Virus record (IMG/VR): IMGVR_UViG_2568526722_000004
Span: 1-26,789 of that record
Source of the DNA: a virus
Taxonomy: Duplodnaviria > Heunggongvirae > Uroviricota > Caudoviricetes
Strand: one strand, 5' to 3'
Length of the DNA stretch: 26,789 nucleotides
Positions within the stretch are counted from its first letter, which is position 1; every line of letters starts with the position of its first letter. This document shows positions 1-26,789 of this stretch, piece after piece. The notes below the pieces were generated by a model. The model did not search any database. It was not told the origin of the DNA and saw only the letters and a list, made by a program, of their open reading frames with translations. The translations under genes were made by a program, and so were the position numbers.

Positions 1-588
1 GCGGCATGACGAATAAATATCGTTATTCTCCCGCTCATGTTTAGCGCCACGAAACGCCACCGCGGGAATAACAATCTGCCGGTCAAACGGCTGATCGTCA
101 TAAACCCTGACGGTAATGGTCCCTGATGGCCACCGCTCCGGTGCACGGGAGTCCCGGGGGAAAGCTTTGCCCACTGTTTTAACGAGATCGCCTTCAATCT
201 GGTTCGCAGACAGTTTTCCCAGAACCCGACAGTTTTCATTTATCGTGACATTGTTGAGCGTCCCGGCGTTCGCATTCACACTGCCACTGATATCCGCATT
301 TTTCGCCGTCAGTCGCCCGTCCGGTGTAAGGGAAAATGCAGGAGGATTACCGCCGCTGGTAATGGTGGGAGCCGTCAGATATTTCAGGAACACGGCCCGA
401 ACGGCAGGATCATCCGCCAGCGGTTGTGATGCCGCCGGAACGGCACCACTGGCGAAAGATGAATAACGTTCCGGCTCAGGCTCCAGCAAGACACGCCCCT
501 GCATAAACAAGGGCATCAGCTCTGAACCTGGTCTGAACAATACGATCCCCATACGCGGGGCAATTTCAGGGGTCAGTAGTGCTCTCAC
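1..588 (-). CDS. Phage tail host-specificity (lambda J-like) protein, partial: N-terminally truncated remnant whose C-terminus lies beyond the left window edge
   Basis: Hand translation of the minus strand gives an open frame from an in-frame stop at 619-621 to position 1 (e.g. ...[97 protein letters not shown]...), which resembles the C-terminal receptor-binding region of lambda gpJ from memory. No ATG; a GTG at 588 follows GAGGTGA. Not in the ORF track because it lacks an ATG start. Confidence 0.5.
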
Positions 589-595
589 GGTCACC

Positions 596-1393
596 TCAAT
601 GAACGGTATCGAGCAGCTTTAACAGCTCAGGGAATCGGGATTCGAAGAAATGCGGCTGCGTCTCGCGCGGATTTGCGGGACTGGTGATGTTCTTGCCGAA
701 CATGCAGCCTTTCGCCGTCAGCGACCAGAATTTTTTGATGTTGTTAATCGCTGTACGGCTGTATCGTTCGCGCTGTTCGACGATCCCCAGCTTCGCCATC
801 TGGTGATATGCCTGATTAGCCGTAAGGCGGATACCATACTGTTTCAGCAGTGCACTCAGCGACAGTGTCGGGCGACTTGAGCCATCAGGCGCGTCAGCAG
901 GAGCATCAATGGCATAGCGCGGTGCCAGATTCGGTAAGCCAACAGCCTCCTGGAGTTTCTGACAGGCCCCAAGCACAGATGAGTTAGACAGGTTTAACTC
1001 CCGGCGCATAAAGTCCAGCAGAATCACGCCAGCCTGCATCTTGTCAGCAGCCTGCCCGGATAATTTTTCCGGTGCGCTGGTTACCATATCGAAAGTACGG
1101 ATCACCTTCAGATGGAATGACGGGCTGATCCACATTGCATAGGCATACACCAGTTCTTTGCAGACATACGTCCCCTGGTTATTTCCGCCACGACTAACGT
1201 TAACTGGCTCTATATTGACCGAGTTGCAAATCTGCAACTCGCTTATTAAACGTTCGGTTTGCTCATTGCGGAGCCAGAATGCAGGCTTATGCTTATCCTG
1301 AGAACCGGCAGCCCTGTGCAGATCGTTCAGGCTGTAACGCCCATAAGCATCACGACGAACTTCAATACCATCAATGACCATCAGATTATTCAT
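596..1393 (-). CDS. KilA-N domain phage protein (antirepressor-like)
   Basis: 265-aa ORF; N-terminus [30 protein letters not shown]... is typical of KilA-N DNA-binding domains; last gene of the minus-strand early operon. Confidence 0.6.
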
Positions 1394-1412
1394 ACTTCGT
1401 TTCTCCTCTTAA

Positions 1413-1775
1413 TCAGGCGGCTGCACCCGCCGTTTTCTCGTACTTACTGATAGTGATCTCGACCTTCCCTCCCGGGATAACCGGTCCCCACTCCACCAAC
1501 ATTCTTTTCACCTGACTGTCGTCTTCCCACACACCCGCGTGGGTCAGGGCGTCAAACAGCGCCTTGTTATAGTTGTCCAGATCGCGGATCCGGTTAGCCG
1601 TTCTGACGGTACTCATCCCCGCGCCAATCTGACGGGCAATGGTTTCAATTGATGGCCAGCACACACCTTCGTCATTACTGAAATCAGCCAGGCGGGCCAT
1701 AATTGCCACGCTGGATAATTTCATGCCTGACGCAGCGCAACCATCCCATACATAGCCGGTTAATTTAGTGCTCAT
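1413..1775 (-). CDS. Phage helix-turn-helix domain protein
   Basis: 120-aa ORF with GAGGT RBS 5 nt upstream of the ATG at 1775; winged-HTH-like segment (SVAIMARLADFSNDEGVCWPSIETIARQIGAGMSTVRTANRIRDLD). Confidence 0.5.
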   Translation of the reverse strand: MSTKLTGYVWDGCAASGMKLSSVAIMARLADFSNDEGVCWPSIETIARQIGAGMSTVRTANRIRDLDNYNKALFDALTHAGVWEDDSQVKRMLVEWGPVIPGGKVEITISKYEKTAGAAA

Positions 1776-1784
1776 GACCGACCT

Positions 1785-2123
1785 CTATTTCCCTGAATTT
1801 ACGACGAAACTGTTCGAGCGGGCTGAAGCACTCATGCTCATAGCCTTCACGGAGGTAGATAACCCGTTGTGTTTCCGGCTCCCAACGAATGACTCTGACG
1901 GGCACTCCGTAGTGATCTTTGAACCAGCGGTTAACTTGTCGCAAAGGACTGTCTCCTTCTGCCGGTTGAAATCACCCACAGCCCACTCTGCAAAGCTGTG
2001 GGTTACAATTTCCCTGTCACCTGGTACATTTACTGCATAGCAATACTCCACCTTCGCTTTTCCACCCGGTACAGGAAGCGCAATCAGTTGCGAGCGACGG
2101 TAGTGTGTTGTTAAACTGTTCAT
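1785..2123 (-). CDS. Hypothetical phage protein
   Basis: 112-aa ORF whose ATG overlaps the upstream gene's TGA (ATGA coupling at 2120-2123) and whose stop sits in the RBS of the next gene; operon context favours it over the antisense ORF 1768..2040. Confidence 0.45.
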
Positions 2124-2683
2124 GCGTTAGTTTCTCCACAGTCACGACACGCCACGGCGCCCGGAGCTGCACACTCGCGGGCGTCACTACTTTCTGAAAC
2201 GCAAAAGATTTTGTAGACCAGTGCTGCATGCTCCTGCAGCTTCGAAATTGAGAGGTACAGCTCATCGTTAATTGCTGTCTTCTCATGCGGTTCCACTACA
2301 CCGTCTTCAATTGCTGAACGAATCTGTTTTGAATAACTGCCGATCTGTTCAATGACTTCCAGCAGGCGTTGGTTGATATCGGCGTTGTCCACATCCTCGA
2401 CGTCAGGAAGAGACACAAAGACGCCATTTGCAGACTGCGCCACAGCATCAGCAATGAAGTGAGTGCCACCAGCACGCTGTAAAACCATTGCCCATCCCAG
2501 CGGGAAAATCTGATCGCCATCTGCACGAAGGCGGTTGAATAAAGCGTTTTCTGTTACATCGAGCCAGTCAGCCGCTTCAGCGTAACCACCCGGCAACGCC
2601 GCGATAGTTTTTCTGACAGCTTTCACGTACCACTCAGGCTGTTTTTCTATTTTCCAGTGATGCTTACCCACGGTTAGCCTCAT
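2120..2683 (-). CDS. Phage CII-like regulatory protein (YdaT-like)
   Basis: 187-aa ORF directly downstream of the Cro-like gene; position and composition resemble YdaT/CII-like proteins of Rac-type prophages. Confidence 0.5.
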
Positions 2684-2714
2684 CGTTCTGTGGTTAAAAA
2701 TTGAAAGTGTTCTG

Positions 2715-2915
2715 CTAATCTTTCGGATAGATATCCGGTCTTAAGTCAGATTTCGTAATTGCACCTGACGTGCATTGCTCAAGTTTTTTAGCCAGCACAA
2801 AACTGGCTTTTTTATAGCCATTGAAAACCAGCCGTAAGTAGCCAGGTGTTGAGCCAACTTTTCCGGCCAACTCGCCCTGCTGTTCTTTGGTTAAAGAGTC
2901 CCAATACGCTTTCAT
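2715..2915 (-). CDS. Cro/YdaS-like HTH transcriptional regulator
   Basis: 66-aa protein from the internal ATG at 2915 with GGAGGT RBS (the longer 167-aa track ORF has a non-protein-like N-terminal extension); HTH segment ...ELAGKVGSTPGYLRLVFNGYKKASFVLAKKLEQCTSGAITKSDLRPD; divergent from the CI-like gene. Confidence 0.6.
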   Translation of the reverse strand: MKAYWDSLTKEQQGELAGKVGSTPGYLRLVFNGYKKASFVLAKKLEQCTSGAITKSDLRPDIYPKD

Positions 2916-2918
2916 ACA

Positions 2919-2990
2919 ATATGTACCTCCGGTATACATATTACATGATTGAAATGAACCTTCAAGATACTTGTACCTTAACGGTACAAG
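2919..2990. promoter_or_regulatory. Divergent operator/promoter region between Cro-like and CI-like genes
   Basis: Two palindromes with TGTACC half-sites: AATATGTACCTCCGGTATACATATT (2919-2942) and CTTGTACCTTAACGGTACAAG (2970-2990); the same half-site recurs at the promoter after the CI-like gene. Confidence 0.5.
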
Positions 2991-3005
2991 GGTTTTAATT
3001 TCGTT

Positions 3006-3680
3006 ATGAAAACAATCCATGACATCCGGCGGTCTAACGCCAGAAAACTGAGAGATGGTGTTGGCGGGAATTCTTCCTTTGCCACTATGATTGATCGCGA
3101 GCCAACCCAGACCAGCAGGTTTATGGGAGATGGTGCTACTAAAAATATCGGTGACAGCATGGCACGACACATCGAAAAATGTTTCGACCTGCCTGTCGGA
3201 TGGCTCGATCAAGAACACCAGACAACGAACATCACAAAAAAACCTGATGTTTCAATCACTAATAAACAAATCACATTAGTCCCTGTCATATCATGGGTAC
3301 AGGCCGGAGCATGGAAAGAAGTTGGATATTCTGAGGTTGATTTGAGCACAGCAGAAACGTATCCCTGCCCTGTACCCTGTGGGGAAATGACTTATATCTT
3401 GCGGGTGATAGGTGATTCAATGATTGATGAGTACCGCCCGGGAGACATGATTTTTGTCGATCCTGAAGTACCTGCCTGCCACGGTGACGACGTTATTGCA
3501 TTGATGCACGATACAGGCGAAACCACCTTCAAAAGGTTGATAGAAGATGGGACACAGCGTTATCTCAAAGCGTTAAACCCAAACTGGCCTGAGCCTTACA
3601 TTAAGATCAACGGTAATTGCTCTATAATTGGTACAGTGATTTTCTCAGGAAAACCAAGAAGATACAAAATCAAAGCCTAA
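3006..3680 (+). CDS. CI-like phage repressor with LexA/S24 peptidase C-terminal domain
   Basis: 224-aa ORF; C-terminal ...YILRVIGDSMIDEYRPGDMIFVDPEV... has the GDSM serine motif of the S24 (LexA/CI) autopeptidase family; divergent from the Cro-like gene; followed by a terminator. Confidence 0.75.
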   Translation: MKTIHDIRRSNARKLRDGVGGNSSFATMIDREPTQTSRFMGDGATKNIGDSMARHIEKCFDLPVGWLDQEHQTTNITKKPDVSITNKQITLVPVISWVQAGAWKEVGYSEVDLSTAETYPCPVPCGEMTYILRVIGDSMIDEYRPGDMIFVDPEVPACHGDDVIALMHDTGETTFKRLIEDGTQRYLKALNPNWPEPYIKINGNCSIIGTVIFSGKPRRYKIKA

Positions 3681-3692
3681 TCAATGTTTATG

Positions 3693-3716
3693 AACCTGCT
3701 TCGGCAGGTTTTTTTA
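3693..3716 (+). terminator. Rho-independent terminator after the CI-like gene
   Basis: AACCTGC-TTCG-GCAGGTT hairpin followed by a run of T (3709-3715). Confidence 0.7.
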
Positions 3717-3719
3717 TAC

Positions 3720-3752
3720 TTGACAATGTACCTTTGAGATACATAATGTACC
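3720..3752 (+). promoter_or_regulatory. Sigma70-like promoter (pL-like) with flanking TGTACC operator half-sites
   Basis: TTGACA (3720-3725), 17-bp spacer, CATAAT (3742-3747); ATGTACC at 3726-3732 and 3746-3752 overlap the promoter elements. Confidence 0.5.
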
Positions 3753-3914
3753 CAAGCGAAACAACGAACAGGCAGGACGCCCACGAAGTAGCCGCCTGGA
3801 GCATATGAAGTCCAGGATGATTCGTTAGCAACAAAAAAGCGCCCTACAGGACGCTTAGCTCTTTAACAATCTGGTCCCCATCAACAAGTAACTGATAACT
3901 TGAGGAGATGTGAA

Positions 3915-4121
3915 ATGCACAAAACAGAACCCAAAATCGTCGCGCCTGGCTACACAGATGAGGAAATTTATGAGTGGATGACAAAGAAGCTGGCAGCTAT
4001 AAACCAGCTTCGTGAAGTGCTGTCTTATCGACAGGAAACAATAGACTCCTTAAAAAAACTGGATCAGGAAATCACGGTTTTATCACAGGATGTTACTTTA
4101 GATATTGTGCAGACAAATTAG
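3915..4121 (+). CDS. Hypothetical small protein
   Basis: 68-aa ORF from the ATG at 3915, preceded by GAGGAG; the track ORF uses an upstream TTG at 3900. Confidence 0.35.
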   Translation: MHKTEPKIVAPGYTDEEIYEWMTKKLAAINQLREVLSYRQETIDSLKKLDQEITVLSQDVTLDIVQTN

Positions 4122-4527
4122 GATCCCATTCATTTTCGTCAAAATCATCAAAGTGATGAATTTGTGATCTCCAGTCTCGATAATCTAAAAATTTCTGGGC
4201 GGTTACGCTTATTTTATCAAGTGTGAGTTCATCCTGAATTGAAAGAAGAAGTTCATCAAATTTCATCTCATTAATCTGTTTTGGCATCCAGTGATGCTTC
4301 ATCAGAATAAGGTGAACCAGAGCCTTTTTCCCATTCAACTGATTATAGGGAGTGCCGAATTTCTTCCGGTGCTCATGTAAGACAAGGTCCAAAAGAGTAA
4401 GTAATGTTGCCCTTGATTCAACTTTGCTTATTTCGACTGATGACACTACCCCACTGATTTCAATGCCCCGATACTTTCCAACATTTTCACAGTGGGATTT
4501 GTACAGCGTATAGATATTACCGGACAT
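4093..4527 (-). CDS. Hypothetical protein (AT-rich moron, opposite strand to the surrounding operon)
   Basis: 144-aa ORF with AAGGA RBS; markedly AT-rich compared with its flanks; convergent with the upstream small gene; preceded by two direct repeats. Confidence 0.5.
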   Translation of the reverse strand: MSGNIYTLYKSHCENVGKYRGIEISGVVSSVEISKVESRATLLTLLDLVLHEHRKKFGTPYNQLNGKKALVHLILMKHHWMPKQINEMKFDELLLSIQDELTLDKISVTAQKFLDYRDWRSQIHHFDDFDENEWDPNLSAQYLK

Positions 4528-4542
4528 TTCTTTTCCTTTTGC

Positions 4543-4590
4543 GTTGTTGGGGATAACCAGATTAACCGAATCCTTGTTGTTGGGGAATAA
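4543..4590. repeat. Two direct repeats GTTGTTGGGGA(A)TAAC upstream of the moron gene
   Basis: GTTGTTGGGGATAAC at 4543-4557 and GTTGTTGGGGAATAAC at 4575-4590, 16-48 bp upstream of the start codon at 4527. Confidence 0.5.
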
Positions 4591-4995
4591 CTAGGTCCAC
4601 CTCGCCTGATGTGGCTAAAAGCAGGCACATAACAGCTAAGTATTTTCAACCAGAGAGAATCCTTAGCGTTGTGGTGAATGCGGCTCAGCGCACGCGGGTT
4701 AAGGTTGAGGCTGACAGTCGACCTTCTGTGGATACCCACCCGCCTGGTGTGCAACCTTCGCCAGGCACCGGGAGGCACCCGGCACCACAACTTTATGCTG
4801 TGTGTAGTCTTGGCGGTACCAGCTTGTACCCTTGCTTCCGGCTGGTACCGTCCTTTTTACAAAACAGAGAAGAGCATCACCGGACGACGGGCTCATAACC
4901 CAATCCATCCGGGCGGCAGTCACCGCAGGTGTTCTTCTCTGTTTTGTGGAGAAACTAACCGACCTTGCAGGGTCGATATGATGAGGAGCAGCAAA

Positions 4996-5358
4996 ATGGC
5001 TAGCGAACGCAGTACTGATGTGCAGGCATTTATCGGGGAGCTGGACGGCGGCGTATTTGAAACCAAAATCGGCGCAGTTCTCAGTGAAGTCGCTTCCGGT
5101 GTGATGAACACGAAAACCAAAGGTAAGGTCTCGCTCAACCTGGAAATCGAACCGTTTGATGAGAACCGAGTGAAAATCAAACACAAACTCTCATATGTTC
5201 GCCCGACTAACCGCGGGAAAATTTCCGAAGAAGACACCACCGAAACGCCGATGTATGTCAATCGCGGTGGTCGCCTGACTATTCTGCAGGAAGACCAGGG
5301 ACAGTTACTGACTCTTGCCGGTGAACCTGACGGAAAACTCCGCGCAGCAGGTCGTTAA
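4996..5358 (+). CDS. Hypothetical prophage protein (yfdP-like position)
   Basis: 120-aa ORF from the ATG at 4996 with AGGAG RBS; the longer track ORF 4678..5358 has an implausible GC-rich, non-protein-like N-terminal part. Confidence 0.5.
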   Translation: MASERSTDVQAFIGELDGGVFETKIGAVLSEVASGVMNTKTKGKVSLNLEIEPFDENRVKIKHKLSYVRPTNRGKISEEDTTETPMYVNRGGRLTILQEDQGQLLTLAGEPDGKLRAAGR

Positions 5359-5423
5359 TATCGTTTTTAATTAACTGATTATTTATCTCATCACTGAATA
5401 TCTTTATATAGTGAGGACTTATT

Positions 5424-6248
5424 ATGTCTCAGAACTTAGACGCAACCGCAATTAATCAAATCCATGCCCTTATTTCTGCTCAGGGTGTTAATGAAATTAT
5501 CAGTAAGATTGGTGCCGATGCTGTGGCATTGCCTGAGAATTTCCGCATTCATGATCTGGAAAAATTTAATTTAAATCGCTTCCGTTTCCGTGGTGCGCTT
5601 TCCACTGCCAGCATCGATGACTTTACCCGTTATTCTAAAGATCTTGCAGATGAAGGCACCCGCTGCTTTATCGATGCTGATAATATGCGTGCCGTCAGTG
5701 TGCTTAACCTGGGTACTATTGATGAACCAGGTCACGCAGATAACACCGCCACACTCAAACTGAAAAAGACAGCACCGTTCTCTGCTCTGTTGTCTGTTAA
5801 CGGCGAGCGTAACTCCCAGAAGTCACTAGCAGAATGGATTGAAGACTGGGCCGACTATCTTGTGGGCTTTGATGCTAATGGTGACGCTATTCAGGCAACA
5901 AAAGCGGCTGCGGCTGTCCGTAAAATCACGATTGAAGCAAACCAGACCGCTGATTTTGAAGATAATGACTTCAGCGGCAAACGCTCCCTGATGGAGTCTG
6001 TCGAAGCGAAGACCAAAGACATTATGCCAGTGGCATTTGAATTTAAATGCGTTCCGTTTGAAGGTCTGAAAGAACGCCCGTTTAAATTACGCCTCAGTAT
6101 TATCACTGGCGATCGTCCTGTACTGGTTCTGCGCATTATTCAGCTGGAGGCGGTGCAGGAAGAAATGGCTAACGAATTTCGTGATCTGCTTGTTGAGAAA
6201 TTCAAGGACAGCAAAGTAGAAACCTTTATTGGTACTTTCACCGCCTGA
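5424..6248 (+). CDS. yfdQ: Prophage protein, YfdQ-like (274 aa)
   Basis: 274-aa ORF; size and gene order (274/178/120/101 aa) match the yfdQ-yfdR-yfdS-yfdT block of E. coli CPS-53/KplE1 as I recall it; symbol assigned from memory, not verified. Confidence 0.5.
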
Positions 6249-6375
6249 TTTCATTACTGCAAATGCCCCTGCGGGGGCATTTATGGAAACGTAATTTACT
6301 CAATAATCGCCGGATGGTGAGGGATTCTTTTTACCAGAATTCAGCGCGGTGCAGCGCATATACGTGGAGAACAAA

Positions 6376-6912
6376 ATGTCATTTATTAAAACTTTTTCCG
6401 GGAAGCATTTTTATTATGACAGGATAAATAAAGACGACATCGATATTAACGATATCGCGGTTTCCCTTTCAAATATCTGTCGCTTTGCCGGTCATCTTTC
6501 GCACTTCTACAGCGTCGCCCAACATGCGGTTCTTTGCAGCCAGCTGGTGCCGCAGGAATTTGCTTTTGAAGCGTTAATGCATGATGCAACAGAAGCGTAT
6601 TGCCAGGACATTCCCGCACCACTGAAACGCCTTCTTCCTGACTATAAACAAATGGAAGAAAAAATAGACGCCGTAATCCGTGAGAAATACGGGTTACCCC
6701 CAGTTATGAGTACGCCCGTGAAATATGCCGATCTCATCATGCTGGCAACCGAACGCCGCGATCTCGGACTTGATGATGGCTCTTTCTGGCCTGTATTGGA
6801 AGGTATCCCGGCAACAGAGATGTTCAAAGTGATTCCACTGGCTCCAGGCCATGCCTACGGGATGTTTATGGAACGTTTTAACGAGTTATCGGAGTTACGC
6901 AAATGCGCATGA
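6376..6912 (+). CDS. yfdR: HD-domain protein, YfdR-like 5'-deoxynucleotidase
   Basis: 178-aa protein from the ATG at 6376 with GGAGAA RBS; has H..HD-type metal-binding motifs (CRFAGH, MHDATEAY) typical of HD-domain phosphohydrolases. Confidence 0.55.
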   Translation: MSFIKTFSGKHFYYDRINKDDIDINDIAVSLSNICRFAGHLSHFYSVAQHAVLCSQLVPQEFAFEALMHDATEAYCQDIPAPLKRLLPDYKQMEEKIDAVIREKYGLPPVMSTPVKYADLIMLATERRDLGLDDGSFWPVLEGIPATEMFKVIPLAPGHAYGMFMERFNELSELRKCA

Positions 6913-7265
6913 ATGTTTTCGAAATGGAAGGGTTTCTTCGCGGGAAATGTGTACCGCGAGATCTGAAAGTGAACGAAACAAATGCTGAGTACCTGGTACG
7001 TAAATTCGATGCGCTTGAAGCTAAATGTGCAGCACAGGAAAACAAAGTAATACCAGTGTCAACTGAACTGCCACCAGCAAATGAAAGTGTTTTGTTATTC
7101 GATGCTAACGGAGAAGGCTGGCTAATTGGCTGGCGTTCTCTCTGGTACACCTGGGGACAAAAAGAAACCGGAGAATGGCAGTGGACATTTCAGGTCGGGG
7201 ACCTTGAAAACGTCAATATCACTCACTGGGCAGTAATGCCAAAAGCACCGGAGGCTGGAGCATAA
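6903..7265 (+). CDS. yfdS: Prophage protein, YfdS-like
   Basis: 120-aa ORF overlapping the yfdR-like stop; size and order match CPS-53 yfdS from memory. Confidence 0.45.
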   Translation: MRMNVFEMEGFLRGKCVPRDLKVNETNAEYLVRKFDALEAKCAAQENKVIPVSTELPPANESVLLFDANGEGWLIGWRSLWYTWGQKETGEWQWTFQVGDLENVNITHWAVMPKAPEAGA

Positions 7266-7570
7266 TGACCACTTTTACCGACAAAGAACTGATTAAAGAA
7301 ATTAAAGAGCGTATCAGCAGCCTTGACGTGCGAGACGATATTGAGCGCCGTGCTTATGAAATCGCACTCCTATCTCTGGAAGTAGAACCAGATGAACGCG
7401 AAGCTTATGAATTATTCATGGAAAAGCGTTTCGGTGACTTAGTAGATCGTCGGAGAGCAAAAAACGGCGATAACGAATACATGGCATGGGATATGACTCT
7501 CGGTTGGATCGTCTGGCAGCAACGAGCTGGTATCCATTTTTCAACAATGTCACAGCAAGAGGTGAAATAA
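7265..7570 (+). CDS. yfdT: Prophage protein, YfdT-like
   Basis: 101-aa ORF with stop/start overlap on both sides; size and order match CPS-53 yfdT from memory. Confidence 0.45.
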   Translation: MTTFTDKELIKEIKERISSLDVRDDIERRAYEIALLSLEVEPDEREAYELFMEKRFGDLVDRRRAKNGDNEYMAWDMTLGWIVWQQRAGIHFSTMSQQEVK

Positions 7571-7920
7571 TGGAGCCATACAGCCTCACACTCGATGAGG
7601 CCTGTCATTTTCTCAAGATATCCAGACCGACTGCCATTAACTGGATACGCACAGGGCGTCTTCAGGCAACACGCAAAGATCCCACTAAGAATAAATCTCC
7701 TTACCTCACAACACGACAAGCCTGCATTGCGGCTCTTCAGTCTCCGCTGCATACTGTCCAGGTGAGCGCGGGTGATGGCATAACAGAGGAAAGAAAATGT
7801 CACTCTTCCGCAGAGGTGAAATATGGTACGCCAGTTTCACATTGCCGAACGGTAAAAGATTTAAACAGTCTCTTGGAACAAAGGACAAAAGGCAGGCGAC
7901 AGAACTCCATGACAAGCTAA
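7570..7920 (+). CDS. Excisionase-like HTH protein (Xis/AlpA-type)
   Basis: ATG at 7570 with AGGTGA RBS; N-terminal [31 protein letters not shown] is an excisionase-type HTH; sits directly upstream of the integrase; the frame stays open to 7920, overlapping int by 124 nt, so the 3' end is uncertain. Confidence 0.5.
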
Positions 7921-8960
7921 AGGCTGAAGCATGGCGGGTCAGCAAACTTGGTGAAATACCTGATATAACGTTCGAGGAAGCGTGTGTCAGGTGGCTTGAA
8001 GAGAAAGCACATAAAAAATCACTGGACGATGACAAAAGCCGGATCGGATTCTGGCTTCAACATTTCGCAGGAATGCAACTAAGAGACATTACTGAATCAA
8101 AAATTTATTCAGCAATGCAGAAAATGACGAACCGGCGTCATGAGGAAAACTGGAAACTCAGGGCAGAAGCATGCAGAAAAAAAGGGAAACCTGTTCCAGA
8201 ATACACGCCAAAACCAGCGTCCGTTGCAACGAAGGCTACGCATCTTTCATTTATAAAGGCCCTACTAAGAGCCGCAGAGCGTGAATGGAAAATGCTGGAT
8301 AAGGCACCAATTATTAAAGTGCCCCAACCAAAGAATAAACGGATCCGCTGGCTGGAGCCCCATGAAGCACAAAGGCTGATTGATGAATGTCCGGAGCCAT
8401 TAAAGTCTGTTGTTGAATTTGCACTGGCAACAGGCCTAAGACGCTCGAACATCATCAACCTTGAATGGCAACAAATAGATATGCAGCGCCGGGTGGCATG
8501 GATAAACCCGGAAGAGAGTAAATCAAACCGCGCAATTGGCGTTGCGCTGAATGATACTGCATGTCGCGTATTGAAAAAACAAATCGGGAATCATCACCGT
8601 TGGGTATTTGTGTACAAGGAAAGCTGTACCAAACCAGACGGAACGAAAGCGCCAACAGTCAGGAAGATGCGGTATGACGCAAACACAGCCTGGAAAGCGG
8701 CGCTGAGACGGACTGGTATTGATGATTTCAGATTTCACGACTTGAGACACACCTGGGCAAGTTGGCTGGTTCAAGCCGGAGTCCCGTTGTCAGTGTTACA
8801 GGAAATGGGAGGCTGGGAGTCTATCGAAATGGTTCGTCGATATGCTCACCTTGCACCTAATCACCTTACCGAACACGCACGGCAAATAGACTCGATCCTA
8901 AACCCATCGGTCCCAAATTTGTCCCAGTCAAAAAATAAGGAAGGTACTAATGATGTGTAA
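7797..8960 (+). CDS. Tyrosine recombinase, lambdoid phage integrase
   Basis: 387-aa ORF; N-terminus [14 protein letters not shown]... (arm-binding type); C-terminal catalytic region ...[40 protein letters not shown] with the conserved HxxR and Tyr motif; ends 13 nt before a copy of the thrW 3' end. Confidence 0.85.
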
Positions 8961-8972
8961 CTTATTGATTTA

Positions 8973-8990
8973 AATGGTGCGATAATAGGA
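8973..8990. repeat. att core repeat (copy of the thrW 3' end): attR of element A and attL of element B
   Basis: AATGGTGCGATAATAGGA matches 25344-25362 AATGGTGCCGATAATAGGA (18/19, one C missing), same orientation. Confidence 0.7.
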
Positions 8991-9049
8991 ACAAATCAAA
9001 CCACATAACCAATTGATTTCTATTATATTTTTATGTTTTAGTTTTCAAC

Positions 9050-9070
9050 ATACCCCCAAAAGTACCCCCA
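9050..9070. repeat. 21-bp repeat ATACCCCCAAAAGTACCCCCA (candidate integrase arm-type site), copy 1
   Basis: Exact 21-bp direct repeat of 25211-25231; contains an internal TACCCCCA duplication; lies about 60 bp inside the left att core. Confidence 0.6.
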
Positions 9071-9307
9071 TAAGCGCCTGTATGATTAGACTCCGGGAAA
9101 AACATAAAAGCTATTCATTTAAGAGCTTTATGTCTTCATTCACTTTGTCAATTAAGAAAGATATCCAAACGAATAAAATTTCAATTTATTGAAGGCCATG
9201 TCATGTTTTCTATTTCTACAGTTTAAAAGTTTTATCATAACCTTCTGTTAGAACAGAATTAATTAGCAAAAAAACCCCAAGGGCATGAGGTTTTTTATTT
9301 TCCATTG

Positions 9308-10288
9308 TCATGCTAAAGCTCGAGCTACATTTTCTTTGATCGCAATAGCACAAGGAGTTTTGAACTTTTCTTTGCAACAGTGTAATAGCGTATTAATATT
9401 CAAATCAGTTTCAAGAATATTTTTTAGCTCACTCTTTCTTTCCGAGATTAAGGTTGGTTTATCTTTGCATTGTTTGACTATTAAGGCAGTTTCATTAATA
9501 TTCAATTGCTCTATCAATGATTTTATGACAGGCATGACAACTCTATCAGCTAAAAAATGACCATTGATATATTGATAGGCGTTATCTTCTCTCAATCCTT
9601 TATCATATAACTGCTCATAGAATTTATCAGCATCGTATTCATCTTGAATAAGGTTATCAAGTTTTTCTTCAATAACCGCTTTAGATTGCTGCATACTTTC
9701 AAATACAGCATTTTTGATAACAAATTGGTTCGTTAATCGTGGCACAGAAGGAGCAATCGCTTCATGGAAAACTGAGTCATCAAGTCTAACTTGATGCTGT
9801 TTAAGCAATAAAAATTTCTTCAGCACGGGGTAGATCAACCGTGAATACTCTGTAATGTATGCTGTAAAATCGAATTTAATTTCAGTAGCGATCTTTATTT
9901 GAGAAAGACAATACTCAAGGACTTCATGGTGTAACTCGATGCTCTCTTTTGAATATACAAATGTTTGAAAAATAAACTTGTTACTGCAAATTATCTCTGA
10001 GTCTGTACTGTTTTTAGGGCATAAATAATCAAAATCACTATCCATTGCAAATATGGCATATCGATTTGCTCGGCTCATGAATTTTTTTAATACTGGTTTC
10101 CCTTTTGTTCCTTTATTGGTAGGGTTACAAATATCAAAACGTATATCATTATCTTTATCGTTTAATAAGCCTTCCCAGAAAGAAATGTCTTTTAGACCTT
10201 CAACAAAGACAAAGCCATTGTGTCCAGCCATAATACAATATACCTGAAGATATTCTTCGCTAAAATTAATATCCTCAAACTCAGTCAT
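9308..10288 (-). CDS. ariB: AriB-like DUF4435/Toprim protein (PARIS defense system effector)
   Basis: 326-aa ORF overlapping the upstream ATPase gene by 8 nt; N-terminal Toprim-like features (MAGHNGFVFVEGLKD..., acidic AIFAMDSDFDY); low GC; the pairing with an ABC-type ATPase is the PARIS (AriA/AriB) architecture. Confidence 0.6.
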   Translation of the reverse strand: MTEFEDINFSEEYLQVYCIMAGHNGFVFVEGLKDISFWEGLLNDKDNDIRFDICNPTNKGTKGKPVLKKFMSRANRYAIFAMDSDFDYLCPKNSTDSEIICSNKFIFQTFVYSKESIELHHEVLEYCLSQIKIATEIKFDFTAYITEYSRLIYPVLKKFLLLKQHQVRLDDSVFHEAIAPSVPRLTNQFVIKNAVFESMQQSKAVIEEKLDNLIQDEYDADKFYEQLYDKGLREDNAYQYINGHFLADRVVMPVIKSLIEQLNINETALIVKQCKDKPTLISERKSELKNILETDLNINTLLHCCKEKFKTPCAIAIKENVARALA

Positions 10289-11276
10289 GAGAAGATTCCT
10301 TTGAAATATTTTTTATATCTACGAAAGAATCCATCCAGCCTTTCATTAATATTGCAGGACTATGAGTAACAATAATTAACTGACAATTATCGTTAATTGA
10401 TTTGATGGTGCTTATTAATCTTTCTTGCCACGTAAGGTGCAAGGATATTTCTGGCTCATCCATCAACAAGACAGATTCATCCAATGAAGTATTAGCTGTT
10501 TTAATCAGAATATATAACAACTGACGTTCACCTGATGAAAGAAGATTATACCTAATATCTTCACCAGAATCACTCATCTTAATAGAAATGTTACCATTAC
10601 TAAAAGAAACAACTTTGTTACATTCAGCAAATAAATTATTTATAGCTGATTCCAACTTATCCTTTATGAGAATACCTTTAGACTCACTTACTTTGAAAGT
10701 ATTCTTTAACCTTTCTAATTCACCAGCAATTTCCATATCAAGAATTGTGGTGCGCTCACCATCACTTTTTTTGAATTCATAGATGGAATTGGCACTCATA
10801 TTGATAGTTGATATTAACTCAACATTTATTCGCTTAGTGTTTTTAATATTATCACTTACGCTAACAGTTCCCATCCCGAACTCTTTAATTTCAGTGTCTT
10901 CTTTTTTCGATTCAAGCAACTCAATAAGTTCATTTAACTCCTTTATTTCCTTACCCTTTGATTTACCTTTAATACTGTTTTTCTTAAGGTTATTAAGTAG
11001 GTTTAGAAGCTGGACAGAGTCAATTTCGCGAAAATTAACTTTGTGAGTAATTGTGCCTCCATTGGCCAATGTTATTTGAGCCAACGCAGCATTACTTAAA
11101 CTTTCATTTAATTCTTGTTTTAAGAGGGCAAAAACACTTTGAATTATCGTGCTCTTACCTGAGCCATTTTTACCCACTAAAACATTCACATCTTTTAAAC
11201 TCCAATCAATGTCCTTCCGTTTAAAAAGACCTTTGATTGCTATATTTTTGATTATCGTCGCCACTCTCGTATCCAT
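10281..11276 (-). CDS. ariA: AriA-like ABC/AAA_15-21 ATPase (PARIS defense system sensor)
   Basis: 331-aa ORF; Walker A GKNGSGKST, signature-like LSSGERQLL, Walker B LLMDEPE, H-loop IIVTHS; low GC. Confidence 0.65.
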   Translation of the reverse strand: MDTRVATIIKNIAIKGLFKRKDIDWSLKDVNVLVGKNGSGKSTIIQSVFALLKQELNESLSNAALAQITLANGGTITHKVNFREIDSVQLLNLLNNLKKNSIKGKSKGKEIKELNELIELLESKKEDTEIKEFGMGTVSVSDNIKNTKRINVELISTINMSANSIYEFKKSDGERTTILDMEIAGELERLKNTFKVSESKGILIKDKLESAINNLFAECNKVVSFSNGNISIKMSDSGEDIRYNLLSSGERQLLYILIKTANTSLDESVLLMDEPEISLHLTWQERLISTIKSINDNCQLIIVTHSPAILMKGWMDSFVDIKNISKESSHD

Positions 11277-11653
11277 TATTATGAAAGTTGAAATGATTAT
11301 AACATGCTTAGCGTGCGCTTGGCATCTACCCTACAGTTGTTAGCAATAAACTTTATAACACAATGTAACACATTGAATTTAAACACTTAATATCAAATCC
11401 AACGCTAAACATCACGGAACCTGAAAGACTCTTGGCATTCTAGTTAGTACCTACTACGAAACGTTTTGAAAGGTTAAAGTGGACAGTCCGCATCAACTGT
11501 AACTTAAAATGCTCAGTAACGATGCATCTGCATGATTTGCAAAGTATGACAGAACTTCATTTGATGCTTTCACAAATGCGTGCCTGAAGTTTTCTAAAGC
11601 GGCGCGGTTAACTCTTTCTGGCTCAAAACCTTAATAAATCTGTATATCGCGGG

Positions 11654-11880
11654 TTGACACACTTGACACTTTTTCGGGAAAAACCTTAACAAAACTTAAC
11701 CTCCCCTGGCATTTCTAAGCATGGCAACTTGACACTTTTCGCGATTTTTTCGGCTTTTTGACGTGGTAAATCTGGCGAAAGGCCAGTAATGGCGCGGCTT
11801 ACAGCGAGGTTGACACTTTTTCGCGTTCAGAGTGTAAAGTGTCAACCTGGCAAGCTGCTCAACTTGACACTTTTTGATGT
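11654..11880. repeat. Array of TTGACAC(T)TTTT direct repeats plus one inverted copy
   Basis: GTTGACACACTTGACACTTTTTCGGG (~11654-11680), AACTTGACACTTTTCGCG (~11727), GGTTGACACTTTTTCGCG (~11808), inverted AGTGTAAAGTGTCAACC (~11831), AACTTGACACTTTTTGATG (~11862); immediately 3' of the 175-aa HTH gene. Confidence 0.55.
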
Positions 11881-12407
11881 CATTGATGGTCTGATTTTTC
11901 CCATTCAGCTAGGGCGTTTAGCCCGGCTTCACTCCATGATTCCAGTTCATCGGCATAATCACCTGCAACATAGCAGAGTTCGCAACGCAGCATACGAATT
12001 GCCAGCCTGGCATTACCTCGCAAATTGTATTTTTCAAAGTAATGCTGCCCTTCATCATCCTCAAGGCAGATAGCACCATCATCAAGAAAGTGCACTTCCC
12101 AGCCTAATTCCCCGGCTGCATCCAGCACACGCTGCTGTATGCCCTCGTCCGTTGCTGGCGCAGGAATTTTACCGCCTCTGGCCTTAACTGCTTTCCAGAA
12201 CTCGCCCCACGTCATTTCCAGCGTTCTTTCTGGCCACATTTCAGAAATGGTGTCTTTCCCCTGTGCTGGTGGGCTGTTCCGCTGCTCTGTCGCTTCCACA
12301 TCAATTTTTTTGCCAGACATGATCACTTCGCCTTTCTCGATCCAGTCGTAAACTGTCTGGCGGCTTACGCCTTTGTATTTGGCGTATTCGGCTTTACTCA
12401 TCAACAT
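11880..12407 (-). CDS. HTH-domain protein with terminase-small-subunit (Nu1)-like N-terminus; possible packaging or regulatory role
   Basis: 175-aa protein from the ATG at 12407 (GAGGTGA RBS 5 nt upstream); N-terminal MLMSKAEYAKYKGVSRQTVYDWIEKGEV resembles the winged-HTH of small terminase/Nu1-type proteins; the track's longer 202-aa form is an unlikely N-terminal extension. Confidence 0.5.
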   Translation of the reverse strand: MLMSKAEYAKYKGVSRQTVYDWIEKGEVIMSGKKIDVEATEQRNSPPAQGKDTISEMWPERTLEMTWGEFWKAVKARGGKIPAPATDEGIQQRVLDAAGELGWEVHFLDDGAICLEDDEGQHYFEKYNLRGNARLAIRMLRCELCYVAGDYADELESWSEAGLNALAEWEKSDHQ

Positions 12408-12506
12408 GTAGCTCACCTCATGCATATACGATAAAAAATAATTTAATGCGAAAAGGGAATGCGTTGTGGGTATGGAGGAAAGGGGCAATAACCGCCCCTT
12501 ACTGAT

Positions 12507-12779
12507 TCAGTTGCGCCAGGATGGCTGGCTAAGCGTGGTTTTCATTACATCATTGACGACCTGCTTTACGATTTCTGTGTTGGCAGTCGTGCTTTCAACA
12601 TCAACAAAGCCATAATCGCCAATTTCCACCGTCAGGGATTCCAGTTTCTTCCCCAGTGCATCAGGCAACTCTCCACTGAACCGGTGCCGAAGATTTTCCA
12701 CCAGCAAAGCCCTGAATGCCTCGCTGTTCTCTTTTTTCTGCCATAGCTGGCGTTTATCCACTCTGATATTTAATTTCAC
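12507..12779 (-). CDS. Hypothetical protein (90 aa)
   Basis: GTG start at 12779 overlapping the upstream stop (GTGA) and preceded by GAGGTGAGG; second gene of a three-gene operon. Confidence 0.45.
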   Translation of the reverse strand: MKLNIRVDKRQLWQKKENSEAFRALLVENLRHRFSGELPDALGKKLESLTVEIGDYGFVDVESTTANTEIVKQVVNDVMKTTLSQPSWRN

Positions 12780-12943
12780 AGCCTCACCTCTTTAAGTGCC
12801 TTATCCATCAGTTGCCGGGCAATAACATGAATCGACGGTGCCACACCAAGCACAGATTTCTGACGCTTTTCGGCCTGGATACGTTGCAGGGCTTCGATCT
12901 GCCCCCGGGAAAGTAAAACTGGCTTTACTCCGTGATTTTTCAT
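12776..12943 (-). CDS. Small putative DNA-binding protein (55 aa)
   Basis: ATG at 12943 with AAGGGA RBS; MKNHGVKPVLLSRGQIEALQRIQAEKRQKSVLGVAPSIHVIARQLMDKALKEVRL; palindromic operators lie just upstream; the track ORF 12776..13099 has a junk-like N-terminal extension. Confidence 0.45.
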   Translation of the reverse strand: MKNHGVKPVLLSRGQIEALQRIQAEKRQKSVLGVAPSIHVIARQLMDKALKEVRL

Positions 12944-12962
12944 GATGATCCCTTCTGAATGA

Positions 12963-13019
12963 CAATAATTGCAATTATTGCACAAATTGAAATAATACCA
13001 TCGATAATTGCAATAAATG
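12963..13019. promoter_or_regulatory. Palindromic operator candidates upstream of the 55-aa gene
   Basis: Perfect 18-bp palindrome CAATAATTGCAATTATTG (12963-12980) and related GATAATTGCAATAAATG (13003-13019) in an AT-rich region 20-80 bp upstream of the start at 12943. Confidence 0.5.
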
Positions 13020-13221
13020 AAACAAAAAGCATCAATAAACCAACCTTCGGCACTAAATGCTCTGATTTTTCTGCAAAGGTATGGCAGATGTTGCTGCATG
13101 CAAACATAAAGGAAATAGCAGAAGAAACAGCGGGGAGTGAAAAGGGGAAGTTTTTATAAATACACGATTGTCGCCTCACTGCAGGTTAACAGCCACAAAC
13201 CCCATGATAATAACTTGTTAA

Positions 13222-13545
13222 TTATTTCATCAGATTTTTCATTATTTGCGCGATTGAGTACACAAGCAAAAACTCGGCAGCCGCAAGAGTATAAAAAACA
13301 TAGATTCGCTTAGCCCACCGACGATGAAAGAACTCCTCAGCATGGCCGAATGTTCGAGATACAAGCCATGCACCTACTGCACACAGAGCAGGTGCAATGA
13401 GCACAGTTATAAACCAGATTGTGATGCCCATCCCATGCCTACTGATAATAGCCATTGGTATTGCAAAAATGAATGTTAGAGCAGCATTAGCTAATAGAAT
13501 ATCTTTTAAAGTATTTTCAATTAGTTTTTCTAGATTATCTTTCAT
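13222..13545 (-). CDS. Small integral membrane protein (about 3 TM helices)
   Basis: 107-aa ORF with hydrophobic segments (LLANAALTFIFAIPMAIISR, ITIWFITVLIAPALCAVGAWLV, IYVFYTLAAAEFLLVYSIAQI); AT-rich; directly downstream of the lipoprotein gene. Confidence 0.55.
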   Translation of the reverse strand: MKDNLEKLIENTLKDILLANAALTFIFAIPMAIISRHGMGITIWFITVLIAPALCAVGAWLVSRTFGHAEEFFHRRWAKRIYVFYTLAAAEFLLVYSIAQIMKNLMK

Positions 13546-13570
13546 CTAATCCCCCCCGTTGAACATTAAT

Positions 13571-13595
13571 ATATAAAAGCCCCTTACTAAGGGGC
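13571..13595 (-). terminator. Intergenic stem-loop with U-run between the lipoprotein and membrane-protein genes (terminator or attenuator)
   Basis: On the minus strand GCCCCT-UAGUA-AGGGGC followed by UUUUAUAUAUU; lies in the 64-bp gap between the two genes. Confidence 0.5.
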
Positions 13596-13609
13596 TTTGC
13601 ACGGATTGT

Positions 13610-14752
13610 TTAAAGGGAACTTTTTTTCGCCCCTTCAATTTCTTCCTGACAAATTTCGTCATTTGTAAATGAGTACTGCAGATAGACATATCCCTGAGTG
13701 GAATTGTTCGCTCTGGCCTCAATAGAGATAGTATCGATATTGTTTTTTAATGGTATTTCTTTTGTTCCCTTCCATGTGGCAGATAAGAAGCGTTCTTTTT
13801 TGTTTAGCCCCCTCATCCAGTCCTGAGGATCTTTCCAAATTGAACCAGCCAGCAAAAAGTCTGTAGTATCAGCCTTTCCATACAGAGAACTTAAAGAATT
13901 ACTCAATTCTTCAAACTTGGATTTAAGAGCCAATCCATAGCTATCAGTATCAATATTTTTTCCTAAAGCCCGTATTTGACATAAACCAGCTTTCGGGGAG
14001 ATCAACAAACCATACATTTCAAAATCTGCGTTTTGCTTCGGTAATTTATCAGAAGTATACAGATTCACACTGTCTGGTAGTGGCTTGAGCTTAGCACCGA
14101 TCATATCTTCGATGTTTTTCTGTGTAAGACCGGCTTCTAAGCCAAACGGACCATCCGCTGGCGGGAGTAAAGGAAGTTGCCCTTGGGAATTTTTGGCTGT
14201 TACTTCCGTTTCAGTACTGTTTTTTGCGTCATTATCTTGTACTGATGCCAGCTTAACTTCAGCGAGGCCATACTTGGCTGTGAGGTACTTTTGCTGCAAC
14301 ATTGCCATGGTCTGCTCTTCAGTGGCAACAGTAGATAATTTTAGTACCTTTATCAGACCACCACTATACTGACGAGCATCAGCTTTGGCTTCGTTGATTT
14401 TTGCATCTAAGCTGTCAATTTCAGTTTTAATTGAAGCCGCAAGCTCAGGATCAGGTTTTACTCCAGATACAACAACATCAATTTTGGCACCTGATTCAAT
14501 AGCATTAATACGCTGTTCCAAAAGCGCTTTATTAGTTCCTAATATTTCCAGTCTTGCTGTTGTCAGATTTTTTATCAACCCACCAGAAAACTGCTGGTCA
14601 ACTTCCTTAGCTGCTGATATTTCACCTTCCGTTTGCGACAGTTCAGCTTTAAGAGCCGCTACTTCCTGTTTCTGTTCTGGAGTTAACTCTTCTGGCCCAC
14701 ATCCGGTTAACATTACTATACCGACTAATGTTGCAATTAAAGTTTTATTCAT
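13610..14752 (-). CDS. Lipoprotein with internal tandem repeat, unknown function
   Basis: 380-aa ORF; signal peptide with lipobox (MNKTLIATLVGIVMLTGCG); two related ~55-aa repeats (…QQFSGGLIKNLTTARLEILGT… and …RQYSGGLIKVLKLSTVATEEQ…); AT-rich. Confidence 0.6.
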   Translation of the reverse strand: MNKTLIATLVGIVMLTGCGPEELTPEQKQEVAALKAELSQTEGEISAAKEVDQQFSGGLIKNLTTARLEILGTNKALLEQRINAIESGAKIDVVVSGVKPDPELAASIKTEIDSLDAKINEAKADARQYSGGLIKVLKLSTVATEEQTMAMLQQKYLTAKYGLAEVKLASVQDNDAKNSTETEVTAKNSQGQLPLLPPADGPFGLEAGLTQKNIEDMIGAKLKPLPDSVNLYTSDKLPKQNADFEMYGLLISPKAGLCQIRALGKNIDTDSYGLALKSKFEELSNSLSSLYGKADTTDFLLAGSIWKDPQDWMRGLNKKERFLSATWKGTKEIPLKNNIDTISIEARANNSTQGYVYLQYSFTNDEICQEEIEGAKKSSL

Positions 14753-14929
14753 ATCCCTATTCCAAATGAAAATATTCAGATTAATCTTATCAGGAACCCA
14801 GATGCAATTGAATATTCATCTGCTCAGCAACGTAGTAGATTTCCTCAGAAAGCATCAACAAAAAACCAAGAGAATCCCATCCTCTGTTACTGACTACAAT
14901 TGTTCTTTTTTTGGTATTTCCTGAATGCC

Positions 14930-15175
14930 TCACCATTGAGCTGATGTAATCCCATCCCGGCATGTGCCCGGCTGATGGTTTCGCGCATCTCCCCCGAAAT
15001 TATCCTGCCTTGCTGGTGGGCGTGCTGCCTTGTGGATACATTCCGCGCGACGTTTTGCCGCCTGTTCCCGTGCCTTGTCATCATTCGCCAGCATGATGAC
15101 CTCAGCCCACCGCGCCGCCGCTCTCCGGTACAGACCACGCGCTTCCAGTGCTTCCGCTTTGCTGTCGTGAATCAT
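14930..15175 (-). CDS. PerC-family transcriptional regulator-like protein
   Basis: 81-aa ORF with ATGA overlap to the upstream gene; MIHDSKAEALEARGLYRRAAARWAEVIM... resembles PerC/Pch-type proteins. Confidence 0.5.
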   Translation of the reverse strand: MIHDSKAEALEARGLYRRAAARWAEVIMLANDDKAREQAAKRRAECIHKAARPPARQDNFGGDARNHQPGTCRDGITSAQW

Positions 15176-15684
15176 GCGCCTATTGTCTCCTTTGCTGCCC
15201 GGCGCTGGCGTTTGCGCTTCTCATTCAGCGCCACCAGCCGCGTTTCTGCGTCCTGTTGTTCCTGTGGTGTCACCTCGCCGCACGGCTGGCCTTTCAGGTC
15301 GTAGCGTACCCCACCAGCCATTAAGGCGCGGTAATAGTGCGGACACTGCGCATAAGATGCCAGCGTCGCACGCAATGCCCCTGGCCCGAATGCCAGCCCC
15401 CTGACGGCGAGATCCTGCATCAGGTCGTCGAATATCCCCACCTTAAGCGGCTTCGGTGCTTCCCGGCTGAATAAGTCAGGCCACAACTCAGTGAGGCGGT
15501 TAACGCGCCTGCGGTTTTTGCGCTGGCGTTTGGTCATATGCCGCCACGGTGTCGCCCCTGTGGGCTTTTGCTGCGCTTTCTGGTTACCGGGCATCACTTT
15601 ATGCGCCGATGTGGTTTTATGATCTTACCCAGCAATAGTGGACACGCGGCTAAGTGAGTAAACTCTCAGTCAGAGGTGACTCAC

Positions 15685-15984
15685 ATGACAAAAACAGTAT
15701 CAACCAGTAAAAAACCCCGTAAACAGCATTCGCCTGAATTTCGCAGTGAAGCCCTGAAGCTTGCTGAACGCATCGGTGTTACTGCCGCAGCCCGTGAACT
15801 CAGCCTGTATGAATCACAACTCTACAACTGGCGCAGTAAACAGCAAAATCAGCAGACGTCTTCTGAACGTGAACTGGAGATGTCTACCGAGATTGCACGT
15901 CTCAAACGCCAGCTGGCAGAACGGGATGAAGAGCTGGCTATCCTCCAAAAGGCCGCGACATACTTCGCGAAGCGCCTGAAATGA
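15685..15984 (+). CDS. insE: IS3 transposase OrfA (InsE)
   Basis: 99-aa product [32 protein letters not shown]... with AGGTGA RBS; matches IS3 InsE from memory. Confidence 0.9.
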
Positions 15985-16847
15985 AGTATGTCTTTATTGA
16001 AAAACATCAGGCTGAGTTCAGCATCAAAGCAATGTGCCGCGTGCTCCGGGTGGCCCGCAGCGGCTGGTATACGTGGTGTCAGCGGCGGACAAGGATAAGC
16101 ACGCGTCAGCAGTTCCGCCAACACTGCGACAGCGTTGTCCTCGCGGCTTTTACCCGGTCAAAACAGCGTTACGGTGCCCCACGCCTGACGGATGAACTGC
16201 GTGCTCAGGGTTACCCCTTTAACGTAAAAACCGTGGCGGCAAGCCTGCGCCGTCAGGGACTGAGGGCAAAGGCCTCCCGGAAGTTCAGCCCGGTCAGCTA
16301 CCGCGCACACGGCCTGCCTGTGTCAGAAAATCTGTTGGAGCAGGATTTTTACGCCAGTGGCCCGAACCAGAAGTGGGCAGGAGACATCACGTACTTACGT
16401 ACAGATGAAGGCTGGCTGTATCTGGCAGTGGTCATTGACCTGTGGTCACGTGCCGTTATTGGCTGGTCAATGTCGCCACGCATGACGGCGCAACTGGCCT
16501 GCGATGCCCTGCAGATGGCGCTGTGGCGGCGTAAGAGGCCCCGGAACGTTATCGTTCACACGGACCGTGGAGGCCAGTACTGTTCAGCAGATTATCAGGC
16601 GCAACTGAAGCGGCATAATCTGCGTGGAAGTATGAGCGCAAAAGGTTGCTGCTACGATAATGCCTGCGTGGAAAGCTTCTTTCATTCGCTGAAAGTGGAA
16701 TGTATCCATGGAGAACACTTTATCAGCCGGGAAATAATGCGGGCAACGGTGTTTAATTATATCGAATGTGATTACAATCGGTGGCGGCGGCACAGTTGGT
16801 GTGGCGGCCTCAGTCCGGAACAATTTGAAAACAAGAACCTCGCTTAG
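15981..16847 (+). CDS. insF: IS3 transposase OrfB (InsF), DDE catalytic domain; expressed as OrfAB by -1 frameshift
   Basis: 288-aa ORF overlapping the orfA stop (ATGA); DDE-type integrase core (…HTDRGGQY…, …[11 protein letters not shown]…). Confidence 0.9.
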
Positions 16848-16982
16848 GCCTGTGTCCATATTACGTGGGTAGGATCATTATCCTGCTCCTGCGCCGCCTG
16901 CGTCGTTTTCTGCGGCGTGCCGTAAATGCCTTTCGGTTTTCTGTTAATGGTCAGCTTAGTCATGCTTTGCCCCATCGTTACA

Positions 16983-17316
16983 ACTGTCTACCAACTGTCT
17001 ACCGATATAATTGTTTGATTTATTTAATGTTATTAATACATAACAAAAAAACAATCTGCAAACTGTCTACCAACTCTCTACAGTATTAATACATTGATAA
17101 TTAATGACTTTTACTAAATGGTAGACAGTGTAGATAGTTAAAAGAAAAATTTTAAAAATGAACCCATAACTATCTATTTTTAGATACCCCCGTGGTTTAG
17201 AAATATAAAATAAACTGTCCACCTCTCTACCACATTAAAAATACCTATATAATTCAAAACATTAATTAGTAGATGGTTGGTAGAGGGTTAAGTGTATCTG
17301 TCTACCAACCGTCTAC
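16983..17316. repeat. Iteron-like repeat array in AT-rich DNA downstream of the primase gene (candidate replication origin)
   Basis: CTGTCTACCAACTGTCTACC (16983-17002), CTGTCTACCAACTCTCTAC (17063-17081), inverted GGTAGACAGTGTAGATAG (~17120), CTGTCCACCTCTCTACCAC (~17215), inverted GGTTGGTAGAGGG (~17276), CTGTCTACCAACCGTCTAC (17298-17316). Confidence 0.6.
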
Positions 17317-17344
17317 TTTTAAGTTTCAACTTATAAATTTCGTA

Positions 17345-19150
17345 TCATGTTCTGTCGTTAATGCCTGCCGTTGCTGGTAACCATCCATCAGCATCTTTAT
17401 CTAACAGAACATTTGTGATCGTTCGCCCTTTATCTGGACCTTTAGTGCATTTAGCCCGCTTGTACTCCTTTCCGTACTCAGCCATTGCCCCTGGCATATC
17501 TGTACCAAAGCGTGTCAGTGATACCGGTTTTCCCAGACCATGCGCAGACATATAAGCCAAATAAGCATGATACAGATATCGCCTCGGACTAAATGGCACT
17601 ATTTCTGCATTACCTACTATCATTCCCTCACATTTAACCAACGACATCAGATAACCGCAGAAGTCCACCAGCGAATCACCTTCACGCTTTATCAACAGTG
17701 CTTCTTCTGATTTTTGCTGCTCATAAAGTAGTCTTTTCGCTTCGTCCTGGTCGGCAAATCGTGTAAGCAAATGGCGAATCACTACTGCCAGTTCCCCTTC
17801 TATCTTTTTCGCCAGCATCGGATCGCGTTCGTTCTCTGGTACAACCTCAGAGAAATTAAATATTACTCGTCGACGCGAGATCCCCCCACTACGGTCGCTG
17901 AATGACATGGCATAATTGTTTACTGCCAGCACTACCGCAGGAACGCGCGTGGAATAGGGCGCTTTGTGTTTCGGATCGATAGCCACCTTGTCACCGCCTG
18001 TAATGGCCTTAATCCCAGCACCATCACCTGCGTAGCGGGTCATGTCAGGCATGATAATCAGAGAATATCCCACCACTAACGCTCGTTCCCTCGCGTCTTC
18101 CAGCGCCTTCATGCTCGCCGATACTGTATTGGCCTTACCCGCCAGCATGGTACAAATCTCCGCCATCACACTTTTACCGCTTCCGCCCGGCCCCGTTACC
18201 TCAAGGAATAACTGCCAGTCGTACCGGTTCGCCAGTACCATGAATAATGCCGCCAGTACGCGATCCGCTTTACGAGCATTATCCGCCACCGAACGACGCA
18301 ACCACTTCCAGAAATTCGGCGCATGTGTTGCCAGCGTTTCCCCCTCTTCTGGCGGGCTGAACGGTAATTCACTGGCATTTAACAACCAGTCATTTTTGTT
18401 GTGTTCCCGAAAATTTCCTGTCCTGATATCAAAAACACCGTTACTGAACCCAATAAGATTTCTGTCCGCTCCCCCCATAACAGGTAGACTCAATTTCATT
18501 GTCTCTACGGCAAATTTAATGGCGTTTTGCGAATAACTAATTTCGGCATCAATAAAAATCTTCGCCATAGACCGCTGGAGTTCCTTATCAGATACAGGCT
18601 CCCAAACAATTCCGTTGTAATGGTGAACTACATCAGAATCATCATTTATCGCCAGTGCTCCTCCATAATGTTCAAGTAACACTTCCCCTCTCTGGCTGGC
18701 TCCCATCTGATTTAATGCAGGCTTGGGTAGACCACTATTTTTTGTAGCTAATTTCATCACTGAAACTTCCCCGTGCTCAGCCTGTTCGCGGATCCGTTGC
18801 AGGTAGTCGCGCCAGTTCTCCGGTTCCTGGTCGGTGATACCTTTGTATAATTTCGCCTCCTGTACGCCAGCCAGCGCCAGCTTTTCAGCGATAGTATTGA
18901 TCTGGATTGGCTCTATCTCCCCCGCGATATAGACACGCGCAAAACGGCGTTTCTCGTCAATAATGCGGATATTCGCCAGGTCTGCCAGTTGCTTTGGCCC
19001 CAGGTAAACAGGAGGCACGTTATCGCCGTGTTTTCGTCCTTCACTTTCAATCCAGTGTTGAGCATGGGCGTAAGCATCCATCCCGGCAAAAATGATTACC
19101 TCAGTGAATTTATCCTTCGGCTGATATTTTAGACTCGGTGCGTTTTTCAC
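17345..19150 (-). CDS. Replication primase/helicase-like protein (P4 alpha / D5-type SF3 NTPase family)
   Basis: 601-aa ORF; Walker A in ...LEVTGPGGSGKSVMAE...; last gene of a tightly coupled operon; followed by the iteron array. Confidence 0.7.
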   Translation of the reverse strand: MKNAPSLKYQPKDKFTEVIIFAGMDAYAHAQHWIESEGRKHGDNVPPVYLGPKQLADLANIRIIDEKRRFARVYIAGEIEPIQINTIAEKLALAGVQEAKLYKGITDQEPENWRDYLQRIREQAEHGEVSVMKLATKNSGLPKPALNQMGASQRGEVLLEHYGGALAINDDSDVVHHYNGIVWEPVSDKELQRSMAKIFIDAEISYSQNAIKFAVETMKLSLPVMGGADRNLIGFSNGVFDIRTGNFREHNKNDWLLNASELPFSPPEEGETLATHAPNFWKWLRRSVADNARKADRVLAALFMVLANRYDWQLFLEVTGPGGSGKSVMAEICTMLAGKANTVSASMKALEDARERALVVGYSLIIMPDMTRYAGDGAGIKAITGGDKVAIDPKHKAPYSTRVPAVVLAVNNYAMSFSDRSGGISRRRVIFNFSEVVPENERDPMLAKKIEGELAVVIRHLLTRFADQDEAKRLLYEQQKSEEALLIKREGDSLVDFCGYLMSLVKCEGMIVGNAEIVPFSPRRYLYHAYLAYMSAHGLGKPVSLTRFGTDMPGAMAEYGKEYKRAKCTKGPDKGRTITNVLLDKDADGWLPATAGINDRT

Positions 19151-19437
19151 TTCTTACCTCCCGCAACCAACATTGCCCGGATTTTTTTAATATTCGTGGC
19201 TGCACGTCTCGCCACTGCCTGTTGTTTGTTTTCCACCACAATAAAATCACGATCAAACTGACGGCGCGGCATTACGCAGTCATATTCGTAAGCCTCACGG
19301 CGGTAGGTGATATTGCCTGGCGTAACGTGACGAATAACCACCCGTCCCCCGCGTCTGGTGTCCCGGAAAATATCACCGGGGCGGATTTCAGGCCGAGAGA
19401 GGCCGCTGGCAGTAAAGCCAGAATTTTTCTTTTTCAT
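19147..19437 (-). CDS. Hypothetical protein (replication operon)
   Basis: 96-aa ORF whose stop overlaps the primase start (ATGA). Confidence 0.45.
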   Translation of the reverse strand: MKKKNSGFTASGLSRPEIRPGDIFRDTRRGGRVVIRHVTPGNITYRREAYEYDCVMPRRQFDRDFIVVENKQQAVARRAATNIKKIRAMLVAGGKK

Positions 19438-19441
19438 GGTT

Positions 19442-19642
19442 TTATTTTCCTGTCAGCAGTTCCGGTTTTATTTCCGCACGAATACAAAGTTCAGAAAAAA
19501 ATTCAGGAGAACCAACAATCTCATTACTTTTCAGTCGGCATTGTGATTTCACTTTCCCTTTATCCAGGTAAACCAGTACGCGTCCGGTGAAATCATCTGG
19601 CACATTAAGCACTACGGGTACATGCGCTTCATGATTATGCAT
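19442..19642 (-). CDS. Hypothetical protein (replication operon)
   Basis: 66-aa ORF; start overlaps the upstream stop by 8 nt. Confidence 0.4.
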   Translation of the reverse strand: MHNHEAHVPVVLNVPDDFTGRVLVYLDKGKVKSQCRLKSNEIVGSPEFFSELCIRAEIKPELLTGK

Positions 19643-19868
19643 GGCTTACATCCTCCGTGAATTTTCTTCTGTAACGCGTCTCTGCCACATATTCCGCATA
19701 GTCCGACGCAATACTAAGAATCATTTCACCCTCTGACTTGTAGCCACTGGTATTGATAAGAAAATATGCAGCTTTCATCATGTCAGCAACGCTCAACAAT
19801 GCGCCCGCTGCATCTTCCGGTGCGCCATCAAATTCCCGTTTCAGGGAATTAAAACGATCATCACGCAT
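19635..19868 (-). CDS. Hypothetical protein (replication operon)
   Basis: 77-aa ORF; start overlaps the upstream stop by 8 nt. Confidence 0.4.
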   Translation of the reverse strand: MRDDRFNSLKREFDGAPEDAAGALLSVADMMKAAYFLINTSGYKSEGEMILSIASDYAEYVAETRYRRKFTEDVSHA

Positions 19869-20226
19869 GTTTACCCCCCTGAATGACCTGATAACCGCAA
19901 CTGGTCAGCAACTCGATAAATTCCGGCAGTGTGCCGAAACAGCAATCATCACGCAGCCGTTCGCGGGATACTTCAACGCCGTTTTCGTAGTGACTCACCA
20001 TACGCCCGGTAAAATGCAGATCATCATCGTGATGGCTCGTTGACGGCTTAATCAGTCGCGCACGTTCCGCCAGTTCCAGCAATGCTTCAACGCTTCCGGC
20101 AATTGCACCATCCGGCAGGTGGTAATTACGCACTATGCGCCCGTTCTCCACATTGACCAGCAACTGCCCGGTAAATTTCTCGTCAAACTGAATGCTGTTA
20201 AGGTCAGAAATTGACAGGTTATGCAT
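19861..20226 (-). CDS. Hypothetical protein (replication operon)
   Basis: 121-aa protein from the second ATG (20226), which has a perfect AGGAGG RBS 6 nt upstream; the track start at 20244 is less likely. Confidence 0.45.
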   Translation of the reverse strand: MHNLSISDLNSIQFDEKFTGQLLVNVENGRIVRNYHLPDGAIAGSVEALLELAERARLIKPSTSHHDDDLHFTGRMVSHYENGVEVSRERLRDDCCFGTLPEFIELLTSCGYQVIQGGKHA

Positions 20227-20443
20227 GGTGCACCTCCTGCACATCAGCCATGATAATTTTTCCGGCCTTATCCAGTGCCTGATCGGCTTTTAGCTGCACA
20301 AATGCTAAATAATGGGAGATGCATTCTGATTCTCTGGCTGCGTGTTTATGCGCCACACCAGCGATAGCAGAAATCTCAATAAGTGAATCCATCAGCGTTT
20401 TGATAGCGTCTACCGCTGCATCAGGCCATGTTGCATTACACAT
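20219..20443 (-). CDS. Hypothetical protein (replication operon)
   Basis: 74-aa ORF; start overlaps the upstream stop by 8 nt. Confidence 0.4.
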   Translation of the reverse strand: MCNATWPDAAVDAIKTLMDSLIEISAIAGVAHKHAARESECISHYLAFVQLKADQALDKAGKIIMADVQEVHHA

Positions 20444-20639
20444 GTTCCACCTCCTGGCGAATACGGGCGGCGAATACCATCACGCAGCCATCAGGAGATT
20501 GCTGGCGTGCTTCCTGTTCGCTGGTGGCCTCGATGTGAATTACGCGCGGTTGTGCCGTGCTCAGGGCGATAAAACGCCAGATGTATTTATTCAGGTTGTG
20601 CGAGTCCCGCCCTTGCGGGTGTGTGGTATGATTTCTCAT
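20436..20639 (-). CDS. Hypothetical protein, first gene of the replication operon
   Basis: 67-aa product from the ATG at 20639 with GAGGT RBS, just downstream of the operator region; it is the plausible C-terminal segment of the 435-aa track ORF. Confidence 0.4.
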   Translation of the reverse strand: MRNHTTHPQGRDSHNLNKYIWRFIALSTAQPRVIHIEATSEQEARQQSPDGCVMVFAARIRQEVEHV

Positions 20640-20735
20640 AGCTACCTCGATACTCTTGCTATCGTTGGTGGTTAGACGCCCTGCATGTGTGCCACCACTG
20701 CGGGGCGTTGTCGTTTCTGCACCTTGCATCAACAA

Positions 20736-20789
20736 GGTGTTGAACACCAATTTAAGCCCAGGTGTTAAACACGTCAAGTGTTGAACACT
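20736..20789. promoter_or_regulatory. Three 13-bp palindromic operators (GTGTT-N-AACAC) in a divergent promoter region
   Basis: GGTGTTGAACACC (20736-20748, perfect), GGTGTTAAACACG (20761-20773), AGTGTTGAACACT (20777-20789, perfect); between the RHH gene (20839, +) and the replication operon (20639, -). Confidence 0.6.
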
Positions 20790-20838
20790 TATTTTTTTTC
20801 CTGCATACTGCATTTGTTTTTTGTAAGGGGTACACAAC

Positions 20839-21018
20839 ATGGCGACAAAAGCAGTAAACGCAAAATCACAAACAGTTGCGGCAAGGGTTCCGCATGAAGT
20901 TATGAACAATGTTGAGGCGGTAAAAATGCCTGGTGAAAGTACAGGGCAGTTTGTAACAGCAGCATTAAAGCGAGAAGTTGAATACCGCCAGCGCCGCAAG
21001 GCCAAAGAACAGGAGTAA
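20839..21018 (+). CDS. Ribbon-helix-helix (Arc/CopG-like) small DNA-binding protein, candidate repressor
   Basis: 59-aa ORF (below the track's length cutoff) read by hand: MATKAVNAKSQTVAARVPHEVMNNVEAVKMPGESTGQFVTAALKREVEYRQRRKAKEQE; beta-strand/helix/helix pattern; AGGGG RBS-like upstream; only gene on the opposite strand in this block. Confidence 0.5.
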   Translation: MATKAVNAKSQTVAARVPHEVMNNVEAVKMPGESTGQFVTAALKREVEYRQRRKAKEQE

Positions 21019-21329
21019 CCATCACCAGCGCCGTGGTGTGAGGAACTACGGTGCATCGTTTTACAGGGCTGCGCCATGACCAACAAAAAATCAACCAATA
21101 CACCATCACCGGCACGGAAAAGACAGCGCAGAAAGATAGCGTACGAGCATGAGTCAAACAGATTCGCGCCCTGTGCGTTTATCCTTGAGAAATTCCTTAA
21201 AGAGTACAGGCGCACAAAAATGGGGTCGCATACCTGGAAAACATCGCGGCATGGCAATGTTAAAGAGCAGGAATAGCCCACCAGCAAGCCAGCATATTCA
21301 CCATAATGACCCTCAGTTAAACATAGAGT

Positions 21330-21743
21330 CATTGGTGCAAAGCTGACACATTGCCCACCAGCCGCAAATCTGGCATTGTTGGCGATGCGTTCAAGTATGT
21401 AGCTTTCCCACTGGCGGCCCTCTGCGGTCGCCTTTGTTTTATCCAGAACGAAATCAGACATCAGATTGATCAGCACCTGGCGACCTGACAAAATCGCATC
21501 AGTCGCGCCACCAGCAAAATTTTTTGCTTTCCGGACAGTGTGACCAACGACATTTTGCAGCAAAATATTCTGCATTTCTGGCGTGCTGTAGTAACGGTGA
21601 TCAGCGCCTTCACTCTGTGCGACCACAACGCTATAATCTGCCTCGTAGACAGTAAGCAATATGGCGCAGTAGGCTATTCGTTCACAAAGGCGCTCCGGCA
21701 ACGGGGCGCTTTCTCTTTTTGTAACGGTCAGAGCGTTACACAT
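21330..21743 (-). CDS. Hypothetical protein co-transcribed with the antirepressor; 3' end undefined
   Basis: ATG at 21743 overlaps the antirepressor stop by 8 nt; the first ~140 codons look protein-like, but the frame has no stop until 20436 and runs through the + strand RHH gene and operators, so the true end is unknown (21330 is arbitrary). Confidence 0.3.
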
Positions 21744-22536
21744 GGCTGTTTTCCTCCATGCGACGGGCTAACCAACGCTGCGAAAGACGAATTAATTCAG
21801 CCTTCCGCTGGTGGTAGTCCTGGCCTAACTCAATCAGCGTGATATTGCTCTGCTCAAGGTAAGAAAGGTGCTCAAGCTGCAACGTGCTCATGTGGTCGCG
21901 TGGTTCGCCTGTAATGCCGTTCGCCAGTGCCCACTGTTTTGCAGTCATGCCACCCAGCACGATACGCGCCAGCATGTTCGCTTCCGTGGTGTAGTGGTGC
22001 TGGAGTGTGTTTTTACCCAGTTCAGCCCGGTACGCCTCCAGCGCGGCACACATTGGCTTAAAGTAGCTGGCAACTGTGATACGGGCTTTCAGTTCCCGGC
22101 GTAACGCTGCGGAACGAACAGGCGCAACCTTGTGTAGCTCCTCCTCGCATTTGATAAAGTACTGGCGAACGGCGCGGCCCTGTTCGGTACGTTCGACCAT
22201 CGCCAGTTCTTTCGCCATGTTCACGGTGATGATGTACTCAAGAGCTGTTTGCTGGCGAGATTTTGCGCTCACCGGATCGGGTCGGCTCAAATATTCAACA
22301 ACCTCATAATCCACGCCTTCCGTGAAGCCGTATTCTTCAATGCGCCCCTTGATCCACGAACGGAAAACGCGCCCTACACCTAACGCCTTATGTAACGCTC
22401 TGGCACTAACAATATTGGTTTCACTCCCGCCAATAACGCCGGAAATAATCGGGATAATATCGCCGAGATTTTGCAGATTCTGGTTTTCAGGCCGAACGAA
22501 GCCCCGCCCCTGTACGGGCATTTTTGGAAATTTCAT
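21736..22536 (-). CDS. Phage antirepressor (Ant/Rha-type)
   Basis: 266-aa ORF; segment ...ALEYIITVNMAKELAMVERTEQGRAVRQYFIKCEEEL... is characteristic of phage antirepressor/Rha-type proteins. Confidence 0.55.
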   Translation of the reverse strand: MKFPKMPVQGRGFVRPENQNLQNLGDIIPIISGVIGGSETNIVSARALHKALGVGRVFRSWIKGRIEEYGFTEGVDYEVVEYLSRPDPVSAKSRQQTALEYIITVNMAKELAMVERTEQGRAVRQYFIKCEEELHKVAPVRSAALRRELKARITVASYFKPMCAALEAYRAELGKNTLQHHYTTEANMLARIVLGGMTAKQWALANGITGEPRDHMSTLQLEHLSYLEQSNITLIELGQDYHQRKAELIRLSQRWLARRMEENSHV

Positions 22537-22613
22537 AAAAACTCCTGCTATCGAATTAAGTTACTTTTATTTGCTGGTGGATAGCTGGGGGCAATAGCCC
22601 CGTAGCCATTTAA

Positions 22614-22811
22614 TCAGGTAGCTGTTCCGCGTGATTCCGCAATACGCTGATTAATCCACTCGTCAATTTCACTCTCAACGAAAGCAATAGCTCGCGAGCC
22701 AATTTTAACTGATGCAGGAAATTTACCTTGCCCCATAAGGCGATAAATCCATGCCTTGCTATATCCAGTTCTACGCTGAACTTCTGTTAAACGAATAAGC
22801 GTATTTGACAT
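22614..22811 (-). CDS. alpA: AlpA-family phage transcriptional regulator
   Basis: 65-aa ORF: MSNTLIRLTEVQRRTGYSKAWIYRLMGQGKFPASVKIGSRAIAFVESEIDEWINQR, a typical AlpA HTH; sits downstream of a P4-type integrase. Confidence 0.8.
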   Translation of the reverse strand: MSNTLIRLTEVQRRTGYSKAWIYRLMGQGKFPASVKIGSRAIAFVESEIDEWINQRIAESRGTAT

Positions 22812-22880
22812 ATATTTACCTCATAACGTCTACTCAATTTGACGAGGTAATCATGGCACAGAAATAACGAATATTTTCAT

Positions 22881-23023
22881 ACCCTCAGGCCTAATGGTTA
22901 CCGGAAGGAAATCTACCCTAAGGGTGATGGTAATCTGGAGGAAATCTACCCTAAGGGTGATGGTAAAATTGACGGGGAAGATAAAAAAATACCCTCAGGG
23001 TAACAGTAAATCACCCTCAGGGT
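22881..23023. promoter_or_regulatory. Array of five 11-bp palindromic sites ACCCT-N-AGGGT upstream of alpA, including a 27-bp tandem repeat
   Basis: ACCCTCAGGCC (22881-22891, imperfect), ACCCTAAGGGT (22915-22925), ACCCTAAGGGT (22948-22958), ACCCTCAGGGT (22991-23001), ACCCTCAGGGT (23013-23023); GGAAATCTACCCTAAGGGTGATGGTAA repeated at 22907-22933 and 22940-22966. Confidence 0.6.
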
Positions 23024-23038
23024 ATGCGGTATGGTGCG

Positions 23039-23842
23039 TTAATCCGGCTTTGCGTTCTTTTGGCTGTTGTCTCGGTTAATAGGGCAGGCAGTCCTCTCTA
23101 TGAGCGTTGCAAGTGCATTACTTGCCCCCCACTGCTTAAGCTCCCTGGTTATCGCTTCTTGATTTCCCCTGGTGGCAAAATCATTTTCTGGATCGTAATT
23201 GGCCCACTCTCTGTTTCTAATCTCAATAGCCTTAGCTAATGGGTCTTTATCCCAGTATTTATATAAGTGTATCGGGTGCTCTTGCTCTAACTGCTCTATC
23301 CTTGCCCTTAACTCTGCGTTTTCTTTTTCCAGCATTGCGATTTGGGATAATAAATCATCCTCTGTACGCAACTCTTTCTTTTCAATATCGCGTCCTTGTG
23401 CCTCGTCATTTTCAGAAGAGTTAGCGCCTTCCAGCTTCGTTAACGCGTCAAGGACATCGGGAAAAATTGCGAAAATTTCACCCCTTATAAATCCAATGTT
23501 CTCAAATTCGGGATCTTCCCAATAACCGGACACCAGAAAACCATTTTCATCCCTCTCACCAGGTAAACAACCACGTTTCCGAACCGCATTCAGATTTCTA
23601 TAAAGAACATCATTATCAAATTCATCCCGATACGGGTTACAAAAAGATTCCAACAGCTTAAATTCATTTACTGTGTACAGGCGGATATGTTCTCCGCTTA
23701 TTCTCCTGAGTATCCAAGTTATGACATCTGAAACATCATAATCATCACCAGCGACCTTAAGCACGACCTCAAGAAATTCACGTAAAGAAATAAAATCTTT
23801 TTTGTATTCGTTTAATTCGGCATGAATATCAATCATACGCAC
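23039..23842 (-). CDS. Hypothetical protein with coiled-coil segment
   Basis: 267-aa ORF between the integrase and alpA; coiled-coil-like LLSQIAMLEKENAELRARIEQLEQEH; lower GC than the neighbouring core genes. Confidence 0.5.
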   Translation of the reverse strand: MRMIDIHAELNEYKKDFISLREFLEVVLKVAGDDYDVSDVITWILRRISGEHIRLYTVNEFKLLESFCNPYRDEFDNDVLYRNLNAVRKRGCLPGERDENGFLVSGYWEDPEFENIGFIRGEIFAIFPDVLDALTKLEGANSSENDEAQGRDIEKKELRTEDDLLSQIAMLEKENAELRARIEQLEQEHPIHLYKYWDKDPLAKAIEIRNREWANYDPENDFATRGNQEAITRELKQWGASNALATLIERTACPINRDNSQKNAKPD

Positions 23843-23964
23843 ACCTCAGCGTCCTCTACTGTAGTGGCTGTACCAGTCCGTCGAGGTGTACGGATTTTCG
23901 GGAGCGACCCTAGACACAGCCTTTTCTTTCGTCGCTCAAAGTCTACTACTGTATACTCAACCAG

Positions 23965-25179
23965 TCACCCGCATTTTCCGAACTCACCATGCACCACATT
24001 TCCGCCATGCTCGAGCGAATCCATATAATCAGCGTACCACTGAAGCATTTCCCGCCGCCCATCCAGATATTGCGCATGGTTGTATGTGCCACGAATTGAG
24101 TTTTTATCGACGTGCGCAAGCTGTGTCTCTATCCACGCGGTGTTATAGCCCTGCTCATGCAAAATGGTGCTCATAGTGTGCCGGAAGCCATGACCAGTAA
24201 CCTTTCCGTTATAGCCGATGCGTTTAAATACTTGGTTTATGCTAGCCTCGCTCATTGTTTTCCTTGGATCATTACGGCCGGGAAACATAAGCGGATAATT
24301 GCCAGTTAGTTCTTTAATCTGCCCAATAAGCGAAAGAGCCTGCTCAGACAAAGGCACTACATGAGGGCGACGCATTTTCATCCGTGAAGCAGGTATCTCC
24401 CAGATAGCCTTGTTGAGATCGATTTCATCCCATAATGCACCGCGCAGTTCGCCAGTCCGCAAACCGGTGATAATCAGTAAACGAGCCGCCATAACAACCA
24501 ATGCACTTCCTGAGTAACTGGACAATGCCTTGAAAAAATCAGGTAATTCTTTGGCTGTGAGGAAAGGATAATGATTAGATTCATGACCTTGCATCGCGCT
24601 GGTGAGATCCGGTGCAGGGTTATACTCAGCACGTCCAGTGACAATTGCATAGCGGAAAACTTCCCCACATCGCTGCCTCACTTTTTTGGCTTTTTCGGTA
24701 GCACCGCGCCCCTCGATGCGCCGCAGCACATTCAGCAGTTCAAGTGGTTTGATTTCGGCGATTGGTTTTTTGCCAATGTAAGGGAACACATCTTTGTTGA
24801 AGGCTTCGAGGATGTCTGAAGCATAACCAGCAGACCATTTTTTTAATTTGCTGCTGTGCCACTCAAGGGCAATATCTTTGAAGGTGTTGTTTAACTGCGT
24901 TTCCCGGGCAATCTTTTCCTCTCGTTTCGCTTCCATCGGATCGATACCCCCAGCGATACCCCTTTTAGCTTCTTCACGTTTTGCACGAGCATCAGCCAAG
25001 GTAACTTCAGGATACACACCTAGTGCTAACAGCTTCTCTTTACCAGCTACACGATACTTGAAGCGCCAATATTTTCCTCCACTAGGTTTTACCAAGAGAT
25101 ACAGACCACCACCATCAGCCAGCTTGTAAGCCTTCTCTTTTGGCTTGGCAGTGTCTATTTGACGGGCATTGAGTTTCAC
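23965..25179 (-). CDS. Tyrosine recombinase, P4-type integrase
   Basis: 404-aa ORF next to and co-oriented with thrW; N-terminal MKLNARQIDTAKPKEKAYKLADGGGLYLLVKPSGGKYWRFKYR... (P4-integrase N-terminal domain type) and C-terminal ...GHGFRHTMSTILHEQGYNTAWIETQLAH...Y catalytic region. Confidence 0.9.
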   Translation of the reverse strand: MKLNARQIDTAKPKEKAYKLADGGGLYLLVKPSGGKYWRFKYRVAGKEKLLALGVYPEVTLADARAKREEAKRGIAGGIDPMEAKREEKIARETQLNNTFKDIALEWHSSKLKKWSAGYASDILEAFNKDVFPYIGKKPIAEIKPLELLNVLRRIEGRGATEKAKKVRQRCGEVFRYAIVTGRAEYNPAPDLTSAMQGHESNHYPFLTAKELPDFFKALSSYSGSALVVMAARLLIITGLRTGELRGALWDEIDLNKAIWEIPASRMKMRRPHVVPLSEQALSLIGQIKELTGNYPLMFPGRNDPRKTMSEASINQVFKRIGYNGKVTGHGFRHTMSTILHEQGYNTAWIETQLAHVDKNSIRGTYNHAQYLDGRREMLQWYADYMDSLEHGGNVVHGEFGKCG

Positions 25180-25210
25180 TTGGGGGTACCTCCACTAAAC
25201 CGAACAGCAA

Positions 25211-25231
25211 ATACCCCCAAAAGTACCCCCA
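25211..25231. repeat. 21-bp repeat ATACCCCCAAAAGTACCCCCA (candidate integrase arm-type site), copy 2
   Basis: Exact direct repeat of 9050-9070; lies between the integrase start and the tRNA. Confidence 0.6.
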
Positions 25232-25343
25232 ATTGACTGTAGATTTTGGAGTACTTAAGTAGACGTCAAAAGACTAAAAGGGGCGCTAACATGCGGATTA
25301 TAAGAGGTTTTTAAATACTTGAGTAGACTTGGGGATACATTAG

Positions 25344-25362
25344 AATGGTGCCGATAATAGGA
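25344..25362. repeat. att core at the thrW 3' end (attL of element A)
   Basis: AATGGTGCCGATAATAGGA overlaps the last 17 nt of the tRNA gene; imperfect direct repeat at 8973-8990. Confidence 0.7.
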
Positions 25363-25421
25363 GTCGAACCTACGACCTTCGCATTACGAATGCGCTGCTC
25401 TACCAACTGAGCTATATCGGC
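25346..25421 (-). tRNA. thrW: tRNA-Thr (anticodon CGU)
   Basis: Reverse complement is GCCGATATAGCTCAGTTGGTAGAGCAGCGCATTCGTAATGCGAAGGTCGTAGGTTCGACTCCTATTATCGGCACCA: 76 nt, cloverleaf-compatible, anticodon loop TTCGTAA, encoded CCA; sits immediately downstream of proA as thrW does in E. coli. Confidence 0.95.
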
Positions 25422-25450
25422 CCTGAAAGGACATGTTCACGAACGTGAAT

Positions 25451-25479
25451 CACGGTGGACAAGGTTAAAACTAACCGGG
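25451..25479 (-). promoter_or_regulatory. Possible thrW promoter
   Basis: On the minus strand TTGACG (25479-25474), 17-bp spacer, TAACCT (25456-25451), about 30 nt upstream of the tRNA 5' end; weak -10, so tentative. Confidence 0.3.
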
Positions 25480-25535
25480 CGATGCGTCAATGGCCTTGTG
25501 AATCAAATGGCTACTTTTGCATCACCCGGTTTTAT

Positions 25536-26789
25536 TTACGCACGAATGGTGTAATCACCAATGCCGATCCACTTGTAAGTGGTCAGTGCTTCCAGCCCCA
25601 TTGGGCCACGCGCGTGGAGTTTTTGTGTGCTTACCGCCACTTCCGCACCCAGACCAAACTGGCCGCCGTCGGTAAAACGCGTAGAGGCGTTAACGTAAAC
25701 AGCGGACGAATCCACTTCGTTAACAAAACGCTGGGCGTTGCGCATATCGCGGGTCAGGATCGCATCGGAGTGTTGTGTGCCGTGTTCACGAATATGGGCG
25801 ATGGCATCGTCAAGATCGCTGACGATTTTGACGTTCAAATCTAATGACAGAAACTCATCGTCATACTCTTCGGCTTTAACAGCAACCACCTTCGCAGGGC
25901 CTGCCTGCAACTGCGCCAGTGCAGCTGCATCTGCGTGTAATGTCACGCCGCTTTCCGCCATTTGTTTGCTTAATGCGGGCAGGAAGCTATCGGCGATGTT
26001 TTTATTCACCAGCAACGTTTCAACCGTATTACATGTGCTCGGACGCTGAGTTTTCGCGTTGACGATCACTTTTAATGCTTCAGCGATCTCTACACTTTCA
26101 TCAACGTAAATATGGCATACGCCTATACCACCTGTGATCACCGGGATTGTCGACTGTTCACGGCACAGTTTATGCAAACCAGCGCCACCACGCGGGATCA
26201 GCATGTCGATGTATTTATCCATACGCAGCATTTCACTGACCAGCGCACGGTCAGGATTATCAATCGCCTGCACGGCACCCGCCGGTAAGCCGCAGGATTT
26301 CAGGGCGTCCTGAATCACCGCCACCGTTGCAGCGTTAGTGCGACACGTTTCTTTGCCACCGCGCAGGATCACCGCATTACCGGTTTTCAGGCACAGCGAA
26401 GCGACATCAACCGTCACGTTCGGGCGCGCTTCATAAATCACGCCAATAACCCCCAGCGGTACGCGACGACGCTCAAGACGCAGGCCGCTGTCCAGTACGC
26501 CGCCATCGATTACCTGCCCCACCGGATCGGCGAGGTTGCACACCTGACGTACATCGTCGGCAATGCCTTTCAGCCGTGCGGGCGTCAGTGCCAGACGGTC
26601 AAGCATCGCTTCGCTAAGGCCATTGGCTCGCGCGTCAGCAACATCCTGGGCGTTAGCGTTGAGGATGATTTCGCTTTGTGCTTCCAGTTCATCGGCGATT
26701 TTTTCCAGCACGCGATTTTTTTCGCGGCTGGAGAGTTGCGCTAATTTATACGAGGCTTGCTTCGCGGCAATGCCCATTTGTTCCAGCAT
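25536..26789 (-). CDS. proA: Gamma-glutamyl phosphate reductase (glutamate-5-semialdehyde dehydrogenase)
   Basis: 417-aa ORF, full length; [38 protein letters not shown]... ...[15 protein letters not shown] matches E. coli ProA from memory; the start codon is the last three bases of the window. Confidence 0.95.

Follow-up and report, generated by a model that had tools for sequence, protein, structure and literature searches.

In phage lambda, the tail-tip gene J is preceded by the tail assembly genes L, K and I and followed by lom and stf. In the domain scheme published for lambda J (PMC11101478), the lower central straight fibre and the Ig-like receptor-binding domain make up the part of the protein that is retained at the locus described here. 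A natural variant from an E. coli prophage, A8 gpJ, uses OmpC (Brodel et al. 2024, PMC11338833). In the Rac cryptic prophage of E. coli K-12 (ynaA-lomR-stfR), a large deletion of late genes has brought lom, stf and tfa beside earlier genes, and a chimeric ORF spans the joint.

Here we analyzed a 26,789-nt stretch of DNA (IMG/VR record IMGVR_UViG_2568526722_000004; hereafter, the window) that matches scaffold KI535406.1 from E. coli BIDMC 37 (GCA_000492275.1) at 100% identity. Judged by sequence comparison, positions 1–594 (minus strand) are very probably the scar of one large deletion in a lambda-type siphovirus prophage at thrW, and the ORF left at the joint is most likely an inert by-product.

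Architecture of the chimeric ORF

A frame on the minus strand stays open from position 618 to position 1 and exits at the left end of the window. The first-pass annotation had described it as J-like sequence starting abruptly at a stop three codons after the KilA-N gene. Neither detail survived inspection: the upstream in-frame stop (619–621) lies within the 3′ end of KilA-N, seven codons ahead of that gene's stop codon (596–598), and positions 388–594 aligned as the N-terminus of a DUF968-family gene, which places the joint to J (387–394) about 200 nt inside the ORF. In intact relatives, the DUF968-family gene (329-aa protein) is natively the next gene after KilA-N, and the alignment with the early-right region of e14/lambda-like prophages extends from 387/388 to 3000. 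The earliest start codons in the chimeric frame are GTG 594 and GTG 588; the latter is the RefSeq annotated start of the homologous DUF968 gene and the former is an alternative. The GTG with a strong ribosome-binding site that had been placed at the junction therefore stands as to its existence (GTG 588 with GAGG) but not as to its location, as the GAGG is evidently the native translational-coupling signal of the DUF968 gene. Coordinates of these and the other features are compiled in Table 1.

Only 196 of the 269 chimera codons are carried by the window, which ends 2 nt short of an 859-N scaffold gap in the source; the frame appears to run off the window end because of this gap. Extending leftward through sibling contigs, as had been proposed, located the stop in L004, 219 nt past the end of the window; a hairpin resembling a strong terminator comes next, and lom after it. 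The full chimera in L004 comprises DUF968 residues 1–67 and J residues 958–1159 (269 codons), and its intactness in BIDMC 37 was assumed from the siblings, the last 73 codons falling in the scaffold gap. The 67 N-terminal residues are identical to the DUF968 N-terminus of the prophage in strain MY1-8, and codon 68 onward corresponds to J from residue 958 of a 1,159-aa J. Within the window, the J-derived part spans chimera residues 66–196, equivalent to J residues 956–1086. In the 329-aa parent, the Pfam DUF968/HNHc domain occupies residues 160–326 and is deleted from the chimera. The product translated from the native DUF968 GTG and Shine–Dalgarno sequence would therefore be DUF968(1–67)::J(958–1159) rather than a bare J fragment.

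The J-like nature of the minus-strand fragment was borne out, as was its similarity to tail proteins. Window positions 1–394 are 100% identical to gpJ. In the 269-aa ORF of L004, the Pfam receptor-binding domain Ig_GpJ_C (PF12421) is complete (E = 1.1e-39, model positions 1–135 of 135), although only its first ~58 residues lie within the window and the remainder falls in the source scaffold gap. Residues 64–268 of the full ORF matched lambda J 926–1131 (E = 4e-64, PDB match), and the best solved-structure match to the J-derived part was A8 gpJ (9wca; E = 3.5e-86, 291.8 bits), which suggests that the remnant receptor-binding domain may be of the OmpC-recognizing type rather than the LamB type. 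The Pfam scan of the 269-aa ORF returned no DUF1983, FNIII or hub domains. J residues 1–957 are missing from the chimera, and with them the hub, the FNIII domains, the alpha-helical shaft and the upper fibre. By its domain content, the chimera is evidently a gene fragment, not a functional J, and would have no means of incorporation into a tail. When the chimera was used as query, a homology search returned ordinary J fragments only and no further chimera family.

Table 1. Positions of the features discussed, with the evidence for each.
Feature	Position in window	Strand	Basis
J′, 3′ part of lambda-type tail-tip gene J	1..394	-	Identical (100%) to gpJ genes annotated in many E. coli genomes, and to L013 40377-40770
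Deletion joint, one microhomology copy kept	387..394	-	Three-way alignment of window, DUF968 and gpJ; both copies in intact relative L013 (16827, 40377)
DUF968′, first 67 codons of DUF968-family gene	387..588	-	Alignment to H1; blast to L013 16028-16834; annotated start of RefSeq relatives
Shine–Dalgarno GAGG	594..597	-	Read directly from sequence; 5-nt spacer to GTG 588; overlaps KilA-N stop codon 596-598
KilA-N domain gene, intact, 265 aa	596..1393	-	ORF list; Pfam KilA-N E=3.8e-27; RefSeq relatives
HTH_36::RusA in-frame chimera, 120 aa	1413..1775	-	Blast to L013; Pfam HTH_36 and RusA on one protein; alignments
DUF4222-like or 112-aa ORF	1765..2123	-	ORF list; gene calls and Pfam in L003; RefSeq names in H1
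ymfL (Phage_CP76)	2120-2671/2683	-	ORF list; gene calls and Pfam in L003; RefSeq names in H1
ymfT, Cro/YdaS-like early regulator heading rightward operon	2715..2915	-	Gene call L003 8861-9061; H1 RefSeq name
ymfK-type LexA-family (Peptidase_S24) prophage repressor, intact, 224 aa	3006..3680	+	ORF list; Pfam Peptidase_S24; H1 RefSeq name
Prophage tyrosine integrase, 387 aa	7797..8960	+	ORF list; Pfam Phage_integrase; marks attL-side end of cryptic prophage
Imperfect copy of thrW 3′ end (att core)	8972..8990	.	19-bp overlap of two L004-versus-window blast alignments

A microhomology joint and the missing interval

Three-way alignment showed that the parent switches inside CGTGTTC (window 388–394): DUF968 homology stops at 387 and gpJ homology begins at 394. 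The microhomology, CGTGTTC(C), is 8 bp long (CGTGTTCC, 387–394) when compared with the MY1-8 allele of DUF968 and 7 bp with the allele in H1, a prophage of the same immunity. Both parent genes translate CGTGTTCC to Val-Phe in a common reading frame (in DUF968 as ..A V F R.. and in J as ..D V F L..), so the fusion is in frame. A single copy of the repeat is present at the joint with no extra bases, as matches a microhomology-mediated illegitimate deletion.

The intact prophage of MY1-8 (NZ_CP122517.1, 1.143–1.183 Mb; L013) provided the reference for the missing DNA. Its early genes are ordered ymfL, DUF4222, HTH initiator, PerC, LexA-DBD, RusA, KilA-N, DUF968 and Q, after which come lysis genes, a Nu1/A-type terminase, portal, head and tail genes, gpJ, lom, stf (S74), a tfa remnant and GIY-YIG; its KilA-N and DUF968 genes are about 96% identical to the window. 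The two CGTGTTC(C) sites, one in DUF968 and one in gpJ, lie 23,550 bp apart (L013 16827 and 40377), and the window is collinear with this prophage across the chimera joint except for that 23,550-bp gap. The interval between the sites holds the DUF968 domain, Q, lysis, cos/terminase, head and all tail genes up to J residue 957, and this deleted DNA, including the cos/terminase region, had no match in the window, L003 or L015. The large deletion in a cryptic lambdoid prophage that was suspected from the sequence at first sight is thus supported by collinearity with an intact one.

We propose that illegitimate recombination between the two 7–8-bp copies, at codons 65–68 of the nin-region DUF968 gene and codons 955–958 of gpJ, removed about 23.5 kb. 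The resulting in-frame 269-codon ORF retains the DUF968 GTG and Shine–Dalgarno sequence coupled to the KilA-N stop and, in the sibling contigs, ends at the native J stop and terminator, before lom and stf. The size is to be taken as an architecture-based estimate because the direct ancestor was not found, MY1-8 being a cousin with a different immunity region and H1 being without J. H1 was rejected as the ancestor, as its late genes are of myovirus type (sheath, baseplate and pinE), and the Rac-type prophage H26 at ttcA was rejected as a parent since its early region is unrelated even though its J segment is 100% identical.

Other features of the cryptic prophage

At least one more deletion has affected the element and is recorded in the 120-aa HTH_36::RusA ORF. 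This chimera joins replication-initiator codons 1–60 to RusA codons 68–129 (joint at window 1595–1600), and 1.78 kb is missing relative to both MY1-8 and H1, namely the rest of the initiator, PerC/yfdN, the LexA-DBD gene and the 5′ part of rusA. A third, different HTH′::rusA′ joint was seen in strain W13-16.

The stretch from the immunity region to the J-like fragment lacks lysis, head and proximal tail genes and has no replication gene that is intact. This confirms the first-pass annotation, except that a 60-codon initiator stub fused to rusA survives there. The integrase, repressor, cro-like gene, ymfL and KilA-N of a cryptic lambdoid prophage are present, the initiator is truncated, and everything from Q to J residue 957 is absent relative to MY1-8. 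We infer that the element is unable to replicate, lyse, package or build particles. It does not resemble a phage satellite (P4-like or PICI-like), with no satellite-type genes between the integrase and J′ and with cos/terminase located in the deleted interval. The neighboring P4-like island is an element of its own.

In siblings L004–L006, the integrase directly abuts thrW-proA. The att core copy lies at the boundary between the prophage and the neighboring island, and its partner copy is at 25344–25362. Beyond the scaffold gap, the far end of L003 carries an S74 fibre C-terminus, a tfa remnant and GIY-YIG and is then cut by IS3 beside ykgM/ykgO; no attR (thrW core copy) was found at this end of the element in L003.

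Distribution of the joint

Sibling contigs with the same arrangement were retrieved by exact-protein look-up with the neighboring 120-aa ORF. The joint occurs in separate assemblies (GCA_000492275.1, GCA_032660465.1, GCA_000356045.2 and GCA_014423805.1; Logan SRR850816 and SRR446716; one ENA metagenome), and all contigs reaching it (7/7, from independent NCBI, Logan and ENA assemblies) were collinear with the window. It was absent from 5,426 complete E. coli RefSeq genomes, from GTDB species representatives and from JGI metagenome contigs, and the chimera protein cluster has 8 members only, prevalence being judged from the exact-protein index only, in which about 20–30 contigs carry the joint. 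Such a restricted occurrence fits a recent, lineage-restricted accident. Independent C-terminal remnants of J exist elsewhere, for example P0002 (236 aa, different joint), so such scars recur.

The identical joint was also found in a second lineage, GCA_035821995.1 (L015), with another integrase, another immunity region and flanks about 4% diverged; its ORF is intact and is followed by lom and a stf of at least 1,112 aa. Compared with the window, L015 differs at 28 synonymous and 3 non-synonymous codons in KilA-N, at 3 synonymous and 0 non-synonymous codons in DUF968′, and at 21 synonymous and 7 non-synonymous codons in J′. A shared joint with mostly synonymous differences might mean that selection, and not inert decay, has shaped the ORF, or that the site is a recurrent hot spot.

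Origin of the joint

An assembly artefact, in which J at a contig end was mis-joined to the early region as a multi-copy repeat, is barely conceivable. The window does end 2 nt before a scaffold gap, J-like sequences number a median of 3 per E. coli genome, and no complete genome carries the joint; however, the identical joint recurs in separate assemblies of different sources and in the diverged lineage GCA_035821995.1, and an overlap of 8 bp is far below assembler k-mer sizes. Illegitimate recombination involving two prophages, or an infecting phage and a prophage already resident, would instead combine an e14/SfV-like element at thrW with a Rac- or lambda-like J-lom-stf donor. Such an exchange would accommodate both the sheath, baseplate and pinE late genes of H1, which has the same immunity and no J, and the J segment of the Rac-type prophage at ttcA, which is 100% identical to that of the window. 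We nevertheless consider it unlikely, as the single intact prophage of MY1-8 has exactly the required order with an equally identical (100%) J segment, the far end of L003 (S74 fibre, tfa remnant and GIY-YIG) matches the MY1-8 architecture, and both parts are oriented as in a simple deletion; that H1 shares the early region only is explained by lambdoid mosaicism. A simple deletion within one prophage explains the joint because MY1-8 has both sites, the same order and a fitting far end.

Whether the joints in the two lineages arose once or twice is a separate matter. A structural hot spot, with hairpin-promoted slippage producing the joint independently in each lineage, is possible as the cause of the joint, and on balance we give independent origins a minor share of the probability. 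In its favor, the flanks are about 4% diverged and each lineage carries its own natural allele of DUF968′; on the J side, the breakpoint maps to the apical portion of a predicted DNA hairpin (z = −2.26, 3/200 shuffles, modestly significant), but the fold on the DUF968 side is ordinary (z = −0.18). A precedent is found 1 kb away, where rusA′ starts at the same nucleotide in both lineages (between TA and ACCGGATCC, in the loop of a CCGG-ATAA-CCGG hairpin) although its left partner is the HTH gene in one and a Rha gene in the other. That common endpoint also speaks against a hot spot, as it points to the whole rusA′–KilA-N–chimera block having a common ancestor, with allele exchange later. The shared rusA′ endpoint was not attributed to a mobile module or to relocated DNA either, the deleted segments being found nowhere in the window, L003 or L015. 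Because 1,521 alternative 8-mer pairs were available between the early-right and tail genes of the intact relative, we favor one origin of the joint, followed by allele exchange with other resident prophages.

Expression and possible function of the chimera

On the chimera strand, the scan from the ymfT/cro-like gene to the ORF detected no strong terminator-like site. The chimera would be transcribed only as the tail of the repressor-controlled early-right operon, and since the native coupled start is kept and no strong terminator-like site intervenes, it could be made once the LexA-family repressor (3006–3680) is inactivated; expression is plausible on these grounds. The product would be cytoplasmic and would lack every J domain that anchors in the tail, in an element without lysis genes, and for these reasons the ORF is most likely an inert by-product of decay. 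At most, its DNA might recombine through homology with other lambdoid J genes and so exchange alleles with them.

It is highly improbable that the chimera is a maintained SOS-inducible gene or cassette, with its OmpC-type module acting as a soluble trimer or being donated by recombination to incoming lambdoid phages. If this were true, the same joint in two ~4%-diverged lineages would reflect selection, or a sequence-directed recurrent deletion that turns whole prophages into tail-tip cassettes. Very doubtful, too, is the idea that the chimera or the J′-lom-stf cassette was kept because it is useful, as an SOS-induced protein with an OmpC-type receptor-binding domain or as a recombination reservoir for lambdoid host range. 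Both lineages have the ORF intact at 269 aa, with 24 of 31 differing chimera codons synonymous, but import of the differences from functional alleles of J, DUF968 and KilA-N would be expected to give a synonymous excess just as well. The native Shine–Dalgarno sequence and start are coupled to KilA-N, the receptor-binding domain is complete, and its closest solved relative, A8 gpJ, recognizes OmpC (PMC11338833); set against this are the lack of a signal peptide, of the tail-building parts of J and of lysis genes for release. Patchy, clustered differences on the J side resemble allele exchange with other J genes, yet a recombination substrate needs no ORF, which leaves the fusion unexplained, and few sequences carry the joint (none of 5,426 complete genomes; 8-member cluster). 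An inert remnant thus remains the preferred reading of the ORF.

The locus offers a clean, fully mapped example of prophage decay, in which two microhomology deletions, one of 23.5 kb (as estimated above) and one of 1.78 kb, both produced a chimeric ORF that stays in frame. Pipeline labels on these ORFs mislead ('RusA family endonuclease', 'DUF3672 / fibronectin type III protein' and 'hypothetical, partial'), and recognizing the scar keeps the ORF from being taken for a tail gene, a host-specificity gene or a novel protein. The presence of one joint in two diverged backgrounds and the recurring rusA endpoint in a hairpin loop are relevant to illegitimate-recombination hot spots and to allele exchange among resident prophages.

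Comparison with known systems

The MY1-8 prophage shares with the element the early-right order, the 67 identical N-terminal DUF968 residues, a J segment 100% identical to window 1–394 and the lom/stf(S74)/GIY-YIG end; it differs in being complete and in having another repressor/cro, another integration site and another KilA-N allele (269 aa). With the DUF968 (PF06147) nin-region proteins of lambdoid prophages, the chimera has in common the start codon, the Shine–Dalgarno sequence and the first 67 residues, but it lacks the DUF968/HNHc-like domain. Lambda gpJ (PDB 8iyk, 8xcj and 8xck) and the chimera share the C-terminal Ig-like receptor-binding domain and the native J stop and terminator, followed by lom and stf, whereas the N-terminus of the chimera consists of 67 aa from an unrelated early protein. 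The surroundings differ correspondingly: lom and stf follow on the 3′ side as in lambda (L004 and L015), and KilA-N takes the place of gpI on the 5′ side. Compared with A8 gpJ (PDB 9wca/9wcb), the remnant shows several substitutions and a short indel in the receptor-binding region.

Rac has likewise lost late genes in a large deletion. It retains the N-terminus of the tape-measure gene running into lom, with no J, and has no significant similarity to the chimera; K-12 Rac ynaA was rejected as an equivalent J remnant, being a tape-measure fragment. The locus adds one more case to a type of feature that is already well known; it is a common kind of prophage-decay scar and not a new system.

Shared and possibly recurrent deletion joints

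The in-frame deletion chimera DUF968'::J', which carries the 3' part of tail-tip gene J, was found with the same joint in a second lineage (L015, a contig of GCA_035821995.1, 9196-14878). The flanks of the L015 joint are ~4% diverged, with changes mostly at synonymous sites, and the mosaic background is different, comprising a P4-type integrase adjoining a HAD hydrolase gene, a repressor/cro unlike that of the window and a Rha/Ash gene.

A second in-frame deletion chimera in the window (1413-1775, joint 1595-1600) joins codons 1-60 of an HTH_36 replication initiator to codons 68-129 of RusA, and is labelled in public records just as 'RusA family crossover junction endodeoxyribonuclease'. The retained 3' part of rusA begins at the identical nucleotide, TA|ACCGG, in two lineages (window 1595-1600; L015 8990-8997), and this nucleotide sits in the loop of CCGG-ATAA-CCGG. 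Its left partner differs between the two, being the HTH gene in the window and the Rha gene in L015. A third strain has a distinct HTH'::rusA' joint (contig L016, 5940-6304). Deletions from the initiator region to rusA seem to be recurrent in this phage group.

Boundaries of the element and a neighbouring island

Past the left end of the window, the element continues across a scaffold gap in L003 with the tail-fibre, tfa and GIY-YIG features tabulated below, after which it is cut off by an IS3 adjoining ykgO/ykgM/eaeH. A search of this far end for an attR copy of the thrW core was negative.

At the other side, a 16.35-kb island (8991-25343) lies between the integrase of the cryptic prophage and thrW. 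It is flanked by imperfect att repeats and is missing in sibling contigs, in which the prophage integrase directly adjoins thrW-proA. The island looks like a tandemly integrated, P4-like satellite that bears PARIS-type defence genes.

Features of the 16.35-kb island and of the element's continuation in L003
Feature	Position	PADLOC E
att repeats, imperfect	8972-8990 and 25344-25362	
AriB (AriA/AriB pair)	9308-10288	3.6e-22
AriA (AriA/AriB pair)	10281-11276	2.6e-43
DNA-primase-family gene	17345-19150	
int-alpA sRNA	23853-23920	
Island's own integrase	23965-25179	
S74-peptidase tail-fibre C-terminus, tfa remnant, LEM-3-like GIY-YIG gene	L003 12637-15300	

Other reading frames in J 3' sequence

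A candidate 116-aa ATG ORF runs antisense to the J segment of the window (116-466, +) and is wholly enclosed by conserved J coding sequence.

Protein P0002 (UIU89458.1 / MCD3847089.1) represents a further remnant of the J C-terminus in E. coli, an ORF of 236 aa. Compared to DUF968'::J', P0002 has a different, unrelated N-terminus of 11 aa, and its joint lies ~23 J residues farther upstream. As P0002 demonstrates, prophage scars that consist of J 3' fragments occur repeatedly.

Follow-up and report, generated by a model that had tools for sequence, protein, structure and literature searches.

Candidate operators and predicted promoters of an e14/SfV/SfIV-type immunity switch in a defective prophage

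The closest described relatives of the locus analyzed here are the immunity regions of the e14 element of E. coli K-12 and of phages SfV and SfIV. In e14 the genes concerned are ymfK/cohE and ymfT/croE, together with ymfL and ymfM. [quoted passage not shown] The N gene is absent in both SfIV and SfV (PMC3851460). The SfV GenBank record describes the gap between cro and cI as a 'putative operator region', the SfV and Ayreon records annotate the cI terminator, and the Ayreon record also annotates a promoter 3' of cI. Prior annotations for the YmfK/YmfT region of e14 hold only a 'putative operator region'. The switch is therefore already known, as the annotated e14/SfV/SfIV immunity region, and we compared the present locus with it.

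The window, by which we mean the whole 26,789-nucleotide stretch of DNA that was analyzed, contains a defective e14/SfV-type prophage, which is the host of this immunity switch. The element, located upstream of a P4-like island beside tRNA-Thr/proA, has its own integrase and yfdP-T-type genes. A foreign gpJ (tail-gene) fragment forms the left edge of the remnant, a replication gene is fused to rusA, most of the replication gene and everything beyond kilA have been lost, and no late genes occur within the 26.8-kb window. The switch of the remnant is intact: CI, Cro, the five operator-like sites, the three predicted promoters and the terminator are all present (Table 1).

Table 1. Features of the immunity region and its surroundings in the window.
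Feature	Position	Strand	Description
gpJ (tail-gene) fragment	1-386		foreign; left edge of prophage remnant
replication-gene::rusA fusion	1413-1775		in prophage remnant
pR operon genes 3' of cro	1785-2683	-	CII-like ymfL homologue and ymfM-like ORF
ymfM-like ORF	1785-2123	-	97% identity to K-12 YmfM
ymfL homologue, CII-like	2120-2683	-	Phage_CP76 1.4e-13; PHROG 101 'CII-like activator' 1e-70
cro-like gene	2715-2915	-	66 aa; YmfT/CroE type, YdaS-family HTH; ATG 2915, stop 2715-2717
OR-A, operator-like	2922-2938	.	TGTACCTCCGGTATACA; 10/12 to dyad; over predicted pR start and cro Shine-Dalgarno GGAGG
pR, predicted	2938-2965	-	-35 TTGAAG 2960-2965, 16-nt spacer, -10 TAATAT 2938-2943; toward cro
OR-B, operator-like	2955-2971	.	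TGAACCTTCAAGATACT; degenerate, 9/12; over pR -35; centre 43 bp upstream of cI start
pRM, predicted	2971-2999	+	-35 TTGTAC 2971-2976, 17-nt spacer, -10 TTTAAT 2994-2999
OR-C, operator-like	2972-2988	.	TGTACCTTAACGGTACA; perfect dyad 12/12, 0 mismatches; within pRM across -35 and spacer
cI-like repressor gene	3006-3680	+	224 aa; ATG 3006; putative N-terminal DNA-binding domain, C-terminal S24 autopeptidase
cI intrinsic terminator	3692-3718	+	hairpin 3692-3711 plus T run
pL-like promoter	3720-3747	+	TTGACA 3720-3725, 16-nt spacer, CATAAT 3742-3747; 11/12 match
OL1, operator-like	3727-3743	.	TGTACCTTTGAGATACA; within pL spacer
OL2, operator-like	3747-3763	.	TGTACCCAAGCGAAACA; last base of pL -10 to about +9
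structured leader RNA	3761-3828	+	68 nt; 5' end of predicted pL transcript; covariance model match 93.6 bits
rrn-type boxA	3858-3869		GCTCTTTAACAA; with a hairpin, 3' of leader RNA

The first-pass annotation had described divergent CI-like (S24 peptidase) and Cro-like genes separated by 90 bp, and the reading-frame coordinates bear this out, the gap being exactly 90 bp. Residues 93-212 of CI match Pfam Peptidase_S24 (E = 1.5e-26; 92.8 bits against a cut-off of 23.3), and the C-terminal domain aligns with lambda CI C-terminal structures in a profile comparison (E = 1e-12). Ser138, in the motif GDSM, and Lys176, in FKRL, are invariant in our comparison set of 24 relatives, in which CI identity ranges from 61 to 100%; in VQAGAW, Gly101 is invariant and Ala100 is at least 90% conserved. 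By analogy with LexA and lambda CI, we take Ser138/Lys176 to be the catalytic dyad and Ala100-Gly101 to be the cleavage site. For the N-terminal domain, no Pfam family was found even at E = 10, and hhalign against the 434 repressor N-terminal domain was negative. The profile matches the first 80 or so residues of a solved phage repressor (PDB 5d50; residues 1-79; E = 1.1e-4) and, weakly, a phage CI N-terminal domain (7nkv; E = 0.029), and residues 1-74 match PHROG repressor families. The weak profile match to a solved phage repressor hints at a DNA-binding domain, of which the putative recognition-helix residues (Thr34, Gln35, Ser37 and Arg38) are invariant in the same 24 relatives. The whole protein is 100% identical to YmfK of K-12 e14 and to the CI proteins of SfIV and Ayreon, and one residue away from that of SfV. 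The Cro-like protein has weak Pfam matches, both under the Pfam cut-off (YdaS_toxin, 1.5e-5; HTH_3, 0.0065), and matches PHROG 35 'transcriptional repressor' at 3e-15; it is identical in SfV, SfIV and Ayreon, and YmfT of K-12 is one residue away.

We scanned the window for TGTACCNNNNNGRTACA with up to two mismatches, using 100 shuffles as a control. The scan, which the first-pass annotation had suggested for TGTACC dyads, returned 13 strand-matches against 2.17 ± 1.68 in the shuffles, none of the 100 reaching 13, and yields five operator-like sites. The matches fall at eight distinct places, five of them within the short non-coding OR and OL stretches, where four of the ten plus-strand TGTACC hexamers of the window also fall. 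The two TGTACC palindromes reported earlier for the cro-cI gap are present as OR-A and OR-C, while a third site, OR-B, had been missed. Likewise, TGTACC had been noted as flanking the -35 and -10 elements of the promoter after cI; it does occur at 3727, directly after the -35 element, and at 3747, overlapping the last base of the -10 element, but these hexamers turn out to be parts of two full 17-bp sites, OL1 and OL2. The candidate operator consensus is TGTACC-N5-G(G/A)TACA, spanning 17 bp. OR-C, moreover, is part of a 21-bp near-perfect palindrome, and the right half of OR-A is TATACA here, in SfV and in Ayreon, and TGTACA in e14 and SfIV. A further TGTACC-like match (3371-3387) falls within the coding sequence of cI, where the conserved PCPVPCG motif is encoded, and is taken as coding constraint or chance. 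A reading of the sites as LexA boxes was discarded, since they are unlike CTGT-N8-ACAG, the sequence of the LexA box.

The geometry of the sites is fixed in the 24 relatives. OR-A is at the same place in all 24, with OR-A, OR-B and OR-C at 0, +33 and +50 bp, and OL1 and OL2 are 20 bp apart at fixed positions relative to the pL hexamers, except that two relatives show a 1-bp shift. The half-sites hold 1.6-2.0 bits per position, compared with 0.29 bits (OR-C) and 0.48 bits (OL1) in the 5-bp centres. At OR-C, where the half-sites reach 1.96 and 1.84 bits, we counted 21 distinct centre pentamers yet only two to three distinct half-site hexamers; at OL1 (2.00 and 1.85 bits), 22 relatives have 18 distinct centres between them. 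The left half of OL2 is conserved (1.75 bits; TGTATC in Ayreon) and its right half weakly so (0.81 bits). Half-sites that are near-invariant around free centres indicate that the sequence is recognised, and not a hairpin; judged from these alignments, the pattern is the footprint of a sequence-specific dimeric DNA-binding protein. The first-pass annotation was right that the half-site is common to the pR-like and pL-like regions, as it recurs in all five sites, and its near-invariance strongly supports recognition of both the OR and OL regions by one sequence-specific protein. This single protein is the part of the earlier proposal, one repressor for both promoters, that half-site conservation favors.

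The predicted pR is read from the sequence, and its hexamers hold their position in the relatives (for example, TTGCAG/CATAAT in EPP-1). Transcription is expected to begin at 2931 (minus strand) from pR and at about 3754 (plus strand) from pL. The predicted -10 element of pRM is without the usual A at position 2, and a TnTAAT-like hexamer lies 6-7 nt 5' of the cI ATG in most relatives. The predicted start would coincide with the A of this ATG, giving a leaderless mRNA, and no Shine-Dalgarno sequence was found ahead of it. We place pRM under OR-C because the ymfK mRNA is leaderless by experiment and the OR region of e14 is one nucleotide away from ours. As claimed before, a strong promoter follows immediately after the cI terminator; its hexamers are essentially invariant in the relatives (1.96 and 2.0 bits). 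The terminator itself keeps its hairpin and T run at the same place in the relatives, with different stem sequences. Homology to the cdtI phage, the Stx2c phages and Ayreon stops between about 3763 and 3777, just past OL2. Since these phages differ further left, the exchanged immunity module extends from cII to OL2.

The locus is very probably a lambda-style lysis/lysogeny switch of the e14/SfV/SfIV immunity type, carried by a defective prophage. We infer from its layout the binding by CI and Cro, the roles of the sites, cooperativity, activation, SOS cleavage and immunity. First, a dimer of the 224-aa CI would bind the 17-bp operators. OL1 and OL2, covering the pL spacer and the -10/+1 region, would shut the strong pL and thereby silence the leftward early operon, that is, the leader RNA, small ORFs, the yfdP-T genes and xis/int. 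On the other side, OR-A at the pR start and cro ribosome-binding site and OR-B at the pR -35 element would silence cro, the CII-like ymfL and the ymfM-like ORF. The distance of OR-B from the leaderless cI start is that of lambda OR2, so OR-B could serve CI-activated transcription from pRM. OR-C, inside pRM, would allow CI to repress its own gene, Cro to shut cI off, or both. Finally, DNA damage would lead to RecA-stimulated self-cleavage of CI at Ala100-Gly101 via Ser138/Lys176. Some observations run against this model, among them that the best site, OR-C, overlaps pRM, although ymfK is transcribed in K-12. The affinity of CI, however, need not track the match to the dyad consensus.

A simpler switch with a single OR site for each promoter, as in the first-pass annotation, in which only OR-A, OR-C, OL1 and perhaps OL2 are real operators and OR-B is kept for the pR -35 element, seems to us rather unlikely, although it survives best among the alternatives. 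Of the five sites, OR-B matches the dyad least well (9/12 in the window), the CAA conserved at its centre is complementary to TTG in the pR -35 element, and no gap separates the site from OR-C. The two sites abut at 17 bp centre to centre, whereas operator sites in lambda are 23-24 bp apart; therefore, the simultaneous filling of OR-B and OR-C and an OR2-like activating role for OR-B are both uncertain. However, the left half TGAACC lies in the lightly constrained pR spacer and still holds 1.89 bits per position in the 24 relatives. In most of them the right half reads GGTACT, which brings the overall match to 10/12, and a Proteus relative has TGTACC as the left half. We retain OR-B as a candidate operator in a five-site switch.

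That the remnant is a dead relic, with a CI that is either not made usefully or irrelevant and with neither immunity nor regulation left, is improbable. The gpJ fragment, the rusA fusion and the loss of late genes from the window fit such a relic, and so does the behavior of Ayreon, which has an identical CI and was isolated, and grew, on the K-12 derivative KD471; if that host had e14, a resident e14-type repressor failed to block infection. On the other hand, CI, Cro, the five sites, the promoters and the terminator are intact and within the natural variation of functional phages. Even the sole OR difference from e14, the TATACA half-site, recurs in SfV and Ayreon. The equivalent repressor gene of e14 is transcribed in K-12, and matching sequence is present in about 2,700 of 5,426 E. 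coli genomes (about half of complete genomes). The earlier suggestion that immunity might persist in the remnant is reasonable, because SfIV and Ayreon, both live phages, have a CI identical to the one here and the promoters and candidate operators of the remnant are intact. It is extremely improbable that the palindromes are RNA or DNA hairpins acting as terminators or attenuators, even though a terminator scan lists 2970-2990, with its T-rich tract, as terminator-like: the relatives show no compensatory stem changes, the arms of the OR-C palindrome being invariant and not covarying around a variable loop, the same hexamers occur in the poor hairpins of OR-A, OR-B and OL2, and OR-C, being within the promoter of a gene with a leaderless mRNA, would not be transcribed from pRM.

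Outside the switch proper, a structured leader RNA would be the first thing under switch control on the left side. Across at least 62 different promoter contexts it begins some 7-14 nt past the predicted start of pL, and it is common to phages with unrelated repressors and operators, with one copy per element. Its carriers include e14, SfV, SfII, ST64B, mEp460, ZF40, YeP1, SPN3UB, an Aeromonas phage and more than 120 IMG/VR contigs. Compensatory changes occur in 8 of its 15 base pairs; in 80 viral contigs, 94.8% of the pair cells are paired, and the covariation is strong at 0.489, whereas sliding the pairing gives no more than 0.104. Folding of the single sequence is not significant (z = -0.51), and the structure is visible by comparative analysis only. 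The unpaired segments are almost invariant.

No Rfam family matches the leader RNA, which proves little because putL of HK022 is itself not in Rfam. Neither the immunity region of HK022 nor the complete genome of HK639, in which an annotated putL-like RNA is present, gave a match to covariance model R1 at E ≤ 10. By sequence and structure the leader RNA is therefore not placed with the HK022-type putL/putR RNAs; it shares with put RNAs only the short words ACGAAC and CAGGATGA. A second, putR-like copy was found neither in the window nor in an intact 42-kb prophage locus, and a full-text literature search for the core sequence returned nothing relevant. Because the unpaired segments are near-invariant and there is no match to Rfam or to the HK022 and HK639 put RNAs, we tentatively raise the possibility, about which we remain doubtful, that pL feeds this leader RNA with no N-type antiterminator and that the RNA represents a second, unrecognised family of cis-acting RNAs that modify the host polymerase (processive antitermination) in lambdoid phages lacking N. 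It may already have been described, for example by King et al. 2011, who reportedly treated put-like RNAs. As a lead for new biology, the leader RNA behind pL is better than the switch.

As a switch, the locus matters little: it adds another example of a prophage immunity module that is very common in E. coli/Shigella. For the region of e14 YmfK/YmfT, the operator consensus TGTACC-N5-GrTACA, the three-plus-two map of candidate sites and the predicted promoters are now explicit. The intact switch probably keeps a ymfM-type SOS-inducible division inhibitor and xis/int silent, and it may exclude SfIV-, SfV- or Ayreon-type phages.

Comparison with lambda shows a shared plan built from different parts. 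Both have divergent cI and cro genes, 17-bp dyads over pR, pRM and pL, a leaderless cI, a pL downstream of cI on the same strand and alignable C-terminal S24 domains. However, the operator sequence is unrelated, and both Cro and the N-terminal domain of CI come from other sequence families. The spacing of the OR sites is 33 and 17 bp here, whereas it is 24 and 23 bp in lambda. In addition, two OL sites are seen here, OL lies about 750 bp from OR, and rexAB is absent. HK022, a lambdoid phage that lacks N and relies on put antiterminator RNAs, resembles the present locus in having a structured RNA directly after pL (compare putL; PMC9378689) and an OL region with TGTAC/GTACA words. The arrangement of these words differs, being GTAC-N5-GTAC in HK022 and GTAC-N7-GTAC here; a full-text literature search for the operator word returned nothing relevant.

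The match to the e14/SfV/SfIV group is far closer. In e14, the 90-bp OR region differs from ours by one nucleotide and OL1 together with OL2 by one centre base; cro, ymfL and ymfM follow one another in the same order, and the leader RNA lies 3' of pL in both. The e14 element occupies another chromosomal site and has other left-arm genes (ymfJ, ymfI, xisE and intE). SfV and SfIV show 98-99% nucleotide identity over 2700-3800, and the further kin of the immunity region are Ayreon, the cdtI and Stx2c phages and PhiR29/PhiR49. Unlike the remnant, phages of the SfV/SfIV/Ayreon group are complete and inducible, and the centre bases of their operators vary among them. In summary, the locus has the same repressor and candidate operators as the putative e14/SfV/SfIV homoimmunity group, with half-sites that are alike except for single-base variants.

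The cro-like and cI-like genes are divergent with a gap of exactly 90 bp, as the first-pass annotation had proposed, and CI carries a C-terminal Peptidase_S24 domain (Pfam, E = 1.5e-26) that can be aligned to C-terminal structures of lambda CI. The N-terminal 80 residues of CI match no Pfam family; used as a profile, they match the DNA-binding N-terminus of the solved phage repressor 5d50 (E = 1e-4), and PHROG repressor families are also matched. For Cro, the Pfam matches to YdaS/HTH_3 are weak and under the cut-offs, and there is a match to PHROG 35, 'transcriptional repressor'.

Features of the immunity region and of the second island in the window
Feature	Position	Strand	Description
ymfM-like ORF	1785-2123		downstream of cro; 97% identity to K-12 YmfM
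CII-like gene	2120-2683		downstream of cro; Phage_CP76, PHROG 101
cro-like gene	ATG 2915 to stop 2715-2717	minus	ORF, 66 aa
OR-A	2922-2938		TGTACCTCCGGTATACA
pR	TTGAAG 2960-2965, TAATAT 2938-2943	minus	16 nt spacer; plausible from sequence
OR-B	2955-2971		TGAACCTTCAAGATACT, degenerate
OR-C	2972-2988		TGTACCTTAACGGTACA, perfect dyad
pRM	TTGTAC 2971-2976, TTTAAT 2994-2999	plus	17 nt spacer; predicted
cI-like gene	3006-3680	plus	ORF, 224 aa
cI terminator	3692-3711 + T run		upstream of pL
pL	3720-3747		TTGACA-16-CATAAT, 11/12 match; predicted
OL1	3727-3743		TGTACCTTTGAGATACA
OL2	3747-3763		TGTACCCAAGCGAAACA
Leader RNA	3761-3828	plus	68 nt; starts ~7 nt into predicted pL transcript
IS3-family transposase	15981-16847		second island
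D5-like primase	17345-19150		second island
AntA-domain protein	21736-22536		second island
P4-type integrase	23965-25179		second island

Searching with the pattern TGTACC-N5-GGTACA, we found five sites of this type, clustered in two non-coding stretches: the cro-cI gap (operator-like sites OR-A, OR-B and OR-C) and the stretch after cI (OL1 and OL2). The previously suggested scan for TGTACC dyads, run with TGTACCNNNNNGRTACA and at most two mismatches, gave 13 strand-matches compared with 2.17 ± 1.68 in shuffled sequences, and 13 was reached in none of 100 shuffles. Both palindromes first described in the gap are present; the degenerate third, OR-B, had been missed. The half-sites noticed at the -35 and -10 of the promoter after the cI terminator each prove to be half of a full 17-bp site: OL1 fills the pL spacer, and OL2 begins at the last base of the -10. 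At pR, OR-B lies over the -35, and OR-A covers the start point and the cro Shine-Dalgarno sequence. A sixth match, with two mismatches, falls at 3371-3387 within cI itself, where the conserved PCPVPCG motif is encoded; coding constraint or chance probably explains it, the alternative being an intragenic operator.

To compare the sites among relatives, we used a set of 24 members with CI identities of 61% to 100%, consisting of the window, Hafnia phage yong2, Edwardsiella phage EPP-1 and 21 loci from Pseudocitrobacter, Klebsiella, Atlantibacter, Leclercia, Pantoea, Rahnella, Serratia, Symbiopectobacterium, Proteus and others. The OR geometry is fixed in 24/24 (A, B and C at 0, +33 and +50 bp). 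The spacing of OL1 and OL2 is 20 bp, and their placement relative to the pL hexamers is likewise constant except in two of the 24, where it is shifted by 1 bp. Conservation is concentrated in the half-sites, which hold 1.96 and 1.84 bits per position in OR-C (central 5 bp, 0.29) and 2.00 and 1.85 in OL1 (centre, 0.48); OR-C has 21 distinct centre pentamers compared with only two or three distinct half-site hexamers. A hairpin formed by the site arms is rejected, since the arms never covary; with no compensatory substitution seen among the relatives, the conservation pattern is that of sequence recognition by a symmetric protein. The probable recognition-helix residues of CI (T34, Q35, S37 and R38) are invariant across the same set. 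The left half of OR-B, TGAACC, holds 1.89 bits despite its position in the pR spacer, and we therefore accept OR-B as real, though less confidently than the other four. The shared site pattern and conserved half-sites also support the earlier suggestion that one repressor would control both the pR-like and pL-like promoters.

OR-B and OR-C abut, 17 bp centre to centre, and may or may not be occupied together; the distance from OR-A to OR-B is 33 bp. The perfect dyad, OR-C, is inside the predicted pRM and not on pR, an arrangement that would suit either Cro shutting cI off first or tight autoregulation by CI; the affinity of CI need not track closeness to the dyad consensus. OR-B has its centre 43 bp ahead of the start of cI, approximately where lambda OR2 lies relative to pRM. 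The pRM -10 ends 6 nt ahead of the cI ATG, which has no Shine-Dalgarno sequence, so a leaderless cI mRNA is predicted, as in lambda. In the cryptic K-12 prophage e14, ymfK, the cI gene, is one of only five leaderless mRNAs detected in E. coli K-12 by differential RNA-seq (PMC4681348). Since the e14 and window OR regions differ by a single base, this lends experimental support to the predicted pRM.

The prophage around the switch is defective, as the window contains no late genes. The best intact-prophage matches come in two pieces and reach only from 381/387 to 8990. A fragment of a lambda-type tail-tip gene J occupies positions 1-386; it is 100% identical to the corresponding part in other E. 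coli prophages, and its adjoining an SfIV-like early region marks the left edge as a rearrangement junction. The ORF at 1413-1775 (-) is an in-frame fusion of a replication protein N-terminus (HTH_36) to a RusA C-terminus, replacing ~1.7 kb present in an intact relative and marking a deletion of about that size compared with intact SfIV-like prophages. The switch itself is intact: the sole OR change from e14, TATACA for TGTACA in OR-A, is shared with SfV and Ayreon, both live phages. With pR repressed, the ymfM-type gene would stay silent, as would xis/int with pL repressed. In e14, the ymfN-ymfK region reportedly contains the SOS-inducible division inhibitor sfiC (PMC6206680). From the identical repressors, immunity to SfIV- or Ayreon-type phages can fairly be inferred. 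One caveat to the predicted immunity is that a K-12 derivative served as the isolation host of Ayreon (PMC5764929); e14 is normally present in K-12, and may have been in that host.

In the early-left region, an Rfam match to the sRNA family STnc100 lies at 4638-4861 (+) (43.4 bits, slightly below the gathering score of 47, E = 2.7e-7), overlapped by a weak DicF-like match at 4799-4853. A second island (9300-25421) has the SfIV-like integrase (7797-8960) on one side and tRNA-Thr (25346-25421, minus), followed by proA, on the other; it resembles a P4-like satellite or island placed in tandem with the remnant prophage. AriA (AAA ATPase, E = 2.6e-43) and AriB (DUF4435, E = 3.6e-22) form a PARIS anti-phage defence pair at 9308-11276 (-).

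The leader RNA at the start of the predicted pL transcript has short counterparts with 82-100% identity in many phages with unrelated repressors, such as SfII, ST64B, mEp460, mEp237, YeP1-3, Pantoea AH07, SPN3UB, ZF40 and Aeromonas pAEv1818; in every case examined, it follows a cI-type gene by roughly 100-250 nt, in the same orientation. Its exact 21-nt core occurs in >120 IMG/VR contigs. The structure has three helices with 15 pairs, eight of which show compensatory changes (alignment n = 19), and almost invariant unpaired segments. A covariance model found exactly one copy per locus in 80 loci, where 94.8% of pair cells are paired and covariation is 0.489 compared with at most 0.104 for slid partners and 0.128 in shuffles. 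At least 62 different sequences precede it, carrying differing operator-like repeats; in most there is a promoter of the TTGAC(A/C) type, with the end of its -10 ~10-21 nt before the RNA. Rfam has no family matching it, nor one for HK022 putL, and the covariance model does not detect the HK022 and HK639 put RNAs. Its position and the type of phage that carries it (lambdoid, no N) suggest the hypothesis of a putL-like, cis-acting antiterminator. At 3837-3856 there is a hairpin with an intrinsic-terminator score that is better on the minus strand; it is directly followed by the exact rrn-type boxA word GCTCTTTAACAA at 3858-3869 (+), which corresponds to 12 of the 13 bases of E. coli rrn boxA. 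This hairpin-then-boxA order within the pL leader is rrn-like, and the ~40-nt module is also found in Klebsiella phages.

The region shares 98-99% identity with Shigella phages SfIV and SfV and 94-96% with Ayreon, cdtI, Stx2c phages and 2H10. Of 5,426 complete genomes of E. coli, 2,736 contain matching sequence; in E. coli, RefSeq names the genes ymfK, ymfT and ymfL. Homology to cdtI, Stx2c phages and Ayreon ends between ~3763 and 3777, just beyond OL2, which fits a mobile immunity module spanning cII to OL2. The SfV GenBank record labels the gap 'putative operator region' as well as the cI terminator, the Ayreon record annotates the promoter after cI, and the SfIV genes are named cI and Cro, with homologues of N, cII and cIII absent (PMC3851460). 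Our contribution consists of an explicit map of the sites and their consensus, neither found in the literature searched, which lay outside the SfV and e14 genome papers. As a switch, the element is of low interest; follow-up should go to the leader RNA downstream of pL. In the OL/pL region of HK022 (1330-1400 of the sequence examined, minus strand), TGTAC/GTACA words such as AATGTACTATTGGTACTTTACAT occur; the half-site is alike, whereas the GTAC words are 5 bp apart compared with 7 bp in the window. The OR spacing is unlike that of lambda. CI is 100% identical in amino-acid sequence to K-12 e14 YmfK and to the cI products of SfIV and Ayreon, and Cro differs from e14 YmfT by one residue. Given this near-identity and the existing annotation, what the defective prophage carries is an ordinary lambdoid immunity switch, of the e14/SfV type and annotated before.

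Follow-up and report, generated by a model that had tools for sequence, protein, structure and literature searches.

A candidate lysogen-expressed accessory gene behind a sieB-type promoter cassette in the early-left region of an Escherichia coli prophage

Organization of the early-left region

The window analysed here, a stretch of 26,789 nucleotides taken at its full length, carries in its left part a temperate E. coli prophage of the SfIV/e14-like type. The open reading frame (ORF) under study lies in a 1.4-kb region that many E. coli chromosomes share at 99.5-100% identity, and its protein is 100% identical to one encoded by Shigella phage SfIV. The features of the locus are listed in Table 1. 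From a cro-like gene and a cI-type repressor, the locus proceeds through the region of interest to yfdP, yfdQ and further early genes, and then to the integrase, beyond which a separate P4-like element was found.

A near-consensus promoter was detected just past the cI terminator. A 19-bp operator sequence (ATGTACC-N7-TACAT) overlaps this promoter in two copies and recurs in three copies between cro and cI; eight operator matches were obtained against 1.7 expected, and all eight were located at pL or between cro and cI. Because the operator copies overlap the promoter and also recur between cro and cI, it is a repressor-controlled pL, and the ORF therefore lies antisense within the pL transcription unit. 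The first-pass annotation had described a 144-aa ORF running against the plus-strand operon of an early-left region, and this description held: the listed neighbours of the ORF (cI, a 68-aa gene, yfdP and yfdQ) are all encoded on the plus strand. The ORF is also AT-rich, as had been claimed, with a GC content of 37.9% (GC3 38%) compared to 47.7% in the prophage part of the window. Among its neighbours, the 68-aa gene has 40.6% GC, cI, yfdP and yfdQ range from 44.9 to 51.2%, and an STnc100-like region reaches 54.6%. Two upstream repeats of 15-16 nt were likewise confirmed. As for the designation of the gene as a moron, it stood with respect to composition and to insertion into the early-left operon; the promoter that belongs to a moron is recognized here only through homology to that of P22 sieB (see below).

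The STnc100-like structured RNA was detected with 43.4 bits against RF02076 (E 9.4e-8), which is below the gathering score of 47, and its folding z-score was -5.8 on the plus strand versus -2.95 on the minus strand. The corresponding place in Klebsiella phage KPP5665-2 is taken by a bona fide STnc100 (108 bits).

Table 1. Coordinates of the annotated and predicted features in the window
Feature	Position	Strand	Remarks
cro-like gene	2715-2915	-	
cI-type repressor	3006-3680	+	Peptidase_S24; YmfK/CohE-like
pL promoter	3720-3747	+	TTGACA-16-CATAAT
operators OL	3726-3744 and 3746-3764		overlap the pL promoter; whole element 3720..3764 (+)
terminator-like hairpin with T-run	3837..3856	-	consensus scan only
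third, inverted C-rich box	3875..3885	+	TCCCCATCAAC; 30 nt upstream of the partner gene ATG
YdfC-like partner gene	3915..4121	+	68 aa; convergent; 3' end overlaps the ECs1072-family gene by 29 nt
terminator-like hairpin	3986..4011	-	downstream of the ECs1072-family stop codon, within the partner gene (antisense); consensus scan only
ECs1072-family gene	4093..4527	-	144 aa, ATG start; soluble, all-helical
promoter/leader cassette, PsieB-type	4528..4645	-	~110 nt, by alignment; directly upstream of the ECs1072-family gene
box 2 (repeat)	4543-4557	-	GTTGTTGGGGATAAC, on the gene strand GTTATCCCCAACAAC; corresponds to the P22 sieB box at the mapped +1
box 1 (repeat)	4576-4591	-	GTTGTTGGGGAATAAC, on the gene strand GTTATTCCCCAACAAC; matches the -35-side box of P22 PsieB
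most conserved 5' core of the cassette	4597..4626	-	GCCTGCTTTTAGCCACATCAGGCGAGGTGG; two possible hairpins
STnc100-like structured RNA	4638..4861	+	pL-sense; immediately pL-downstream of the cassette
yfdP	4996-5358	+	
yfdQ	5424-6248	+	further early genes follow
integrase	7797-8960		separate P4-like element beyond

The ECs1072-family gene, its convergent partner and their expression in relatives

The protein matched the NCBIfam model NF033230 (ECs1072 family phage-associated protein) with 157.8 bits (E 1.7e-46; curated cut-off 70 bits), protein residues 4-144 being aligned to model positions 2-142 of 142. A full-length match to phrog_5286 (E 1.5e-90) was obtained as well, and all 46 aligned relatives match this family too. 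The gene, for which the first-pass annotation had been unable to name a family, can thus be placed in two, although both are families of unknown function. An exhaustive profile search recovered 71 clusters at 50% identity across Enterobacterales, some of which are fragments. The family is single-domain, with full-length members of approximately 143-157 aa, and all relatives examined occur in prophage or phage contexts. Two residues are invariant across the family (His72 and Trp134) and five nearly so (Leu46, Arg54, Gly66, Ala69 and Trp80).

Comparison of the ORF with its E. albertii allele yielded a dN/dS of 0.225 and a dS of 0.76, while the flanking DNA was 91-97.5% identical. From the dN/dS, and from the contrast of dS with the identity of the flanks, we conclude that the protein is under purifying selection and that recombination, breaking at the borders of the ORF, has exchanged the allele. 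The pattern of selection in this comparison bears no sign of an arms race.

The AlphaFold2 model of the protein is all-helical, with a pLDDT of 94 and a pTM of 0.88. No relative was detected in BFVD or by sequence search of PDB. The protein had no Pfam match at E <= 0.1, no match to a DNA-binding fold or HTH and no recognisable catalytic motif; no significant structural similarity to HD, HD-GYP, HDOD or HEPN domains combined with their catalytic motifs (H..HD..D, Rx4-6H) was observed, and a viral scan queried with a distant family member returned no matches. PADLOC-DB v2 yielded 0 families at E <= 1 for this gene and for its partner. A confident model for which no structural relative was found recommends the ECs1072 protein for further study of its structure and function.

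The homologues in ST64B and KPP5665-2 are left unannotated in the GenBank records, and the region is AT-rich, which would be expected if the ORF were spurious and the region non-coding. This explanation is effectively refuted by the match to a curated HMM, the length kept across 71 clusters, the dN/dS value and the confidence of the structural model. We conclude that the ORF is a real gene and a member of the ECs1072 family.

The gene does not stand alone. It converges with the 68-aa gene, which matched phrog_1744 (E 7.8e-35); to genes annotated as ydfC or YdfC family, the 68-aa protein is 40% identical across 97% of its length. A convergent 3' overlap of 29-194 nt with a small gene was found in eight of ten loci. 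The small convergent genes share an N-terminal motif, EPxxxxPGxxxEELxxW, and belong to phrog_1744 or phrog_3501; two ECs1072 loci (L009 and L017) have no partner. Linkage to a partner was observed in 68 of 71 ECs1072 loci compared to 16 of 140 loci with other cargo, many of these loci being near-identical, and in the more diverse lineage alone the figures were 20/21 versus 16/79. The ECs1072 gene is accordingly paired with a YdfC-like gene in a convergent two-gene cassette. YdfC-like genes also occur without ECs1072, and in Qin-type phages ydfC is simply one of the genes of the dicB (early-left) operon.

In prophages of Yersinia, Pectobacterium and E. albertii, and in metagenomic prophages, the ECs1072 gene adjoins the repressor and is antisense to the early-left genes. 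In ST64B and KPP5665-2, the homologue is situated between Q and holin, again antisense to the surrounding operon. In S. Typhimurium D23580, the ST64B member is represented by STMMW_20121: the gene is 435 nt long, lies 161 nt past the holin gene and overlaps the next gene by 71 nt, figures identical to those of the ST64B locus, and the name ECs1072 family is given to other proteins in its cluster at 90% identity. According to Owen et al., STMMW_20121 is transcribed from its own promoter in lysogeny while the neighbouring lytic genes are silent, with values of approximately 60-270 TPM in every listed condition except one, compared to 0.3-41 TPM for holin and lysozyme; its partner STMMW_20131 is likewise expressed in ST64B lysogens (PMC7067206). 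STMMW_20121 has the same length, single-domain build, antisense placement and convergent partner as the gene in the window; however, it is only about 32% identical to the window allele, and it occupies the Q-holin slot behind a different leader, whereas the window gene occupies the slot between cI and the early-left genes served by pL. In addition, ECs1072 itself was a regulated probe in an array study of O157 Sakai.

The tight linkage of the two genes (68/71) and their joint expression in ST64B lysogens might alternatively reflect an addiction module, in which ECs1072 and its YdfC-like partner would act as a toxin-antidote pair whose role is prophage maintenance or abortive killing upon imbalance between the two. 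The partner is small and acidic (pI 4.8) and the ECs1072 protein near-neutral (pI 6.4), and SieB and Esc set a precedent for an antidote encoded with an exclusion protein. Nevertheless, we find this quite improbable. Type II toxin-antitoxin systems consist of adjacent co-transcribed genes, one of them with a known toxin fold, whereas the genes studied here are convergent and matched no toxin fold, motif or family, similarities to HEPN and HD being insignificant. The loci L009 and L017, and the YdfC-like genes found apart from ECs1072, also argue against this reading.

A promoter/leader cassette common to unrelated cargo

The region directly upstream of the ECs1072 gene aligns with the promoter region of P22 sieB. 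Seven cassette sequences could be aligned, in which a core (GCCTG..CCAC(N)TCAGGC..GGTGG) precedes two C-rich boxes with a spacing of 33-34 bp; the box sequence is ACCCCTACAG in P22, Rac and Yersinia and CCCCAACAAC in the window. The cassette was found upstream of sieB in phage P22 and in the Rac prophage of E. coli K-12, of a Pfam-SieB gene in a Yersinia prophage, of an annotated sieB in Hafnia phage Pocitis76, of ymfI in the K-12 prophage e14, and of an unannotated 81-aa ORF in SfV. The 5' core is common to all leader variants, and Rac carries the compensatory pair GCCCGG..CCGGGC. As for covariation in the core hairpins, there is little variation among the sequences that could speak for either strand or for structure.

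The 11-mer core of the two repeats occurs three times in the window against 0.38 expected (at most one mismatch allowed), and three copies were reached in 2 of 100 shuffles. It is the conservation across loci, rather than this count within the window, that argues against a chance origin of the repeats: both are kept in the E. albertii locus, in a locus with a 56%-identical homologue and in at least 120 viral contigs. The third C-rich box, which is inverted, lies close to the partner gene; as a candidate second promoter for that gene, its alignment is ambiguous.

The P22 record annotates the sieB promoter at 29690-29720 and the start of sieB RNA at 29727, so that box 1 falls inside the annotated promoter, on its -35 side, and box 2 begins at +1. 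In the window, a -10-like TTAATCT (4565-4559), a transcription start at approximately 4554-4552 and a 5'UTR of approximately 25 nt are predicted by analogy. A sigma-70 consensus scan of the minus strand passed no site, and the hexamers, the -10-like one included, are weak; the window promoter is accordingly a matter of homology to P22.

Several other interpretations of the repeats were considered and, for the most part, rejected. Type III toxin-antitoxin RNA repeats, a retron msr/msd and a put-like antiterminator RNA were dropped, as the region aligns with the P22 sieB promoter. Sites for CsrA (ACAAGGAU) or Hfq (ARN) were rejected for box 1, which would be absent from the mRNA because it lies upstream of the +1 mapped in P22; at box 2 only, such a site is a weak possibility. 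The geometry does not fit CII-type activator sites straddling the -35 element. An extended -10 (TGGTATCTT) in the 5' core of leader B, the variant of the Yersinia/Pectobacterium lineage, would be attractive for leader B and for SfV, but the P22 mapping places the start further downstream.

IMG/VR was scanned with two leader motifs, one derived from leader B and the other from the window's own leader (including repeat 1). The leader B motif was found at 110 sites, and in 22 of them an ECs1072-family gene was next. The cargo behind leader B formed 18 clusters, 17 of which are unrelated to ECs1072 and consist of small proteins of 62-163 aa. The window-type motif was present in at least 120 contigs; among the matches listed, 49 of 113 downstream ORFs were ECs1072, and the other cargo belonged to at least ten unrelated families, including coiled-coil plus zinc-ribbon proteins, small membrane proteins and an LprI-like secreted protein. 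Both repeats are kept in nearly all window-type sites irrespective of the cargo, and variation starts a few bases before the start codon. Altogether, more than 25 unrelated small genes were found as cargo of this cassette in viral contigs. Of 5426 complete E. coli genomes, 1095 (~20%) carry the 105-nt leader and 416-422 the ORF, and ymfI of e14 represents an alternative cargo of the cassette.

The repeats, which had been tied to this particular gene, can thus be assigned to a generic promoter/leader cassette common to many unrelated cargo genes. Since a wide range of unrelated small genes stands behind this cassette in other phages, the slot is one of cargo swapping. It has conserved flanks, a highly variable cargo of single small proteins and recombination at the borders, and the conserved flank is the promoter/leader joined directly to the start codon. 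No match to known defence families was obtained in the subset of cargo tested. Two presumed relationships were abandoned: membrane proteins of 150-189 aa behind the window-type leader were not confirmed by Pfam as SieB, and YmfI and YmfJ of e14 are not homologous to ECs1072 or its partner.

Small (62-200 aa) and diverse cargo behind a conserved leader, located in the early region, resembles anti-defence loci, and the ECs1072 protein might accordingly serve counter-defence or host takeover during infection or induction instead of acting in the lysogen. We consider this very improbable, as the gene is antisense and early transcription would oppose it. Moreover, its homologue is expressed in lysogens under nearly all conditions while lytic genes are silent, and SieB, the only characterised cargo of the cassette, has a lysogen function.

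A possible role in the lysogen

The closest parallel to the locus is provided by sieB/esc of P22 and sieB of Rac, which lie in the same slot, immediately past the repressor in the direction of pL transcription, and are likewise antisense to the early-left operon and convergent with the pL-proximal gene. P22 sieB also shares the homologous upstream cassette, with the GCCTG..GGTGG core and the spacing of the two C-rich boxes, and expression in the lysogen, which on the ECs1072 side was shown for a homologue. The proteins themselves differ: the ECs1072 protein had no match to PF14163, hhalign of P22 SieB against the ECs1072-family profile gave a probability of 0.4%, and the ECs1072 protein is soluble whereas SieB is membrane-bound. 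Furthermore, P22 sieB is accompanied by Esc, whereas the ECs1072 gene shows no sign of an internal Esc-like product and has a separate convergent partner instead. Lambda rexAB and bstA of BTP1 resemble the ECs1072 gene as accessory genes beside the repressor with atypical composition, expression in the prophage and patchy distribution. They are, however, co-oriented with the repressor, while the ECs1072 gene is antisense to pL and has its own promoter cassette, and no similarity in sequence or fold was found.

We propose that the ECs1072 gene and its YdfC-like partner constitute a lysogen-expressed two-gene accessory cassette, probably serving exclusion or defence, which is shut off by read-through from pL; we put the probability of this reading at roughly 0.55. 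In the lysogen, the copy in the window would be transcribed from the sieB-type promoter, starting at the position predicted above. When pL fires upon induction or infection, read-through transcription would run head-on into the cassette, and the resulting RNA would be antisense to the leader, in the manner of the 105-nt sas RNA, the antisense RNA for P22 sieB (PMC12197685), so that the cargo would be switched off during the phage's own lytic growth. The ECs1072 protein, probably together with its partner, would benefit the lysogen. Superinfection exclusion or an abortive-infection-type defence appears likeliest, because SieB, as the one cargo of the slot with a characterised function, acts in this way.

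It is this association with SieB, and the slot, that would favour exclusion or abortive defence, and nothing in the protein indicates a mechanism. Against a defence function, it can be objected that the ECs1072 protein is neither related to SieB nor membrane-bound, matches neither PADLOC nor Pfam families, and evolves under purifying selection that bears no mark of an arms race. A partner made simply from pL is hard to reconcile with its transcription in ST64B lysogens. Still, its place behind the sieB cassette, in a slot of variable cargo, makes the ECs1072 gene a promising candidate for a new protective function expressed in the lysogen.

The convergent arrangement might also have a regulatory purpose. 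The 3' overlap with the pL-proximal gene (29-194 nt) is conserved, and ExcludonFinder reported ymfI-ymfJ, listed as an excludon, and sieB-ydaF as convergent overlapping transcripts in K-12 (PMC12288877). The slot always adjoins the repressor and lies just upstream of an sRNA, the RNAs that follow it being STnc100 here and in KPP5665-2, KilS in Rac and a tRNA in a further locus (L016). The pair could thus be a regulatory excludon with the main role of modulating the prophage's early-left transcription, the STnc100-like RNA and yfdP further downstream, or the choice between lysis and lysogeny, in which case the protein would be a regulator and not a defence factor; an 'accessory or regulatory function' is what Owen et al. 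allow for the ST64B gene (PMC7067206). On the other hand, a core regulator would not be expected to alternate with diverse and unrelated cargo in the same slot, family members are also found between Q and holin, and the protein matched no DNA-binding fold or HTH. We therefore regard a regulatory excludon as unlikely.

In a more far-reaching form, the proposal of a lysogen-expressed accessory cassette would make ECs1072 and the YdfC-like protein an unrecognised two-gene exclusion/Abi system with a new fold. The promoter/leader cassette would then mark an Enterobacterales hotspot of cargo swapping, with more than 25 families including K-12 ymfI, new lysogen-protective functions and a shared sas-like shut-off by pL read-through. 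We advance this only tentatively, as a possibility with the odds against it. The name of the ECs1072 family, the promoter of P22 sieB and the expression of STMMW_20121 in lysogens had been documented before. In the searchable literature, we found no description of ECs1072 in the sieB cassette, of the cassette being common to dozens of unrelated cargo genes including K-12 ymfI, of the specific ECs1072/YdfC-like convergent pair, or of the ECs1072 fold as one without a solved relative.

If the proposal is true, the short conserved cassette would provide a search handle, and any enterobacterial prophage gene that follows it would be a candidate lysogen-expressed protective gene; most of the cargo found here is without a known domain. 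Testable roles would be assigned to ymfI and ymfJ of K-12, to the ydfC family, and to STMMW_20121 of ST64B, which was flagged by transcriptomics and left unexplained. Finally, the logic of P22 sieB and sas, in which early transcription by the phage itself silences an exclusion gene, would extend to a whole class of swappable cargo.

The STnc100-like region beside the cassette

Beside the conserved promoter/leader cassette, the STnc100-like region folds on the + strand with z = -5.8, and its match to RF02076 lies slightly below the gathering score of 47. The region appears in PGAP annotation as a 'frameshifted hypothetical protein' and in the SfIV record as a 226-aa fusion ORF; we consider it more likely to be a non-coding RNA than a protein-coding sequence. 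In the Klebsiella phage KPP5665-2, a bona fide STnc100 (108 bits, L004 3028-3223) was found at the equivalent relative position.

Coordinates of the features in the window and in compared loci
Feature	Sequence	Position	Strand	Remarks
Repressor operators	window	2921-2989; 3726-3764		19-bp site ATGTACC-N7-TACAT; three copies (cro-cI interval) and two copies (over pL)
P22-type box	window	3842-3849	+	CCCTACAG; upstream of partner gene
Window-type box	window	3875-3885	+	CCCCATCAAC; upstream of partner gene
STnc100-like structured RNA	window	4638-4861	+	RF02076, 43.4 bits, E 9.4e-8
Hairpin	window	4859-4947		25-bp stem; after STnc100-like RNA, ahead of yfdP
AriB-like DUF4435 protein	window	9308-10288	-	PADLOC AriB, E 3.6e-22
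AriA-like ATPase	window	10281-11276	-	PADLOC AriA, E 2.6e-43
IS3-family transposase	window	15981-16847		P4-like element
D5/primase-like gene	window	17345-19150		P4-like element
AntA-domain protein	window	21736-22536		P4-like element
int-alpA RNA	window	23853-23920		P4-like element
Integrase	window	23965-25179		P4-like element
tRNA-Thr(CGU)	window	25349-25421	-	beside P4-like element
e14 slot	L333	400-1085		ymfK(cI) - ymfJ - ymfI (antisense, behind cassette)
Rac slot	L334	2406-3312		racR - ydaG/ydaF - sieB (antisense, behind cassette) - KilS sRNA - kilR
Unannotated cargo ORF, ~81 aa	SfV, L330	2089-2334
Unannotated ECs1072-family ORF	ST64B (AY055382), L003	3281-3715
Unannotated ECs1072-family ORF	KPP5665-2, L004	3318-3791

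Operators and the YdfC-like partner gene

Identical pL and operator sequence is also present in K-12 prophage e14 (L333 ~1185-1225) and in SfV. Upstream of the convergent YdfC-like partner gene, the two boxes are spaced 34 nt apart and, ambiguous as their alignment is, they hint at a second sieB-type promoter, one serving this gene. The partner gene is also expressed in ST64B lysogens. In E. albertii (L010 1070-1312), one additional T in a poly-T tract frameshifts the C-terminus of the partner; the ECs1072 allele of this locus is 28% diverged, and its flanks are nearly identical.

The PARIS-type pair and the neighbouring element

A PARIS-type defence pair (9308-11276, - strand) lies immediately past the prophage integrase, within a stretch of 30-33% GC. 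Positions ~9000-25421 look like a P4-like satellite or island adjoining tRNA-Thr(CGU), and in tandem with this element lies the SfIV-like prophage, which carries a separate integrase (7797-8960).

The cargo slot in other prophages

Public annotations of SfV, ST64B and KPP5665-2 lack the cargo genes of the slot. Tandem arrays, leader-cargo followed by leader-cargo, are also possible, as in loci L171 (two cassette sites with 556 nt between them) and L005 (4930-6321); one tandem example is a Yersinia prophage, where an ECs1072-like gene is followed by sieB. The slot architecture occurs twice in E. coli K-12, in e14 and in Rac. In Qin, ydfC is followed by the DicF sRNA. The position immediately pL-downstream of the cargo slot is always occupied by an sRNA or tRNA gene.

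Follow-up and report, generated by a model that had tools for sequence, protein, structure and literature searches.

An untranslated early-left leader

The stretch of DNA analysed here, called the window throughout (26,789 nucleotides, IMG/VR record IMGVR_UViG_2568526722_000004), is a prophage of the SfIV/SfV/SfII type, and the features given below with coordinates lie on its plus strand. The layout is that of an early-left region, in which the cI gene (3006-3680) is followed by the OL operators (3725-3763) and, about 900 nt downstream of this cI-controlled OL/pL region, by the element under study (4668-4858), placed in the leader of the operon yfdP, yfdQ, yfdR, yfdS ... xis, int. Beyond the element come a long hairpin (4859-4947), a small hairpin read from the sequence and the MFE fold (CGACCU-UGCA-GGGUCG, 4960-4975) and the SD sequence GAGGAG (4983-4988) of a yfdP-like gene that starts with ATG at 4996; its coding sequence (4996-5358) is in frame with a longer open reading frame (4678..5358). 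The operon runs away from the cI-like repressor, which is the location typical of KilS and DicF and is found alike in Rac and Qin. Likewise, in SfIV, e14, ST64B, phiES15 and mEp460 the element always comes after a cI-like repressor and on the strand of the early-left operon.

A sigma-70 scan finds no convincing promoter directly upstream of the element, and in a profile of 91 upstream regions nothing stands out but one AT-rich patch, with A at -13 and T at -9 counted from the GGUGAAU motif, which is not decisive. Given that the OL operators lie some 900 nt away and that no local promoter is apparent, the RNA may be made only after induction. The ymfH-xisE-intE unit of e14 is SOS-induced (PMC2634741), and our search of the literature on ymfH returned only operon and induction data.

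An earlier note on this DNA had described a noncoding stretch at 4640-4960 dense in hairpins, four of which it singled out. All four are there, within 1-2 nt of where it placed them, and folding supports a structured region: the energy of 4636-4862 is -91.7 kcal/mol (z -3.17), which only 2 of 200 shuffles equal, and that of 4855-4996 is -58.2 kcal/mol (z -5.87), which none of 200 equals. Of 5426 complete E. coli genomes, 2781 have kept the region, as have 74-98 phage records. The bounds needed correction, as the element starts later, with its core at 4668 (a possible 5' hairpin lies at 4636-4666), and the structured leader ends at about 4947.

A closed, pseudoknotted core related to STnc100

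The 5' part of the element, at 4668-4791, is a domain of the STnc100 type, a closed multi-helix junction of 124 nt (-56.6 kcal/mol). The Rfam model of STnc100 (RF02076) matches 4638-4861 over model positions 1-206 of 206 with 43.4 bits and an E value of 4.7e-8; the score is below the gathering cut-off of 47 bits, and a default gathering scan leaves the region empty, yet the homology is statistically significant all the same. The covariance model that we built (R1) scores 80.2 bits at 4667-4792, its seed having held a sequence identical to the core of the window, and finds no second copy in the window. Alignments with 933W and H-19B reveal the closed core of STnc100 part by part, namely P1, the GGUGAAU junction, P2, P4 and P5 with ACCGGGAGGCACCCGGCACC.

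Helix P1 pairs GUUGUGGUG (4668-4676) with CACCACAAC (4783-4791), and among 122 distinct sequences all seven of its modelled pairs have changed on both sides (UA:64 and CG:40 at one of them); phage P1 has GUUGCGGUG/CACCGCAAC in its place and 933W has GCAUGGUG/CACCAUGC. The junction AAU (4677-4679), part of GGUGAAU, is invariant in two alignments (A1 and A3) and leads into the P2 hairpin (4680-4695), GCGGC-UCAGC-GC(A)CGC with a bulged A at 4692, in which four of five pairs have changed on both sides. In the canonical type this hairpin reads CCCC(C)...G(A)GGGG, with the bulged A in common, and other variants have CCUUUC/GAAAGG. P4 (4742-4766) is modelled as GCCUGGUG / CGCCAGGC around the loop UGCAACCUU (4750-4758), its arms being read from the sequence as GCCTGGTG (4742-4749) and CGCCAGGC (4759-4766); both-sided changes affect all five modelled pairs (for example GC:43 AU:34 UA:19 CG:15). 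P5 (4768-4782), CCGGG-AGGCA-CCCGG, stacks directly on the 3' strand of P1 and is nearly invariant. It is unchanged across 29 representatives, and in Rac and Qin it reads CCUGG...CCAGG/A, a compensatory change that keeps the AGGCA loop. The 5' hairpin of the MFE fold, CUAAG...CUUAG, is weak and uncertain (-7.0 kcal/mol alone); ST64B, phage P1 and phiES15 each have a small hairpin at this place, in differing register.

The loop of P4 houses the 3' strand of a pseudoknot, CAACCUU (4752-4758), which pairs with AAGGUUG (4701-4707) in a duplex of -6.9 kcal/mol. Both strands covary: phiES15 has AAGGCUG/CAGCCUU, phage P1 UGGUUAU/AUAACCA and 933W CUGGU/ACCAG, and further covariants are CCAGUC/GACUGG and AGACUGACAAA/UUUGUCAGUCU. 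Across 32 representatives the 5' strand forms on average 6.53 Watson-Crick pairs with its own loop as against 4.31 with foreign loops, and the observed value is reached in none of 10000 permutations. The preprint on STnc100/PasD does not mention this covarying pseudoknot. In the window the 5' strand also has a local competitor, about 4701-4708 pairing with 4718-4725 (CGACCUU, 4719-4725), a hairpin that is not conserved in phiES15 or phage P1. The hairpins near 4750 and 4768, which the earlier note treated as separate, belong to a single closed, pseudoknotted domain as its helices P4 and P5.

Over the 122 sequences, the paired fraction of cells is 97.1%, and both-sided changes occur at 19 of the 22 pairs; compensatory cells number 392 as against 86 in shuffles, slid controls are about 45% paired, and the abundance of G.U pairs assigns the structure to the plus strand. 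Each helix, and the pseudoknot as well, is backed by covariation across some 120 Enterobacterales copies, and the hairpin-rich stretch is a conserved RNA element. That the hairpins are incidental to a GC-rich spacer or to a small gene (YmfH-like, or like the SfIV_34/35 ORFs), with no function as RNA, is scarcely credible. Mechanical ORFs of 95, 226, 114 and 161 aa do cross the region, which carries annotations as hypothetical proteins or as YmfH in several database records, and the window has long stop-free stretches in several frames. On the other hand, the open frames are not conserved and vary by homologue, stops close all six frames in Qin, Rac, phage P1 and phiES15, and substitutions follow the pattern expected of paired RNA. 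Given also the folding z-scores, the compensatory changes, the pseudoknot covariation and the experimental detection of homologues as RNAs, we reject a protein-coding reading, in agreement with the earlier view that the stretch holds no credible ORF.

Other described RNAs were rejected as well. ARAGORN and Rfam (E up to 10) point to STnc100 and weakly to DicF, and to no tRNA-like or other described RNA; matches to the hairpin ribozyme, ftsZ-DE and FMR1-AS1 families are noise. Scanned against Rfam with E values up to 10, positions 4400-5100 match no riboswitch family, and their minus strand gives no antisense partner of the AsxR or AgvB type.

Linker, terminator and long hairpin

The core is followed by a linker (4792-4811) that is unpaired in the MFE fold and carries UGCUGUGUGUAGUC at 4796-4809, which is a candidate for a seed or for RNase E cleavage. 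This 14-mer is identical in KilS of Rac and nearly identical in e14, ST64B and phiES15; a search for a phage-internal target finds no other match to its complement within the window at up to three mismatches. The linker runs into an intrinsic terminator (4812-4858, -23.0 kcal/mol), whose 13-bp stem (4812-4853) is formed by GGCGGTACCAGC (4812-4823) and GCTGGTACCGTCC (4841-4853) and is followed by TTTTT at 4854-4858. A simple terminator scan overlooked it solely through its 8-nt loop limit. An intrinsic terminator at the 3' end is a feature of STnc100, and that of the window is aligned with the corresponding segment of the Rfam model. Linker and terminator are identical at 51 of 60 positions (85%) to the 3' 65 nt of Rac KilS, with compensatory changes in the stem, and the last U of the homologous U5 tract is the annotated 3' end of KilS. 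The DicF model (RF00039) scores 19.4 bits here (E 0.13), 28.5 in e14 and 39.1 in Rac KilS; because 19.4 bits falls short of the cut-off of 48 bits, the module, judged by its sequence, is KilS-like and not a member of DicF in the Rfam sense. A prophage sRNA, one of the possibilities raised before, is hence backed by homology to STnc100 in the 5' two-thirds and to KilS in the 3' third.

The same order of parts recurs elsewhere. A terminator lies within 110 nt of 56 of 91 distinct viral cores, past a mostly unpaired linker that is 20-70 nt long, variable and mosaic, and this core-linker-terminator arrangement is the layout of a scaffold-seed-terminator sRNA.

Directly after the terminator, a 20-bp stem (4859-4878 with 4928-4947) closes a three-way junction to form the long hairpin (4859-4947, -45.5 kcal/mol). 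The stem has the length of RNase III-type double-stranded RNA, and the hairpin is a candidate RNase III site in read-through transcripts. A repeat search returns inverted arms of 25 nt at 4859-4883 and 4923-4947 that are 84% complementary. The 16-bp inverted repeat of the earlier note is real, although its 3' 16-mer is TTCTTCTCTGTTTTGT at 4932-4947 and not CTCTTC... at 4931-4946, and therefore one position of the repeat is a G.U wobble. In ST64B the stem is kept by a G-C to A-U double change and by G.U/G-C switches, which are compatible with the plus strand only, and it is also retained in e14 with compensatory and wobble changes. Long hairpin, terminator and yfdP start form one mosaic block in mEp460, cdtI and Stx2c phages. 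The RNase III sites in the leaders of lambda (N leader, sib) likewise have a long, near-perfect 20-bp stem in an untranslated early-left transcript, here just 5' of the ribosome-binding site of the first gene; sequence similarity is absent and the likeness is a structural analogy only. A processed leader, another of the earlier suggestions, is compatible with the position ahead of yfdP...xis-int and with the RNase III-type stem after the element, and is probably true in addition to an sRNA.

We regard 4668-4947, with moderate confidence, as an early-left leader in which an STnc100 core is joined to a KilS/DicF-type tail, and which both gives rise to a terminated Hfq-type sRNA and gates the yfdP-xis-int operon. 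This reading builds on the family relationships, the covarying helices and pseudoknot, the strand, the terminator anatomy and the synteny observed. Polymerase arriving from upstream, either from pL after repressor cleavage or from a weak local promoter, would mostly halt at U4854-4858 and release an RNA of roughly 190-225 nt, which RNase E may trim within the AU-rich linker to a short DicF/KilS-like species. Hfq would be bound via the terminator and the U-tail, and targets would be paired via the linker. The core, as a stable 5' domain, would shield the RNA, engage a conserved host partner, or do both. The terminator at 4812-4858 would also restrain expression of the downstream operon, and the transcripts that read through would probably be cut by RNase III in the long hairpin. 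By analogy with its relatives, the STnc100-type sequence would be a discrete, Hfq-bound RNA. EcOnc27/sRNA103, which overlaps canonical STnc100, is verified by Hfq-CRAC and northern (PMC12711010, PMC7873438); PasD1/2 are Hfq-dependent, northern-verified RIL-seq hubs (PMC8550237; bioRxiv 10.64898/2026.05.13.724894), and KilS of Rac is an Hfq RIL-seq sRNA that is northern-verified (PMC8175672). A stretch of the window annotated as hypothetical proteins is an RNA element that probably sets the switch-on of excision and early-left genes.

Both Rfam scores, 43.4 bits against the curated cut-off of 47 for STnc100 and 19.4 against 48 for DicF, speak against the sRNA model, and so does the failure of the scan to find a convincing sigma-70 promoter directly upstream. 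It also leaves unaccounted for how polymerase passes a terminator of -23 kcal/mol to reach xis and int. A processive antiterminator would provide for such passage: like the put RNAs of HK022, the core would bind polymerase and carry it through 4812-4858 and later terminators. We consider this very improbable. Cores are found in leader regions of long operons that contain terminators (early-left here, Q-lysis in Pantoea and Superficieibacter), the interval from cI to yfdP carries no annotated N-like gene in SfIV, and 4687-4708 resembles putL locally at 18 of 22 nt. The resemblance is, however, at chance level by BLAST (E 11), and the core covariance model finds nothing in the HK022 immunity region, where putL and putR were located from the numbering in PMC9378689; membership among the put RNAs was accordingly rejected. 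Moreover, put lacks a closing helix and is V-shaped, with two stems in about 70 nt (PMC9378689), whereas the core is a closed multi-helix pseudoknot. The late-operon cores lie in operons that Q already serves, and kilR, which has a core immediately upstream, is reported to be silenced in a NusG/Rho-dependent manner (PMC5793797), which fits a constitutive antiterminator poorly. The earlier suggestion of an antitermination-controlled terminator gained no backing: we found no alternative antiterminator pairing and no relationship to the HK022 put RNAs.

Distribution of the core and its place among known systems

Like STnc100, the core is prophage-borne, and it has matches in many Enterobacterales genera. 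E. coli K-12 holds three unannotated copies, one under 'ymfH' in e14 and one each in the dicF-dicB and kilS-kilR spacers, and phage P1 carries a copy in its ban operon; the core is absent from CPS-53, the K-12 prophage that holds yfdP. These sub-threshold relatives of STnc100 have thus gone unannotated in well-studied loci. In Rac, Qin and phage P1 the core has no following terminator and lies 26-31 nt ahead of the start codons of kilR, dicB and tciA, respectively. Cardinale et al. reportedly showed in 2008 that kilR is silenced through NusG/Rho-dependent control. In the late region of Pantoea and Superficieibacter prophages, cores lie between Q and the lysis/holin genes. Tandem arrays, with up to six copies in Pantoea, consist of 3-6 adjacent cores, some just 8-20 nt apart, that share one terminator. 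In 933W and H-19B, 75 nt separate stxB from the canonical STnc100 copy that follows it.

From a mere scaffold one would expect neither invariant nucleotides in the junction and loops nor a conserved pseudoknot, and the sRNA model is also opposed by the lack of a terminator after the core in Rac, Qin and phage P1 and by the up to three Pantoea cores strung ahead of a single one. Together, these observations suggest that the core has a function of its own beyond the sRNA model. We tentatively consider it as an autonomous RNA domain that binds a host component or ligand and acts in cis on operons or as a multi-copy decoy, a possibility that we rate well short of even. If true, cis gating of kilR, dicB and the late lysis genes is conceivable, and the core would represent a widespread class of Enterobacterales prophage RNA, with three sites in K-12 (one of them filed as YmfH), that has been misfiled as an ordinary sRNA.

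The cis-acting form of this idea is rather unlikely. The core would be a leader domain that senses or binds a metabolite, an ion, a protein or the ribosome, controlling a terminator in some phages and a ribosome-binding site in others, and the sRNAs of its relatives would be by-products of attenuation. Its complex closed fold, covarying pseudoknot, invariant GGUGAAU, bulged A in P2 and ACCGGGAGGCACCCGGCACC would suit such a sensor, as would the two 'platforms' downstream, which are either a terminator (56 of 91 cores) or, 26-31 nt on, a start codon. The core always shares the strand of the downstream genes, and it often stands directly ahead of toxic or cell-division genes (kil, dicB, kilR). 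The local competitor of the pseudoknot strand at 4719-4725 could serve as a switch, but it is not kept in phiES15 or phage P1, and we see no conserved, exclusive pairing between the 3' strand of P1 and the terminator. Nor does the core match an Rfam riboswitch family at E up to 10. The linker to the terminator is variable and mosaic, the canonical copy lies in the 3' UTR after stxB, and back-to-back arrays would be unusual for a cis sensor. If the core did control kilR and dicB in cis, this would bear on the silencing and stress release of the cell-division toxins of cryptic prophages, and the tandem arrays of the Q-lysis region raise the same question for late-gene control.

As for a decoy or sponge, an autonomous core would titrate some protein or RNA that is conserved in the host, and the KilS-like tail would do no more than provide the 3' end. 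Arrays of 3-6 cores on one terminator are consistent with titration, P5 (GGAGGCACC) and the junction do not vary among the Enterobacterales genera, and the core persists in the decayed prophages e14, Rac and Qin, which points to a partner of host rather than phage origin. Nevertheless, P5 is not a typical CsrA GGA-loop site, the window has a single copy of the core, and a decoy is here indistinguishable from a scaffold; we regard it as improbable.

How does the composite leader that we favour compare with known systems? With putL and putR of HK022 it has in common a structured nascent RNA in an early-operon leader of a lambdoid phage without obvious N, with terminators downstream. Unlike the put RNAs, which begin at the transcription start and fold about 70 nt into two stems plus a triplex (PMC9378689), the window has a closed, pseudoknotted junction of 124 nt some 900 nt from the operators. 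The 6S (pR'-tR') RNA of lambda and StxS offer another parallel: there a long phage operon is blocked at its start by a terminator, which at the same time sets free a short, stable RNA. It is at exactly this place, between Q and the holin gene, that cores of the late region are found. The copy of the window, in contrast, lies in the early-left region and not downstream of pR', and has no sequence relationship to these RNAs. StxS and 6S RNA are not known to have a comparable pseudoknotted domain (PMC7873438).

The likeness to KilS and DicF is closer, comprising the UGCUGUGUGUAGUC linker, the GGCGG...CCGCC terminator, the U5 tract, a gapped similarity to DicF and the place in a lambdoid early-left region, where in Rac and Qin an STnc100-type core is the immediate neighbour. 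The order differs, however: in Rac and Qin the sRNA is followed after 19 nt by the core and then by kilR or dicB, whereas in the window the core precedes the KilS-like tail. The 5' third of KilS, with its own transcription start region, is absent here and has the core in its place, and the segment of DicF that pairs with ftsZ is not conserved. Our literature search returned no paper that names KilS and DicF together.

STnc100 itself (EcOnc27/sRNA103, with PasD1/PasD2 of EPEC as relatives) shares with the window the closed core with GGUGAAU, the P2 with its bulged A, P4 and ACCGGGAGGCACCCGGCACC leading onto P1, the linker and intrinsic terminator that follow, and the place in a prophage, in sense orientation within a long phage operon. 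The window differs in P2 (GCGGC...GC-A-CGC as against CCCCC...G-A-GGGG) and in the P3 region, in lying in the early-left leader after cI and not between Q/stx and the lysis genes, and in its linker and terminator, which are KilS-like and not the canonical STnc100 tail. STnc100/PasD, KilS and DicF are three sRNA families assembled from shared, shuffled modules.

Genetic setting of the element

The window comes from a temperate phage or prophage of E. coli/Shigella of the SfIV/SfV/SfII type. Identity to the query region is 97-100% in phages Kati, SfIV, SfV and SfII and about 78% in Salmonella ST64B, and among 5426 complete E. coli genomes 2781 carry the region. A cro-like gene (minus strand, end near 2915) and a cI-like repressor (3006-3680, plus) are followed by a small plus-strand ORF, a moron (4093-4527, minus) and a yfdP-like gene (4996-5358, plus), 3' of which lie yfdQ, yfdR and yfdS homologues and, farther on, xis and int, all on the plus strand. 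Operator-like repeats of the TGTACC-N5-GGTACA type, three copies in the cro/cI interval (2921-2988) and two just past cI (3725-3763), mark OR and OL/pL, the latter pair placing an early-left promoter near 3720-3780. The element, a plus-strand core (4668-4791) followed by a KilS-like tail (4792-4858) and a long hairpin (4859-4947), is thus about 900 nt into a leftward-type early operon.

Between the moron start and the element there is an exact 11-nt direct repeat, GTTGTTGGGGA (4543-4553 and 4576-4586, spacing 33 nt), with one copy in inverted orientation relative to 3868-3887 as well; the divergent moron promoter may have a regulatory site here. Elsewhere in the window we find an int-alpA RNA (Rfam RF02996, 23853-23920, minus strand, 45.5 bits against a cut-off of 35.8) and a tRNA-Thr (CGU) gene (25346-25421, minus), plausibly the integration site of the prophage.

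A closed domain with a pseudoknot

The four hairpins that the earlier note had described between 4640 and 4960 can be read from the sequence within 1-2 nt of their reported places, and folding is stable both for 4636-4862 (-91.7 kcal/mol, z -3.17) and for 4855-4996 (-58.2 kcal/mol, z -5.87, with 0 of 200 shuffles as good). The hairpins near 4750 and 4768 do exist, but not as separate structures, being helices P4 and P5 of one closed domain. Chance and protein-coding readings of the region are excluded for practical purposes.

In a permissive Rfam scan STnc100 (RF02076) matches 4638-4861 over its full length (43.4 bits, E 4.7e-8); as the cut-off is 47, the default scan is silent on the element. 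Alignment with canonical STnc100 copies, which in 933W and H-19B lie 75 nt downstream of stxB, reveals a common closed domain: a closing helix P1, an invariant GGUGAAU, a P2 hairpin with a bulged A, a variable middle, the P4 hairpin and an invariant ACCGGGAGGCACCCGGCACC, whose hairpin is P5 and adjoins the 3' strand of helix P1. The core recurs in many Enterobacterales genera. An IMG/VR pattern scan yielded at least 120 core loci with 91 distinct cores, and a one-genome-per-species scan at least 120 further loci, nearly all in Enterobacterales, the genera including Escherichia, Salmonella, Klebsiella, Raoultella, Kosakonia, Enterobacter, Citrobacter, Pantoea, Erwinia, Rahnella, Buttiauxella and others.

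RNAalifold predicted P1, P2, P4 and P5 from 29 representatives, from which a covariance model of the core (R1) was built and 126 matches across genera were aligned to it. Standard pairs occupy 97.1% of cells, compared with 81.4% upon shuffling and about 45% with partners slid, an alignment fitted to the model being biased toward pairing to an extent that the slid controls and the diversity of pair types far exceed. The stems covary, 19 of 22 pairs changing on both sides, with 392 compensatory cells observed and 86 expected. Given that G.U pairs are frequent, the structure is assigned to the plus strand.

In nearly all representatives, 6-11 nt located 3' of P2 are complementary to the P4 apical loop, by sequences that differ among them. 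The 5' and P4-loop strands are AAGGUUG (4701-4707) and CAACCUU (4752-4758) in the window, AAGGCUG and CAGCCUU in phiES15, UGGUUAU and AUAACCA in phage P1, CUGGU and ACCAG in 933W, and, as further examples, CCAGUC and GACUGG, GAACUGGCA and UGCCAGUUC, and AGACUGACAAA and UUUGUCAGUCU. Each 5' segment forms on average 6.53 Watson-Crick pairs with its own loop, as against 4.31 with those of the 31 other representatives; in 10000 permutations the observed value was never attained.

The KilS-like tail and a probable composite small RNA

The unpaired linker and terminator (4792-4858) match the 3' 65 nt of KilS, an sRNA that the K-12 annotation places upstream of kilR in the Rac prophage, at 51 of 60 positions; the linkers have the 14-mer UGCUGUGUGUAGUC in common and the terminator stems differ by compensatory changes. 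With the Rfam DicF model the window tail scores 19.4 bits, e14 28.5 and KilS 39.1, indicating a module that is KilS-like and just distantly DicF-like. The terminator hairpin (4812-4858, -23.0 kcal/mol, U5 tail) escaped a consensus terminator scan because its apical region exceeds the 8-nt loop limit of the scan. KilS came to light in Hfq RIL-seq, was verified by northern blotting and seems to have a start site of its own (PMC8175672). The KilS annotation ends at the final U of the homologous U5 tract, which is the best available evidence, by homology, that the window terminator would work.

In the long hairpin (-45.5 kcal/mol) a 20-bp stem closes a small three-way junction. Both e14 and ST64B preserve it, with a single double compensatory change and several switches between G.U and G-C that are tolerated on the plus strand only, which again supports this strand. 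Together with the terminator and the yfdP start it forms one mosaic block in mEp460, cdtI and Stx2c phages, where the upstream part is different; the mEp460 core is weak and degenerate (24 bits, R1). A 20-bp RNA duplex ahead of the first gene is reminiscent of the lambda early-left RNase III sites.

We lean towards the view that the element is a composite sRNA. Transcripts entering from upstream would stop at U4854-4858, and we infer an RNA roughly 190-225 nt long, made up of a structured domain at the 5' end, an unpaired stretch that may serve as a seed, and a terminator whose U-tail would suit Hfq. The same layout is found in EcOnc27/sRNA103, PasD and KilS, each of which has been detected in association with Hfq (PMC7873438, PMC12711010, PMC8550237, PMC8175672). 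RNase E cutting in the AU-rich linker could free a short KilS/DicF-like species. The terminator would also restrain transcription into yfdP...xis-int; since ymfH-xisE-intE of e14, the counterpart of this region, is SOS-induced (PMC2634741), some read-through must occur.

Copies, tandem arrays and competing readings

Family relationships, structure and synteny are matters of observation. Model R1 locates cores in three K-12 cryptic prophages and in phage P1: in e14 (L004 4065-4189, K-12-like, 63.5 bits), beneath CDS ymfH (4069-4380) and directly before xisE-intE; in Qin (L011 3954-4083, NC_000913 about 1649453-1649582, 65.2 bits), between dicF and dicB; in Rac (L132 9262-9392, about 1418261-1418391, minus strand, 59.8 bits), between kilS and kilR; and in the phage P1 ban operon (L003 3001-3126, NC_005856 about 70077-70202, 77.1 bits), between upl and tciA. 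In ST64B and phiES15 the core is past the repressor and before yfdP-like or kil genes. With Rfam these six score 28-41 bits (Qin 34.4, Rac 28), below the cut-off, and none is annotated as RNA. The P5 loop of the e14 core is one nucleotide short, by deletion; the ymfH ORF overlies core and KilS-like terminator in a frame not kept in homologues, and is, judging from sequence, probably not a real gene. In phage P1, upl is on the opposite strand and its predicted promoters are downstream of the core, so its 5' UTR would be antisense to the core.

Rac and Qin have the order sRNA, core, gene, as opposed to core and KilS-like tail in the window; the modules have therefore been shuffled. Upstream of kilS (L132 about 9560-9610, minus), GGUGGUGAAAUAAAACCGGGCACAAC resembles by eye the two ends of the core with the interior deleted, and would suggest an older core-sRNA-core arrangement; the covariance model of the core does not detect it. 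The ban operon also holds an annotated 'dicF-like region' and three tRNAs. ST64B (L005 409-597, minus) and mEp460 (L007 324-512, minus) carry a C4 antisense RNA (about 80-84 bits) adjoining an isrK RNA (64-67 bits), next to antirepressor-like regulator genes.

An intrinsic terminator follows 56 of 91 viral cores within 110 nt, after a variable linker. The main downstream gene classes, though not all, are a late-region group (holins, LpxR-like outer-membrane proteins, NanS-type esterases) and an early-left group (YfdP-like or Kil proteins). Rac, Qin and phage P1 have no terminator after the core, and the distance from the core end to the start codon is 31 nt for kilR, 26 nt for dicB and 30 nt for tciA; kilR and dicB encode cell-division inhibitors. 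Cores beside ribosome-binding sites are left unexplained by an sRNA, and keep alive three rival readings. In one, the core is a cis-regulatory leader domain with outputs of terminator or RBS type, which we consider unlikely but worth weighing. In another, it is a put-like antiterminator, a reading of very low probability: the core has no match to HK022 put, whose architecture differs (PMC9378689), and kilR is reportedly silenced, in a NusG/Rho-linked manner, despite its adjoining core (PMC5793797).

Tandem arrays in Pantoea and Superficieibacter (L171 948-1990, minus; L206 4136-5928, minus; L194 6399-7835, minus; L201 2063-3602, plus; L170 6368-7003, minus) contain 3-6 cores, some spaced 8-20 nt, sharing one terminator, and each core has a separate pseudoknot sequence. 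Superficieibacter has three core-plus-terminator units immediately upstream of a holin gene, Pantoea four to five cores between a Q-like gene and lysis genes, and a Pantoea plasmid two sets of three adjacent cores with one terminator shared. The L171 locus is a plasmid; in prophage loci L206, L201 and L170 the array fills the gap from the Q-like gene to the holin/lysozyme/Rz cassette, or is just upstream of the cassette. An sRNA likewise leaves unexplained these head-to-tail arrays and the invariant junction and loop residues with the conserved pseudoknot, so that the same rivals stay alive, among them an improbable third, a decoy for a host factor.

Relation to known RNAs

In the open-access literature searched we found no description of the core pseudoknot, of the modular link between STnc100, KilS and DicF, of the unannotated K-12 and phage P1 copies or of tandem core arrays, and an earlier account elsewhere is possible; a recent preprint on the structure of STnc100 and PasD, using RNAalifold only, does not mention the pseudoknot, DicF, KilS or the K-12 copies. 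The element is not categorically new, as STnc100 (Rfam), KilS and DicF are already known. It is a variant that scores below the Rfam threshold, has a different P2, lies in the leader of the early-left operon and not in the late region, and is fused to a KilS-type tail.

What the first reader, a model, noticed from the sequence alone, without database searches (positions are those of the whole stretch)
8973..25362. Tandem occupancy of thrW: a ~16.4-kb satellite-like island bounded by tRNA 3'-end repeats, abutting a second integrase of a lambdoid remnant
The last ~17 nt of tRNA-Thr plus two flanking bases (25344-25362) recur at 8973-8990 (18/19 identity) in the same orientation. The P4-type integrase lies inside this interval next to the tRNA, while a second, lambda-type integrase ends 13 nt outside the distal repeat and is transcribed toward it. 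This fits two elements that integrated sequentially at the same tRNA and share one att junction.
Basis: seen in the sequence. Interest (0 to 1): 0.6.

Follow-up and report, generated by a model that had tools for sequence, protein, structure and literature searches.

The report
Satellite island and prophage remnant at thrW

Summary
thrW (tRNA-Thr CGT) lies at 25346-25421(-). Its last 17 nt plus 2 flanking nt (25344-25362) recur at 8973-8990, with one C deleted.

- The interval is a PICI-type phage satellite with a P4-type integrase, int-alpA RNA, AlpA, AntA, a D5/P4-type primase with adjacent iterons, and no structural genes. It carries PARIS (AriA/AriB) in a low-GC cargo slot and an IS3 insertion.
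- Its integrase is 96.8% identical to that of EcCIMP1, a published thrW PICI whose excision was shown experimentally.
- The left element has an integrase 99.7% identical to Shigella phage SfIV Int, which uses a 46-bp thrW attP. It is a remnant, with two deletion joints.

Among 5,426 complete E. coli genomes:

| Configuration at thrW | Genomes |
|---|---|
| Empty site rebuilt from the repeats | 948 |
| Island alone | present |
| SfIV-type phage alone | present |
| Window order (island next to thrW), related islands | 10 |
| Reverse order (phage next to thrW) | 148 |

The elements therefore move independently. The C deletion occurs in every island-bearing context examined, so it is probably carried in the island's attP. 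That confines strand exchange to AATGGTGC.

Verdict: a new member of a known kind, of low interest.

The parts
1..386 (-). Internal fragment of a lambda-type tail-tip gene gpJ. It is the left side of a deletion/recombination joint at 386/387.
   Evidence: PHROG 2148 tail fiber, E = 4e-81, profile positions 695-828 of 901. 100% identical to annotated gpJ genes of lambdoid prophages elsewhere in E. coli. No genome in the collection carries the 386/387 joint.
387..8960 (.). Early and integration region of an SfIV/SfV-like prophage. It contains a truncated DUF968/HNH gene, KilA-N (596-1393, minus), an O'-RusA' fusion ORF (1413-1775, minus), a cII-like gene (2120-2683, minus), an S24/cI-like repressor (3006-3680, plus), xis (7486-7920, plus) and int (7797-8960, plus).
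   Evidence: 97-98% DNA identity to Shigella phages SfIV and SfV. PHROG assignments. A 1.78-kb deletion relative to SfIV removes gp42, gp43 and most of the primosomal gene gp41. Int is 99.7% identical to SfIV Int over 387 aa.
8973..8990 (+). Distal att repeat (AATGGTGC-GATAATAGGA). It is the island's attR and what remains of the phage's thrW-side att core.
   Evidence: The same single-C form is found at the distal end of this island family in every context examined.
9308..11276 (-). PARIS anti-phage system: AriB (9308-10288, DUF4435) and AriA (10281-11276, ABC-type ATPase). It sits in a 32% GC variable cargo slot (8991-11648).
   Evidence: PADLOC: AriB E = 3.6e-22, AriA E = 2.6e-43. Pfam: DUF4435, AAA_21, AAA_15. 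GC profile. Related islands match only from window 11649 onward and carry other cargo.
11659..11874 (.). Cluster of TTGACACTTT repeats (4 direct copies plus inverted copies) at the start of the conserved island core. Function unknown; possibly an operator or packaging site.
11880..12407 (-). HTH protein with weak resemblance to a small terminase or excisionase.
   Evidence: PHROG 57 terminase small subunit, E = 3.8e-6, N-terminal HTH only. Pfam HTH_17. Annotated as MerR family in the identical locus.
13222..14752 (-). Accessory genes of unknown function: a 380-aa predicted lipoprotein (13610-14752) and a 107-aa membrane protein (13222-13545).
   Evidence: No hit in Pfam, PHROGs, PADLOC or NCBIfam. 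A lipobox LTGC is visible in the translation.
14887..15175 (-). PerC-family regulator pseudogene (frameshifted).
   Evidence: Annotation of the identical island in L001 and L002.
15172..16963 (-). ProQ/FinO-family gene interrupted by IS3.
   Evidence: The intact 176-aa gene in L002 hits Pfam ProQ at 4.6e-23. The window ORF is cut at 15619.
15620..16877 (+). IS3 insertion, 1,258 bp, with a 3-bp target duplication TTA (15617-15619 and 16878-16880).
   Evidence: The IS is absent from otherwise identical islands.
16982..17333 (.). Putative replication origin: about 10 CTGTCTACC-type iterons in both orientations around an AT-rich palindrome, immediately 3' of the primase gene.
17345..19150 (-). Primase/helicase (Pri-Rep type).
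   Evidence: Pfam D5_N, DUF5906 and Pox_D5. PHROG 864 DNA primase, E = 2e-152. NCBIfam P4-family primase C-terminal domain.
19147..20639 (-). Small early genes: DUF4222, four small hypothetical proteins and an Icd-like protein.
21736..22536 (-). AntA/AntB-type antirepressor.
   Evidence: Pfam AntA, E = 2.5e-23. PHROG anti-repressor.
22614..22811 (-). AlpA-family regulator. By analogy with other Gram-negative PICIs, this is the presumed master activator.
   Evidence: Pfam Phage_AlpA, E = 2.4e-19. Role inferred from PMC6092414 and PMC11773190.
23039..23842 (-). 267-aa protein of unknown function between int and alpA.
   Evidence: No significant family hit.
23853..23920 (-). int-alpA RNA motif.
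   Evidence: Rfam RF02996, 45.5 bits against a gathering score of 35.8.
23965..25179 (-). Island integrase: P4-type tyrosine recombinase, 404 aa.
   Evidence: Pfam Arm-DNA-bind_3, Phage_int_M and Phage_integrase. 96.8% identical to the EcCIMP1 integrase.
25344..25362 (+). Proximal att repeat (AATGGTGCCGATAATAGGA), overlapping the 3' end of thrW.
25346..25421 (-). thrW, tRNA-Thr (CGT), intact.
25536..26789 (-). proA, the chromosomal flank.

Best explanation
Two independent integrative elements occupy thrW in tandem.

An SfIV-like temperate phage integrated first. [quoted passage not shown] That left int-xis next to a regenerated thrW.

A PICI-type phage satellite then integrated into the regenerated thrW, using its own P4-type integrase. 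The satellite is 15.1 kb, or 16.35 kb with an IS3 that inserted later. This event placed the satellite between the phage integrase and the tRNA.

The satellite's attP core differs from thrW by one missing C. Strand exchange must therefore occur within the 8 bp AATGGTGC, which are the last 6 nt of the tRNA plus 2 nt downstream. The tRNA keeps its own sequence, and the distal junction (8973-8990) becomes a hybrid of tRNA-derived and attP-derived halves.

The satellite carries a PARIS (AriA/AriB) defence system in its variable cargo slot next to attR. By analogy with EcCIMP1 and EcCICFT073, it should be activated through AlpA by a helper phage, excise with its Int, replicate from the iteron origin with its primase, and be packaged in helper capsids.

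The prophage has since decayed through deletions and can no longer act as a helper.

What is shown here: the repeats, the gene content, the independence of the two elements, the empty site, and the remnant status. What is inferred: the order of arrival, the crossover position, helper dependence and PARIS activity.
For: - **Repeats and tRNA:**
- **Empty site:** an attB rebuilt from the repeats is present at 100% identity, and 948 of 5,426 genomes carry it.
- **Island alone** at thrW, 100% identical apart from the IS3.
- **SfIV-type int directly next to intact thrW**, with homology ending at window 8990.
- **Phage attachment site:** the SfIV attP, read from the phage genome, is the P arm plus 46 nt identical to thrW plus the P' arm. 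The window's left flank equals the P arm. The SfIV paper also reports a 46-bp attP and thrW integration (PMC3851460).
- **A complete array of the same order in strain ARS-C101:** native flank, then a 46-nt thrW fragment with CC, then a full SfV-like prophage with int, then the 18-nt single-C repeat, then a related island with int, then thrW.
- **The reverse order also exists.** There the 46-nt fragment lies between the island int arm and the phage P' arm, in 148 genomes. The window order occurs in 10 genomes.
- **The single-C distal repeat** appears with at least five different left contexts: chromosome, chromosome variant, SfIV P arm, a more distant phage P arm, and another island's int arm.
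- **PICI gene set with no structural genes**; iterons next to the primase; int-alpA RNA.
- **PARIS**.
- **Closest characterised relative:** the EcCIMP1 integrase is 96.8% identical and uses the same att. That PICI's helper-dependent, int- and alpA-dependent circularisation and transduction were shown experimentally.
- **Remnant status of the phage**.
Against: - The window ends inside the left element, so its far end and the expected 46-nt thrW fragment are not visible.
- No complete E. coli genome in the collection carries exactly this junction. The closest are related islands at 84-92% identity across the junction.
- No excised attP circle of this island was found. The single-C attP and the 8-bp crossover are therefore deductions.
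- Apart from Int and att, the island shares little with EcCIMP1: about 70-74% DNA identity in antA and alpA only, and a different replicase. No helper phage is known for it.
- The ProQ-like gene is broken by IS3 and perC is frameshifted, so mobility could be impaired.
Confidence: 0.85

Rival explanations
1. Positions 1-25362 form a single composite element that moves as one unit. The inner repeat would be a relic with no independent function.
For: With a far-left thrW fragment, the two outermost repeats could in principle support co-excision. The exact junction is unique in the collection.
Against: The island occurs alone at 100% identity. The phage type occurs alone. Both orders occur. Each half has its own integrase and its own att length, 46 nt against 8+10 nt.
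Confidence: 0.03
2. The order of arrival was the reverse. The island was resident first, and the phage then integrated into the island's distal pseudo-att site rather than into thrW.
For: The junction at 8973-8990 would look the same under this history. The far-left end of the phage is outside the window.
Against: The SfIV-type attP shares 46 nt with thrW, reaching the anticodon loop, whereas the island's attR offers only 18 nt with an indel. In ARS-C101 the far junction of the same-order array carries the full 46-nt fragment with CC beside the native flank, so that phage recombined with a whole thrW. When the phage arrives second it is found on the tRNA side.
Confidence: 0.07
3. The island is not a helper-dependent satellite. 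It would be a plain integrative defence island or a P4-like element that merely shares int, alpA and primase modules.
For: Helper dependence, interference and packaging functions are untested. The only packaging hint is a weak HTH match to TerS. The integrase and primase are of P4 family type.
Against: No Psu, Delta, Sid or capsid genes appear in any ORF scanned. The int, alpA, small early genes, pri-rep, iteron ori and accessory-gene order, and the 15-kb size, match Gram-negative PICIs. The integrase and att are shared with the experimentally validated PICI EcCIMP1.
Confidence: 0.12
4. The 18/19 repeat is a chance match.
For: The repeat is short.
Against: There were no matches in 100 shuffles for the 19-mer even with 3 mismatches allowed. 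Both copies coincide to the base with the homology breakpoints to empty-site, island-only and phage-only genomes.
Confidence: 0.005

Closest known systems
EcCIMP1, a phage-inducible chromosomal island of E. coli MP1 (ISME J 2025, PMC11773190)
   Same: It uses the same integration site: tRNA-Thr between proA and the yagU side. Its integrase is 96.8% identical. Its direct repeat includes TCCTATTATC, the reverse complement of GATAATAGGA, and its distal copy has the same single C. It has the same int, alpA, antA, Icd-like, primase, perC layout. It also lies in a tandem array, with a Vat island and an SfIV-type int remnant.
   Different: The replicase differs: TOPRIM-DUF927 (about 918 aa) against D5_N/DUF5906 (601 aa). 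EcCIMP1 carries P22-like ejection-protein genes and a second alpA, and it has no PARIS. DNA similarity outside int is only about 70-74%, in antA and alpA. Its helper is Kapi1; no helper is known for this island.
EcCICFT073-type Gram-negative PICIs (Fillol-Salom et al. 2018, PMC6092414)
   Same: int at one end, AlpA activator, Pri-Rep with an adjacent origin, no structural or lysis genes, a size of about 15 kb, and accessory genes at the far end.
   Different: The 2018 paper lists att sites never occupied by prophages as a common feature, written for the Gram-positive PICIs it extends from. This island shares thrW with SfIV-type and other phages, although at a different sublocation. No direct sequence comparison with EcCICFT073 was made here.
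Serotype-converting Shigella phages SfIV, SfV, SfI and SfII (PMC3851460)
   Same: The left element's Int is 99.7% identical to SfIV Int. The early region is 97-98% identical. It uses the same thrW target and the same P arm.
   Different: The window copy is a remnant. The replication gene is truncated, everything from DUF968 to the late genes is replaced by a lambda-type gpJ fragment, and the gtr side is not in the window.
Tandem arrays of islands at tRNA genes (Islander database, PMC4383910) and integrase sublocation preference (Williams 2002, as cited)
   Same: Each member has its own integrase and its own tRNA fragment. The two integrases use different sublocations of one tRNA gene: an anticodon-loop-to-3'-end block against the extreme 3' end.
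   Different: Nothing differs in principle. This is a specific instance at E. coli thrW.
PARIS (AriA/AriB), described in hotspots of P4-like satellites (Rousset et al. 2022, PMC9122126)
   Same: An adjacent ABC-type ATPase and a DUF4435 protein, carried in a satellite's variable cargo slot.
   Different: The carrier is a PICI-type island, not a P4-like one. Activity has not been tested.

Membership tests
Tandem array of integrative elements at a tRNA gene | Each element has its own integrase and its own tRNA-fragment repeat in direct orientation with the tRNA. | tested here: met
   The island has int at 23965-25179 and a repeat at 8973-8990. The phage has int at 7797-8960. The phage's own distal fragment is outside the window but is present (46 nt) in the equivalent array of ARS-C101.
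Tandem array of integrative elements at a tRNA gene | The elements occur independently, and an empty site exists. | tested here: met
Gram-negative PICI | An integrase at one end followed by an alpA regulator in the same orientation. | tested here: met
   Pfam hits for the integrase and Phage_AlpA. The int-alpA RNA lies between them.
Gram-negative PICI | A Pri-Rep replication protein with an adjacent iteron origin. | tested here: met
   D5_N, DUF5906 and Pox_D5 domains. About 10 iterons around an AT-rich core at 16982-17333. Origin function itself is not tested.
Gram-negative PICI | No phage structural or lysis genes; size around 15 kb. | tested here: met
   No capsid, tail, terminase large subunit or lysis hit in any annotated ORF. 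15,092 bp without the IS3.
Gram-negative PICI | An att site never occupied by prophages. | tested here: not met
   thrW is also the target of SfIV-type phages and at least one further element type. The crossover sublocation differs: 8 bp at the 3' end against a 46-nt block. The accepted PICI EcCIMP1 fails the same criterion.
Gram-negative PICI | Helper-phage-dependent induction, packaging and high-frequency transfer. | not testable with these tools
   Shown only for the relative EcCIMP1.
P4-like satellite | Presence of psu, delta, sid (capsid-size and transactivation genes) and an alpha-type primase. | tested here: not met
   No Psu, Delta or Sid hit in the Pfam or PHROGs scans of any island ORF. 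Only the integrase and the primase C-terminal domain are of P4 family type.
Capsid-forming PICI (cf-PICI) | Own capsid, portal, protease and connector genes. | tested here: not met
   None found.
PARIS defence system | Adjacent AriA (ABC-type ATPase) and AriB (DUF4435/TOPRIM) genes. | tested here: met
   PADLOC: AriA 2.6e-43, AriB 3.6e-22. Pfam: AAA_21, AAA_15, DUF4435. The genes overlap by 8 nt.
PARIS defence system | Abortive defence triggered by phage anti-restriction proteins. | not testable with these tools
SfIV/SfV-type thrW-integrating prophage | An SfIV-type Int and Xis next to an attP P arm, with a 46-bp core identical to thrW. | tested here: met
   Int is 99.7% identical. The P arm is identical apart from 1 nt. 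Only the first 8 nt of the core remain contiguous, because the island is inserted there.
SfIV/SfV-type thrW-integrating prophage | A complete phage genome (replication, lysis, morphogenesis). | tested here: not met
   The replication gene is truncated by a 1.78-kb deletion. At 386/387 the DUF968 gene is fused to a gpJ fragment. The remainder lies outside the window.

The most novel reading that the evidence does not exclude
The order of the array may matter.

The satellite recombines only in the last 8 bp of thrW, whereas the SfIV-type integrase appears to need a block that reaches the anticodon loop. If so, a satellite that inserts on the tRNA side of a resident SfIV-type prophage separates the phage's int-side arm from its crossover site by 16 kb. 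That would split the phage's attL and lock the prophage in place until the satellite leaves. The reverse order would leave both elements excisable.

Under this reading the satellite immobilises a competing or helper prophage through att-site geometry. It would fit two observations. The window order is rare (10 genomes against 148). In 4 of the 5 same-order arrays examined the distal phage is decayed, whereas six reverse-order arrays carry phages of about 44-47 kb.
Probability: 0.2. Interest if true: 0.45.

Novelty: new member of a known kind. Interest (0 to 1): 0.2.

Why it matters
- **For annotation.** A region that would otherwise be called one "incomplete prophage" resolves into two elements with base-exact borders. 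One is a probably mobile PICI-type satellite carrying PARIS; the other is a dead SfIV-like prophage.
- **For the PICI definition.** Together with EcCIMP1, this is a counter-example to the rule that PICI att sites are never used by phages.
- **For the EcCIMP1-type att site.** The repeat is 8 + 10 bp with a 1-nt offset, not 10 bp. Strand exchange is confined to the extreme 3' end of thrW, so the element never has to supply tRNA sequence.
- **Overall.** None of this changes current understanding. Tandem arrays at tRNA genes, thrW as a hotspot, PICI cargo hotspots and PARIS are all established.

Tried and rejected
- **Excised island junction.** I searched IMG/VR viral contigs for the reconstructed attP (TTNGAATGGTGCGATAATAGGAACAA). 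The two hits were integrated tandem arrays, one phage-island and one island-island, not circles. This gives no direct attP evidence.
- **Structured RNAs.** An E-value search of Rfam over the 1.1-kb gap between the Icd-like gene and antA (20400-21800), looking for c4- or IsrK-type RNAs, found nothing.
- **Promoters and terminators.** The consensus scan was not enriched over shuffles and is not informative.
- **Literature.** A full-text search for thrW together with PICI returned nothing; the EcCIMP1 paper writes 'tRNA-Thr'. Williams 2002 (PMC100330) is not held in the library, so the sublocation concept is cited second-hand.
- **P4-like satellite and cf-PICI.** Both were rejected because the defining genes are absent.
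- **Single composite element and chance repeat.** Both were rejected on the comparative evidence.
- **The 435-aa ORF at 20436-21743.** I consider it spurious. It spans the separately annotated Icd-like gene and plus-strand small genes, and it is not called in any of the annotated identical islands.
- **Searches not run.** I ran no further search on the unknown cargo proteins, because they do not bear on the finding.

Full report
**1. Observation**

The window holds one tRNA gene, tRNA-Thr (CGT), at 25346-25421 on the minus strand. It is followed by proA at 25536-26789(-), so it is thrW. The identical locus is annotated as tRNA-Thr, proA, proB, phoE in E. coli.

On the plus strand, 25344-25362 reads AATGGTGCCGATAATAGGA. 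That is the 17 3'-terminal nt of the tRNA plus 2 nt downstream. Positions 8973-8990 read AATGGTGCGATAATAGGA in the same orientation. The only difference is one missing C. The substitution-only scan does not list this copy for that reason, while a scan allowing up to 2 edits finds exactly these two sites. Chance is negligible, and both copies coincide with comparative breakpoints (section 4).

**2. The interval 8991-25343**

Reading away from thrW, the minus strand carries the following.
- A 404-aa integrase with Arm-DNA-bind_3, Phage_int_M and Phage_integrase domains, which is the P4-type architecture.
- The Rfam int-alpA RNA motif at 23853-23920.
- A 267-aa protein of unknown function.
- AlpA (Pfam 2.4e-19).
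- An AntA antirepressor.
- An Icd-like protein, several small early genes, and a DUF4222 protein.
- A 601-aa primase-helicase with D5_N, DUF5906 and Pox_D5 domains.
- About ten CTGTCTACC-type iterons around an AT-rich palindrome at 16982-17333, immediately 3' of the primase. This is a plausible origin.
- A ProQ/FinO-family gene split by a 1,258-bp IS3 (15620-16877, target duplication TTA).
- A frameshifted perC.
- A lipoprotein and a membrane protein with no family match.
- An HTH protein with a weak resemblance to TerS.
- A 32% GC segment encoding AriA and AriB of PARIS (PADLOC 2.6e-43 and 3.6e-22; Pfam AAA_21, AAA_15 and DUF4435).

No capsid, tail, lysis, Psu, Delta or Sid genes were found in any ORF. 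Without the IS3 the element is 15,092 bp. This is the gene content and layout of a Gram-negative PICI as defined in PMC6092414. It is not a P4-like satellite.

Related islands in other genomes match only from window 11649 onward and carry different genes next to attR. Positions 8991-11648 are therefore a variable cargo slot.

**3. The left element**

Positions 387-8972 are 97-98% identical to the Shigella serotype-converting phages SfIV and SfV. The 387-aa integrase is 99.7% identical to SfIV Int. Those phages integrate into thrW through a 46-bp attP (PMC3851460).

I read the attP from the SfIV genome. It is a P arm (...GTAACTTATTGATTTTAA), then 46 nt identical to the 3' part of thrW up to the anticodon loop, then a P' arm (TATAAGAATCC...). 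The window's sequence left of 8973 is that P arm, with one substitution.

The element is a remnant, for two reasons.
- A 1.78-kb deletion relative to SfIV removes gp42, gp43 and most of the primosomal gene. It creates a 120-aa ORF (1413-1775) whose first half is O-like and whose second half is RusA.
- At 386/387 the first ~67 codons of the DUF968/HNH gene are fused in frame to an internal piece of a lambda-type gpJ. That piece is 100% identical to gpJ of other lambdoid prophages. No genome in the collection has this joint.

The window ends inside gpJ, so the far end of the remnant is unseen.

**4. Comparative test of independence**

All searches used 5,426 complete E. coli genomes.

| Configuration or query | Result |
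|---|---|
| Empty site: a synthetic attB made of the outer flank of an island-only genome plus the window's thrW side | 100% identity over all 802 nt; 948 genomes at 80% coverage or more in one place |
| Island alone: whole interval between yagP'/paoD and thrW | 100% identity apart from the IS3 (GCM74-1-1 and others) |
| Phage type alone: SfIV-type int abutting an annotated intact thrW | Match ends at window 8990 |
| Window order (phage int, repeat, island) | 10 genomes, with related islands at 84-92% identity across the junction; none with the exact junction |
| Reverse order (island int arm, 46-nt thrW fragment, phage P' arm) | 148 genomes |
| Island-type integrase gene at 80% coverage or more | 505 genomes, always chromosomal |

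In ARS-C101 the complete window-order array can be read. It runs: native flank, a 46-nt thrW fragment with CC, a full SfV-like myovirus, int, the 18-nt single-C repeat, a related island, int, thrW.

**5. Mechanistic deduction from the indel**

The distal repeat of this island family has a single C in every context examined. The left neighbours are the chromosome (L001, L002), a chromosome variant (L006), the SfIV-type P arm (window, L003, L010, L011, L012), a more distant phage P arm (L008), and another island's int arm (L005, L009). thrW itself always has CC.

Independent integrations giving the same deletion imply that attP carries AATGGTGC-GATAATAGGA. Integration yields a distal site made of attB-left plus attP-right, and a proximal site made of attP-left plus attB-right. 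The observed products (distal C, proximal CC) therefore require the exchange to occur to the left of the indel, within AATGGTGC.

The island thus uses the extreme 3' end of thrW and never has to rebuild the tRNA. The SfIV-type phage shares a block that reaches the anticodon loop. Different integrase families using different sublocations of tRNA genes is established (citing Williams 2002). Tandem arrays are a recognised class in Islander, with 125 among 2,168 genomes.

**6. Closest known element**

EcCIMP1 (PMC11773190) is a PICI integrated in tRNA-Thr between proA and yagU. It is flanked by TCCTATTATC, the reverse complement of GATAATAGGA, and lies next to another island. Its circularisation and transduction depend on helper phage Kapi1, on its integrase and on alpA.

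I fetched the MP1 locus and compared it with the window.
- The integrase is 96.8% identical to the window's.
- The distal repeat has the same single C.
- The internal modules differ. EcCIMP1 has a TOPRIM-DUF927 replicase and P22-like ejection genes. DNA identity is only about 70-74%, in antA and alpA.

MP1 also holds an SfIV-type int remnant further out, so it is a three-element array. The window island is therefore a new mosaic member of a published thrW-PICI integrase family. It carries PARIS, a system already known from satellite hotspots (PMC9122126).

**7. Possible extra biology**

The two att geometries differ. Inserting the island on the tRNA side of an SfIV-type prophage separates the phage P arm from the anticodon-loop region by the length of the island. 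If the phage crossover is in that region, the phage cannot excise until the island leaves. The reverse order leaves both att pairs intact.

Two observations fit this idea but do not prove it.
- The window order is about 15 times rarer than the reverse order (10 against 148).
- The distal phage is a remnant in 4 of 5 same-order arrays examined: the window, SW07164, CP131_Sichuan and 18AR0366. ARS-C101 is the intact exception. Six reverse-order arrays carry phages of about 44-47 kb, judged from positions, but these may be clonally related.

The simpler explanation is that the distal element is by definition the older one. That fits equally well, so I give the lock-in idea about 0.2.

**8. Verdict**

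The arrangement is an ordinary instance of well-known phenomena: a new member of a known kind, of low interest. Its value lies in exact borders, in the refinement of the EcCIMP1-type att site, and in a further example of a PICI sharing a tRNA target with phages.

Noticed in passing
window 1-620 (joint at 386/387): One open minus-strand frame fuses the first ~67 codons of a DUF968/HNH gene (SfIV gp45-like) to an internal piece of lambda-type gpJ. SfIV-like phages have Mu-like tails, so the remnant is either a hybrid lambdoid phage with an internal deletion or the product of exchange with another prophage. No complete E. coli genome in the collection has this joint.
   Followed up: partly
window 1413-1775 (-): A 120-aa chimeric ORF. 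Residues 1-60 match replication-initiator (O-like/primosomal) families and residues 60-120 match RusA. It was created by a 1.78-kb deletion relative to SfIV and ARS-C101.
   Followed up: yes
window 15620-16877: An IS3 (1,258 bp, target duplication TTA) interrupts the island's ProQ/FinO-family gene. In strain VTB97585v the same island instead carries an IS3 inside its integrase gene.
   Followed up: yes
window 11659-11874: Four direct copies and further inverted copies of TTGACACTTT, spaced at 54-81 nt, lie at the boundary between the variable cargo slot and the conserved island core. They could be an operator array or a packaging site.
   Followed up: no
window 13222-14752 (-): A 380-aa predicted lipoprotein (lipobox LTGC) and a 107-aa membrane protein lie in a second lower-GC patch (about 39-41%). 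Neither matches anything in Pfam, PHROGs, PADLOC or NCBIfam. They are conserved across the island family and might be a superinfection-exclusion or other accessory module.
   Followed up: no
window 20436-21743 (-): The mechanical 435-aa ORF is probably not a gene. Annotated identical islands call only a 67-aa Icd-like gene at its 3' end and small plus-strand genes (YlcI/YnfO family) across the rest. The 1.1-kb region has no Rfam match.
   Followed up: partly
L006 21424-21490 and L010 35995-36060: A third kind of element at thrW shares the 19-nt block with CC intact and continues GTAAAACACTCGATTAATCTCG.... Its integrase lies on the opposite strand next to baseplate-protein genes. L012 additionally shows a P4-like element (psu, delta) and a retron-type reverse transcriptase in the same array. 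thrW arrays can hold three or more element families.
   Followed up: no
L005 (E. coli MP1) 3334-3524: Beyond the published EcCIMP1 and its adjacent Vat island, MP1 retains the 3' end of an SfIV-type integrase gene and a degenerate third repeat (AAAATGGATAATATAAAC). The published 'PICI plus adjacent island' is therefore a three-element array.
   Followed up: partly
L007 (SfIV) 13515-13600 compared with the empty attB: Similarity between the SfIV attP and the native site extends beyond the reported 46 bp into the sequence downstream of thrW: GTAACTTATTGATTTTAA against GTAACTCTTTGATTTTAA, 16 of 18 positions.
   Followed up: no
E. coli genomes survey: The window order (island next to thrW, phage distal) occurs in 10 genomes and the reverse order in 148. 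In 4 of 5 same-order arrays inspected the distal phage is decayed.
   Followed up: partly

Follow-up and report, generated by a model that had tools for sequence, protein, structure and literature searches.

A mosaic arm with an AT-rich variable slot holding a PARIS-like gene pair in a phage-inducible chromosomal island of Escherichia coli

Features of the island

The window, that is, the whole stretch of 26,789 nucleotides analysed, contains at 8981-25362 a phage-inducible chromosomal island (PICI) of the EcCIMP1 family, which lies in the 3' end of the tRNA-Thr gene (thrW) of E. coli and adjoins proA. The span 9000-14900, singled out in a sequence-only reading as an AT-rich cargo arm, lies at the opposite end of the island from the integrase. 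The features of the island are, by position:

8981-8990: attL core GATAATAGGA, marking the left island end; the surrounding sequence (ATGGTGC-GATAATAGGA) partially duplicates the tRNA-Thr 3' end
8991-11648: variable cargo slot, 32.9% GC; in sister islands its content is replaced by unrelated AT-rich cargos
9050-9070 (+ strand) and 25211-25231: 100% identical copies of the 21-nt repeat ATACCCCCAAAAGTACCCCCA, made of two TACCCCCA units
9308-10288, - strand: ariB-like gene, 326-aa DUF4435/Toprim protein; Glu30 and D83-x-D85 invariant in the family
10281-11276, - strand: ariA-like gene, 331-aa ABC ATPase (AAA_21 2.1e-20, AAA_15 1.7e-19)
11296-11325, - strand: match to a sigma-70-like promoter (ATGCCA-18-TATAAT with TG), 20 nt upstream of ariA and inside the cassette
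11654-11874, + strand: TTGACAC(TTTTT) cluster, five direct repeats and one inverted copy
11880-12407, - strand: 175-aa helix-turn-helix (HTH) protein, 'MerR family' in RefSeq, 49.8% GC; conserved backbone gene
12507-12943, - strand: two small conserved ORFs (90 aa and ~55 aa), annotated in relatives
13222-13545, - strand: predicted membrane protein of 107 aa (tm107)
13610-14752, - strand: lipoprotein of 380 aa (lipo380), lipobox LTGC
14887-15175, - strand: perC-family regulator (Pfam PerC 1.2e-22), with an 81-aa ORF at 14930-15175
15172-15597, - strand: ProQ/FinO-family gene, its 5' part removed by IS3; 531 nt long where intact in relatives
15621-16877, + strand: IS3 insertion (orfA 15676-15984, orfB 15981-16847)
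16984-17316, + strand: iterons CTGTCTACCAAC, in a 27-35% GC tract adjoining the primase gene
17345-19150, - strand: primase/helicase gene pri (D5_N, DUF5906, Pox_D5)
22614-22811, - strand: alpA (Pfam Phage_AlpA 2.4e-19)
23965-25179, - strand: tyrosine integrase gene
25346-25421, - strand: tRNA-Thr(CGU), containing the attR core at 25353-25362; then proA

The earlier placement of the left att was correct. The core at 8981-8990 has its partner at 25353-25362 in tRNA-Thr, and it is the reverse complement of the att core TCCTATTATC of EcCIMP1 (PMC11773190). EcCIMP1 is an experimentally validated PICI of E. coli MP1 that is mobilised by phage Kapi1; its helper-phage induction, excision and transfer have been shown (PMC11773190). 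The ATACCCCCAAAAGTACCCCCA copies sit just within both island ends, are partially conserved in the F6326 island, and are probably arm-type sites of the integrase. A lambdoid prophage end abuts attL in the window.

The island is 16.4 kb in size, of which 1.26 kb is an IS3 missing from otherwise identical islands, and falls within the ~10-20 kb of PICIs. It has the Gram-negative PICI traits of an integrase at one end beside a specific att site, flanking direct repeats, an AlpA-type regulator, and its own primase/replicase with an adjacent origin, for which the iteron tract beside the primase gene is the putative site. AntA, DUF4222 and Icd-like proteins are also encoded. The perC locus of identical islands is annotated as 'frameshifted' in RefSeq. 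Capsid, tail, portal, large terminase and lysis families were found in none of the 20 island ORFs scanned, a set that left out small + strand ORFs.

The island shares with EcCIMP1 the integration site (tRNA-Thr, flanked by proA and the yagU side), the att core (TCCTATTATC/GATAATAGGA) and the gene order int-alpA-antA...primase...perC; the integrase is 97% and AlpA 81% identical. However, EcCIMP1 has a TOPRIM/DUF927 primase and a P22-like ejection-protein gene block, and its terminal position holds a pRiA4b-ORF3-family gene and no AriAB. PADLOC/DefenseFinder detected no defence system in EcCIMP1, and the two islands showed no nucleotide similarity beyond the int-alpA-antA region. P4 Psu, Delta, Sid and the P4 alpha primase were not among the Pfam/PHROG matches of the island ORFs. 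The element was therefore not classed as P4-like, despite the common int, AlpA, primase and Icd-like gene.

Base composition of the arm

The GC content of 9000-14900 averages 38.3%, compared to 47.9% for the replication and integration core (17345-25231). The view that all sequence from the left att to about 14.9 kb is much more AT-rich than this core therefore held for the mean of the span but not for every part of it. The arm is a mosaic of three parts, 8991-11648, 11649-12950 and 12951-14900, and is not homogeneous; the middle part (48.1% GC) is not distinguishable from the core although it lies inside the flagged span, and the third has 39.2% GC. Likelihood-ratio segmentation delimited blocks at 8915-11398 (32.1% GC; LRT 134 at the left edge and 67 at the right edge), 11399-14950 (42.5%), 14951-16575 (57.6%) and 17005-17419, the iteron origin (29.4%); the remaining sequence has 48.7% GC. 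A sharp rise at ~14.95 kb was confirmed. It starts at perC and leads into perC/proQ (58-61% GC) and then the inserted IS3, not into the primase or integrase genes, so that the contrast at 14.9 kb is not one between the arm and the replication/integration core as had been proposed.

The shift in the computed GC profile is significant. The 2578-bp cargo, with 33.0% GC, is 6.1 SD under all non-overlapping segments of the same size, the lowest of which has 40.9%. GC3 values are 0.28 for ariB and 0.30 for ariA, and 0.32 and 0.33 for tm107 and lipo380 of the second AT-rich module; the values of the comparison genes are 0.49 (HTH), 0.55 (orf90), 0.48 (pri) and 0.46 (int).

The low GC could merely show that a low-GC donor supplied the cargo very recently, with amelioration still to come, and would then not be an intrinsic or maintained property of satellite cargo. 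The GC3 of the two cargo genes is distant from E. coli usage, the cargo and the flanking chromosome differ widely in dinucleotide signature (delta* 186), and AriB homologues are rare (14 clusters at E < 1e-5), all in agreement with such an import. However, the terminal slot of an Enterobacter hormaechei PICI holds a copy of the cassette with 86.8% nucleotide identity, close to the 85% between the two integrases, and both copies still have 32-33% GC. This divergence without a change in GC argues for a long stay in enterobacterial satellites without amelioration. The Enterobacter copy has 32.4% GC in an island of 52.7% and a chromosome of 58.4%. Moreover, the alternative-cargo loci measured (6 of 6) also have 33.5-37.8% GC, beside an anchor of 48%. 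We consider recent import improbable as the whole explanation; low GC is a property of the cassettes themselves, and remains at 32% even though the Enterobacter host chromosome has 58%.

The ariA- and ariB-like genes

The stop of ariA and the start of ariB overlap by 8 nt (ATGACTGA), which suggests that the two genes are probably translationally coupled. The promoter match upstream of ariA is the best in the arm, by consensus alone, and such sites are no more frequent in the region than expected from shuffled sequence. In the published detection rule, PARIS is an AAA_15 (at least 32 bits) or AAA_21 (at least 27 bits) gene adjacent to a DUF4435 gene (at least 27 bits) (Rousset 2022, PMC9122126). 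The adjacent genes in the window score 74.5 (AAA_21), 71.1 (AAA_15) and 62.6 (DUF4435) bits with Pfam and fall under this rule. PADLOC assigned them to AriA (2.6e-43) and AriB (3.6e-22), and the best PDB sequence match of the ATPase is AriA itself (8v45/8ux9, 4e-17). The AriA motifs are intact: Walker A GKNGSGKS at 35-42, signature LSSGE at 246, Walker B VLLMDE at 269, and the H-loop THS at 304. AriB is the single strong fold match for the DUF4435 protein, which has the Toprim fold with the catalytic Glu (E26 in B185) and the DxD motif. From these family matches, the cassette appears to be a compact two-gene PARIS-like anti-phage system.

The pair resembles the E. coli B185 PARIS in its order of adjacent ABC ATPase and DUF4435/Toprim genes in the variable hotspot of a satellite, in its intact ATPase motifs, and in the AriB fold and catalytic residues. 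It differs from it in several respects. The Foldseek TM-score to AriB is only 0.37-0.39, identity in the structural alignment is 9%, and no sequence match to the solved AriB was detectable with either the single sequence or a 15-sequence profile. Similarity to the solved AriA is confined to Walker A and the C-terminal ABC motifs, and the central region is unaligned; 203 residues separate Walker A from the signature motif. The Walker B Glu is at 274 here vs. E393 in B185, and AriA, with 331 vs. 464 aa, is short of ~120 residues of the coiled-coil/insertion region. In B185, this region (IS1, IS2) builds the hexamer and carries the trigger-sensing loops (PMC11464382). The carrier is a PICI here and a P4-like satellite hotspot in B185 (PMC9122126, PMC11464382).

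We also considered that the ATPase and DUF4435 pair is not anti-phage but acts as a toxin-antitoxin-like addiction module and keeps the island stable, or that it belongs to another ATPase-nuclease family (Septu/PtuAB, OLD/Gabija-like, or a retron effector). The ATPase does match PtuA/Septu and retron ATPase models, as expected for its superfamily. However, its top PADLOC match is by far AriA (146 bits vs. 89 for PtuA), its partner is DUF4435 and not the HNH protein PtuB, and AriB is the sole strong fold match. Furthermore, the same slot elsewhere carries methylase+DUF262+HEPN and SIR2 genes. A role or family of this other kind is unlikely, and we prefer the PARIS-like assignment.

Exchange at the slot and proposed function

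We counted cargo and backbone among 5426 complete E. coli genomes. The cassette of the window is present in 20 genomes and the adjacent backbone and inner arm in 168; EC20-type cargo was found in 57 and DUF4747-type cargo in 13. The EC20, F6326 and USMARC islands have cores ~99.9% identical to that of the window and unrelated cargo at 8991-11648; the hotspot reading applies to 8.99-11.65 kb alone. Conversely, the identical cassette (100%) lies on an O104:H4 island whose primase differs. The islands examined had at least eight different contents in the slot, the alternatives including two hypothetical genes, a DUF4747 pair, methylase+DUF262+HEPN, and SIR2. Defence-like contents are AriAB, the methylase+DUF262 (NsnA 1e-55)+HEPN set, and the SIR2-family gene. 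The EC20-type pair, the DUF4747 pair, and the 193-aa and 59-aa ORFs had no defence match or annotation, so the term defence hotspot is supported for part of the slot contents only. The outer 2.6 kb is an AT-rich, horizontally exchanged accessory/defence hotspot, as had been suggested for the whole arm.

On its left, the slot is bordered by att and the TACCCCCA repeats, and on its right by the TTGACAC cluster. This motif is absent elsewhere on the + strand of the window, and the position of the cluster is kept in 9 of 9 relatives examined. The cluster is a conserved right-hand anchor of the slot and may be a packaging or operator site. Together with the HTH protein and the two small ORFs it forms the conserved backbone at 11649-12950, kept in all relatives examined with ~89-100% identity, to which the hotspot claim does not extend. 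The HTH protein has weak similarity to small terminases and excisionases that is confined to the HTH; its match to a small-terminase PHROG (1.7e-6) spans the HTH only, and no PDB match, Rpp included, was found. The two small ORFs gave no family match.

The third part (39% GC) is a second accessory module with the membrane protein and the lipoprotein. The lipoprotein, which belongs to no known family, has an alpha/beta domain preceded by two helical hairpins, and a terminator-like hairpin lies 3' of its gene at 13576-13598. The expectation that arm content varies between otherwise similar islands was borne out for the outer cargo. The inner arm is essentially invariant among close relatives (~12.2-15.6 kb is ~100% identical to the EC20 island), and the lipoprotein module shows variation only among more distant islands, where it is either wholly present or wholly lacking; the DE17, A41, WP2-W18 and JNU islands are without it.

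These comparisons bear on whether the 9.0-14.9 kb arm could be one foreign AT-rich block exchanged as a unit. The low mean GC and the segmentation boundary at ~14950 would fit such a block, as would the O104:H4 arm, where 8957-15620 moves together (98.7% identity) and the replication module differs. However, 11649-12950 has core-like GC, the EC20 island combines a matching inner arm with unrelated cargo, far fewer genomes carry the cargo (20) than the inner arm (168), and the lipoprotein module was gained or lost independently of the terminal cargo. Exchange as a single block is thus quite unlikely. It is highly improbable that the AT-rich DNA is non-coding or in decay, or is a replication/regulatory region: the island origin likewise has ~29% GC and intergenic DNA often has AT-rich tracts, but two intact overlapping ORFs (331 and 326 aa) with conserved catalytic motifs occupy 76% of the cargo block and are at least 99.9% identical in 20 genomes.

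Given the observed composition, boundaries, family assignments and slot variability, we hold with good confidence that the element is an EcCIMP1-family PICI with a mosaic arm and a swappable AT-rich terminal slot holding a PARIS-like pair. A slot with such a pair is a known phenomenon and arrangement, not a new one. In PICIs, the 5' or 3' end regions house immune systems (Fillol-Salom 2022, as cited in PMC11364771), and satellites with identical cores show rapid cassette swapping (PMC13586616). As described for the P4 hotspot near cos and, through that citation, for the PICI ends (PMC9122126, PMC13586616, PMC11364771), the slot has a fixed position with conserved flanks, unrelated cassettes on near-identical cores, and identical cassettes on different backbones; no fundamental difference was found. 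The uniformly low cargo GC (33-38%) and the TTGACAC inner anchor were not found reported in the satellite-hotspot literature examined. The second module resembles in position the PICI accessory region downstream of pri (Tai, PMC11364771). In other int-AlpA-AntA-Ash-primase satellites, homologues of the lipoprotein immediately follow the primase, and islands of the same family as that of the window differ in whether the module occurs between perC and the HTH module. Unlike the Tai region, it is separated from the primase by perC and proQ. Lipoproteins, signal peptides and transmembrane segments do not come up in the text of PMC11364771, and nothing there ties Tai to a lipoprotein.

We infer the recombination route, the defence activity, the trigger and the RNA target. 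Whole gene cassettes are exchanged between islands at the slot, probably through homologous recombination in conserved sequences, with the inner arm as one flank and att or the common chromosomal surroundings as the other; the left homologous flank within the island is only ~90 bp, which makes this route uncertain. An anti-restriction trigger and tRNA cleavage by released AriB are known for B185 PARIS (PMC11464382). By analogy, AriA would keep AriB inactive until ATP-dependent binding of a phage-encoded trigger to AriA, e.g. of the DNA-mimicking anti-restriction protein Ocr, frees AriB. The freed AriB would cut host tRNA, halting translation and aborting the infection. The lysogen and the helper phage of the satellite may thereby be protected from competing phages.

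The island at thrW and its neighbours

The only tRNA gene in the window is tRNA-Thr(CGU) at 25346-25421. The sequence GATAATAGGA lies at 25353-25362, inside the 3' end of this gene, and a second copy, at 8981-8990, is part of an incomplete duplicate of the tRNA 3' end. GATAATAGGA is the reverse complement of TCCTATTATC, the att core of EcCIMP1, a PICI that has been mobilised experimentally and whose site is the tRNA-Thr gene between proA and yagU (PMC11773190). The integrase (23965-25179) and AlpA (22614-22811) of the window are 97% and 81% identical, respectively, to those of EcCIMP1. From the attR side the genes are int, a 267-aa ORF, alpA, antA, an Icd-like region, several small ORFs and DUF4222, followed by a D5_N/DUF5906/Pox_D5 primase, an iteron origin, a ProQ/FinO-family gene, perC and the arm at 9000-14900. 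Among the family matches of the scanned ORFs, no structural or lysis genes were found between the att copies. The att match, the integrase and AlpA identities, the gene order and this lack of structural and lysis genes therefore place the element, 16.4 kb with its IS3 counted, among the PICIs of the EcCIMP1 family. A P4-like satellite was rejected, as no psu, sid or delta genes were found. The features in and around the island are as follows.

1-8980, end of a lambdoid prophage (LexA-like repressor, KilA-N, YfdQ and an integrase at 7797-8960)
9050-9070 and 25211-25231, identical copies of a 21-nt repeat, ATACCCCCAAAAGTACCCCCA, with two TACCCCCA units, just inside both island ends
14887-15175, perC-family gene, an 81-aa ORF that retains the PerC domain
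15621-16877, IS3 inserted in the 5' part of the ProQ/FinO-family gene
16984-17316, putative AT-rich origin with iterons
20436-21743, minus strand, 435-aa ORF with a family match (Icd-like, NF033153) confined to its last ~48 residues

The 21-nt repeat pair was rejected as the att site, the real core being the tRNA-derived GATAATAGGA at 8981 and 25353; by position the two copies are probably arm-type binding sites of the integrase. Genomes were counted in a set of 5426 complete E. coli genomes; 196 of them contain the prophage segment, which is the integrase end of the prophage. The prophage directly abuts the attL of the PICI, a tandem prophage-satellite arrangement at thrW. IS3 is missing in about ten otherwise identical islands (99.9%); here it shortens the ProQ/FinO-family ORF to 141 aa, compared to 176 aa. 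In identical islands RefSeq calls perC 'frameshifted', and relatives such as ARS-C301 and PD23 carry an intact 95-aa gene. At 20436-21743 RefSeq has a short Icd-like gene only, plus YlcI/YnfO genes on the opposite strand; the 435-aa ORF may be spurious or an Ash/Icd fusion.

Base composition of the arm

The sequence-only reading had taken 9000-14900 as one arm, up to about 14.9 kb, that is much more AT-rich than the GC-balanced replication and integration core. In a 1-kb sliding profile of the window, GC dropped at ~8.95 kb from ~46-47% to 32%, stayed at 31-33% up to ~11.4 kb, and was 47-52% over 11.6-12.9 kb. It was 36-44% over 12.95-14.9 kb and then rose sharply to 57-62%. Likelihood-ratio segmentation of the entire window gave the following blocks.

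8915-11398, 32.1% GC (LRT 134 at the left edge and 67 at the right edge)
11399-14950, 42.5% GC
14951-16575, 57.6% GC
17005-17419, 29.4% GC
17420 to the window end, 48.7% GC

The 2578-bp cargo lies 6.1 SD in GC under all non-overlapping windows of the same size. The shift is thus real and far beyond chance, but it is heterogeneous: the arm consists of two AT-rich blocks split by 1.3 kb of core-like composition. The rise at 14.9 kb leads into perC/proQ and an IS3 and not into the replication/integration core. Much of the "GC-rich" stretch right of the arm is due to the IS3 copy. GC3 was 0.28-0.33 in the ariB, ariA, membrane protein and lipoprotein genes, and 0.46-0.68 in the HTH gene, orf90, perC, proQ, primase and integrase. 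In di- and tetranucleotide signatures the cargo and the lipoprotein module were most alike and both most distant from proA; we place little weight on these signatures because they come from short segments and are noisy.

Gene exchange at the terminal slot

The 2.6-kb cargo was present in 20 of the 5426 genomes, every copy at least 99.9% identical, and the carriers include O104:H4 outbreak isolates and strain 55989. The inner arm (11649-14900) was present in 168 genomes, 110 of these at 80% coverage or more. Among islands 99.9% identical over the right half (16878-25394), similarity ended entirely left of 11649. Between att and the repeat cluster at 11654-11874, the islands examined carried at least eight different contents, with the following alternatives to the cargo of the window.

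Alternative cargos of the terminal slot
Two hypothetical genes: EC20, F6326 (57 genomes)
199-aa ORF and DUF4747 protein, with or without extra small ORFs: ARS-C301, SCU-104, DE17 (13 genomes)
Methyltransferase, DUF262/GmrSD_N (PADLOC NsnA, 1e-55) and RiboL-PSP HEPN protein: PD23, APEC E19019
662-aa protein annotated 'RNA-binding domain': A41
375-aa ORF and SIR2-family protein: WP2-W18
Orc1/Cdc6-like ATPase: JNU
Small ORFs only: QML220601
IS1-disrupted remnant: USMARC-51688

The alternative cargos had 33.5-37.8% GC in all six loci measured, and in the same comparison the neighbouring HTH module had 47.6-48.5% in every island. Low GC is thus a property of the contents of the slot. Compared to the EC20 island, identity was ~100% rightward from 12.2 kb and 78-88% over 11.65-12.2 kb, with none further left; this decay is typical of a recombination junction. 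The same cassette was also found on other backbones. In O104:H4, an identical cassette and a 98.7%-identical arm are joined to another replication module, whose primase is of the DUF927 type; in C227-11, of the 2011 outbreak lineage, the cassette occupies 16238-18194 of the locus examined (L013) on a thrW PICI. Just past the PICI integrase, this locus has another integrase gene and phage baseplate genes. In Enterobacter hormaechei, a proA-adjacent PICI with an unrelated interior has a cassette 86.8% identical over 2673 bp in its terminal slot; GC is 32.4% in this cassette, 52.7% in the island core and 58.4% in the chromosome. Differing cargos on near-identical cores, together with the same cassette on different backbones, show that the terminal slot is a genuine exchange hotspot. 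The idea of an exchanged accessory or defence hotspot, proposed earlier for the whole arm, thus holds for 8.99-11.65 kb and is too broad for the remainder, as 12.2-15.6 kb is invariant among close relatives. Cassettes would most likely be swapped by homologous recombination, with the conserved inner arm on one side and, on the other, either a short flank near att or the chromosomal neighbourhood that the islands share; most of the islands compared occupy the same thrW site.

The EC20-type pair, the commonest alternative cargo, encodes proteins of 259 and 275 aa (4123-5730 of the EC20 locus, L004). Neither these proteins nor the 199-aa and DUF4747 pair (3925-5417 of the ARS-C301 locus, L005) had a PADLOC or Pfam defence match. 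Because both pairs occupy a slot that in other islands holds defence-like genes, they are candidates for unrecognised defence systems.

The inner boundary of the slot is marked by a TTGACAC(TTTTT) cluster at 11654-11874, with five direct copies and one inverted copy within 220 bp. The cluster lies exactly at this boundary, just 3' of the HTH gene, and its position is kept in all nine relatives examined. On the plus strand of the window the motif is confined to the cluster, which may be a packaging (pac/cos-like) or operator site. Beyond it are the gene for a 175-aa HTH protein and two small ORFs, with core-like GC throughout. The HTH protein gave chance matches only against PDB, with no Rpp and no TerS, and only a sub-threshold excisionase HTH in NCBIfam.

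Further inward, 13222-14752 (39% GC) encodes a 107-aa membrane protein and a 380-aa lipoprotein with lipobox LTGC. In the more distant islands of DE17, A41 and WP2-W18 this pair is missing and perC directly follows orf55; in JNU the small ORFs are also replaced, by a DUF2213 gene. Because it is present or absent as a unit only in distant islands, the 39%-GC block is a second accessory module with slower turnover. Neither protein received a family assignment from Pfam, PADLOC, PHROG or NCBIfam, and the structure model of the lipoprotein gave no functional lead. Lipoprotein homologues with 59-89% identity occur across Enterobacterales; one with 68% identity lies immediately 3' of the primase in int-AlpA-AntA-Ash-primase satellites at three integration sites. 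The position downstream of the primase is an additional PICI accessory region (PMC11364771), which carries the Tai systems. The text of that paper does not mention lipoproteins, signal peptides or transmembrane segments, so nothing there ties Tai to the lipoprotein. Together, the two proteins could have an uncharacterised function in envelope-level exclusion or helper interaction.

The AriA/AriB cassette

The cargo of the window is a pair of genes with an 8-nt overlap.

9308-11276, minus strand, ariA-ariB pair (ariA 10281-11276, ariB 9308-10288)

The product of ariA, the upstream gene, is a 331-aa ABC ATPase (Pfam AAA_21 2.1e-20, AAA_15 1.7e-19; PADLOC AriA 2.6e-43) with Walker A, signature, Walker B and H-loop motifs all intact. 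That of ariB, the downstream gene, is a 326-aa DUF4435 protein (Pfam 5.9e-17; PADLOC AriB 3.6e-22). PARIS is called where an AAA_15 or AAA_21 gene is adjacent to a DUF4435 gene above set bit scores (PMC9122126), and the pair satisfies this rule. RefSeq names the two proteins "AAA family ATPase" and "DUF4435 domain-containing protein". A scan of the arm for promoters gave 14 sites compared to 16.6 +/- 3.5 in shuffled sequence; because there is no excess, the ariA promoter is a consensus match only.

Among solved structures the best match of AriA was AriA itself (8v45/8ux9, 4e-17), limited to Walker A and the C-terminal ABC motifs. The Walker B glutamate is E393 in PARIS of E. coli B185 and residue 274 in the window protein, where the interval from Walker A to Walker B is ~120 residues shorter. 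The absent stretch is the coiled-coil/insertion region that in B185 provides the hexameric scaffold and the Ocr-sensing trigger loops. Because this region is missing, AriA might assemble differently or sense another trigger. AriB has diverged in sequence past recognition from solved AriB: neither a single query nor a 15-sequence profile found anything in PDB at E <= 1, and the link is by fold comparison only. In B185, AriB is held by an AriA hexamer; ATP-dependent binding of AriA by Ocr, a DNA mimic of T7, releases AriB, which dimerises and cuts host tRNA-Lys, so that translation halts, and phage tRNA can neutralise the system (PMC11464382). Judging from the pairing of the genes, their motifs and the fold of AriB, the window cassette would follow the same logic, and its assembly state, trigger and RNA target may differ. 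A distinct compact PARIS clade with another assembly (e.g. a dimer), another phage trigger and another AriB RNA target is a tentative and rather unlikely reading. The compact form is already recognised by PADLOC models. The cassette would be expected to shield the lysogen, and indirectly the helper phage, against competing phages, as has been demonstrated for PARIS on P4 (PMC9122126).

Satellite defence hotspots, fast swapping among elements whose cores are identical, and PICIs with immune systems at their ends have been published (PMC9122126, PMC13586616, PMC11364771), and PARIS is well characterised. Because both the hotspot phenomenon and the PARIS family are already described, current understanding is unchanged; modestly new are the low GC of every slot cargo measured, the TTGACAC cluster as inner anchor and the compact AriA. 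The island offers a clean, well-bounded case of phage satellites reshuffling anti-phage genes in a 2.6-kb slot, and new defence systems could be sought by mining the att-to-TTGACAC interval. To ask which parts of PARIS sensing needs, the compact AriA provides a natural 'minimal' variant. The same PARIS-like cassette is common to the 2011 O104:H4 outbreak lineage and, as the 86.8%-identical copy, to an Enterobacter PICI.

Follow-up and report, generated by a model that had tools for sequence, protein, structure and literature searches.

A 21-bp direct repeat in both arms of a thrW-borne island as a probable pair of arm-type sites for the island's DUF4102-type integrase

The window, that is, the whole stretch of 26,789 nucleotides of viral DNA analyzed here, carries a tRNA-Thr(CGT) gene, thrW, with proA beyond it. 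Two copies of a core made up of the thrW 3′ end delimit an island of about 16.4 kb (Table 1). The integrase gene (int) follows thrW on the same (minus) strand, and attL falls between the two genes. The int start lies 166 bp downstream of the tRNA 3′ end, and this 166-bp spacer contains all the proximal sites described below. Besides the integrase, the island encodes an AlpA-family protein, Ant-like and Icd-like proteins, a primase, homologues of ProQ/FinO and PerC, and an AriA/AriB (PARIS) pair; judged by this gene content, it looks like an island of the phage-satellite type. A phage collection was searched for close relatives of the island, and none was found. In E. coli 94EC the same island stands alone between thrW and a LysR pseudogene, with the same distal junction and without the prophage that adjoins it in the window. 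Position 8965 onward is therefore the island junction, and all the motif copies treated below as sites belong to the island.

The neighbour on the left of position 8960 is a separate P22-like prophage. Its 387-aa integrase (entry 7797-8992; matching Phage_integrase, without an Arm-DNA-bind_3 match) ends 13 bp before the distal core, so that thrW has two elements in a row. Past the core, the flank in 94EC resembles the prophage end, which suggests a remnant there. The distal core, TATCGCACCA, is short of one C/G compared with TATCGGCACCA of the tRNA. A related island of Citrobacter amalonaticus (L008) shows this deletion at its distal end (about position 16590) despite a different flank; this suggests that the island brings the deletion along in its own attP, and that strand exchange may take place within the last ~7 nt of the tRNA.

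Several other features of the island were recorded. The PARIS-type defence pair forms the distal cargo (9308-11276, minus strand) and consists of AriA, an AAA ATPase (PADLOC E 2.6e-43), and AriB, a DUF4435 protein (E 3.6e-22). The ProQ/FinO-like gene is separated from the iterons and the primase gene by an inserted IS3-family element at 15676-16847 (orfA 15676-15984; orfB 15981-16847, PHROG transposase E 1e-130), which is absent from the otherwise ~100% identical island of 94EC. The iterons, CTGTCTACCAAC(T/C)GTCTAC at 16984-17316, lie just upstream of the primase gene and presumably constitute the island origin. They include the hexamer GTCTAC, which is also found in the RTCTAC repeats of the att arm. 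Directly downstream of the int stop, at 23853-23920 on the minus strand, is an int-alpA RNA motif (Rfam RF02996, 45.5 bits versus a gathering score of 35.8).

Table 1. Features of the island ends and of the attachment region (positions are those of the window).
Feature	Position	Strand	Description
Distal att core	8973..8992	.	AATGGTGC-GATAATAGGA; left boundary of the island (island A), abuts the P22-like prophage end
IHF-consensus match	9006..9018	-	AATCAATTGGTTA fits WATCAANNNNTTR; in the AT-rich spacer from distal doublet to core; pattern match
Distal-arm (P-arm, attR) doublet	9050..9070	-	Sub-sites 9051-9058 and 9063-9070; exact repeat
AlpA-family helix-turn-helix protein	22614..22811	-	65 aa; Pfam Phage_AlpA E 2.4e-19
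Integrase	23965..25179	-	404 aa, GTG start; arm-binding domain aa 3-88 (nt 24916-25173)
Intragenic degenerate doublet	24943..24964	-	aGGGGTAtcgcTGGGGGTAtc on the int strand; in frame, encodes RGIAGGI
Inverted fifth site	25181..25189	+	TGGGGGTAC on the plus strand, GTACCCCCA on the int strand
Proximal-arm (P′-arm, attL) doublet	25211..25231	-	Sub-sites 25212-25219 and 25224-25231; -52 and -40 from the int start
Three direct RTCTAC repeats	25239-25244, 25259-25264, 25323-25328	-	Proximal arm only
Proximal att core	25344..25362	.	AATGGTGCCGATAATAGGA; last 17 nt of tRNA-Thr plus 2 nt
tRNA-Thr(CGT), thrW	25346..25421	-	ARAGORN; Rfam tRNA; integration target, same orientation as int
Exact TACCCCCA copies	9051, 9063, 25212, 25224, 24945, 6695, 25181-25188		24945 within the integrase gene; 6695 in the neighbouring prophage; 25181-25188 inverted

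The 21-mer ATACCCCCAAAAGTACCCCCA, given as it reads on the plus strand, occurs in two exact copies. Further matches with up to three mismatches are found neither in the window nor in 100 dinucleotide-preserving shuffles. The internal 8-mer TACCCCCA is present in seven copies against 0.49 expected per window, a number reached in no shuffle, and five of the seven lie within ~80 bp (distal) or ~180 bp (proximal) of the cores. When one mismatch was allowed in the 8-mer scan of the window, no additional cluster appeared. The motif is confined to the att arms, far beyond chance. The 8-mer at 6695-6702 was rejected as a site; it belongs to the neighbouring prophage and is treated as a chance occurrence in view of the expected number.

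On the int strand, the 9-mer TGGGGGTAY stands twice in each 21-mer, as a doublet with a centre-to-centre spacing of 12 bp. The gap from core to doublet amounts to 57 bp on the distal and 112 bp on the proximal side, and the three proximal copies are spread over 112-155 bp from the core. The third of these, the inverted copy, sits between the ribosome-binding site GGAGG (25189-25193, minus strand) and the GTG start codon. The motif is unrelated in sequence to the core TCCTATTATCGGCACCATT, on both sides of which its copies lie. The preliminary description had the repeat right in its exactness, internal duplication, direct orientation and positions. Its distances of about 60 bp inside the left core and about 110 bp inside the right core agree with the measured gaps, and its placement of the right copy between the integrase start and the tRNA is borne out by the annotation. 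The inverted copy, a degenerate doublet within int and the 1-nt indel between the cores are additions to that description.

The intragenic doublet has the 12-bp spacing and the orientation of the arm doublets, and it is found in the closest clade only. In three relatives (L004, L012 and L014) it has been lost via synonymous changes. Being limited to one clade and unprotected from synonymous change, it is left as doubtful for a sixth and seventh site.

The integrase matches Arm-DNA-bind_3 (PF13356, aa 3-88, E 3.6e-29), Phage_int_M and Phage_integrase in Pfam. Its closest studied relatives are the IntS proteins of Sf6 and HK620, with 49% identity. Among structures in the PDB, 3ju0_A is matched with an E value of about 4e-27 (4.4e-27), and the solved arm-binding domain 3jtz is matched as well. 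The two entries were deposited as 'Phage integrase' (3JU0) and 'CP4-like integrase' (3JTZ); going by the citation in PMC8138268, they are probably the HPI and HAI7 structures of Szwagierczak 2009. An arm-binding domain of the DUF4102 type has an extra strand and helix compared with the lambda type (PMC8138268). The solved structures of the DUF4102-type family that were matched are apo structures only, and the literature examined reports no arm-DNA complex or recognition code for DUF4102-type integrases. The analysis presented here supplies a concrete consensus of putative arm sites for an integrase of this type.

To place the motif among relatives, the integrase was used as a query against one genome per species, which yielded 79 loci in ~40 genera with identities from 99% down to 61%. 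The loci share a layout of two direct copies and one inverted copy before the start codon, at offsets of -52, -40 and -9 from the int start. This layout is found beside integrases down to 62% identity and recurs at at least seven tRNA targets (Thr-CGT, Arg-TCT, Arg-CCT, Gly-CCC, SeC, Ser-TGA and Phe). Since the same layout occurs at seven tRNA targets, the motif follows the integrase and not the target. Among the 74 loci with a definable integrase N-terminus, about 40 have GGGG(G)TA at the same offsets, and most of the others have a variant motif in the same architecture. In 47 distinct upstream sequences, the information content is ~2 bits at GGGGG.A in the two direct sites and at CCCCC in the inverted one, and ~0 in the spacers. 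On the distal side, the doublet was found at every distal end that lay within the fetched DNA. It precedes the distal core copy by 75-78 bp in L023, L025, L033, L038 and L062 (GTATAG in the last), the window itself having 78 bp. L008 and L030 have distal doublets too, which makes five distal ends with a measured spacing to the core and two more with a doublet.

The preliminary description named, as outcomes that would speak against it, a motif absent from related islands or dispersed through the genome as a generic repeat. Neither was observed: the motif is present beside the homologous integrases, in the proportion given above and as variants elsewhere, and it is rare in E. coli chromosomes. 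In a search of 5,426 complete E. coli genomes at E values up to 10, a 30-bp probe around the motif hit no more than four places in any genome (median 1), and dispersal of the REP/ERIC kind across the chromosome was not found in these genomes. About 400 E. coli records hold an exact copy of the motif. O104:H4 carries a variant of the island in which the primase is a different one, flanked by the same six copies. A full-text search of the literature with the motif strings returned unrelated matches only.

Between lineages, all copies within a locus change together. The resulting classes are GGGGGTA, GGGGGCA, GGGGGCC (L070), GGGGTG (L076 and L080) and (T)GTATAG. The (T)GTATAG class comprises ten loci, including L062, whose distal doublet TGTGTATAGGAATGTGTATAGG is at the same distance from the core copy. 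Similarly, the inverted site at -9 switches class with the direct sites, as in TGCCCCCA, CTATACACA and GGCCCCCA. Over about 74 loci the motif class agrees without exception with residues 27, 29, 50 and 53 of the arm-binding domain. All of the ~39 GGGG(G)TA loci have an Int with Y/F/H27-L29-L50-(L/V/I)53, and all of the ~22 GGGGGCA loci have E/Q29-R50-F53; GTATAG is accompanied by S27-M50, GGGGGCC by K50 and GGGGTG by M50. No other island gene tracks the motif class when the 39 loci of the same class as the window are compared with the 35 loci of other classes. For instance, the 267-aa open reading frame adjoining int is present at 3 of the 39 same-class loci, and AlpA at 28 of these and at 15 of the 35 others.

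Rough strand positions for the four residues were taken from an AlphaFold single-sequence model of the N-domain (pLDDT 54, low confidence), in which residues 25-30 and 50-59 fall in beta-strands. Beta-sheet readout is known for the arm-binding domains of lambda and Tn916 Int, and the modeled strand placement is consistent with this mode of recognition.

It is very probable from these comparisons that the 21-bp repeat is an adjacent pair of arm-type sites for the N-terminal domain of the island's own tyrosine integrase. The integrase has an N-terminal arm domain, and the short copies lie on both sides of the core and travel with the integrase. The proposal of the preliminary description, in which integrase arm-type sites are spread between attL and attR, is thus supported by the relatives, by the Arm-DNA-bind_3 domain and by the residue co-variation. 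An arm-type site is the expected mechanism and ordinary biology; the case is unusually well supported by co-variation across about 75 islands.

Upon excision, the predicted attP would consist, in order, of the distal doublet (P1, P2), an AT-rich stretch of 57 bp that includes an IHF-like site, the 19-bp core, three RTCTAC repeats, the proximal doublet (P′1, P′2), 22 bp, the inverted P′3 and the int start. The total of ~260 bp would be the size of a lambda-type attP. Int would place its C-terminal domains on the core site and its N-terminal domain on an arm site, bridging the two across bent DNA. The intasome assembled by this bridging would carry out integration at thrW and, together with AlpA, excision. 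At the place of the IHF-like site, the spacer of relatives contains AATCAA/TTCAA elements, some of which are off the IHF consensus. A match to the IHF consensus was not found in the proximal arm.

The arrangement can be compared with that of lambda. Lambda Int, too, is a tyrosine recombinase of the heterobivalent kind, with its arm-binding domain at the N-terminus. Its arm-type sites (P1, P2, P′1-P′3) are likewise five short sites of non-core sequence in both arms of a roughly 250-bp attP, with adjacent sites about one helical turn apart. The IHF-type site between arm and core in lambda has a candidate counterpart here in the IHF-like site of the distal spacer. However, lambda differs in the family of the arm domain, which here is of the Arm-DNA-bind_3/DUF4102 type, and in the motif, which here is TGGGGGTAY. 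The core here lies within a tRNA gene, in contrast to lambda. Moreover, the int start codon is here 2 nt from a site, and, unlike in lambda, the signals for int expression and the sites overlap.

This overlap bears on the expression of int. P′1-P′3 lie within 60 bp directly before the int start codon. P′3 itself separates the ribosome-binding site from the start. Int bound at these positions should therefore shut down int; the int-proximal copies probably also repress int, as negative autoregulation. In KplE1, the P′ arm sites bound by IntS lie in attL, over the promoter of intS, and IntS has been shown experimentally to be self-repressing, a behaviour also predicted generally for tRNA-int pairs in the same orientation (PMC2951348). 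The IntS of KplE1 (CPS-53), whose recombination module includes TorI, belongs to the same integrase group as the IntS proteins of Sf6 and HK620. The tRNA and int are likewise co-oriented in KplE1, and the int-proximal arm (attL) likewise has P′ arm sites and sites of the recombination directionality factor (RDF) before int. The arm sites of KplE1 share a TAAA motif, whereas the motif here is TGGGGGTAY; the RDF there is TorI, with sites GTTCG/GATCG, and here probably an AlpA-family protein. Int and the RDF both repress int in KplE1 (PMC2951348), while repression is proposed here. Finally, KplE1 targets argW and its promoter has been mapped, whereas the target here is thrW and the promoter was not located by a consensus scan.

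The scan covered 25100-25450 on the int strand, and in the interval from the tRNA to int it gave no match to a sigma-70 consensus promoter that could serve int. Reading by eye gives a TATAAT at 25297-25302 (minus strand) with a weak -35 only. The int gene of ICEKp1 is transcribed from the tRNA promoter and attenuated by stem-loops in its 5′-UTR (PMC13023037). Alternatively to a promoter of its own, int transcripts could thus come here from read-through of the thrW promoter. A promoter-like sequence was also noted at the other end of the island. It consists of TTGAAA (9043-9048), a 15-nt spacer and TATAAT (9022-9027) on the minus strand, directly after the distal doublet, and is directed over the core. 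Circularization of the excised island would bring it to face int, an arrangement reminiscent of the '3′-end promoter' of ICEKp1 (PMC13023037). Its spacer is short, the region is AT-rich and its conservation in relatives is patchy.

The DUF4102 integrases of the P4/HPI/ICEKp1 type are a further point of comparison. They share the N-domain family (E 4e-27 to 3ju0) and the tRNA 3′-end targets, and they likewise have an AlpA-type partner (the RDFs Vis and Hef). As here, int adjoins the tRNA with regulatory signals in the 5′ flank (PMC13023037). In ICEKp1, regulation has been ascribed to RNA stem-loops and promoter switching, not to the occupancy of arm sites (PMC13023037).

The AlpA-family protein of the island is the probable excision or directionality factor and a regulator, as suggested by its family. 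The RTCTAC repeats behave differently from the G-rich motif in the relatives. A TCAAC variant changes in all repeat copies together and assorts independently of the G-rich motif. A close AlpA accompanies 31 of the 38 TCTAC loci (7 are without one) and none of the 11 TCAAC loci, and the repeat follows the AlpA type with one exception, L013. The sites of an RDF are expected to follow the RDF and to lie in one arm; the RTCTAC repeats do so and the 21-mer does not. Because RTCTAC tracks the AlpA type and the G-rich motif does not, we assign the G-rich sites to Int and tentatively regard the RTCTAC repeats as candidate AlpA/RDF sites.

The int-proximal copies could instead act in RNA. In a thrW-int read-through transcript, GGGGGUA of the second direct copy would pair with UACCCCC of the inverted copy, and the 3′ arm of this hairpin, between the Shine-Dalgarno sequence and the start codon, would attenuate transcription or block the translation of int. 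The minimum-free-energy fold of 25170-25345 (minus strand) does pair exactly those copies (-43.9 kcal/mol, z -2.0), RNAalifold gives for 16 diverse relatives a 7-bp consensus stem in which five pairs have changes on both sides, and the related DUF4102-type int of ICEKp1 is controlled by just such a combination of tRNA promoter and 5′-UTR stem-loop (PMC13023037). Nevertheless, the z-score is modest, since 12 of 200 shuffles fold equally well. Moreover, the stem is the motif itself, with pairing that extends no further, and any inverted pair of protein sites gives the same signal. Pairing in RNA also leaves unexplained the first direct copy, the doublet form, the match with the integrase N-domain residues and the distal doublet, which is 16 kb away and outside the int transcript when the island is integrated. 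It is therefore unlikely that RNA pairing accounts for the copies; for the 21-bp repeat, a hairpin is possible as an added layer, not as an alternative to arm-type sites. The same fold also contains a long-range helix of the first direct copy with TATCCCCA (25330-25337), which was rejected as the upstream element is not class-specific in relatives.

Binding of another island protein is a much weaker contender. That the doublets are sites for the AlpA-family directionality factor, or for some other regulator of the island, has precedents in lambda Xis and KplE1 TorI, RDFs that act on short tandem direct repeats in the att arms (PMC2951348), and the AlpA gene is 2.4 kb from the int start. The motif is, however, on both arms, and it persists where the full 10-kb flanks hold no AlpA homologue (L045 and L077). 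Closely similar AlpA proteins accompany the GGGGGTA, GGGGGCA and GTATAG classes alike, the repeat that follows the AlpA type is a different one, RTCTAC/RTCAAC, and for another regulator there is no island gene that co-occurs with the motif class. This explanation is thus highly improbable. Still less can be said for the 21-mers as a functionless relic, left by duplication of an att flank in tandem or serial integration, or as a generic genomic repeat. Tandem elements do occur at thrW, as illustrated by the P22-like prophage that abuts the island here and by another prophage in O104:H4. Against a relic, the identity ends abruptly at the edges of the 21-mer, the motif persists from genus to genus between diverging flanks, and the copies change in concert between lineages; the few places per E. 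coli genome argue against a generic repeat. We give this possibility next to no weight.

Clustering by the catalytic region (aa 100-400) groups the integrases by tRNA target, and the arm classes are mixed inside five of these clusters (Thr, Arg-TCT, SeC, Ser and Gly), so that the association of N-domain and motif arose or was shuffled repeatedly. The integrases of L016-L018, for instance, are 83% identical to that of the window in the catalytic region and 70% in the N-domain, and their sites are GGGGGCA. Together with the mixed clusters, this points to two separate modules, one of the N-domain with its sites and one of the catalytic domain with the core; the motif class depends neither on the catalytic domain nor on the tRNA target. 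Since the N-domain adjoins the proximal sites, linkage could explain part of their correlation. It does not extend to the matching distal doublets, which in attP are separated from the proximal sites by the core and by RTCTAC repeats that have not changed, although the distal ends in this comparison are few (five plus two) and L023 is mixed T/C.

A more far-reaching proposal, which we hold possible and short of probable, is that the arm-binding domain and the five sites form an exchangeable specificity cassette with a readable code, shuffled among integrases for at least seven tRNA genes. The proposed code would read T at motif position 7 with L29/L50/L53 and C at that position with E or Q29/R50/F53; S27/M50 would go with GTATAG and K50 with GGGGGCC. 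Shuffling of the cassette might provide orthogonality to islands in tandem at one tRNA, each Int assembling intasomes on its own arms only. If the association is causal, arm specificity of the DUF4102 type would be predictable and could be re-engineered from sequence. The match of three or four N-domain residues with one site base is in this sense a specificity hypothesis that may be used in the design of orthogonal integrases. The novelty is modest and consists in the explicit consensus, the clean residue-to-base co-variation and the modular shuffling of the arm-recognition cassette. The result also delimits the likely functional attP, attL and attR of widespread thrW-borne, PARIS-carrying, satellite-like islands of E. 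coli and its relatives, and can be employed in annotating island boundaries.

One tandem arrangement was observed among the related loci. In Photorhabdus asymbiotica (L038, 17114-17330), an island of the GGGGGTA class ends at its distal core, and a GGGGGCA doublet follows ~120 bp on. This doublet appears to have the geometry of the proximal arm of a second island, and the locus appears to hold tandem islands of different arm classes at one tRNA.

Follow-up and report, generated by a model that had tools for sequence, protein, structure and literature searches.

The gene pair at positions 9308 to 11276 of the window (the whole 26,789-nucleotide stretch of viral DNA analyzed here) very probably forms a two-gene PARIS-family anti-phage operon acting by abortive infection, the accessory cargo of a satellite-like island integrated at the E. 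coli thrW tRNA gene. The locus is a further member of a well-described family that is already recognized by PADLOC's own models. Its conceptual addition is therefore small, since PADLOC or DefenseFinder would flag it. For strain 55989 and the O104:H4 outbreak lineage, the analysis does assign a function, by homology, to two proteins annotated generically as 'AAA family ATPase' and 'DUF4435 domain-containing protein'. It also identifies a variable defense slot in a family of satellite-like thrW islands. Sequence comparison places the pair in a clade with a compact AriA, far from the characterized systems.

Organization and expression signals of the gene pair

Both genes are encoded on the minus strand, the ATPase gene first, at precisely the coordinates given in the original prediction and with the following features.

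ariA, 10281..11276, minus strand: compact ATPase of ABC/Rad50-like type, 331 aa when started at the ATG at 11276
ariB, 9308..10288, minus strand: predicted nuclease effector of DUF4435/Toprim type, 326 aa
ariA/ariB overlap, 10281..10288, minus strand: 8 nt, ATGACTGA, containing the ariB start codon and the ariA stop codon
Candidate operon promoter, 11296..11325, minus strand: sigma-70-like, ATGCCA, 18-nt spacer, TG-extended TATAAT
Terminator-like hairpin, 9269..9296, minus strand: 12 nt past the ariB stop, 11-bp stem AAAAAACCUCA/UGGGGUUUUUU

The two genes are translationally coupled. The 8-nt overlap claimed in the original prediction is present at 10281-10288, and a Shine-Dalgarno-like AGGAA can be read in the sequence 7 nt upstream of the ariB ATG. 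Junctions between ariA and ariB in relatives mostly fall between -23 and +26 nt, with -8 in several of them. The ariA start is uncertain by four codons because RefSeq begins the gene at the GTG at 11264, giving 327 aa (WP_000190961.1), and AriA homologs likewise begin at this position. The promoter and the terminator are consensus-level candidates only. The promoter candidate obtained the top score of the promoter scan (10/12) as a consensus match only, and promoter-like sites are no more numerous in this region than expected from shuffling. The hairpin folds at -11.7 kcal/mol as RNA (z = -2.06), which lends moderate support to a terminator, and a consensus terminator scan made no call at this hairpin.

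The ATPase and its DUF4435 partner

By its motifs, AriA is an intact ABC/Rad50-type ATPase. It contains VGKNGSGKST (Walker A, K41), LSSGE (signature, 246-250), VLLMDEPE (Walker B, D273/E274) and VTHS (H-loop, H305), all motifs quoted in the original prediction. Pfam matches are led by AAA_21 (74.5 bits, E=2.1e-20) and AAA_15 (71.1 bits, E=1.7e-19), followed by SMC_N (44.8 bits). The best PADLOC model is AriA PDLC04164 (2.6e-43, 146.4 bits), and the best PtuA model reaches 88.8 bits. The best matches among PDB sequences are the B185 AriA chains 8v45, 8ux9 and 8v46 (E about 4e-17), in alignments that extend only over the C-terminal lobe and around Walker A. The AlphaFold model (pLDDT 83) has four helices between the lobes. 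In Foldseek searches with this model, ranks 1-15 are all AriA chains (E 7.6e-15 to 2.9e-11), followed by PtuA, retron ATPases and Rad50.

Judged by alignment, AriB is intact, is of DUF4435/Toprim type and retains every acidic residue of the metal-binding set. The predicted DSDFDY motif is found within AMDSDFDY (D83/D85/D87), and the protein also contains VFVEGLKD. DUF4435 matches residues 26-265 with 62.6 bits (E 5.9e-17, cutoff 27) and is the sole Pfam family matched at E<=1; RloB, Toprim_OLD and DUF4276 are unmatched. The second protein thus stays in the family proposed for it. The best PADLOC model is AriB PDLC04165 (3.6e-22, 77 bits). The sequence is far diverged from solved relatives, and neither phmmer nor a 15-sequence profile matched AriB to any PDB sequence. 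The hhalign match of that 15-sequence profile to AriB of the B185 clade was rejected as spurious. A profile of 82 sequences from the AriB clade aligned in register with AriB of a PARIS locus on a viral contig (L004), although weakly (E 4e-4, probability 33%). This locus served as a proxy for the B185 clade, its AriA C-terminus being 76% identical to that of B185. The same profile gave a better alignment with a different AriB, annotated as PARIS and located in a P2 hotspot (probability 83.5%, E 8e-6). In the weak alignment to L004, E30, D34, D85, D87 and E115 correspond to B185 E26, D30, D88, E90 and E122, which make up the Toprim set that binds metal. The AriB model is of low confidence over the N-terminal 100 residues, and solved AriB is its unique strong structural match.

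No NCBIfam model reaches its cutoff for either protein, which explains their generic RefSeq names. The published detection rule for PARIS asks for AAA_15 at 32 bits or more, or AAA_21 at 27 bits or more, beside DUF4435 at 27 bits or more (PMC9122126). All three domains of the pair score above both the Pfam and the PARIS thresholds, and the genes are adjacent and co-oriented in the order ATPase, then DUF4435. Together with the PADLOC top models, this bears out the PARIS two-gene architecture of the original prediction.

A satellite-like island at thrW and its variable cargo slot

The pair is the last content of a 16-kb island with the features below.

tRNA-Thr(CGU) (thrW), 25346-25421, minus strand: with proA beyond
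P4-type integrase, 23965-25179, minus strand
int-alpA RNA motif, 23853-23920
D5-type primase-helicase, 17345-19150
Variable cargo module, 8993..11650: contains ariAB only, delimited by composition profile and loss of similarity
att repeat, about 8974..8992: copy of the thrW 3' end at the distal island end

The thrW and proA assignments rest on the position of the neighboring ORF, on its length of 417 aa and on the annotation of a related strain. The att repeat, found by comparing 8968-8995 with 25340-25365, duplicates the 3' end of the tRNA gene, AATGGTGC-GATAATAGGA, with one base missing. Some 320 bp separate it from the ariB stop, so that the pair does sit just inside the island end, as had been stated. 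The "attR" of that statement is instead the junction of two tandem elements, because the integrase gene of a second element ends at 8960 and abuts the repeat on the left. This left-hand element carries, besides its integrase, genes for an S24 repressor, CII, KilA-N and DUF2303.

By its predicted content the island is satellite-like, with the P4-type integrase, the int-alpA RNA, the D5-type primase and a 202-aa HTH protein that weakly matches small terminases (TerS-like). Further island genes include an AntA-domain gene, a ProQ/FinO-like gene and several hypotheticals. P4-like satellites are recognized by integrase, Psu, Delta, Sid, Ash/epsilon, alpha primase and AlpA (PMC10085698). P4-like status of the island is not established, since Pfam and PHROGs searches found no Psu/Sid/Delta-type genes among the ORFs scanned, with non-exhaustive coverage of small ORFs. 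AAAGTGTCAA repeats were also noted.

The ariAB genes occupy a cargo slot whose content is swapped in and out. The module has a GC content of about 0.32, compared with about 0.46 in its flanks, and the similarity to related islands breaks sharply at about 11650-11652. Among 5426 complete E. coli genomes, the cassette was found in 20, always on the chromosome. Outbreak isolates of O104:H4 and strain 55989 are among the carriers. In 19 of the 20, both ORFs are intact with at least 99.9% identity, and one genome holds a partial copy. The adjacent backbone is present in 168 genomes (full-length in 111). In a related island, the slot is filled by a cassette of a DNA methyltransferase, a DUF262 protein and a HEPN-like nuclease. 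Strain 2017-02-2CC carries two hypothetical genes there (259 and 275 aa), neither with a convincing PADLOC match, and an island integrated elsewhere in the chromosome carries two small genes. Blastn with the cassette found similarity in the 20 carriers and, beyond these, only in two weak partial matches, and the phage collection contained no near match.

Conservation of the compact pair

Thousands of AriA relatives, about 320-350 aa long, were retrieved, and AriB has few close relatives. The AriB profile search recovered 702 representatives of 50%-identity clusters (432 at E<=1e-10), every one a stand-alone protein roughly 310-360 aa long. No relatives emerged when GTDB genome contigs were scanned with AriB patterns, and species-level relatives were collected with the AriA alignment instead, taking one genome per species. 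This yielded 79 loci, each representing a species and encoding a short AriA (272-376 aa), from Gamma-, Beta- and Alphaproteobacteria, Bacteroidales and Saprospiraceae. An AriB-profile match lies directly downstream of the short AriA in 77 of the 79.

The predicted catalytic residues are strongly conserved in this collection. K41, S247, G249, E250, D273, E274 and H305 of AriA are invariant (79/79), as are E30, D34, D83 and D85 of AriB (76/76), with E115 kept in 75 of 76. The AriB acidic set E30, D34, D85, D87 and E115 is retained in 71 to 76 of the 76 relatives. In comparison with the pair from Proteus mirabilis, which shares 76-77% identity, AriA has a dN/dS of 0.09 and AriB one of 0.06, values that are rough because dS is near saturation. 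AriB diverges faster, with a mean identity of relatives to the window proteins of 26% against 39% for AriA. These patterns indicate co-inheritance of the two genes across phyla as well as purifying selection on both.

Close homologs occupy varied sites, namely the end of a lambdoid prophage beside an icd fragment in Proteus, the interval between gpS and gpV of a P2-like prophage in Citrobacter, a phage-like region in Acinetobacter and a plasmid-like contig in E. coli. Such locations are the behavior of mobile defense cargo.

Alternative explanations

ABC ATPases of the AAA_15/21 type are paired with nucleases in several other defense modules, including AbiL (AbiLi/AbiLii), RloAB, OLD/Gabija and Septu PtuAB, and AbiL, RloAB and OLD also employ Toprim-type nucleases (PMC11464382, PMC13064643). 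The pair could thus be a different ATPase-Toprim system, similar to AbiL/RloAB or to a split OLD/Gabija, with an effector that cuts DNA rather than tRNA. We consider this unlikely. The partner in those systems carries RloB, Toprim_OLD or HNH, whereas AriB at E<=1 matches DUF4435 and none of RloB, Toprim_OLD and DUF4276, and solved AriB is the only strong match to its fold. AbiL/RloAB was rejected for want of an RloB (PF13707) match in AriB at E<=1. Septu PtuAB and retron-PtuA were rejected on the bit scores (88.8 for the PtuA model, 146.4 for the AriA-specific one), on the DUF4435 partner and on the lack of an adjacent RT or HNH ORF. OLD/Gabija was likewise set aside, as the pair consists of two unfused genes rather than a single ATPase-Toprim polypeptide and has no UvrD-like helicase (GajB) beside it.

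A PARIS-family pair might also act chiefly in addiction, as a toxin-antitoxin module stabilizing the island, with AriB as toxin, AriA as antitoxin and no sensing of phages. [quoted passage not shown] However, single-gene deletions of B185 PARIS are non-toxic and both genes are needed for defense (PMC9122126), related islands carry other defense-type cargo in the slot, and the intact ATPase, conserved everywhere, fits a regulated sensor. We regard addiction as the main role as very unlikely. Weak similarity to transporters, through ABC_tran (24.5 bits) and many ABC-transporter NCBIfam matches to the signature and Walker B region, could suggest a transporter ATPase next to an unrelated gene, or the locus could be a decaying remnant. 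The chance of either is close to negligible. The ABC_tran score falls under its cutoff of 25 bits, the NCBIfam matches lie far under theirs, and no permease or other membrane-protein gene flanks the pair, so the transporter assignment that would have contradicted the original prediction finds no footing. The intact, nearly identical ORFs in 19 of 20 carriers and the purifying selection speak against decay. Domains, context, intact ORFs and selection effectively exclude a transporter or pseudogene.

Comparison with characterized PARIS systems

The PARIS-family reading can be set against two validated systems, and Burman et al. 2024 divide AriA/AriB into 11 clades. B185 PARIS (PARIS-2; PDB 8ux9, 8v45-8v49) is also a two-gene operon, ariA then ariB, on a mobile element. 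Its AriA shares the Walker A, signature, Walker B and H-loop motifs with AriA here, and its AriB has the same DUF4435/Toprim type and order of acidic motifs. The solved B185 proteins are the best structural matches to both predicted models, and comparison with characterized AriA and AriB thus identifies B185 as the nearest solved relative, in sequence and fold for AriA and in fold for AriB. K41 and E274 align with the proxy positions of B185 K39 and E393, which are needed for defense. The more distant homolog O42 PARIS-1 from E. coli (Rousset et al. 2022), likewise validated, also combines AAA_15/AAA_21 with DUF4435.

The differences are concentrated in the length of AriA and the sequence of AriB. 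At 331 aa, AriA here is about 133 aa shorter than the validated AriAs (464 aa in B185, about 490 aa in O42). The O42 protein is taken to be long because its AAA_15 match to the C-terminal lobe lies at 389-462, whereas this match ends near residue 310 in AriA here. Relative to the L004 proxy, about 141 residues are missing (aligned to gap). The largest gap, of about 75 aa, corresponds approximately to B185 150-229 and includes R168/R172 and R212/R213, a mapping that is indicative only, as are all residue mappings to B185 AriA here, because of the low-identity alignment and the proxy numbering. R168/R172 are the radial-pore arginines and R212/R213 contact Ocr in B185 AriA (PMC11464382, PMC10802264). 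AriA here therefore seems to lack the segment where Ocr binds. The remaining trigger-contact and CC-interface arginines of B185 (R244, R345/R346) are not conserved in an alignment that is unreliable in this region. AriB is about 9% identical to B185 AriB in the structural alignment and undetectable by phmmer. The carriers differ as well, with B185 PARIS in a P4 hotspot and O42 PARIS-1 in a P4-like hotspot, compared with a thrW island without detected P4 hijacking genes here. A literature survey including 2025-26 found no experimental work on the short-AriA clade, and searches for the RefSeq protein accessions and PARIS subtype names returned nothing useful.

Proposed mechanism

The AriA6:AriB3 complex, the release of AriB upon trigger and ATP, tRNA cleavage and defense are all known from B185 only (PMC11464382, PMC10802264, PMC12409363). 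By analogy, an oligomer of AriA would keep AriB inactive until a phage protein binds AriA and, together with ATP, leads to AriB release. Freed AriB would then dimerize and cut host tRNA, which would arrest translation and stop phage production. For the pair in the window, we infer complex formation, trigger, target and defense by homology. The Ocr triggering and tRNA-Lys cleavage of B185 cannot simply be carried over to the compact clade. Ocr is not predicted as the trigger because the part of AriA that binds it seems absent. More broadly, we do not carry over the trigger, the oligomeric state or the RNA target, since the compact AriA appears to lack the segment with the trigger-contact and radial-pore arginines.

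The compact-AriA clade might even be a mechanistic variant of PARIS, a tentative idea that we find conceivable but would not favor. Such a variant would do without the coiled-coil/insertion scaffold that forms the CC interface of the B185 hexamer and binds Ocr, assemble differently (e.g., as head-to-head dimers) and respond to a different class of phage trigger, and the diverged AriB may cut other RNAs. The trigger could perhaps act via a Lys-rich, low-confidence loop of AriA (about 96-113, with KKNSIKGKSKGKEIKE at about 98-113), on which the central-pore region R116/R119 of B185 falls. This loop is Lys-rich but variable in relatives, and its role as the trigger-contact surface is a guess. A naturally minimal AriA could reveal what the sensor needs in order to hold and release AriB and how trigger specificity is encoded. 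The compact AriA and its very divergent AriB are a reasonable, if not urgent, target for structure-function work.

The PADLOC models PDLC04164 and PDLC04165, which are detection models only, are those that score this pair best. AriB of the B185 clade matches the older DUF4435-derived PDLC02983 rather than PDLC04165. PDLC04165 also catches the 27%-identical AriB partner on the plasmid-like E. coli contig, which Pfam DUF4435 misses.

Repeat array at the border of the cargo slot

Features of the thrW island outside ariAB, in window coordinates
11880-12488, minus strand: 202-aa HTH/TerS-like ORF
15600-16870 (approximate): IS3-family element inside the island
15676-15984: IS3 orfA
15981-16847: IS3 orfB, with rve domains
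17345-19150, minus strand: D5-type primase-helicase gene
20436-21743, minus strand: 435-aa ORF, phrog_6196 match at residues 347-435
23853-23920, minus strand: int-alpA RNA motif (Rfam), 45.5 bits, gathering score 35.8

The slot that holds the PARIS-family pair ariAB in the satellite-like island at thrW is bordered by a short repeat array. The motif AAAGTGTCAA occurs five times at window 11663-11873, with four copies on the minus strand and one on the plus strand (0.09 expected by chance). The array separates the cargo slot from the stop codon of the 202-aa HTH/TerS-like ORF. It is the final conserved feature of the backbone, and related islands stop matching just beyond it, at about 11650. 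The array is a candidate for protein binding and could serve packaging or regulation.

Alternative cargo and AriA/AriB relatives

Other cassettes fill the ariAB slot in related islands (in the coordinates of each locus, L092 1298-4396, L011 7123-8730, L093 3119-4726 and L094 4070-4880). One cassette type combines a DNA methyltransferase with a DUF262 protein and a HEPN nuclease of the MAE_28990 type. Another encodes two hypothetical proteins of 259 and 275 aa, for which a PADLOC search returned no convincing match. A further type consists of two small hypotheticals, in an island that occupies another site on the chromosome, near smrA.

AriA is smaller still in Bacteroidales metagenome-assembled genomes, at about 272-283 aa (loci L032-L090, about 5001-6900), which leaves very little room for a coiled-coil insertion, and the gene is followed by an AriB homologue of 330-354 aa. 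Shewanella xiamenensis carries an AriA homologue as well (L009 6001-8150). The roughly 1.2 kb downstream of it contain no ORF of at least 60 aa and no called gene, and AriB may be decayed or missing in this genome.

Putative replication, integration and regulatory regions of the island

Iterons of the CTGTCTACCAACTGTCTAC type are present in four copies at window 16984-17316, just beyond the 3' end of the D5-type primase-helicase gene, and this region is likely the replication origin of the island. The int-alpA RNA motif directly follows the island integrase gene. The 21-mer ATACCCCCAAAAGTACCCCCA is found in identical form just within each island end (9050-9070 and 25211-25231), with a degenerate third copy at 24944-24969. 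We consider these copies candidate arm-binding sites of the integrase.

The 435-aa ORF is repressor-like at its C-terminus only and shares 8 nt with the AntA-domain gene upstream of it (21736-22536). In the O104:H4 and 2017-02-2CC forms of the island, no gene of comparable size is annotated between AntA and the Icd-like gene. A tandem direct repeat of 33 nt (22894-22959, copies 88% identical) lies in the intergenic stretch that separates the AntA-domain gene from the 267-aa ORF adjoining the integrase.

Neighboring element and IS3-family insertion

Features of the second integrated element, in window coordinates
3006-3680: S24 repressor
7797-8960, plus strand: integrase

Window 1-8960 is a second integrated element, which further encodes an HTH_17 excisionase-like ORF, DUF2303/YfdQ, CII (CP76) and KilA-N. 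This element abuts the att repeat, so that thrW carries both elements in tandem. Among the complete E. coli genomes of the collection, none shows this exact arrangement.

The IS3-family insertion apparently removes the 5' end of a ProQ/FinO-like gene, whose product measures 141 aa in the window versus 176 aa in O104:H4. Most other copies of the island lack the element. One other strain also carries an IS3 in its island, but elsewhere in the sequence.

Follow-up and report, generated by a model that had tools for sequence, protein, structure and literature searches.

The TTGACAC repeats that lie beyond the gene of a 175-aa protein in this stretch of DNA (the window, 26,789 nt in full) are conserved together with that gene across many enterobacterial genera, and the gene and its repeats, judged by analogy, most likely work like a phage cosB site with the DNA-binding domain of a small terminase subunit (TerS) or of Rpp, in a protein that stands outside both of these families. 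It is probable that the 175-aa protein binds the repeats. Whether the purpose of the module is packaging is about evenly balanced in our judgement, and we regard it equally as an even call that the array represents cosB-like sites ("R elements") for the winged helix-turn-helix (wHTH) of the adjacent protein, within a packaging-specificity module like those of phage-inducible chromosomal islands (PICIs).

The window matches E. coli chromosomes, and the stretch is carried by 166 of 5,426 complete genomes (~3%). It holds a 16.4-kb PICI-like satellite at tRNA-Thr, a span that includes an IS3. The main features of the island and its surroundings are the following:

25346-25421, tRNA-Thr, the integration site of the island
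23965-25179, integrase (int) of the island, which is read along the minus strand
22614-22811, AlpA of the island
17345-19150, primase of the island
16982-17333, iteron origin, immediately 3' of the primase gene
11880-12407, minus strand, gene of the 175-aa protein (N-terminal wHTH, disordered linker and C-terminal alpha/beta domain)
11325-11296, promoter-like site of the PARIS genes, directly upstream of ariA
10281-11276, minus strand, ariA of the PARIS cargo, encoding AriA
9308-10288, minus strand, ariB of the PARIS cargo, encoding AriB
8981-8990, second att core, TCCTATTATC
7797-8960, second integrase, belonging to a neighbouring element

An AntA-like protein, small ORFs and a DUF4222 protein are encoded between AlpA and the primase. 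The primase is followed by the inserted IS3, a ProQ/FinO protein, a PerC-like remnant, a 380-aa protein and three small ORFs, and the island ends, in minus-strand order, with the 175-aa gene, the array, ariA and ariB. The origin contains at least eight AACTGTCTACC iterons in both orientations around a stretch of 25% GC with two IHF consensus sites. No virion or lysis genes were found in the island and no gene for a terminase large subunit (terL) in the window. The island shows the marks of a PICI-type element, for which an integrase, AlpA, a primase with an iteron origin, the lack of virion and lysis genes, a length of about 15 kb and a specific att site are usual, besides induction and high-frequency transfer by a helper phage as the functional mark of the class, and the layout is that of the Gram-negative phage-inducible chromosomal island (PMC6092414). 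The att core sequence TCCTATTATC is the one reported for EcCIMP1, an island of related backbone that is mobilised by phage Kapi1 (PMC11773190).

Past the stop codon of the 175-aa gene comes the array, which spans 227 bp. Its copies, with a degenerate one further on, are listed here from the gene outwards:

11864-11874, plus strand, exact copy of TTGACACTTTT, 5 nt from the stop codon, kept in closer relatives and absent from the distant group
11835-11845, minus strand, inverted copy TTGACACTTTA, one half of the conserved inverted pair
11810-11820, plus strand, exact copy of TTGACACTTTT, partner of the inverted copy
11729-11739, plus strand, exact copy of TTGACACTTTT
11654-11673, plus strand, doublet TTGACACAC-TTGACACTTTT, a truncated TTGACAC at 11654-11660 and then a full copy at 11663
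11608-11614, plus strand, degenerate copy TTAACTC, in whose place relatives carry GTGTCAA/TTGACAC intact, directly against the next conserved block

The earlier note had counted five full direct copies and one inverted copy. The inverted copy stands, but the direct copies are four exact ones of TTGACACTTTT and one that is truncated. Likewise, two of the spacings it gave (81 and 54) agree with our start-to-start measurements, while those put at about 12 and 63 are 9 and 66 nt. Its placing of the repeats directly after the 175-aa gene was correct, as was the gap of about 600 bp before the PARIS genes, which measures 603 bp and is followed by genes confirmed as those of AriA and AriB. Read in the direction of the gene, the motif consensus is (g/a)AAAAGTGTCAA(c/g)(c/t), with the flank (c/g)(c/t) carried by each copy on its own strand, and no part of the array is better conserved than the inverted pair formed by the copies at 11810-11820 and 11835-11845. 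When the TTGACACTTTT 11-mer was searched with up to one mismatch, five matches were found in the window, every one within the array, as compared with an expected 1.03, and this number was reached in none of 100 shuffles. The TTGACAC 7-mer occurs seven times in the 26.8 kb of the window, six times of which in the array. The clustering of TTGACAC is far beyond chance.

The gene starts with an ATG at 12407, with GAGGTG six bases before it, and has its stop codon at 11880-11882. The encoded protein begins MLMSKAEYAKYKGVSRQTVYDWIEKGEVIMSGKKIDVEATE. In the AlphaFold model, built from 46 homologues (mean pLDDT 89), residues 1-45 form a winged HTH, residues 46-55 a disordered linker and residues 60-172 an alpha/beta domain. 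The N-terminal ~45 residues are a winged HTH of the excisionase/MerR/TerS type. Weak matches to Pfam HTH_17 and to PHROG 57 'terminase small subunit' cover residues 1-42 only and an NCBIfam 'excise' match is also N-terminal, the scores from Pfam, NCBIfam and PHROG all being below or near threshold. The best phage matches of residues 1-45 are Nu1-type TerS proteins, namely those of Serratia phage BZS1 (E 6e-5) and Citrobacter phage phiNP (E 1e-4), with ~42-45% identity to the N-terminus, and the matches to TerS all end at about residue 45. These results uphold the TerS-like winged-HTH N-terminus that had been noticed from the sequence at the outset. A wHTH of this class is also used by excisionases and regulators, an observation that weighs against packaging.

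The remainder of the protein is of a different kind. No match to the C-terminal domain was found in PDB, BFVD, Pfam, PHROG, NCBIfam or PADLOC, and among 5.8 billion proteins the domain (residues 56-175) was met only in its own family, always behind the same N-terminus. Within this family the N-terminal 41 residues are nearly invariant and the rest falls to ~35% identity. No full-length homologue was detected by tblastn in 50,697 phage records, and no homologue in 72,556 plasmids. A PDB search with the single sequence and with a 46-sequence profile returned no RppC chain at E <= 1 and no TerS chain. The 175-aa protein belongs to neither the TerS nor the Rpp family; the earlier note had named a structure prediction and a profile search against both as a check, and the C-terminal alpha/beta domain matches neither. 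No paper describing the protein family or the motif was found in the literature, also when the protein accessions were used.

The module of gene and array is conserved in ~100 distinct loci from many enterobacterial genera, with protein identity down to 33%. Searching genome contigs from the side of the protein yielded 18 loci with a homologue from single-species genomes, 16 of which (in Escherichia, Pantoea, Rouxiella, Raoultella, Buttiauxella, Lelliottia, Pseudocitrobacter, Enterobacter and Mangrovibacter) have the motif no more than 400 nt after the gene; in the two without it the gene is truncated or the downstream region replaced. The density of the motif after the gene is 83 times that in the rest of the 18 loci. 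From the side of the DNA, 2.9 million viral contigs (IMG/VR) were scanned with the pattern TTGACACTTT-N10-24-AAAGTGTCAA, which gave 109 stretches. A homologue of the gene (33-96% identity), ending mostly 37-57 nt from the inverted pair, is present in 102 of them and missing from seven. At least three motif copies are found in 96 of the 100 distinct loci, the two copies of the pair are 27 or 28 nt apart in 93 of them (any distance from 20 to 34 would have satisfied the pattern), and a primase homologue lies near the module in 84.

What follows the array is far more variable. PARIS was found there in one of the 100 related loci, the window itself, and the cargo elsewhere includes SEFIR/TIR, Abi_2, DUF2971, reverse transcriptase and GmrSD. 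The module is the last conserved unit ahead of a variable defence hotspot. In P4, cos adjoins such a defence hotspot. Among close relatives, the distance from the first copy to the second differs by one to seven units of an 8-bp tandem repeat; the spacing of the first copy is loose, and therefore the inverted pair appears to be the core and the other copies accessory. EcCIMP1, the AlpA of which is 81% identical to that of the window and has the same recognition helix, contains no 175-aa gene and no TTGACAC in 30 kb; it was considered as a member of the family and rejected, its backbone being related and both gene and array missing. The island of ABU 83972 has an unrelated AlpA-like regulator and origin iterons of AACTGTTCACC instead of AACTGTCTACC, with the gene and the TTGACAC array unchanged. 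The array tracks the gene and not AlpA, the replication iterons or the cargo. Since an invariant N-terminal reading head stands beside an invariant DNA word, the two look like a cognate pair of protein and site.

A sister family provides a link to the cos sites of phages. It comprises L105, one of the seven gene-less stretches of the DNA scan, and the contigs L151-L156, which were found via the L105 protein and are 61-69% identical to one another. Its members have a box AAAAATGGGTCCTTCCT and then CACGGGCATTGCGCGCCGCG, which can be aligned base for base with phiNP and BZS1. The cosQ-like box and the cosN GGGCATTGCGCGCCGCG are identical to those of the phages in L105 and are present as exact or near variants in most of L151-L155; the BZS1 record itself starts at GCATTGCGCGCC, with bases 1-12 annotated as the left cohesive end. 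Some 45 bp beyond this, three GGTAACA copies directly precede the start codon (ATG) of a Nu1-type terS in the phages. At this same position, the cosB position, the sister family has 6-11 copies of TTGACA(C/G) in both orientations, and its arrays begin with a doublet, as does the window at 11654-11673. The array of the window is read as the recognition site of the adjacent protein because, in the sister family, TTGACAC corresponds by positional homology to the cosB-type R elements, i.e., the GGTAACA repeats of phiNP and BZS1.

The gene after the repeats of the sister family begins MSLMSVSQYAKHAGMSRQALYTW. Its wHTH is 41% identical to that of the window protein over 41 residues, with no similarity beyond the wHTH, and the protein matches PHROG 57 at 1.5e-8 and shows no match to Rpp by sequence. 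The recognition helices are SRQTVYDW in the window family, SRQALYTW in the sister family and SRKTVTQW in the phages. Across these few lineages, Gln and Tyr would seem to go with TTGACAC, and Lys and Thr with GGTAACA. One member, L156, has the same array and a different cosN, which fits a cut site matched to the large terminase of the helper combined with a binding array matched to the wHTH of the element itself. No terL was found within 4 kb in the sister-family contigs, which look like terminase-dependent elements rather than phages. That these contigs lack terL and are uncharacterised counts against packaging.

From these comparisons we infer binding of the protein to the repeats, contact with a terminase, a role in packaging of the island and a position for the cut. 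The course of events could be as follows. Production of the 175-aa protein would follow when a helper phage turns on the operon of the island. The protein would then coat the repeats, with the inverted pair at 27/28 nt as the core and the loosely spaced direct copies as accessory sites, and its C-terminal domain would recruit or re-target the helper terminase to island concatemers, analogous to the action of gpNu1 on lambda cosB or of Rpp-TerS on PICI cosB (PMC6739421). The cut, or the start of headful packaging, would fall in the conserved sequence at the far side of the array, at ~11494-11600.

Comparison with characterised systems gives both likenesses and differences. The lambda-type cosB (R3-I1-R2-R1) and those of phiNP and BZS1 likewise consist of a short motif in direct and inverted copies at irregular spacing beside a wHTH gene. 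However, the array of the window lies 3' of a gene that is inverted relative to it, has 6-7 copies as compared with three in the phages, and is without cosQ/cosN, an adjacent terL or an IHF site; no IHF consensus was found within the array, and the IHF-like sites are in the origin and near the att site. The proposal of a cosB/pac-type site made from the sequence alone therefore fares unevenly, the linkage in ~100 loci and the cosB position in the sister family speaking for it and the missing cosN, the missing terL and the 3' convergent layout speaking against it. As to the protein, the N-terminal wHTH is that of a TerS of the lambda Nu1 type, but the C-terminal two-thirds are unrelated, the oligomerisation and TerL-binding C-terminal region is lacking, and the gene is not placed next to terL with cosN-cosB immediately upstream.

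In contrast to Rpp of EcCICFT073 and its relatives (PMC6739421, PMC9026076), the window protein has no homology to RppA/B/C, and its sequence is not similar to that of the RppC chain solved in the PDB; its C-terminus is alpha/beta, whereas Rpp consists of a wHTH, three helices and a C-terminal coiled-coil dimer. A further mark of Rpp is that it binds the TerS of the helper and blocks helper packaging. The repeats of the window are many, are downstream of the gene and are without a known cosN, while a helper-like cosQ/cosN directly upstream would be usual for Rpp. The characterised cos-terS and cos-rpp layouts (PMC9026076) are all unlike an array 3' of an inverted gene. The module as proposed would resemble TerS/pac of the SaPIs in that a specificity factor encoded by the satellite steers the large terminase of the helper to satellite DNA. 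However, SaPI TerS is a true TerS homologue with pac in or near terS, and the window protein is TerS-like in its wHTH only. The unusual layout (array 3' of the gene, gene inverted, no known cosN, no IHF consensus) and a C-terminal domain unlike TerS or Rpp and without relatives outside its family are observations that stand against packaging.

Other functions of the array have to be weighed. The main rival, unlikely in our estimate and still live, is that the repeats form an operator array of a MerR/excisionase-type transcription factor, acting as operators or as a roadblock or insulator between the operon and the defence cargo, in which case they would control read-through or cargo expression and not packaging. 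The database names agree with this (PGAP 'MerR family transcriptional regulator', and UniRef 'Repressor' for two homologues), the fold class is common to regulators such as BldC and Cox, the array is placed between the operon and co-directional cargo genes, and an intrinsic-terminator-like hairpin follows the array in the distant group; a terminator scan of the gap after the 175-aa gene in the window found none. However, none of the copies is overlapped by a promoter-like site, the single such site being that directly upstream of ariA, and the array is conserved though the cargo changes completely. Moreover, the protein is without the coiled-coil and effector domain of MerR, and the repeats of the sister family are at a cos site and not at a recognisable promoter. 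Scarcely credible explanations are stacked -35 elements for sigma-70, sites of a recombination-directionality factor (Xis) and a cluster due to chance. Stacked -35-like elements, an alternative that the earlier note had raised, fell away in the promoter scan, where none of the six TTGACA copies has a -10 hexamer 16-18 nt downstream. Xis proteins are wHTH proteins of ~55-80 aa with sites adjacent to the att core, whereas 2.6 kb separate the array from the nearer att core (8981-8990) and 13.5 kb separate it from the end with the integrase, and the 175-aa protein is two to three times the size of Xis with an extra domain. A chance cluster is excluded because no shuffle reached five matches and the array is conserved across loci.

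Also improbable is a replication or maintenance site, whether iterons, an accessory region like crr of P4 or a centromere bound by a Par-like wHTH protein. The centromere repeats of pSK1 Par, and the sites of BldC, are similar in combining a MerR-like wHTH with several direct repeats and an inverted one next to its own gene, but those sites are upstream and serve partition or transcription, whereas the sites of the window come after the gene, and no member of the gene family was found among the 72,556 plasmids searched. The hypothesis of an origin was rejected because a real iteron origin was found, just 3' of the primase; its iterons change in ABU 83972 with the TTGACAC array unchanged, no TTGACAC is near the primase, and the array is not AT-rich. 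Even less probable is an RNA-level element in the 3' UTR of the operon, i.e., a stabilising hairpin or a target of the ProQ/FinO-domain protein that the island encodes. The inverted pair can make a hairpin of 13-16 bp, and the array region folds better than shuffles (z = -3.1). However, complementarity is limited to the motif in the distant group, the same flank accompanies each copy on its own strand, which is what protein sites, and not a stem, would be expected to show, and a hairpin leaves the direct copies unexplained. The Rfam search of the array region gave no match, and the repeats of the sister family are upstream of the gene, at the cos site.

Many enterobacterial PICI-like islands have been scored as incomplete 'type C', without a recognisable packaging module, and the packaging module of a related island was called unrecognisable (PMC11773190). 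If the reading of the array as cosB-like sites is true, the module would be the missing packaging determinant of a widespread lineage, present in ~3% of complete E. coli genomes and in many other genera. It would also define an 11-bp recognition element, something that the Rpp system does not yet have (PMC9026076), and it would form the fixed border of a defence hotspot (PARIS, TIR/SEFIR, Abi, reverse transcriptase and GmrSD) and explain how these systems travel. The packaging of a satellite without terminase genes or a helper-like cos site would then become directly testable.

Three blocks within and beside the array are conserved among the related loci:

11783-11793, plus strand, conserved block CCAGTAATGGC between two repeat copies, in 41 of 112 loci, common to the Raoultella and Pantoea relatives
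11583-11600, plus strand, conserved block CCTGAAGTTTTCTAAAGC with two CTGAAG-like half-sites 10 bp apart, in 70 of 112 loci
11494-11506, plus strand, conserved boundary CAACTGTAACTTA, in 67 of 112 loci, to the left of which the cargo differs between islands

If the array is taken to be oriented as in the sister family, a cut site would be expected to the left of the array, on the plus strand. The block at 11583-11600 is on the side of the array where cosN sits in the sister family and is a candidate site for the helper terminase. Many other E. coli islands with a near-identical array have CCTAAGATTTCCTAAGG in place of CCTGAAGTTTTCTAAAGC. For the cosN of lambda, P2, 186 and BZS1 and the cosQ box of BZS1, the search of the window and of the downstream regions of 100 related loci gave nothing credible. 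The flanking conserved blocks, the boundary block CAACTGTAACTTA included, gave no significant match to 50,697 phage records, hence no cut site or helper was found. A 40-nt intergenic match to Stx phages (E 4e-3) was dismissed, as it falls in the early region near antB and not in the packaging region, and BLAST matches of the distant-group intergenic region to phages were dismissed as chance matches to the terminator hairpin.

The distant-group form of the block at 11583-11600, CTGAAGTTTTCTGAAGC, has a 17-nt exact match inside the terS of four Klebsiella prophages, which can be due to chance because its E value is 7. This terS belongs to Pfam Terminase_2 and has beside it a TerL of the T4-like headful type. 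The matching 17 nt lie within a hypervariable patch of the otherwise conserved terS, a patch that is a 10-bp-phased direct repeat in each of its three variants. The other variants of the patch were sought in the islands and none was found; the idea of a pac mimic rests on a single 17-nt match because no island carried the other phage variants. A further, rather doubtful suggestion is that of a two-part packaging signal for satellites of headful (pac) phages, made up of a satellite-specific array and an exchangeable helper-specific element. The array would be bound by a new class of terminase-redirecting protein, consisting of a TerS-like wHTH and a novel alpha/beta domain, and the helper-specific element might be CTGAAG-TTTT-CT(A/G)AAG, as in the window and many relatives, or CTAAG-ATTTC-CTAAG, as in the other E. 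coli islands. If this were true, a swap of the element would let a satellite change its helper and keep its own recognition protein. The annotated pac site of P22, GAAGATTTATCTGAAGTCGTTA (GAAGATTTATCTGAAG), is similar in build to the half-site block.

The spacing within the TTGACAC array, which lies 3' of the 175-aa gene, varied among the E. coli islands. The first and second repeats are separated by an 8-bp unit, CAGCTTGC, whose tandem copy number ranges from 1 to 7; as the islands differing in this number are otherwise 96% identical, the distance between these two repeats is not constrained.

L061, L079, L088, L117 and L137, initial 100 nt downstream of the gene: tandem CAGCTTGC unit

Five related loci (L157, L158, L159, L161, and L163) were remnants that retained the array, the terminator, and the conserved boundary block but had lost the 175-aa gene and all the rest of the island core. 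The retained part was fused to an intact tRNA-Thr 3' end, which lay 7 nt from the array's first TTGACAC (e.g., L158 11530-11930). The five sequences were nearly identical and the core was therefore probably lost in one single event.

A conserved block beside the array contained two CTGAAG-like half-sites 10 bp apart, a build similar to that of the P22 pac site.

Window 11494-11600; L166 2501-2517; L170 4-25: conserved block beside the array

An exact 17-nt match to this block was found in a hypervariable, internally repeated patch of the terS gene in Klebsiella prophages (E = 7). Other E. coli islands carried CCTAAGATTTCCTAAGG where the window has the CTGAAG-like block.

A second family of elements shared its cosQ/cosN with the cos phages phiNP and BZS1; in these elements it was followed by 6-11 TTGACA(C/G) repeats and then by a gene of 186-194 aa, in which the TerS-like wHTH was present and the TerS C-terminus absent.

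L105 7200-8141; L151-L156 3650-4585: second-family elements

No terL was found nearby, and the neighbours of some members were myovirus tail genes or a truncated capsid gene. These elements are possibly uncharacterised satellites of phiNP/BZS1-type phages. In phiNP and BZS1 themselves, GGTAACA, the presumed cosB word, was repeated 4-5 more times at a spacing of about 12 nt inside the 5' part of terS, where the copies encode a Gly-Asn-rich linker.

L147 3175-3232; L148 246-303: extra GGTAACA copies within terS

About nine TTGACAC/GTGTCAA copies, together with CTTTACA variants, were also clustered densely within 170 bp of L055 (3940-4110), an AT-rich and apparently non-enterobacterial viral contig, on which no homologue of the 175-aa protein was found.

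The segment from the array to the island end is a variable defence hotspot, the cargo of which differed by island and comprised SEFIR/TIR, Abi_2, DUF2971, reverse transcriptase, GmrSD-like or PARIS genes.

L002, L007, L014, L016 and L019, 0.3-4.5 kb after the gene: hotspot cargo
Window 9308-11276: hotspot cargo (PARIS)

The replication origin of the island is located directly 3' of the primase gene. At least eight AACTGTCTACC iterons in both orientations flank a 25% GC stretch, within which two IHF consensus sites occur.

Window 16982-17333: replication origin (iterons, low-GC stretch, IHF consensus sites)

The ABU 83972 relative had AACTGTTCACC iterons in place of AACTGTCTACC; these contain TGTTCACC, the type I iteron of phage P4.

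Further features concern the island layout.

Window 15676-16847: inserted IS3-family element (orfA and orfB, rve domains), flanked by the ProQ/FinO gene and the origin
Window 13610-14752: 380-aa ORF, inside the island core
Window 8981-8990: distal att core of the island, TCCTATTATC
Window 7797-8960 (+): integrase gene of the second element, directly adjoining the distal att core

The otherwise identical island of strain GPEC617 lacked the element at this position and instead carried an IS3 near the Icd-like gene. Of 100 related loci, only 12 had the 380-aa ORF, which is thus an accessory gene of the core; no family match was obtained in Pfam, PHROG or PADLOC, and NCBIfam gave just a weak lipoprotein-signal-like N-terminus. 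Two elements lie in tandem at tRNA-Thr (25346-25421), and the same layout, with an att core followed by the integrase of a second element, has been reported beside EcCIMP1, an island of related backbone (PMC11773190).
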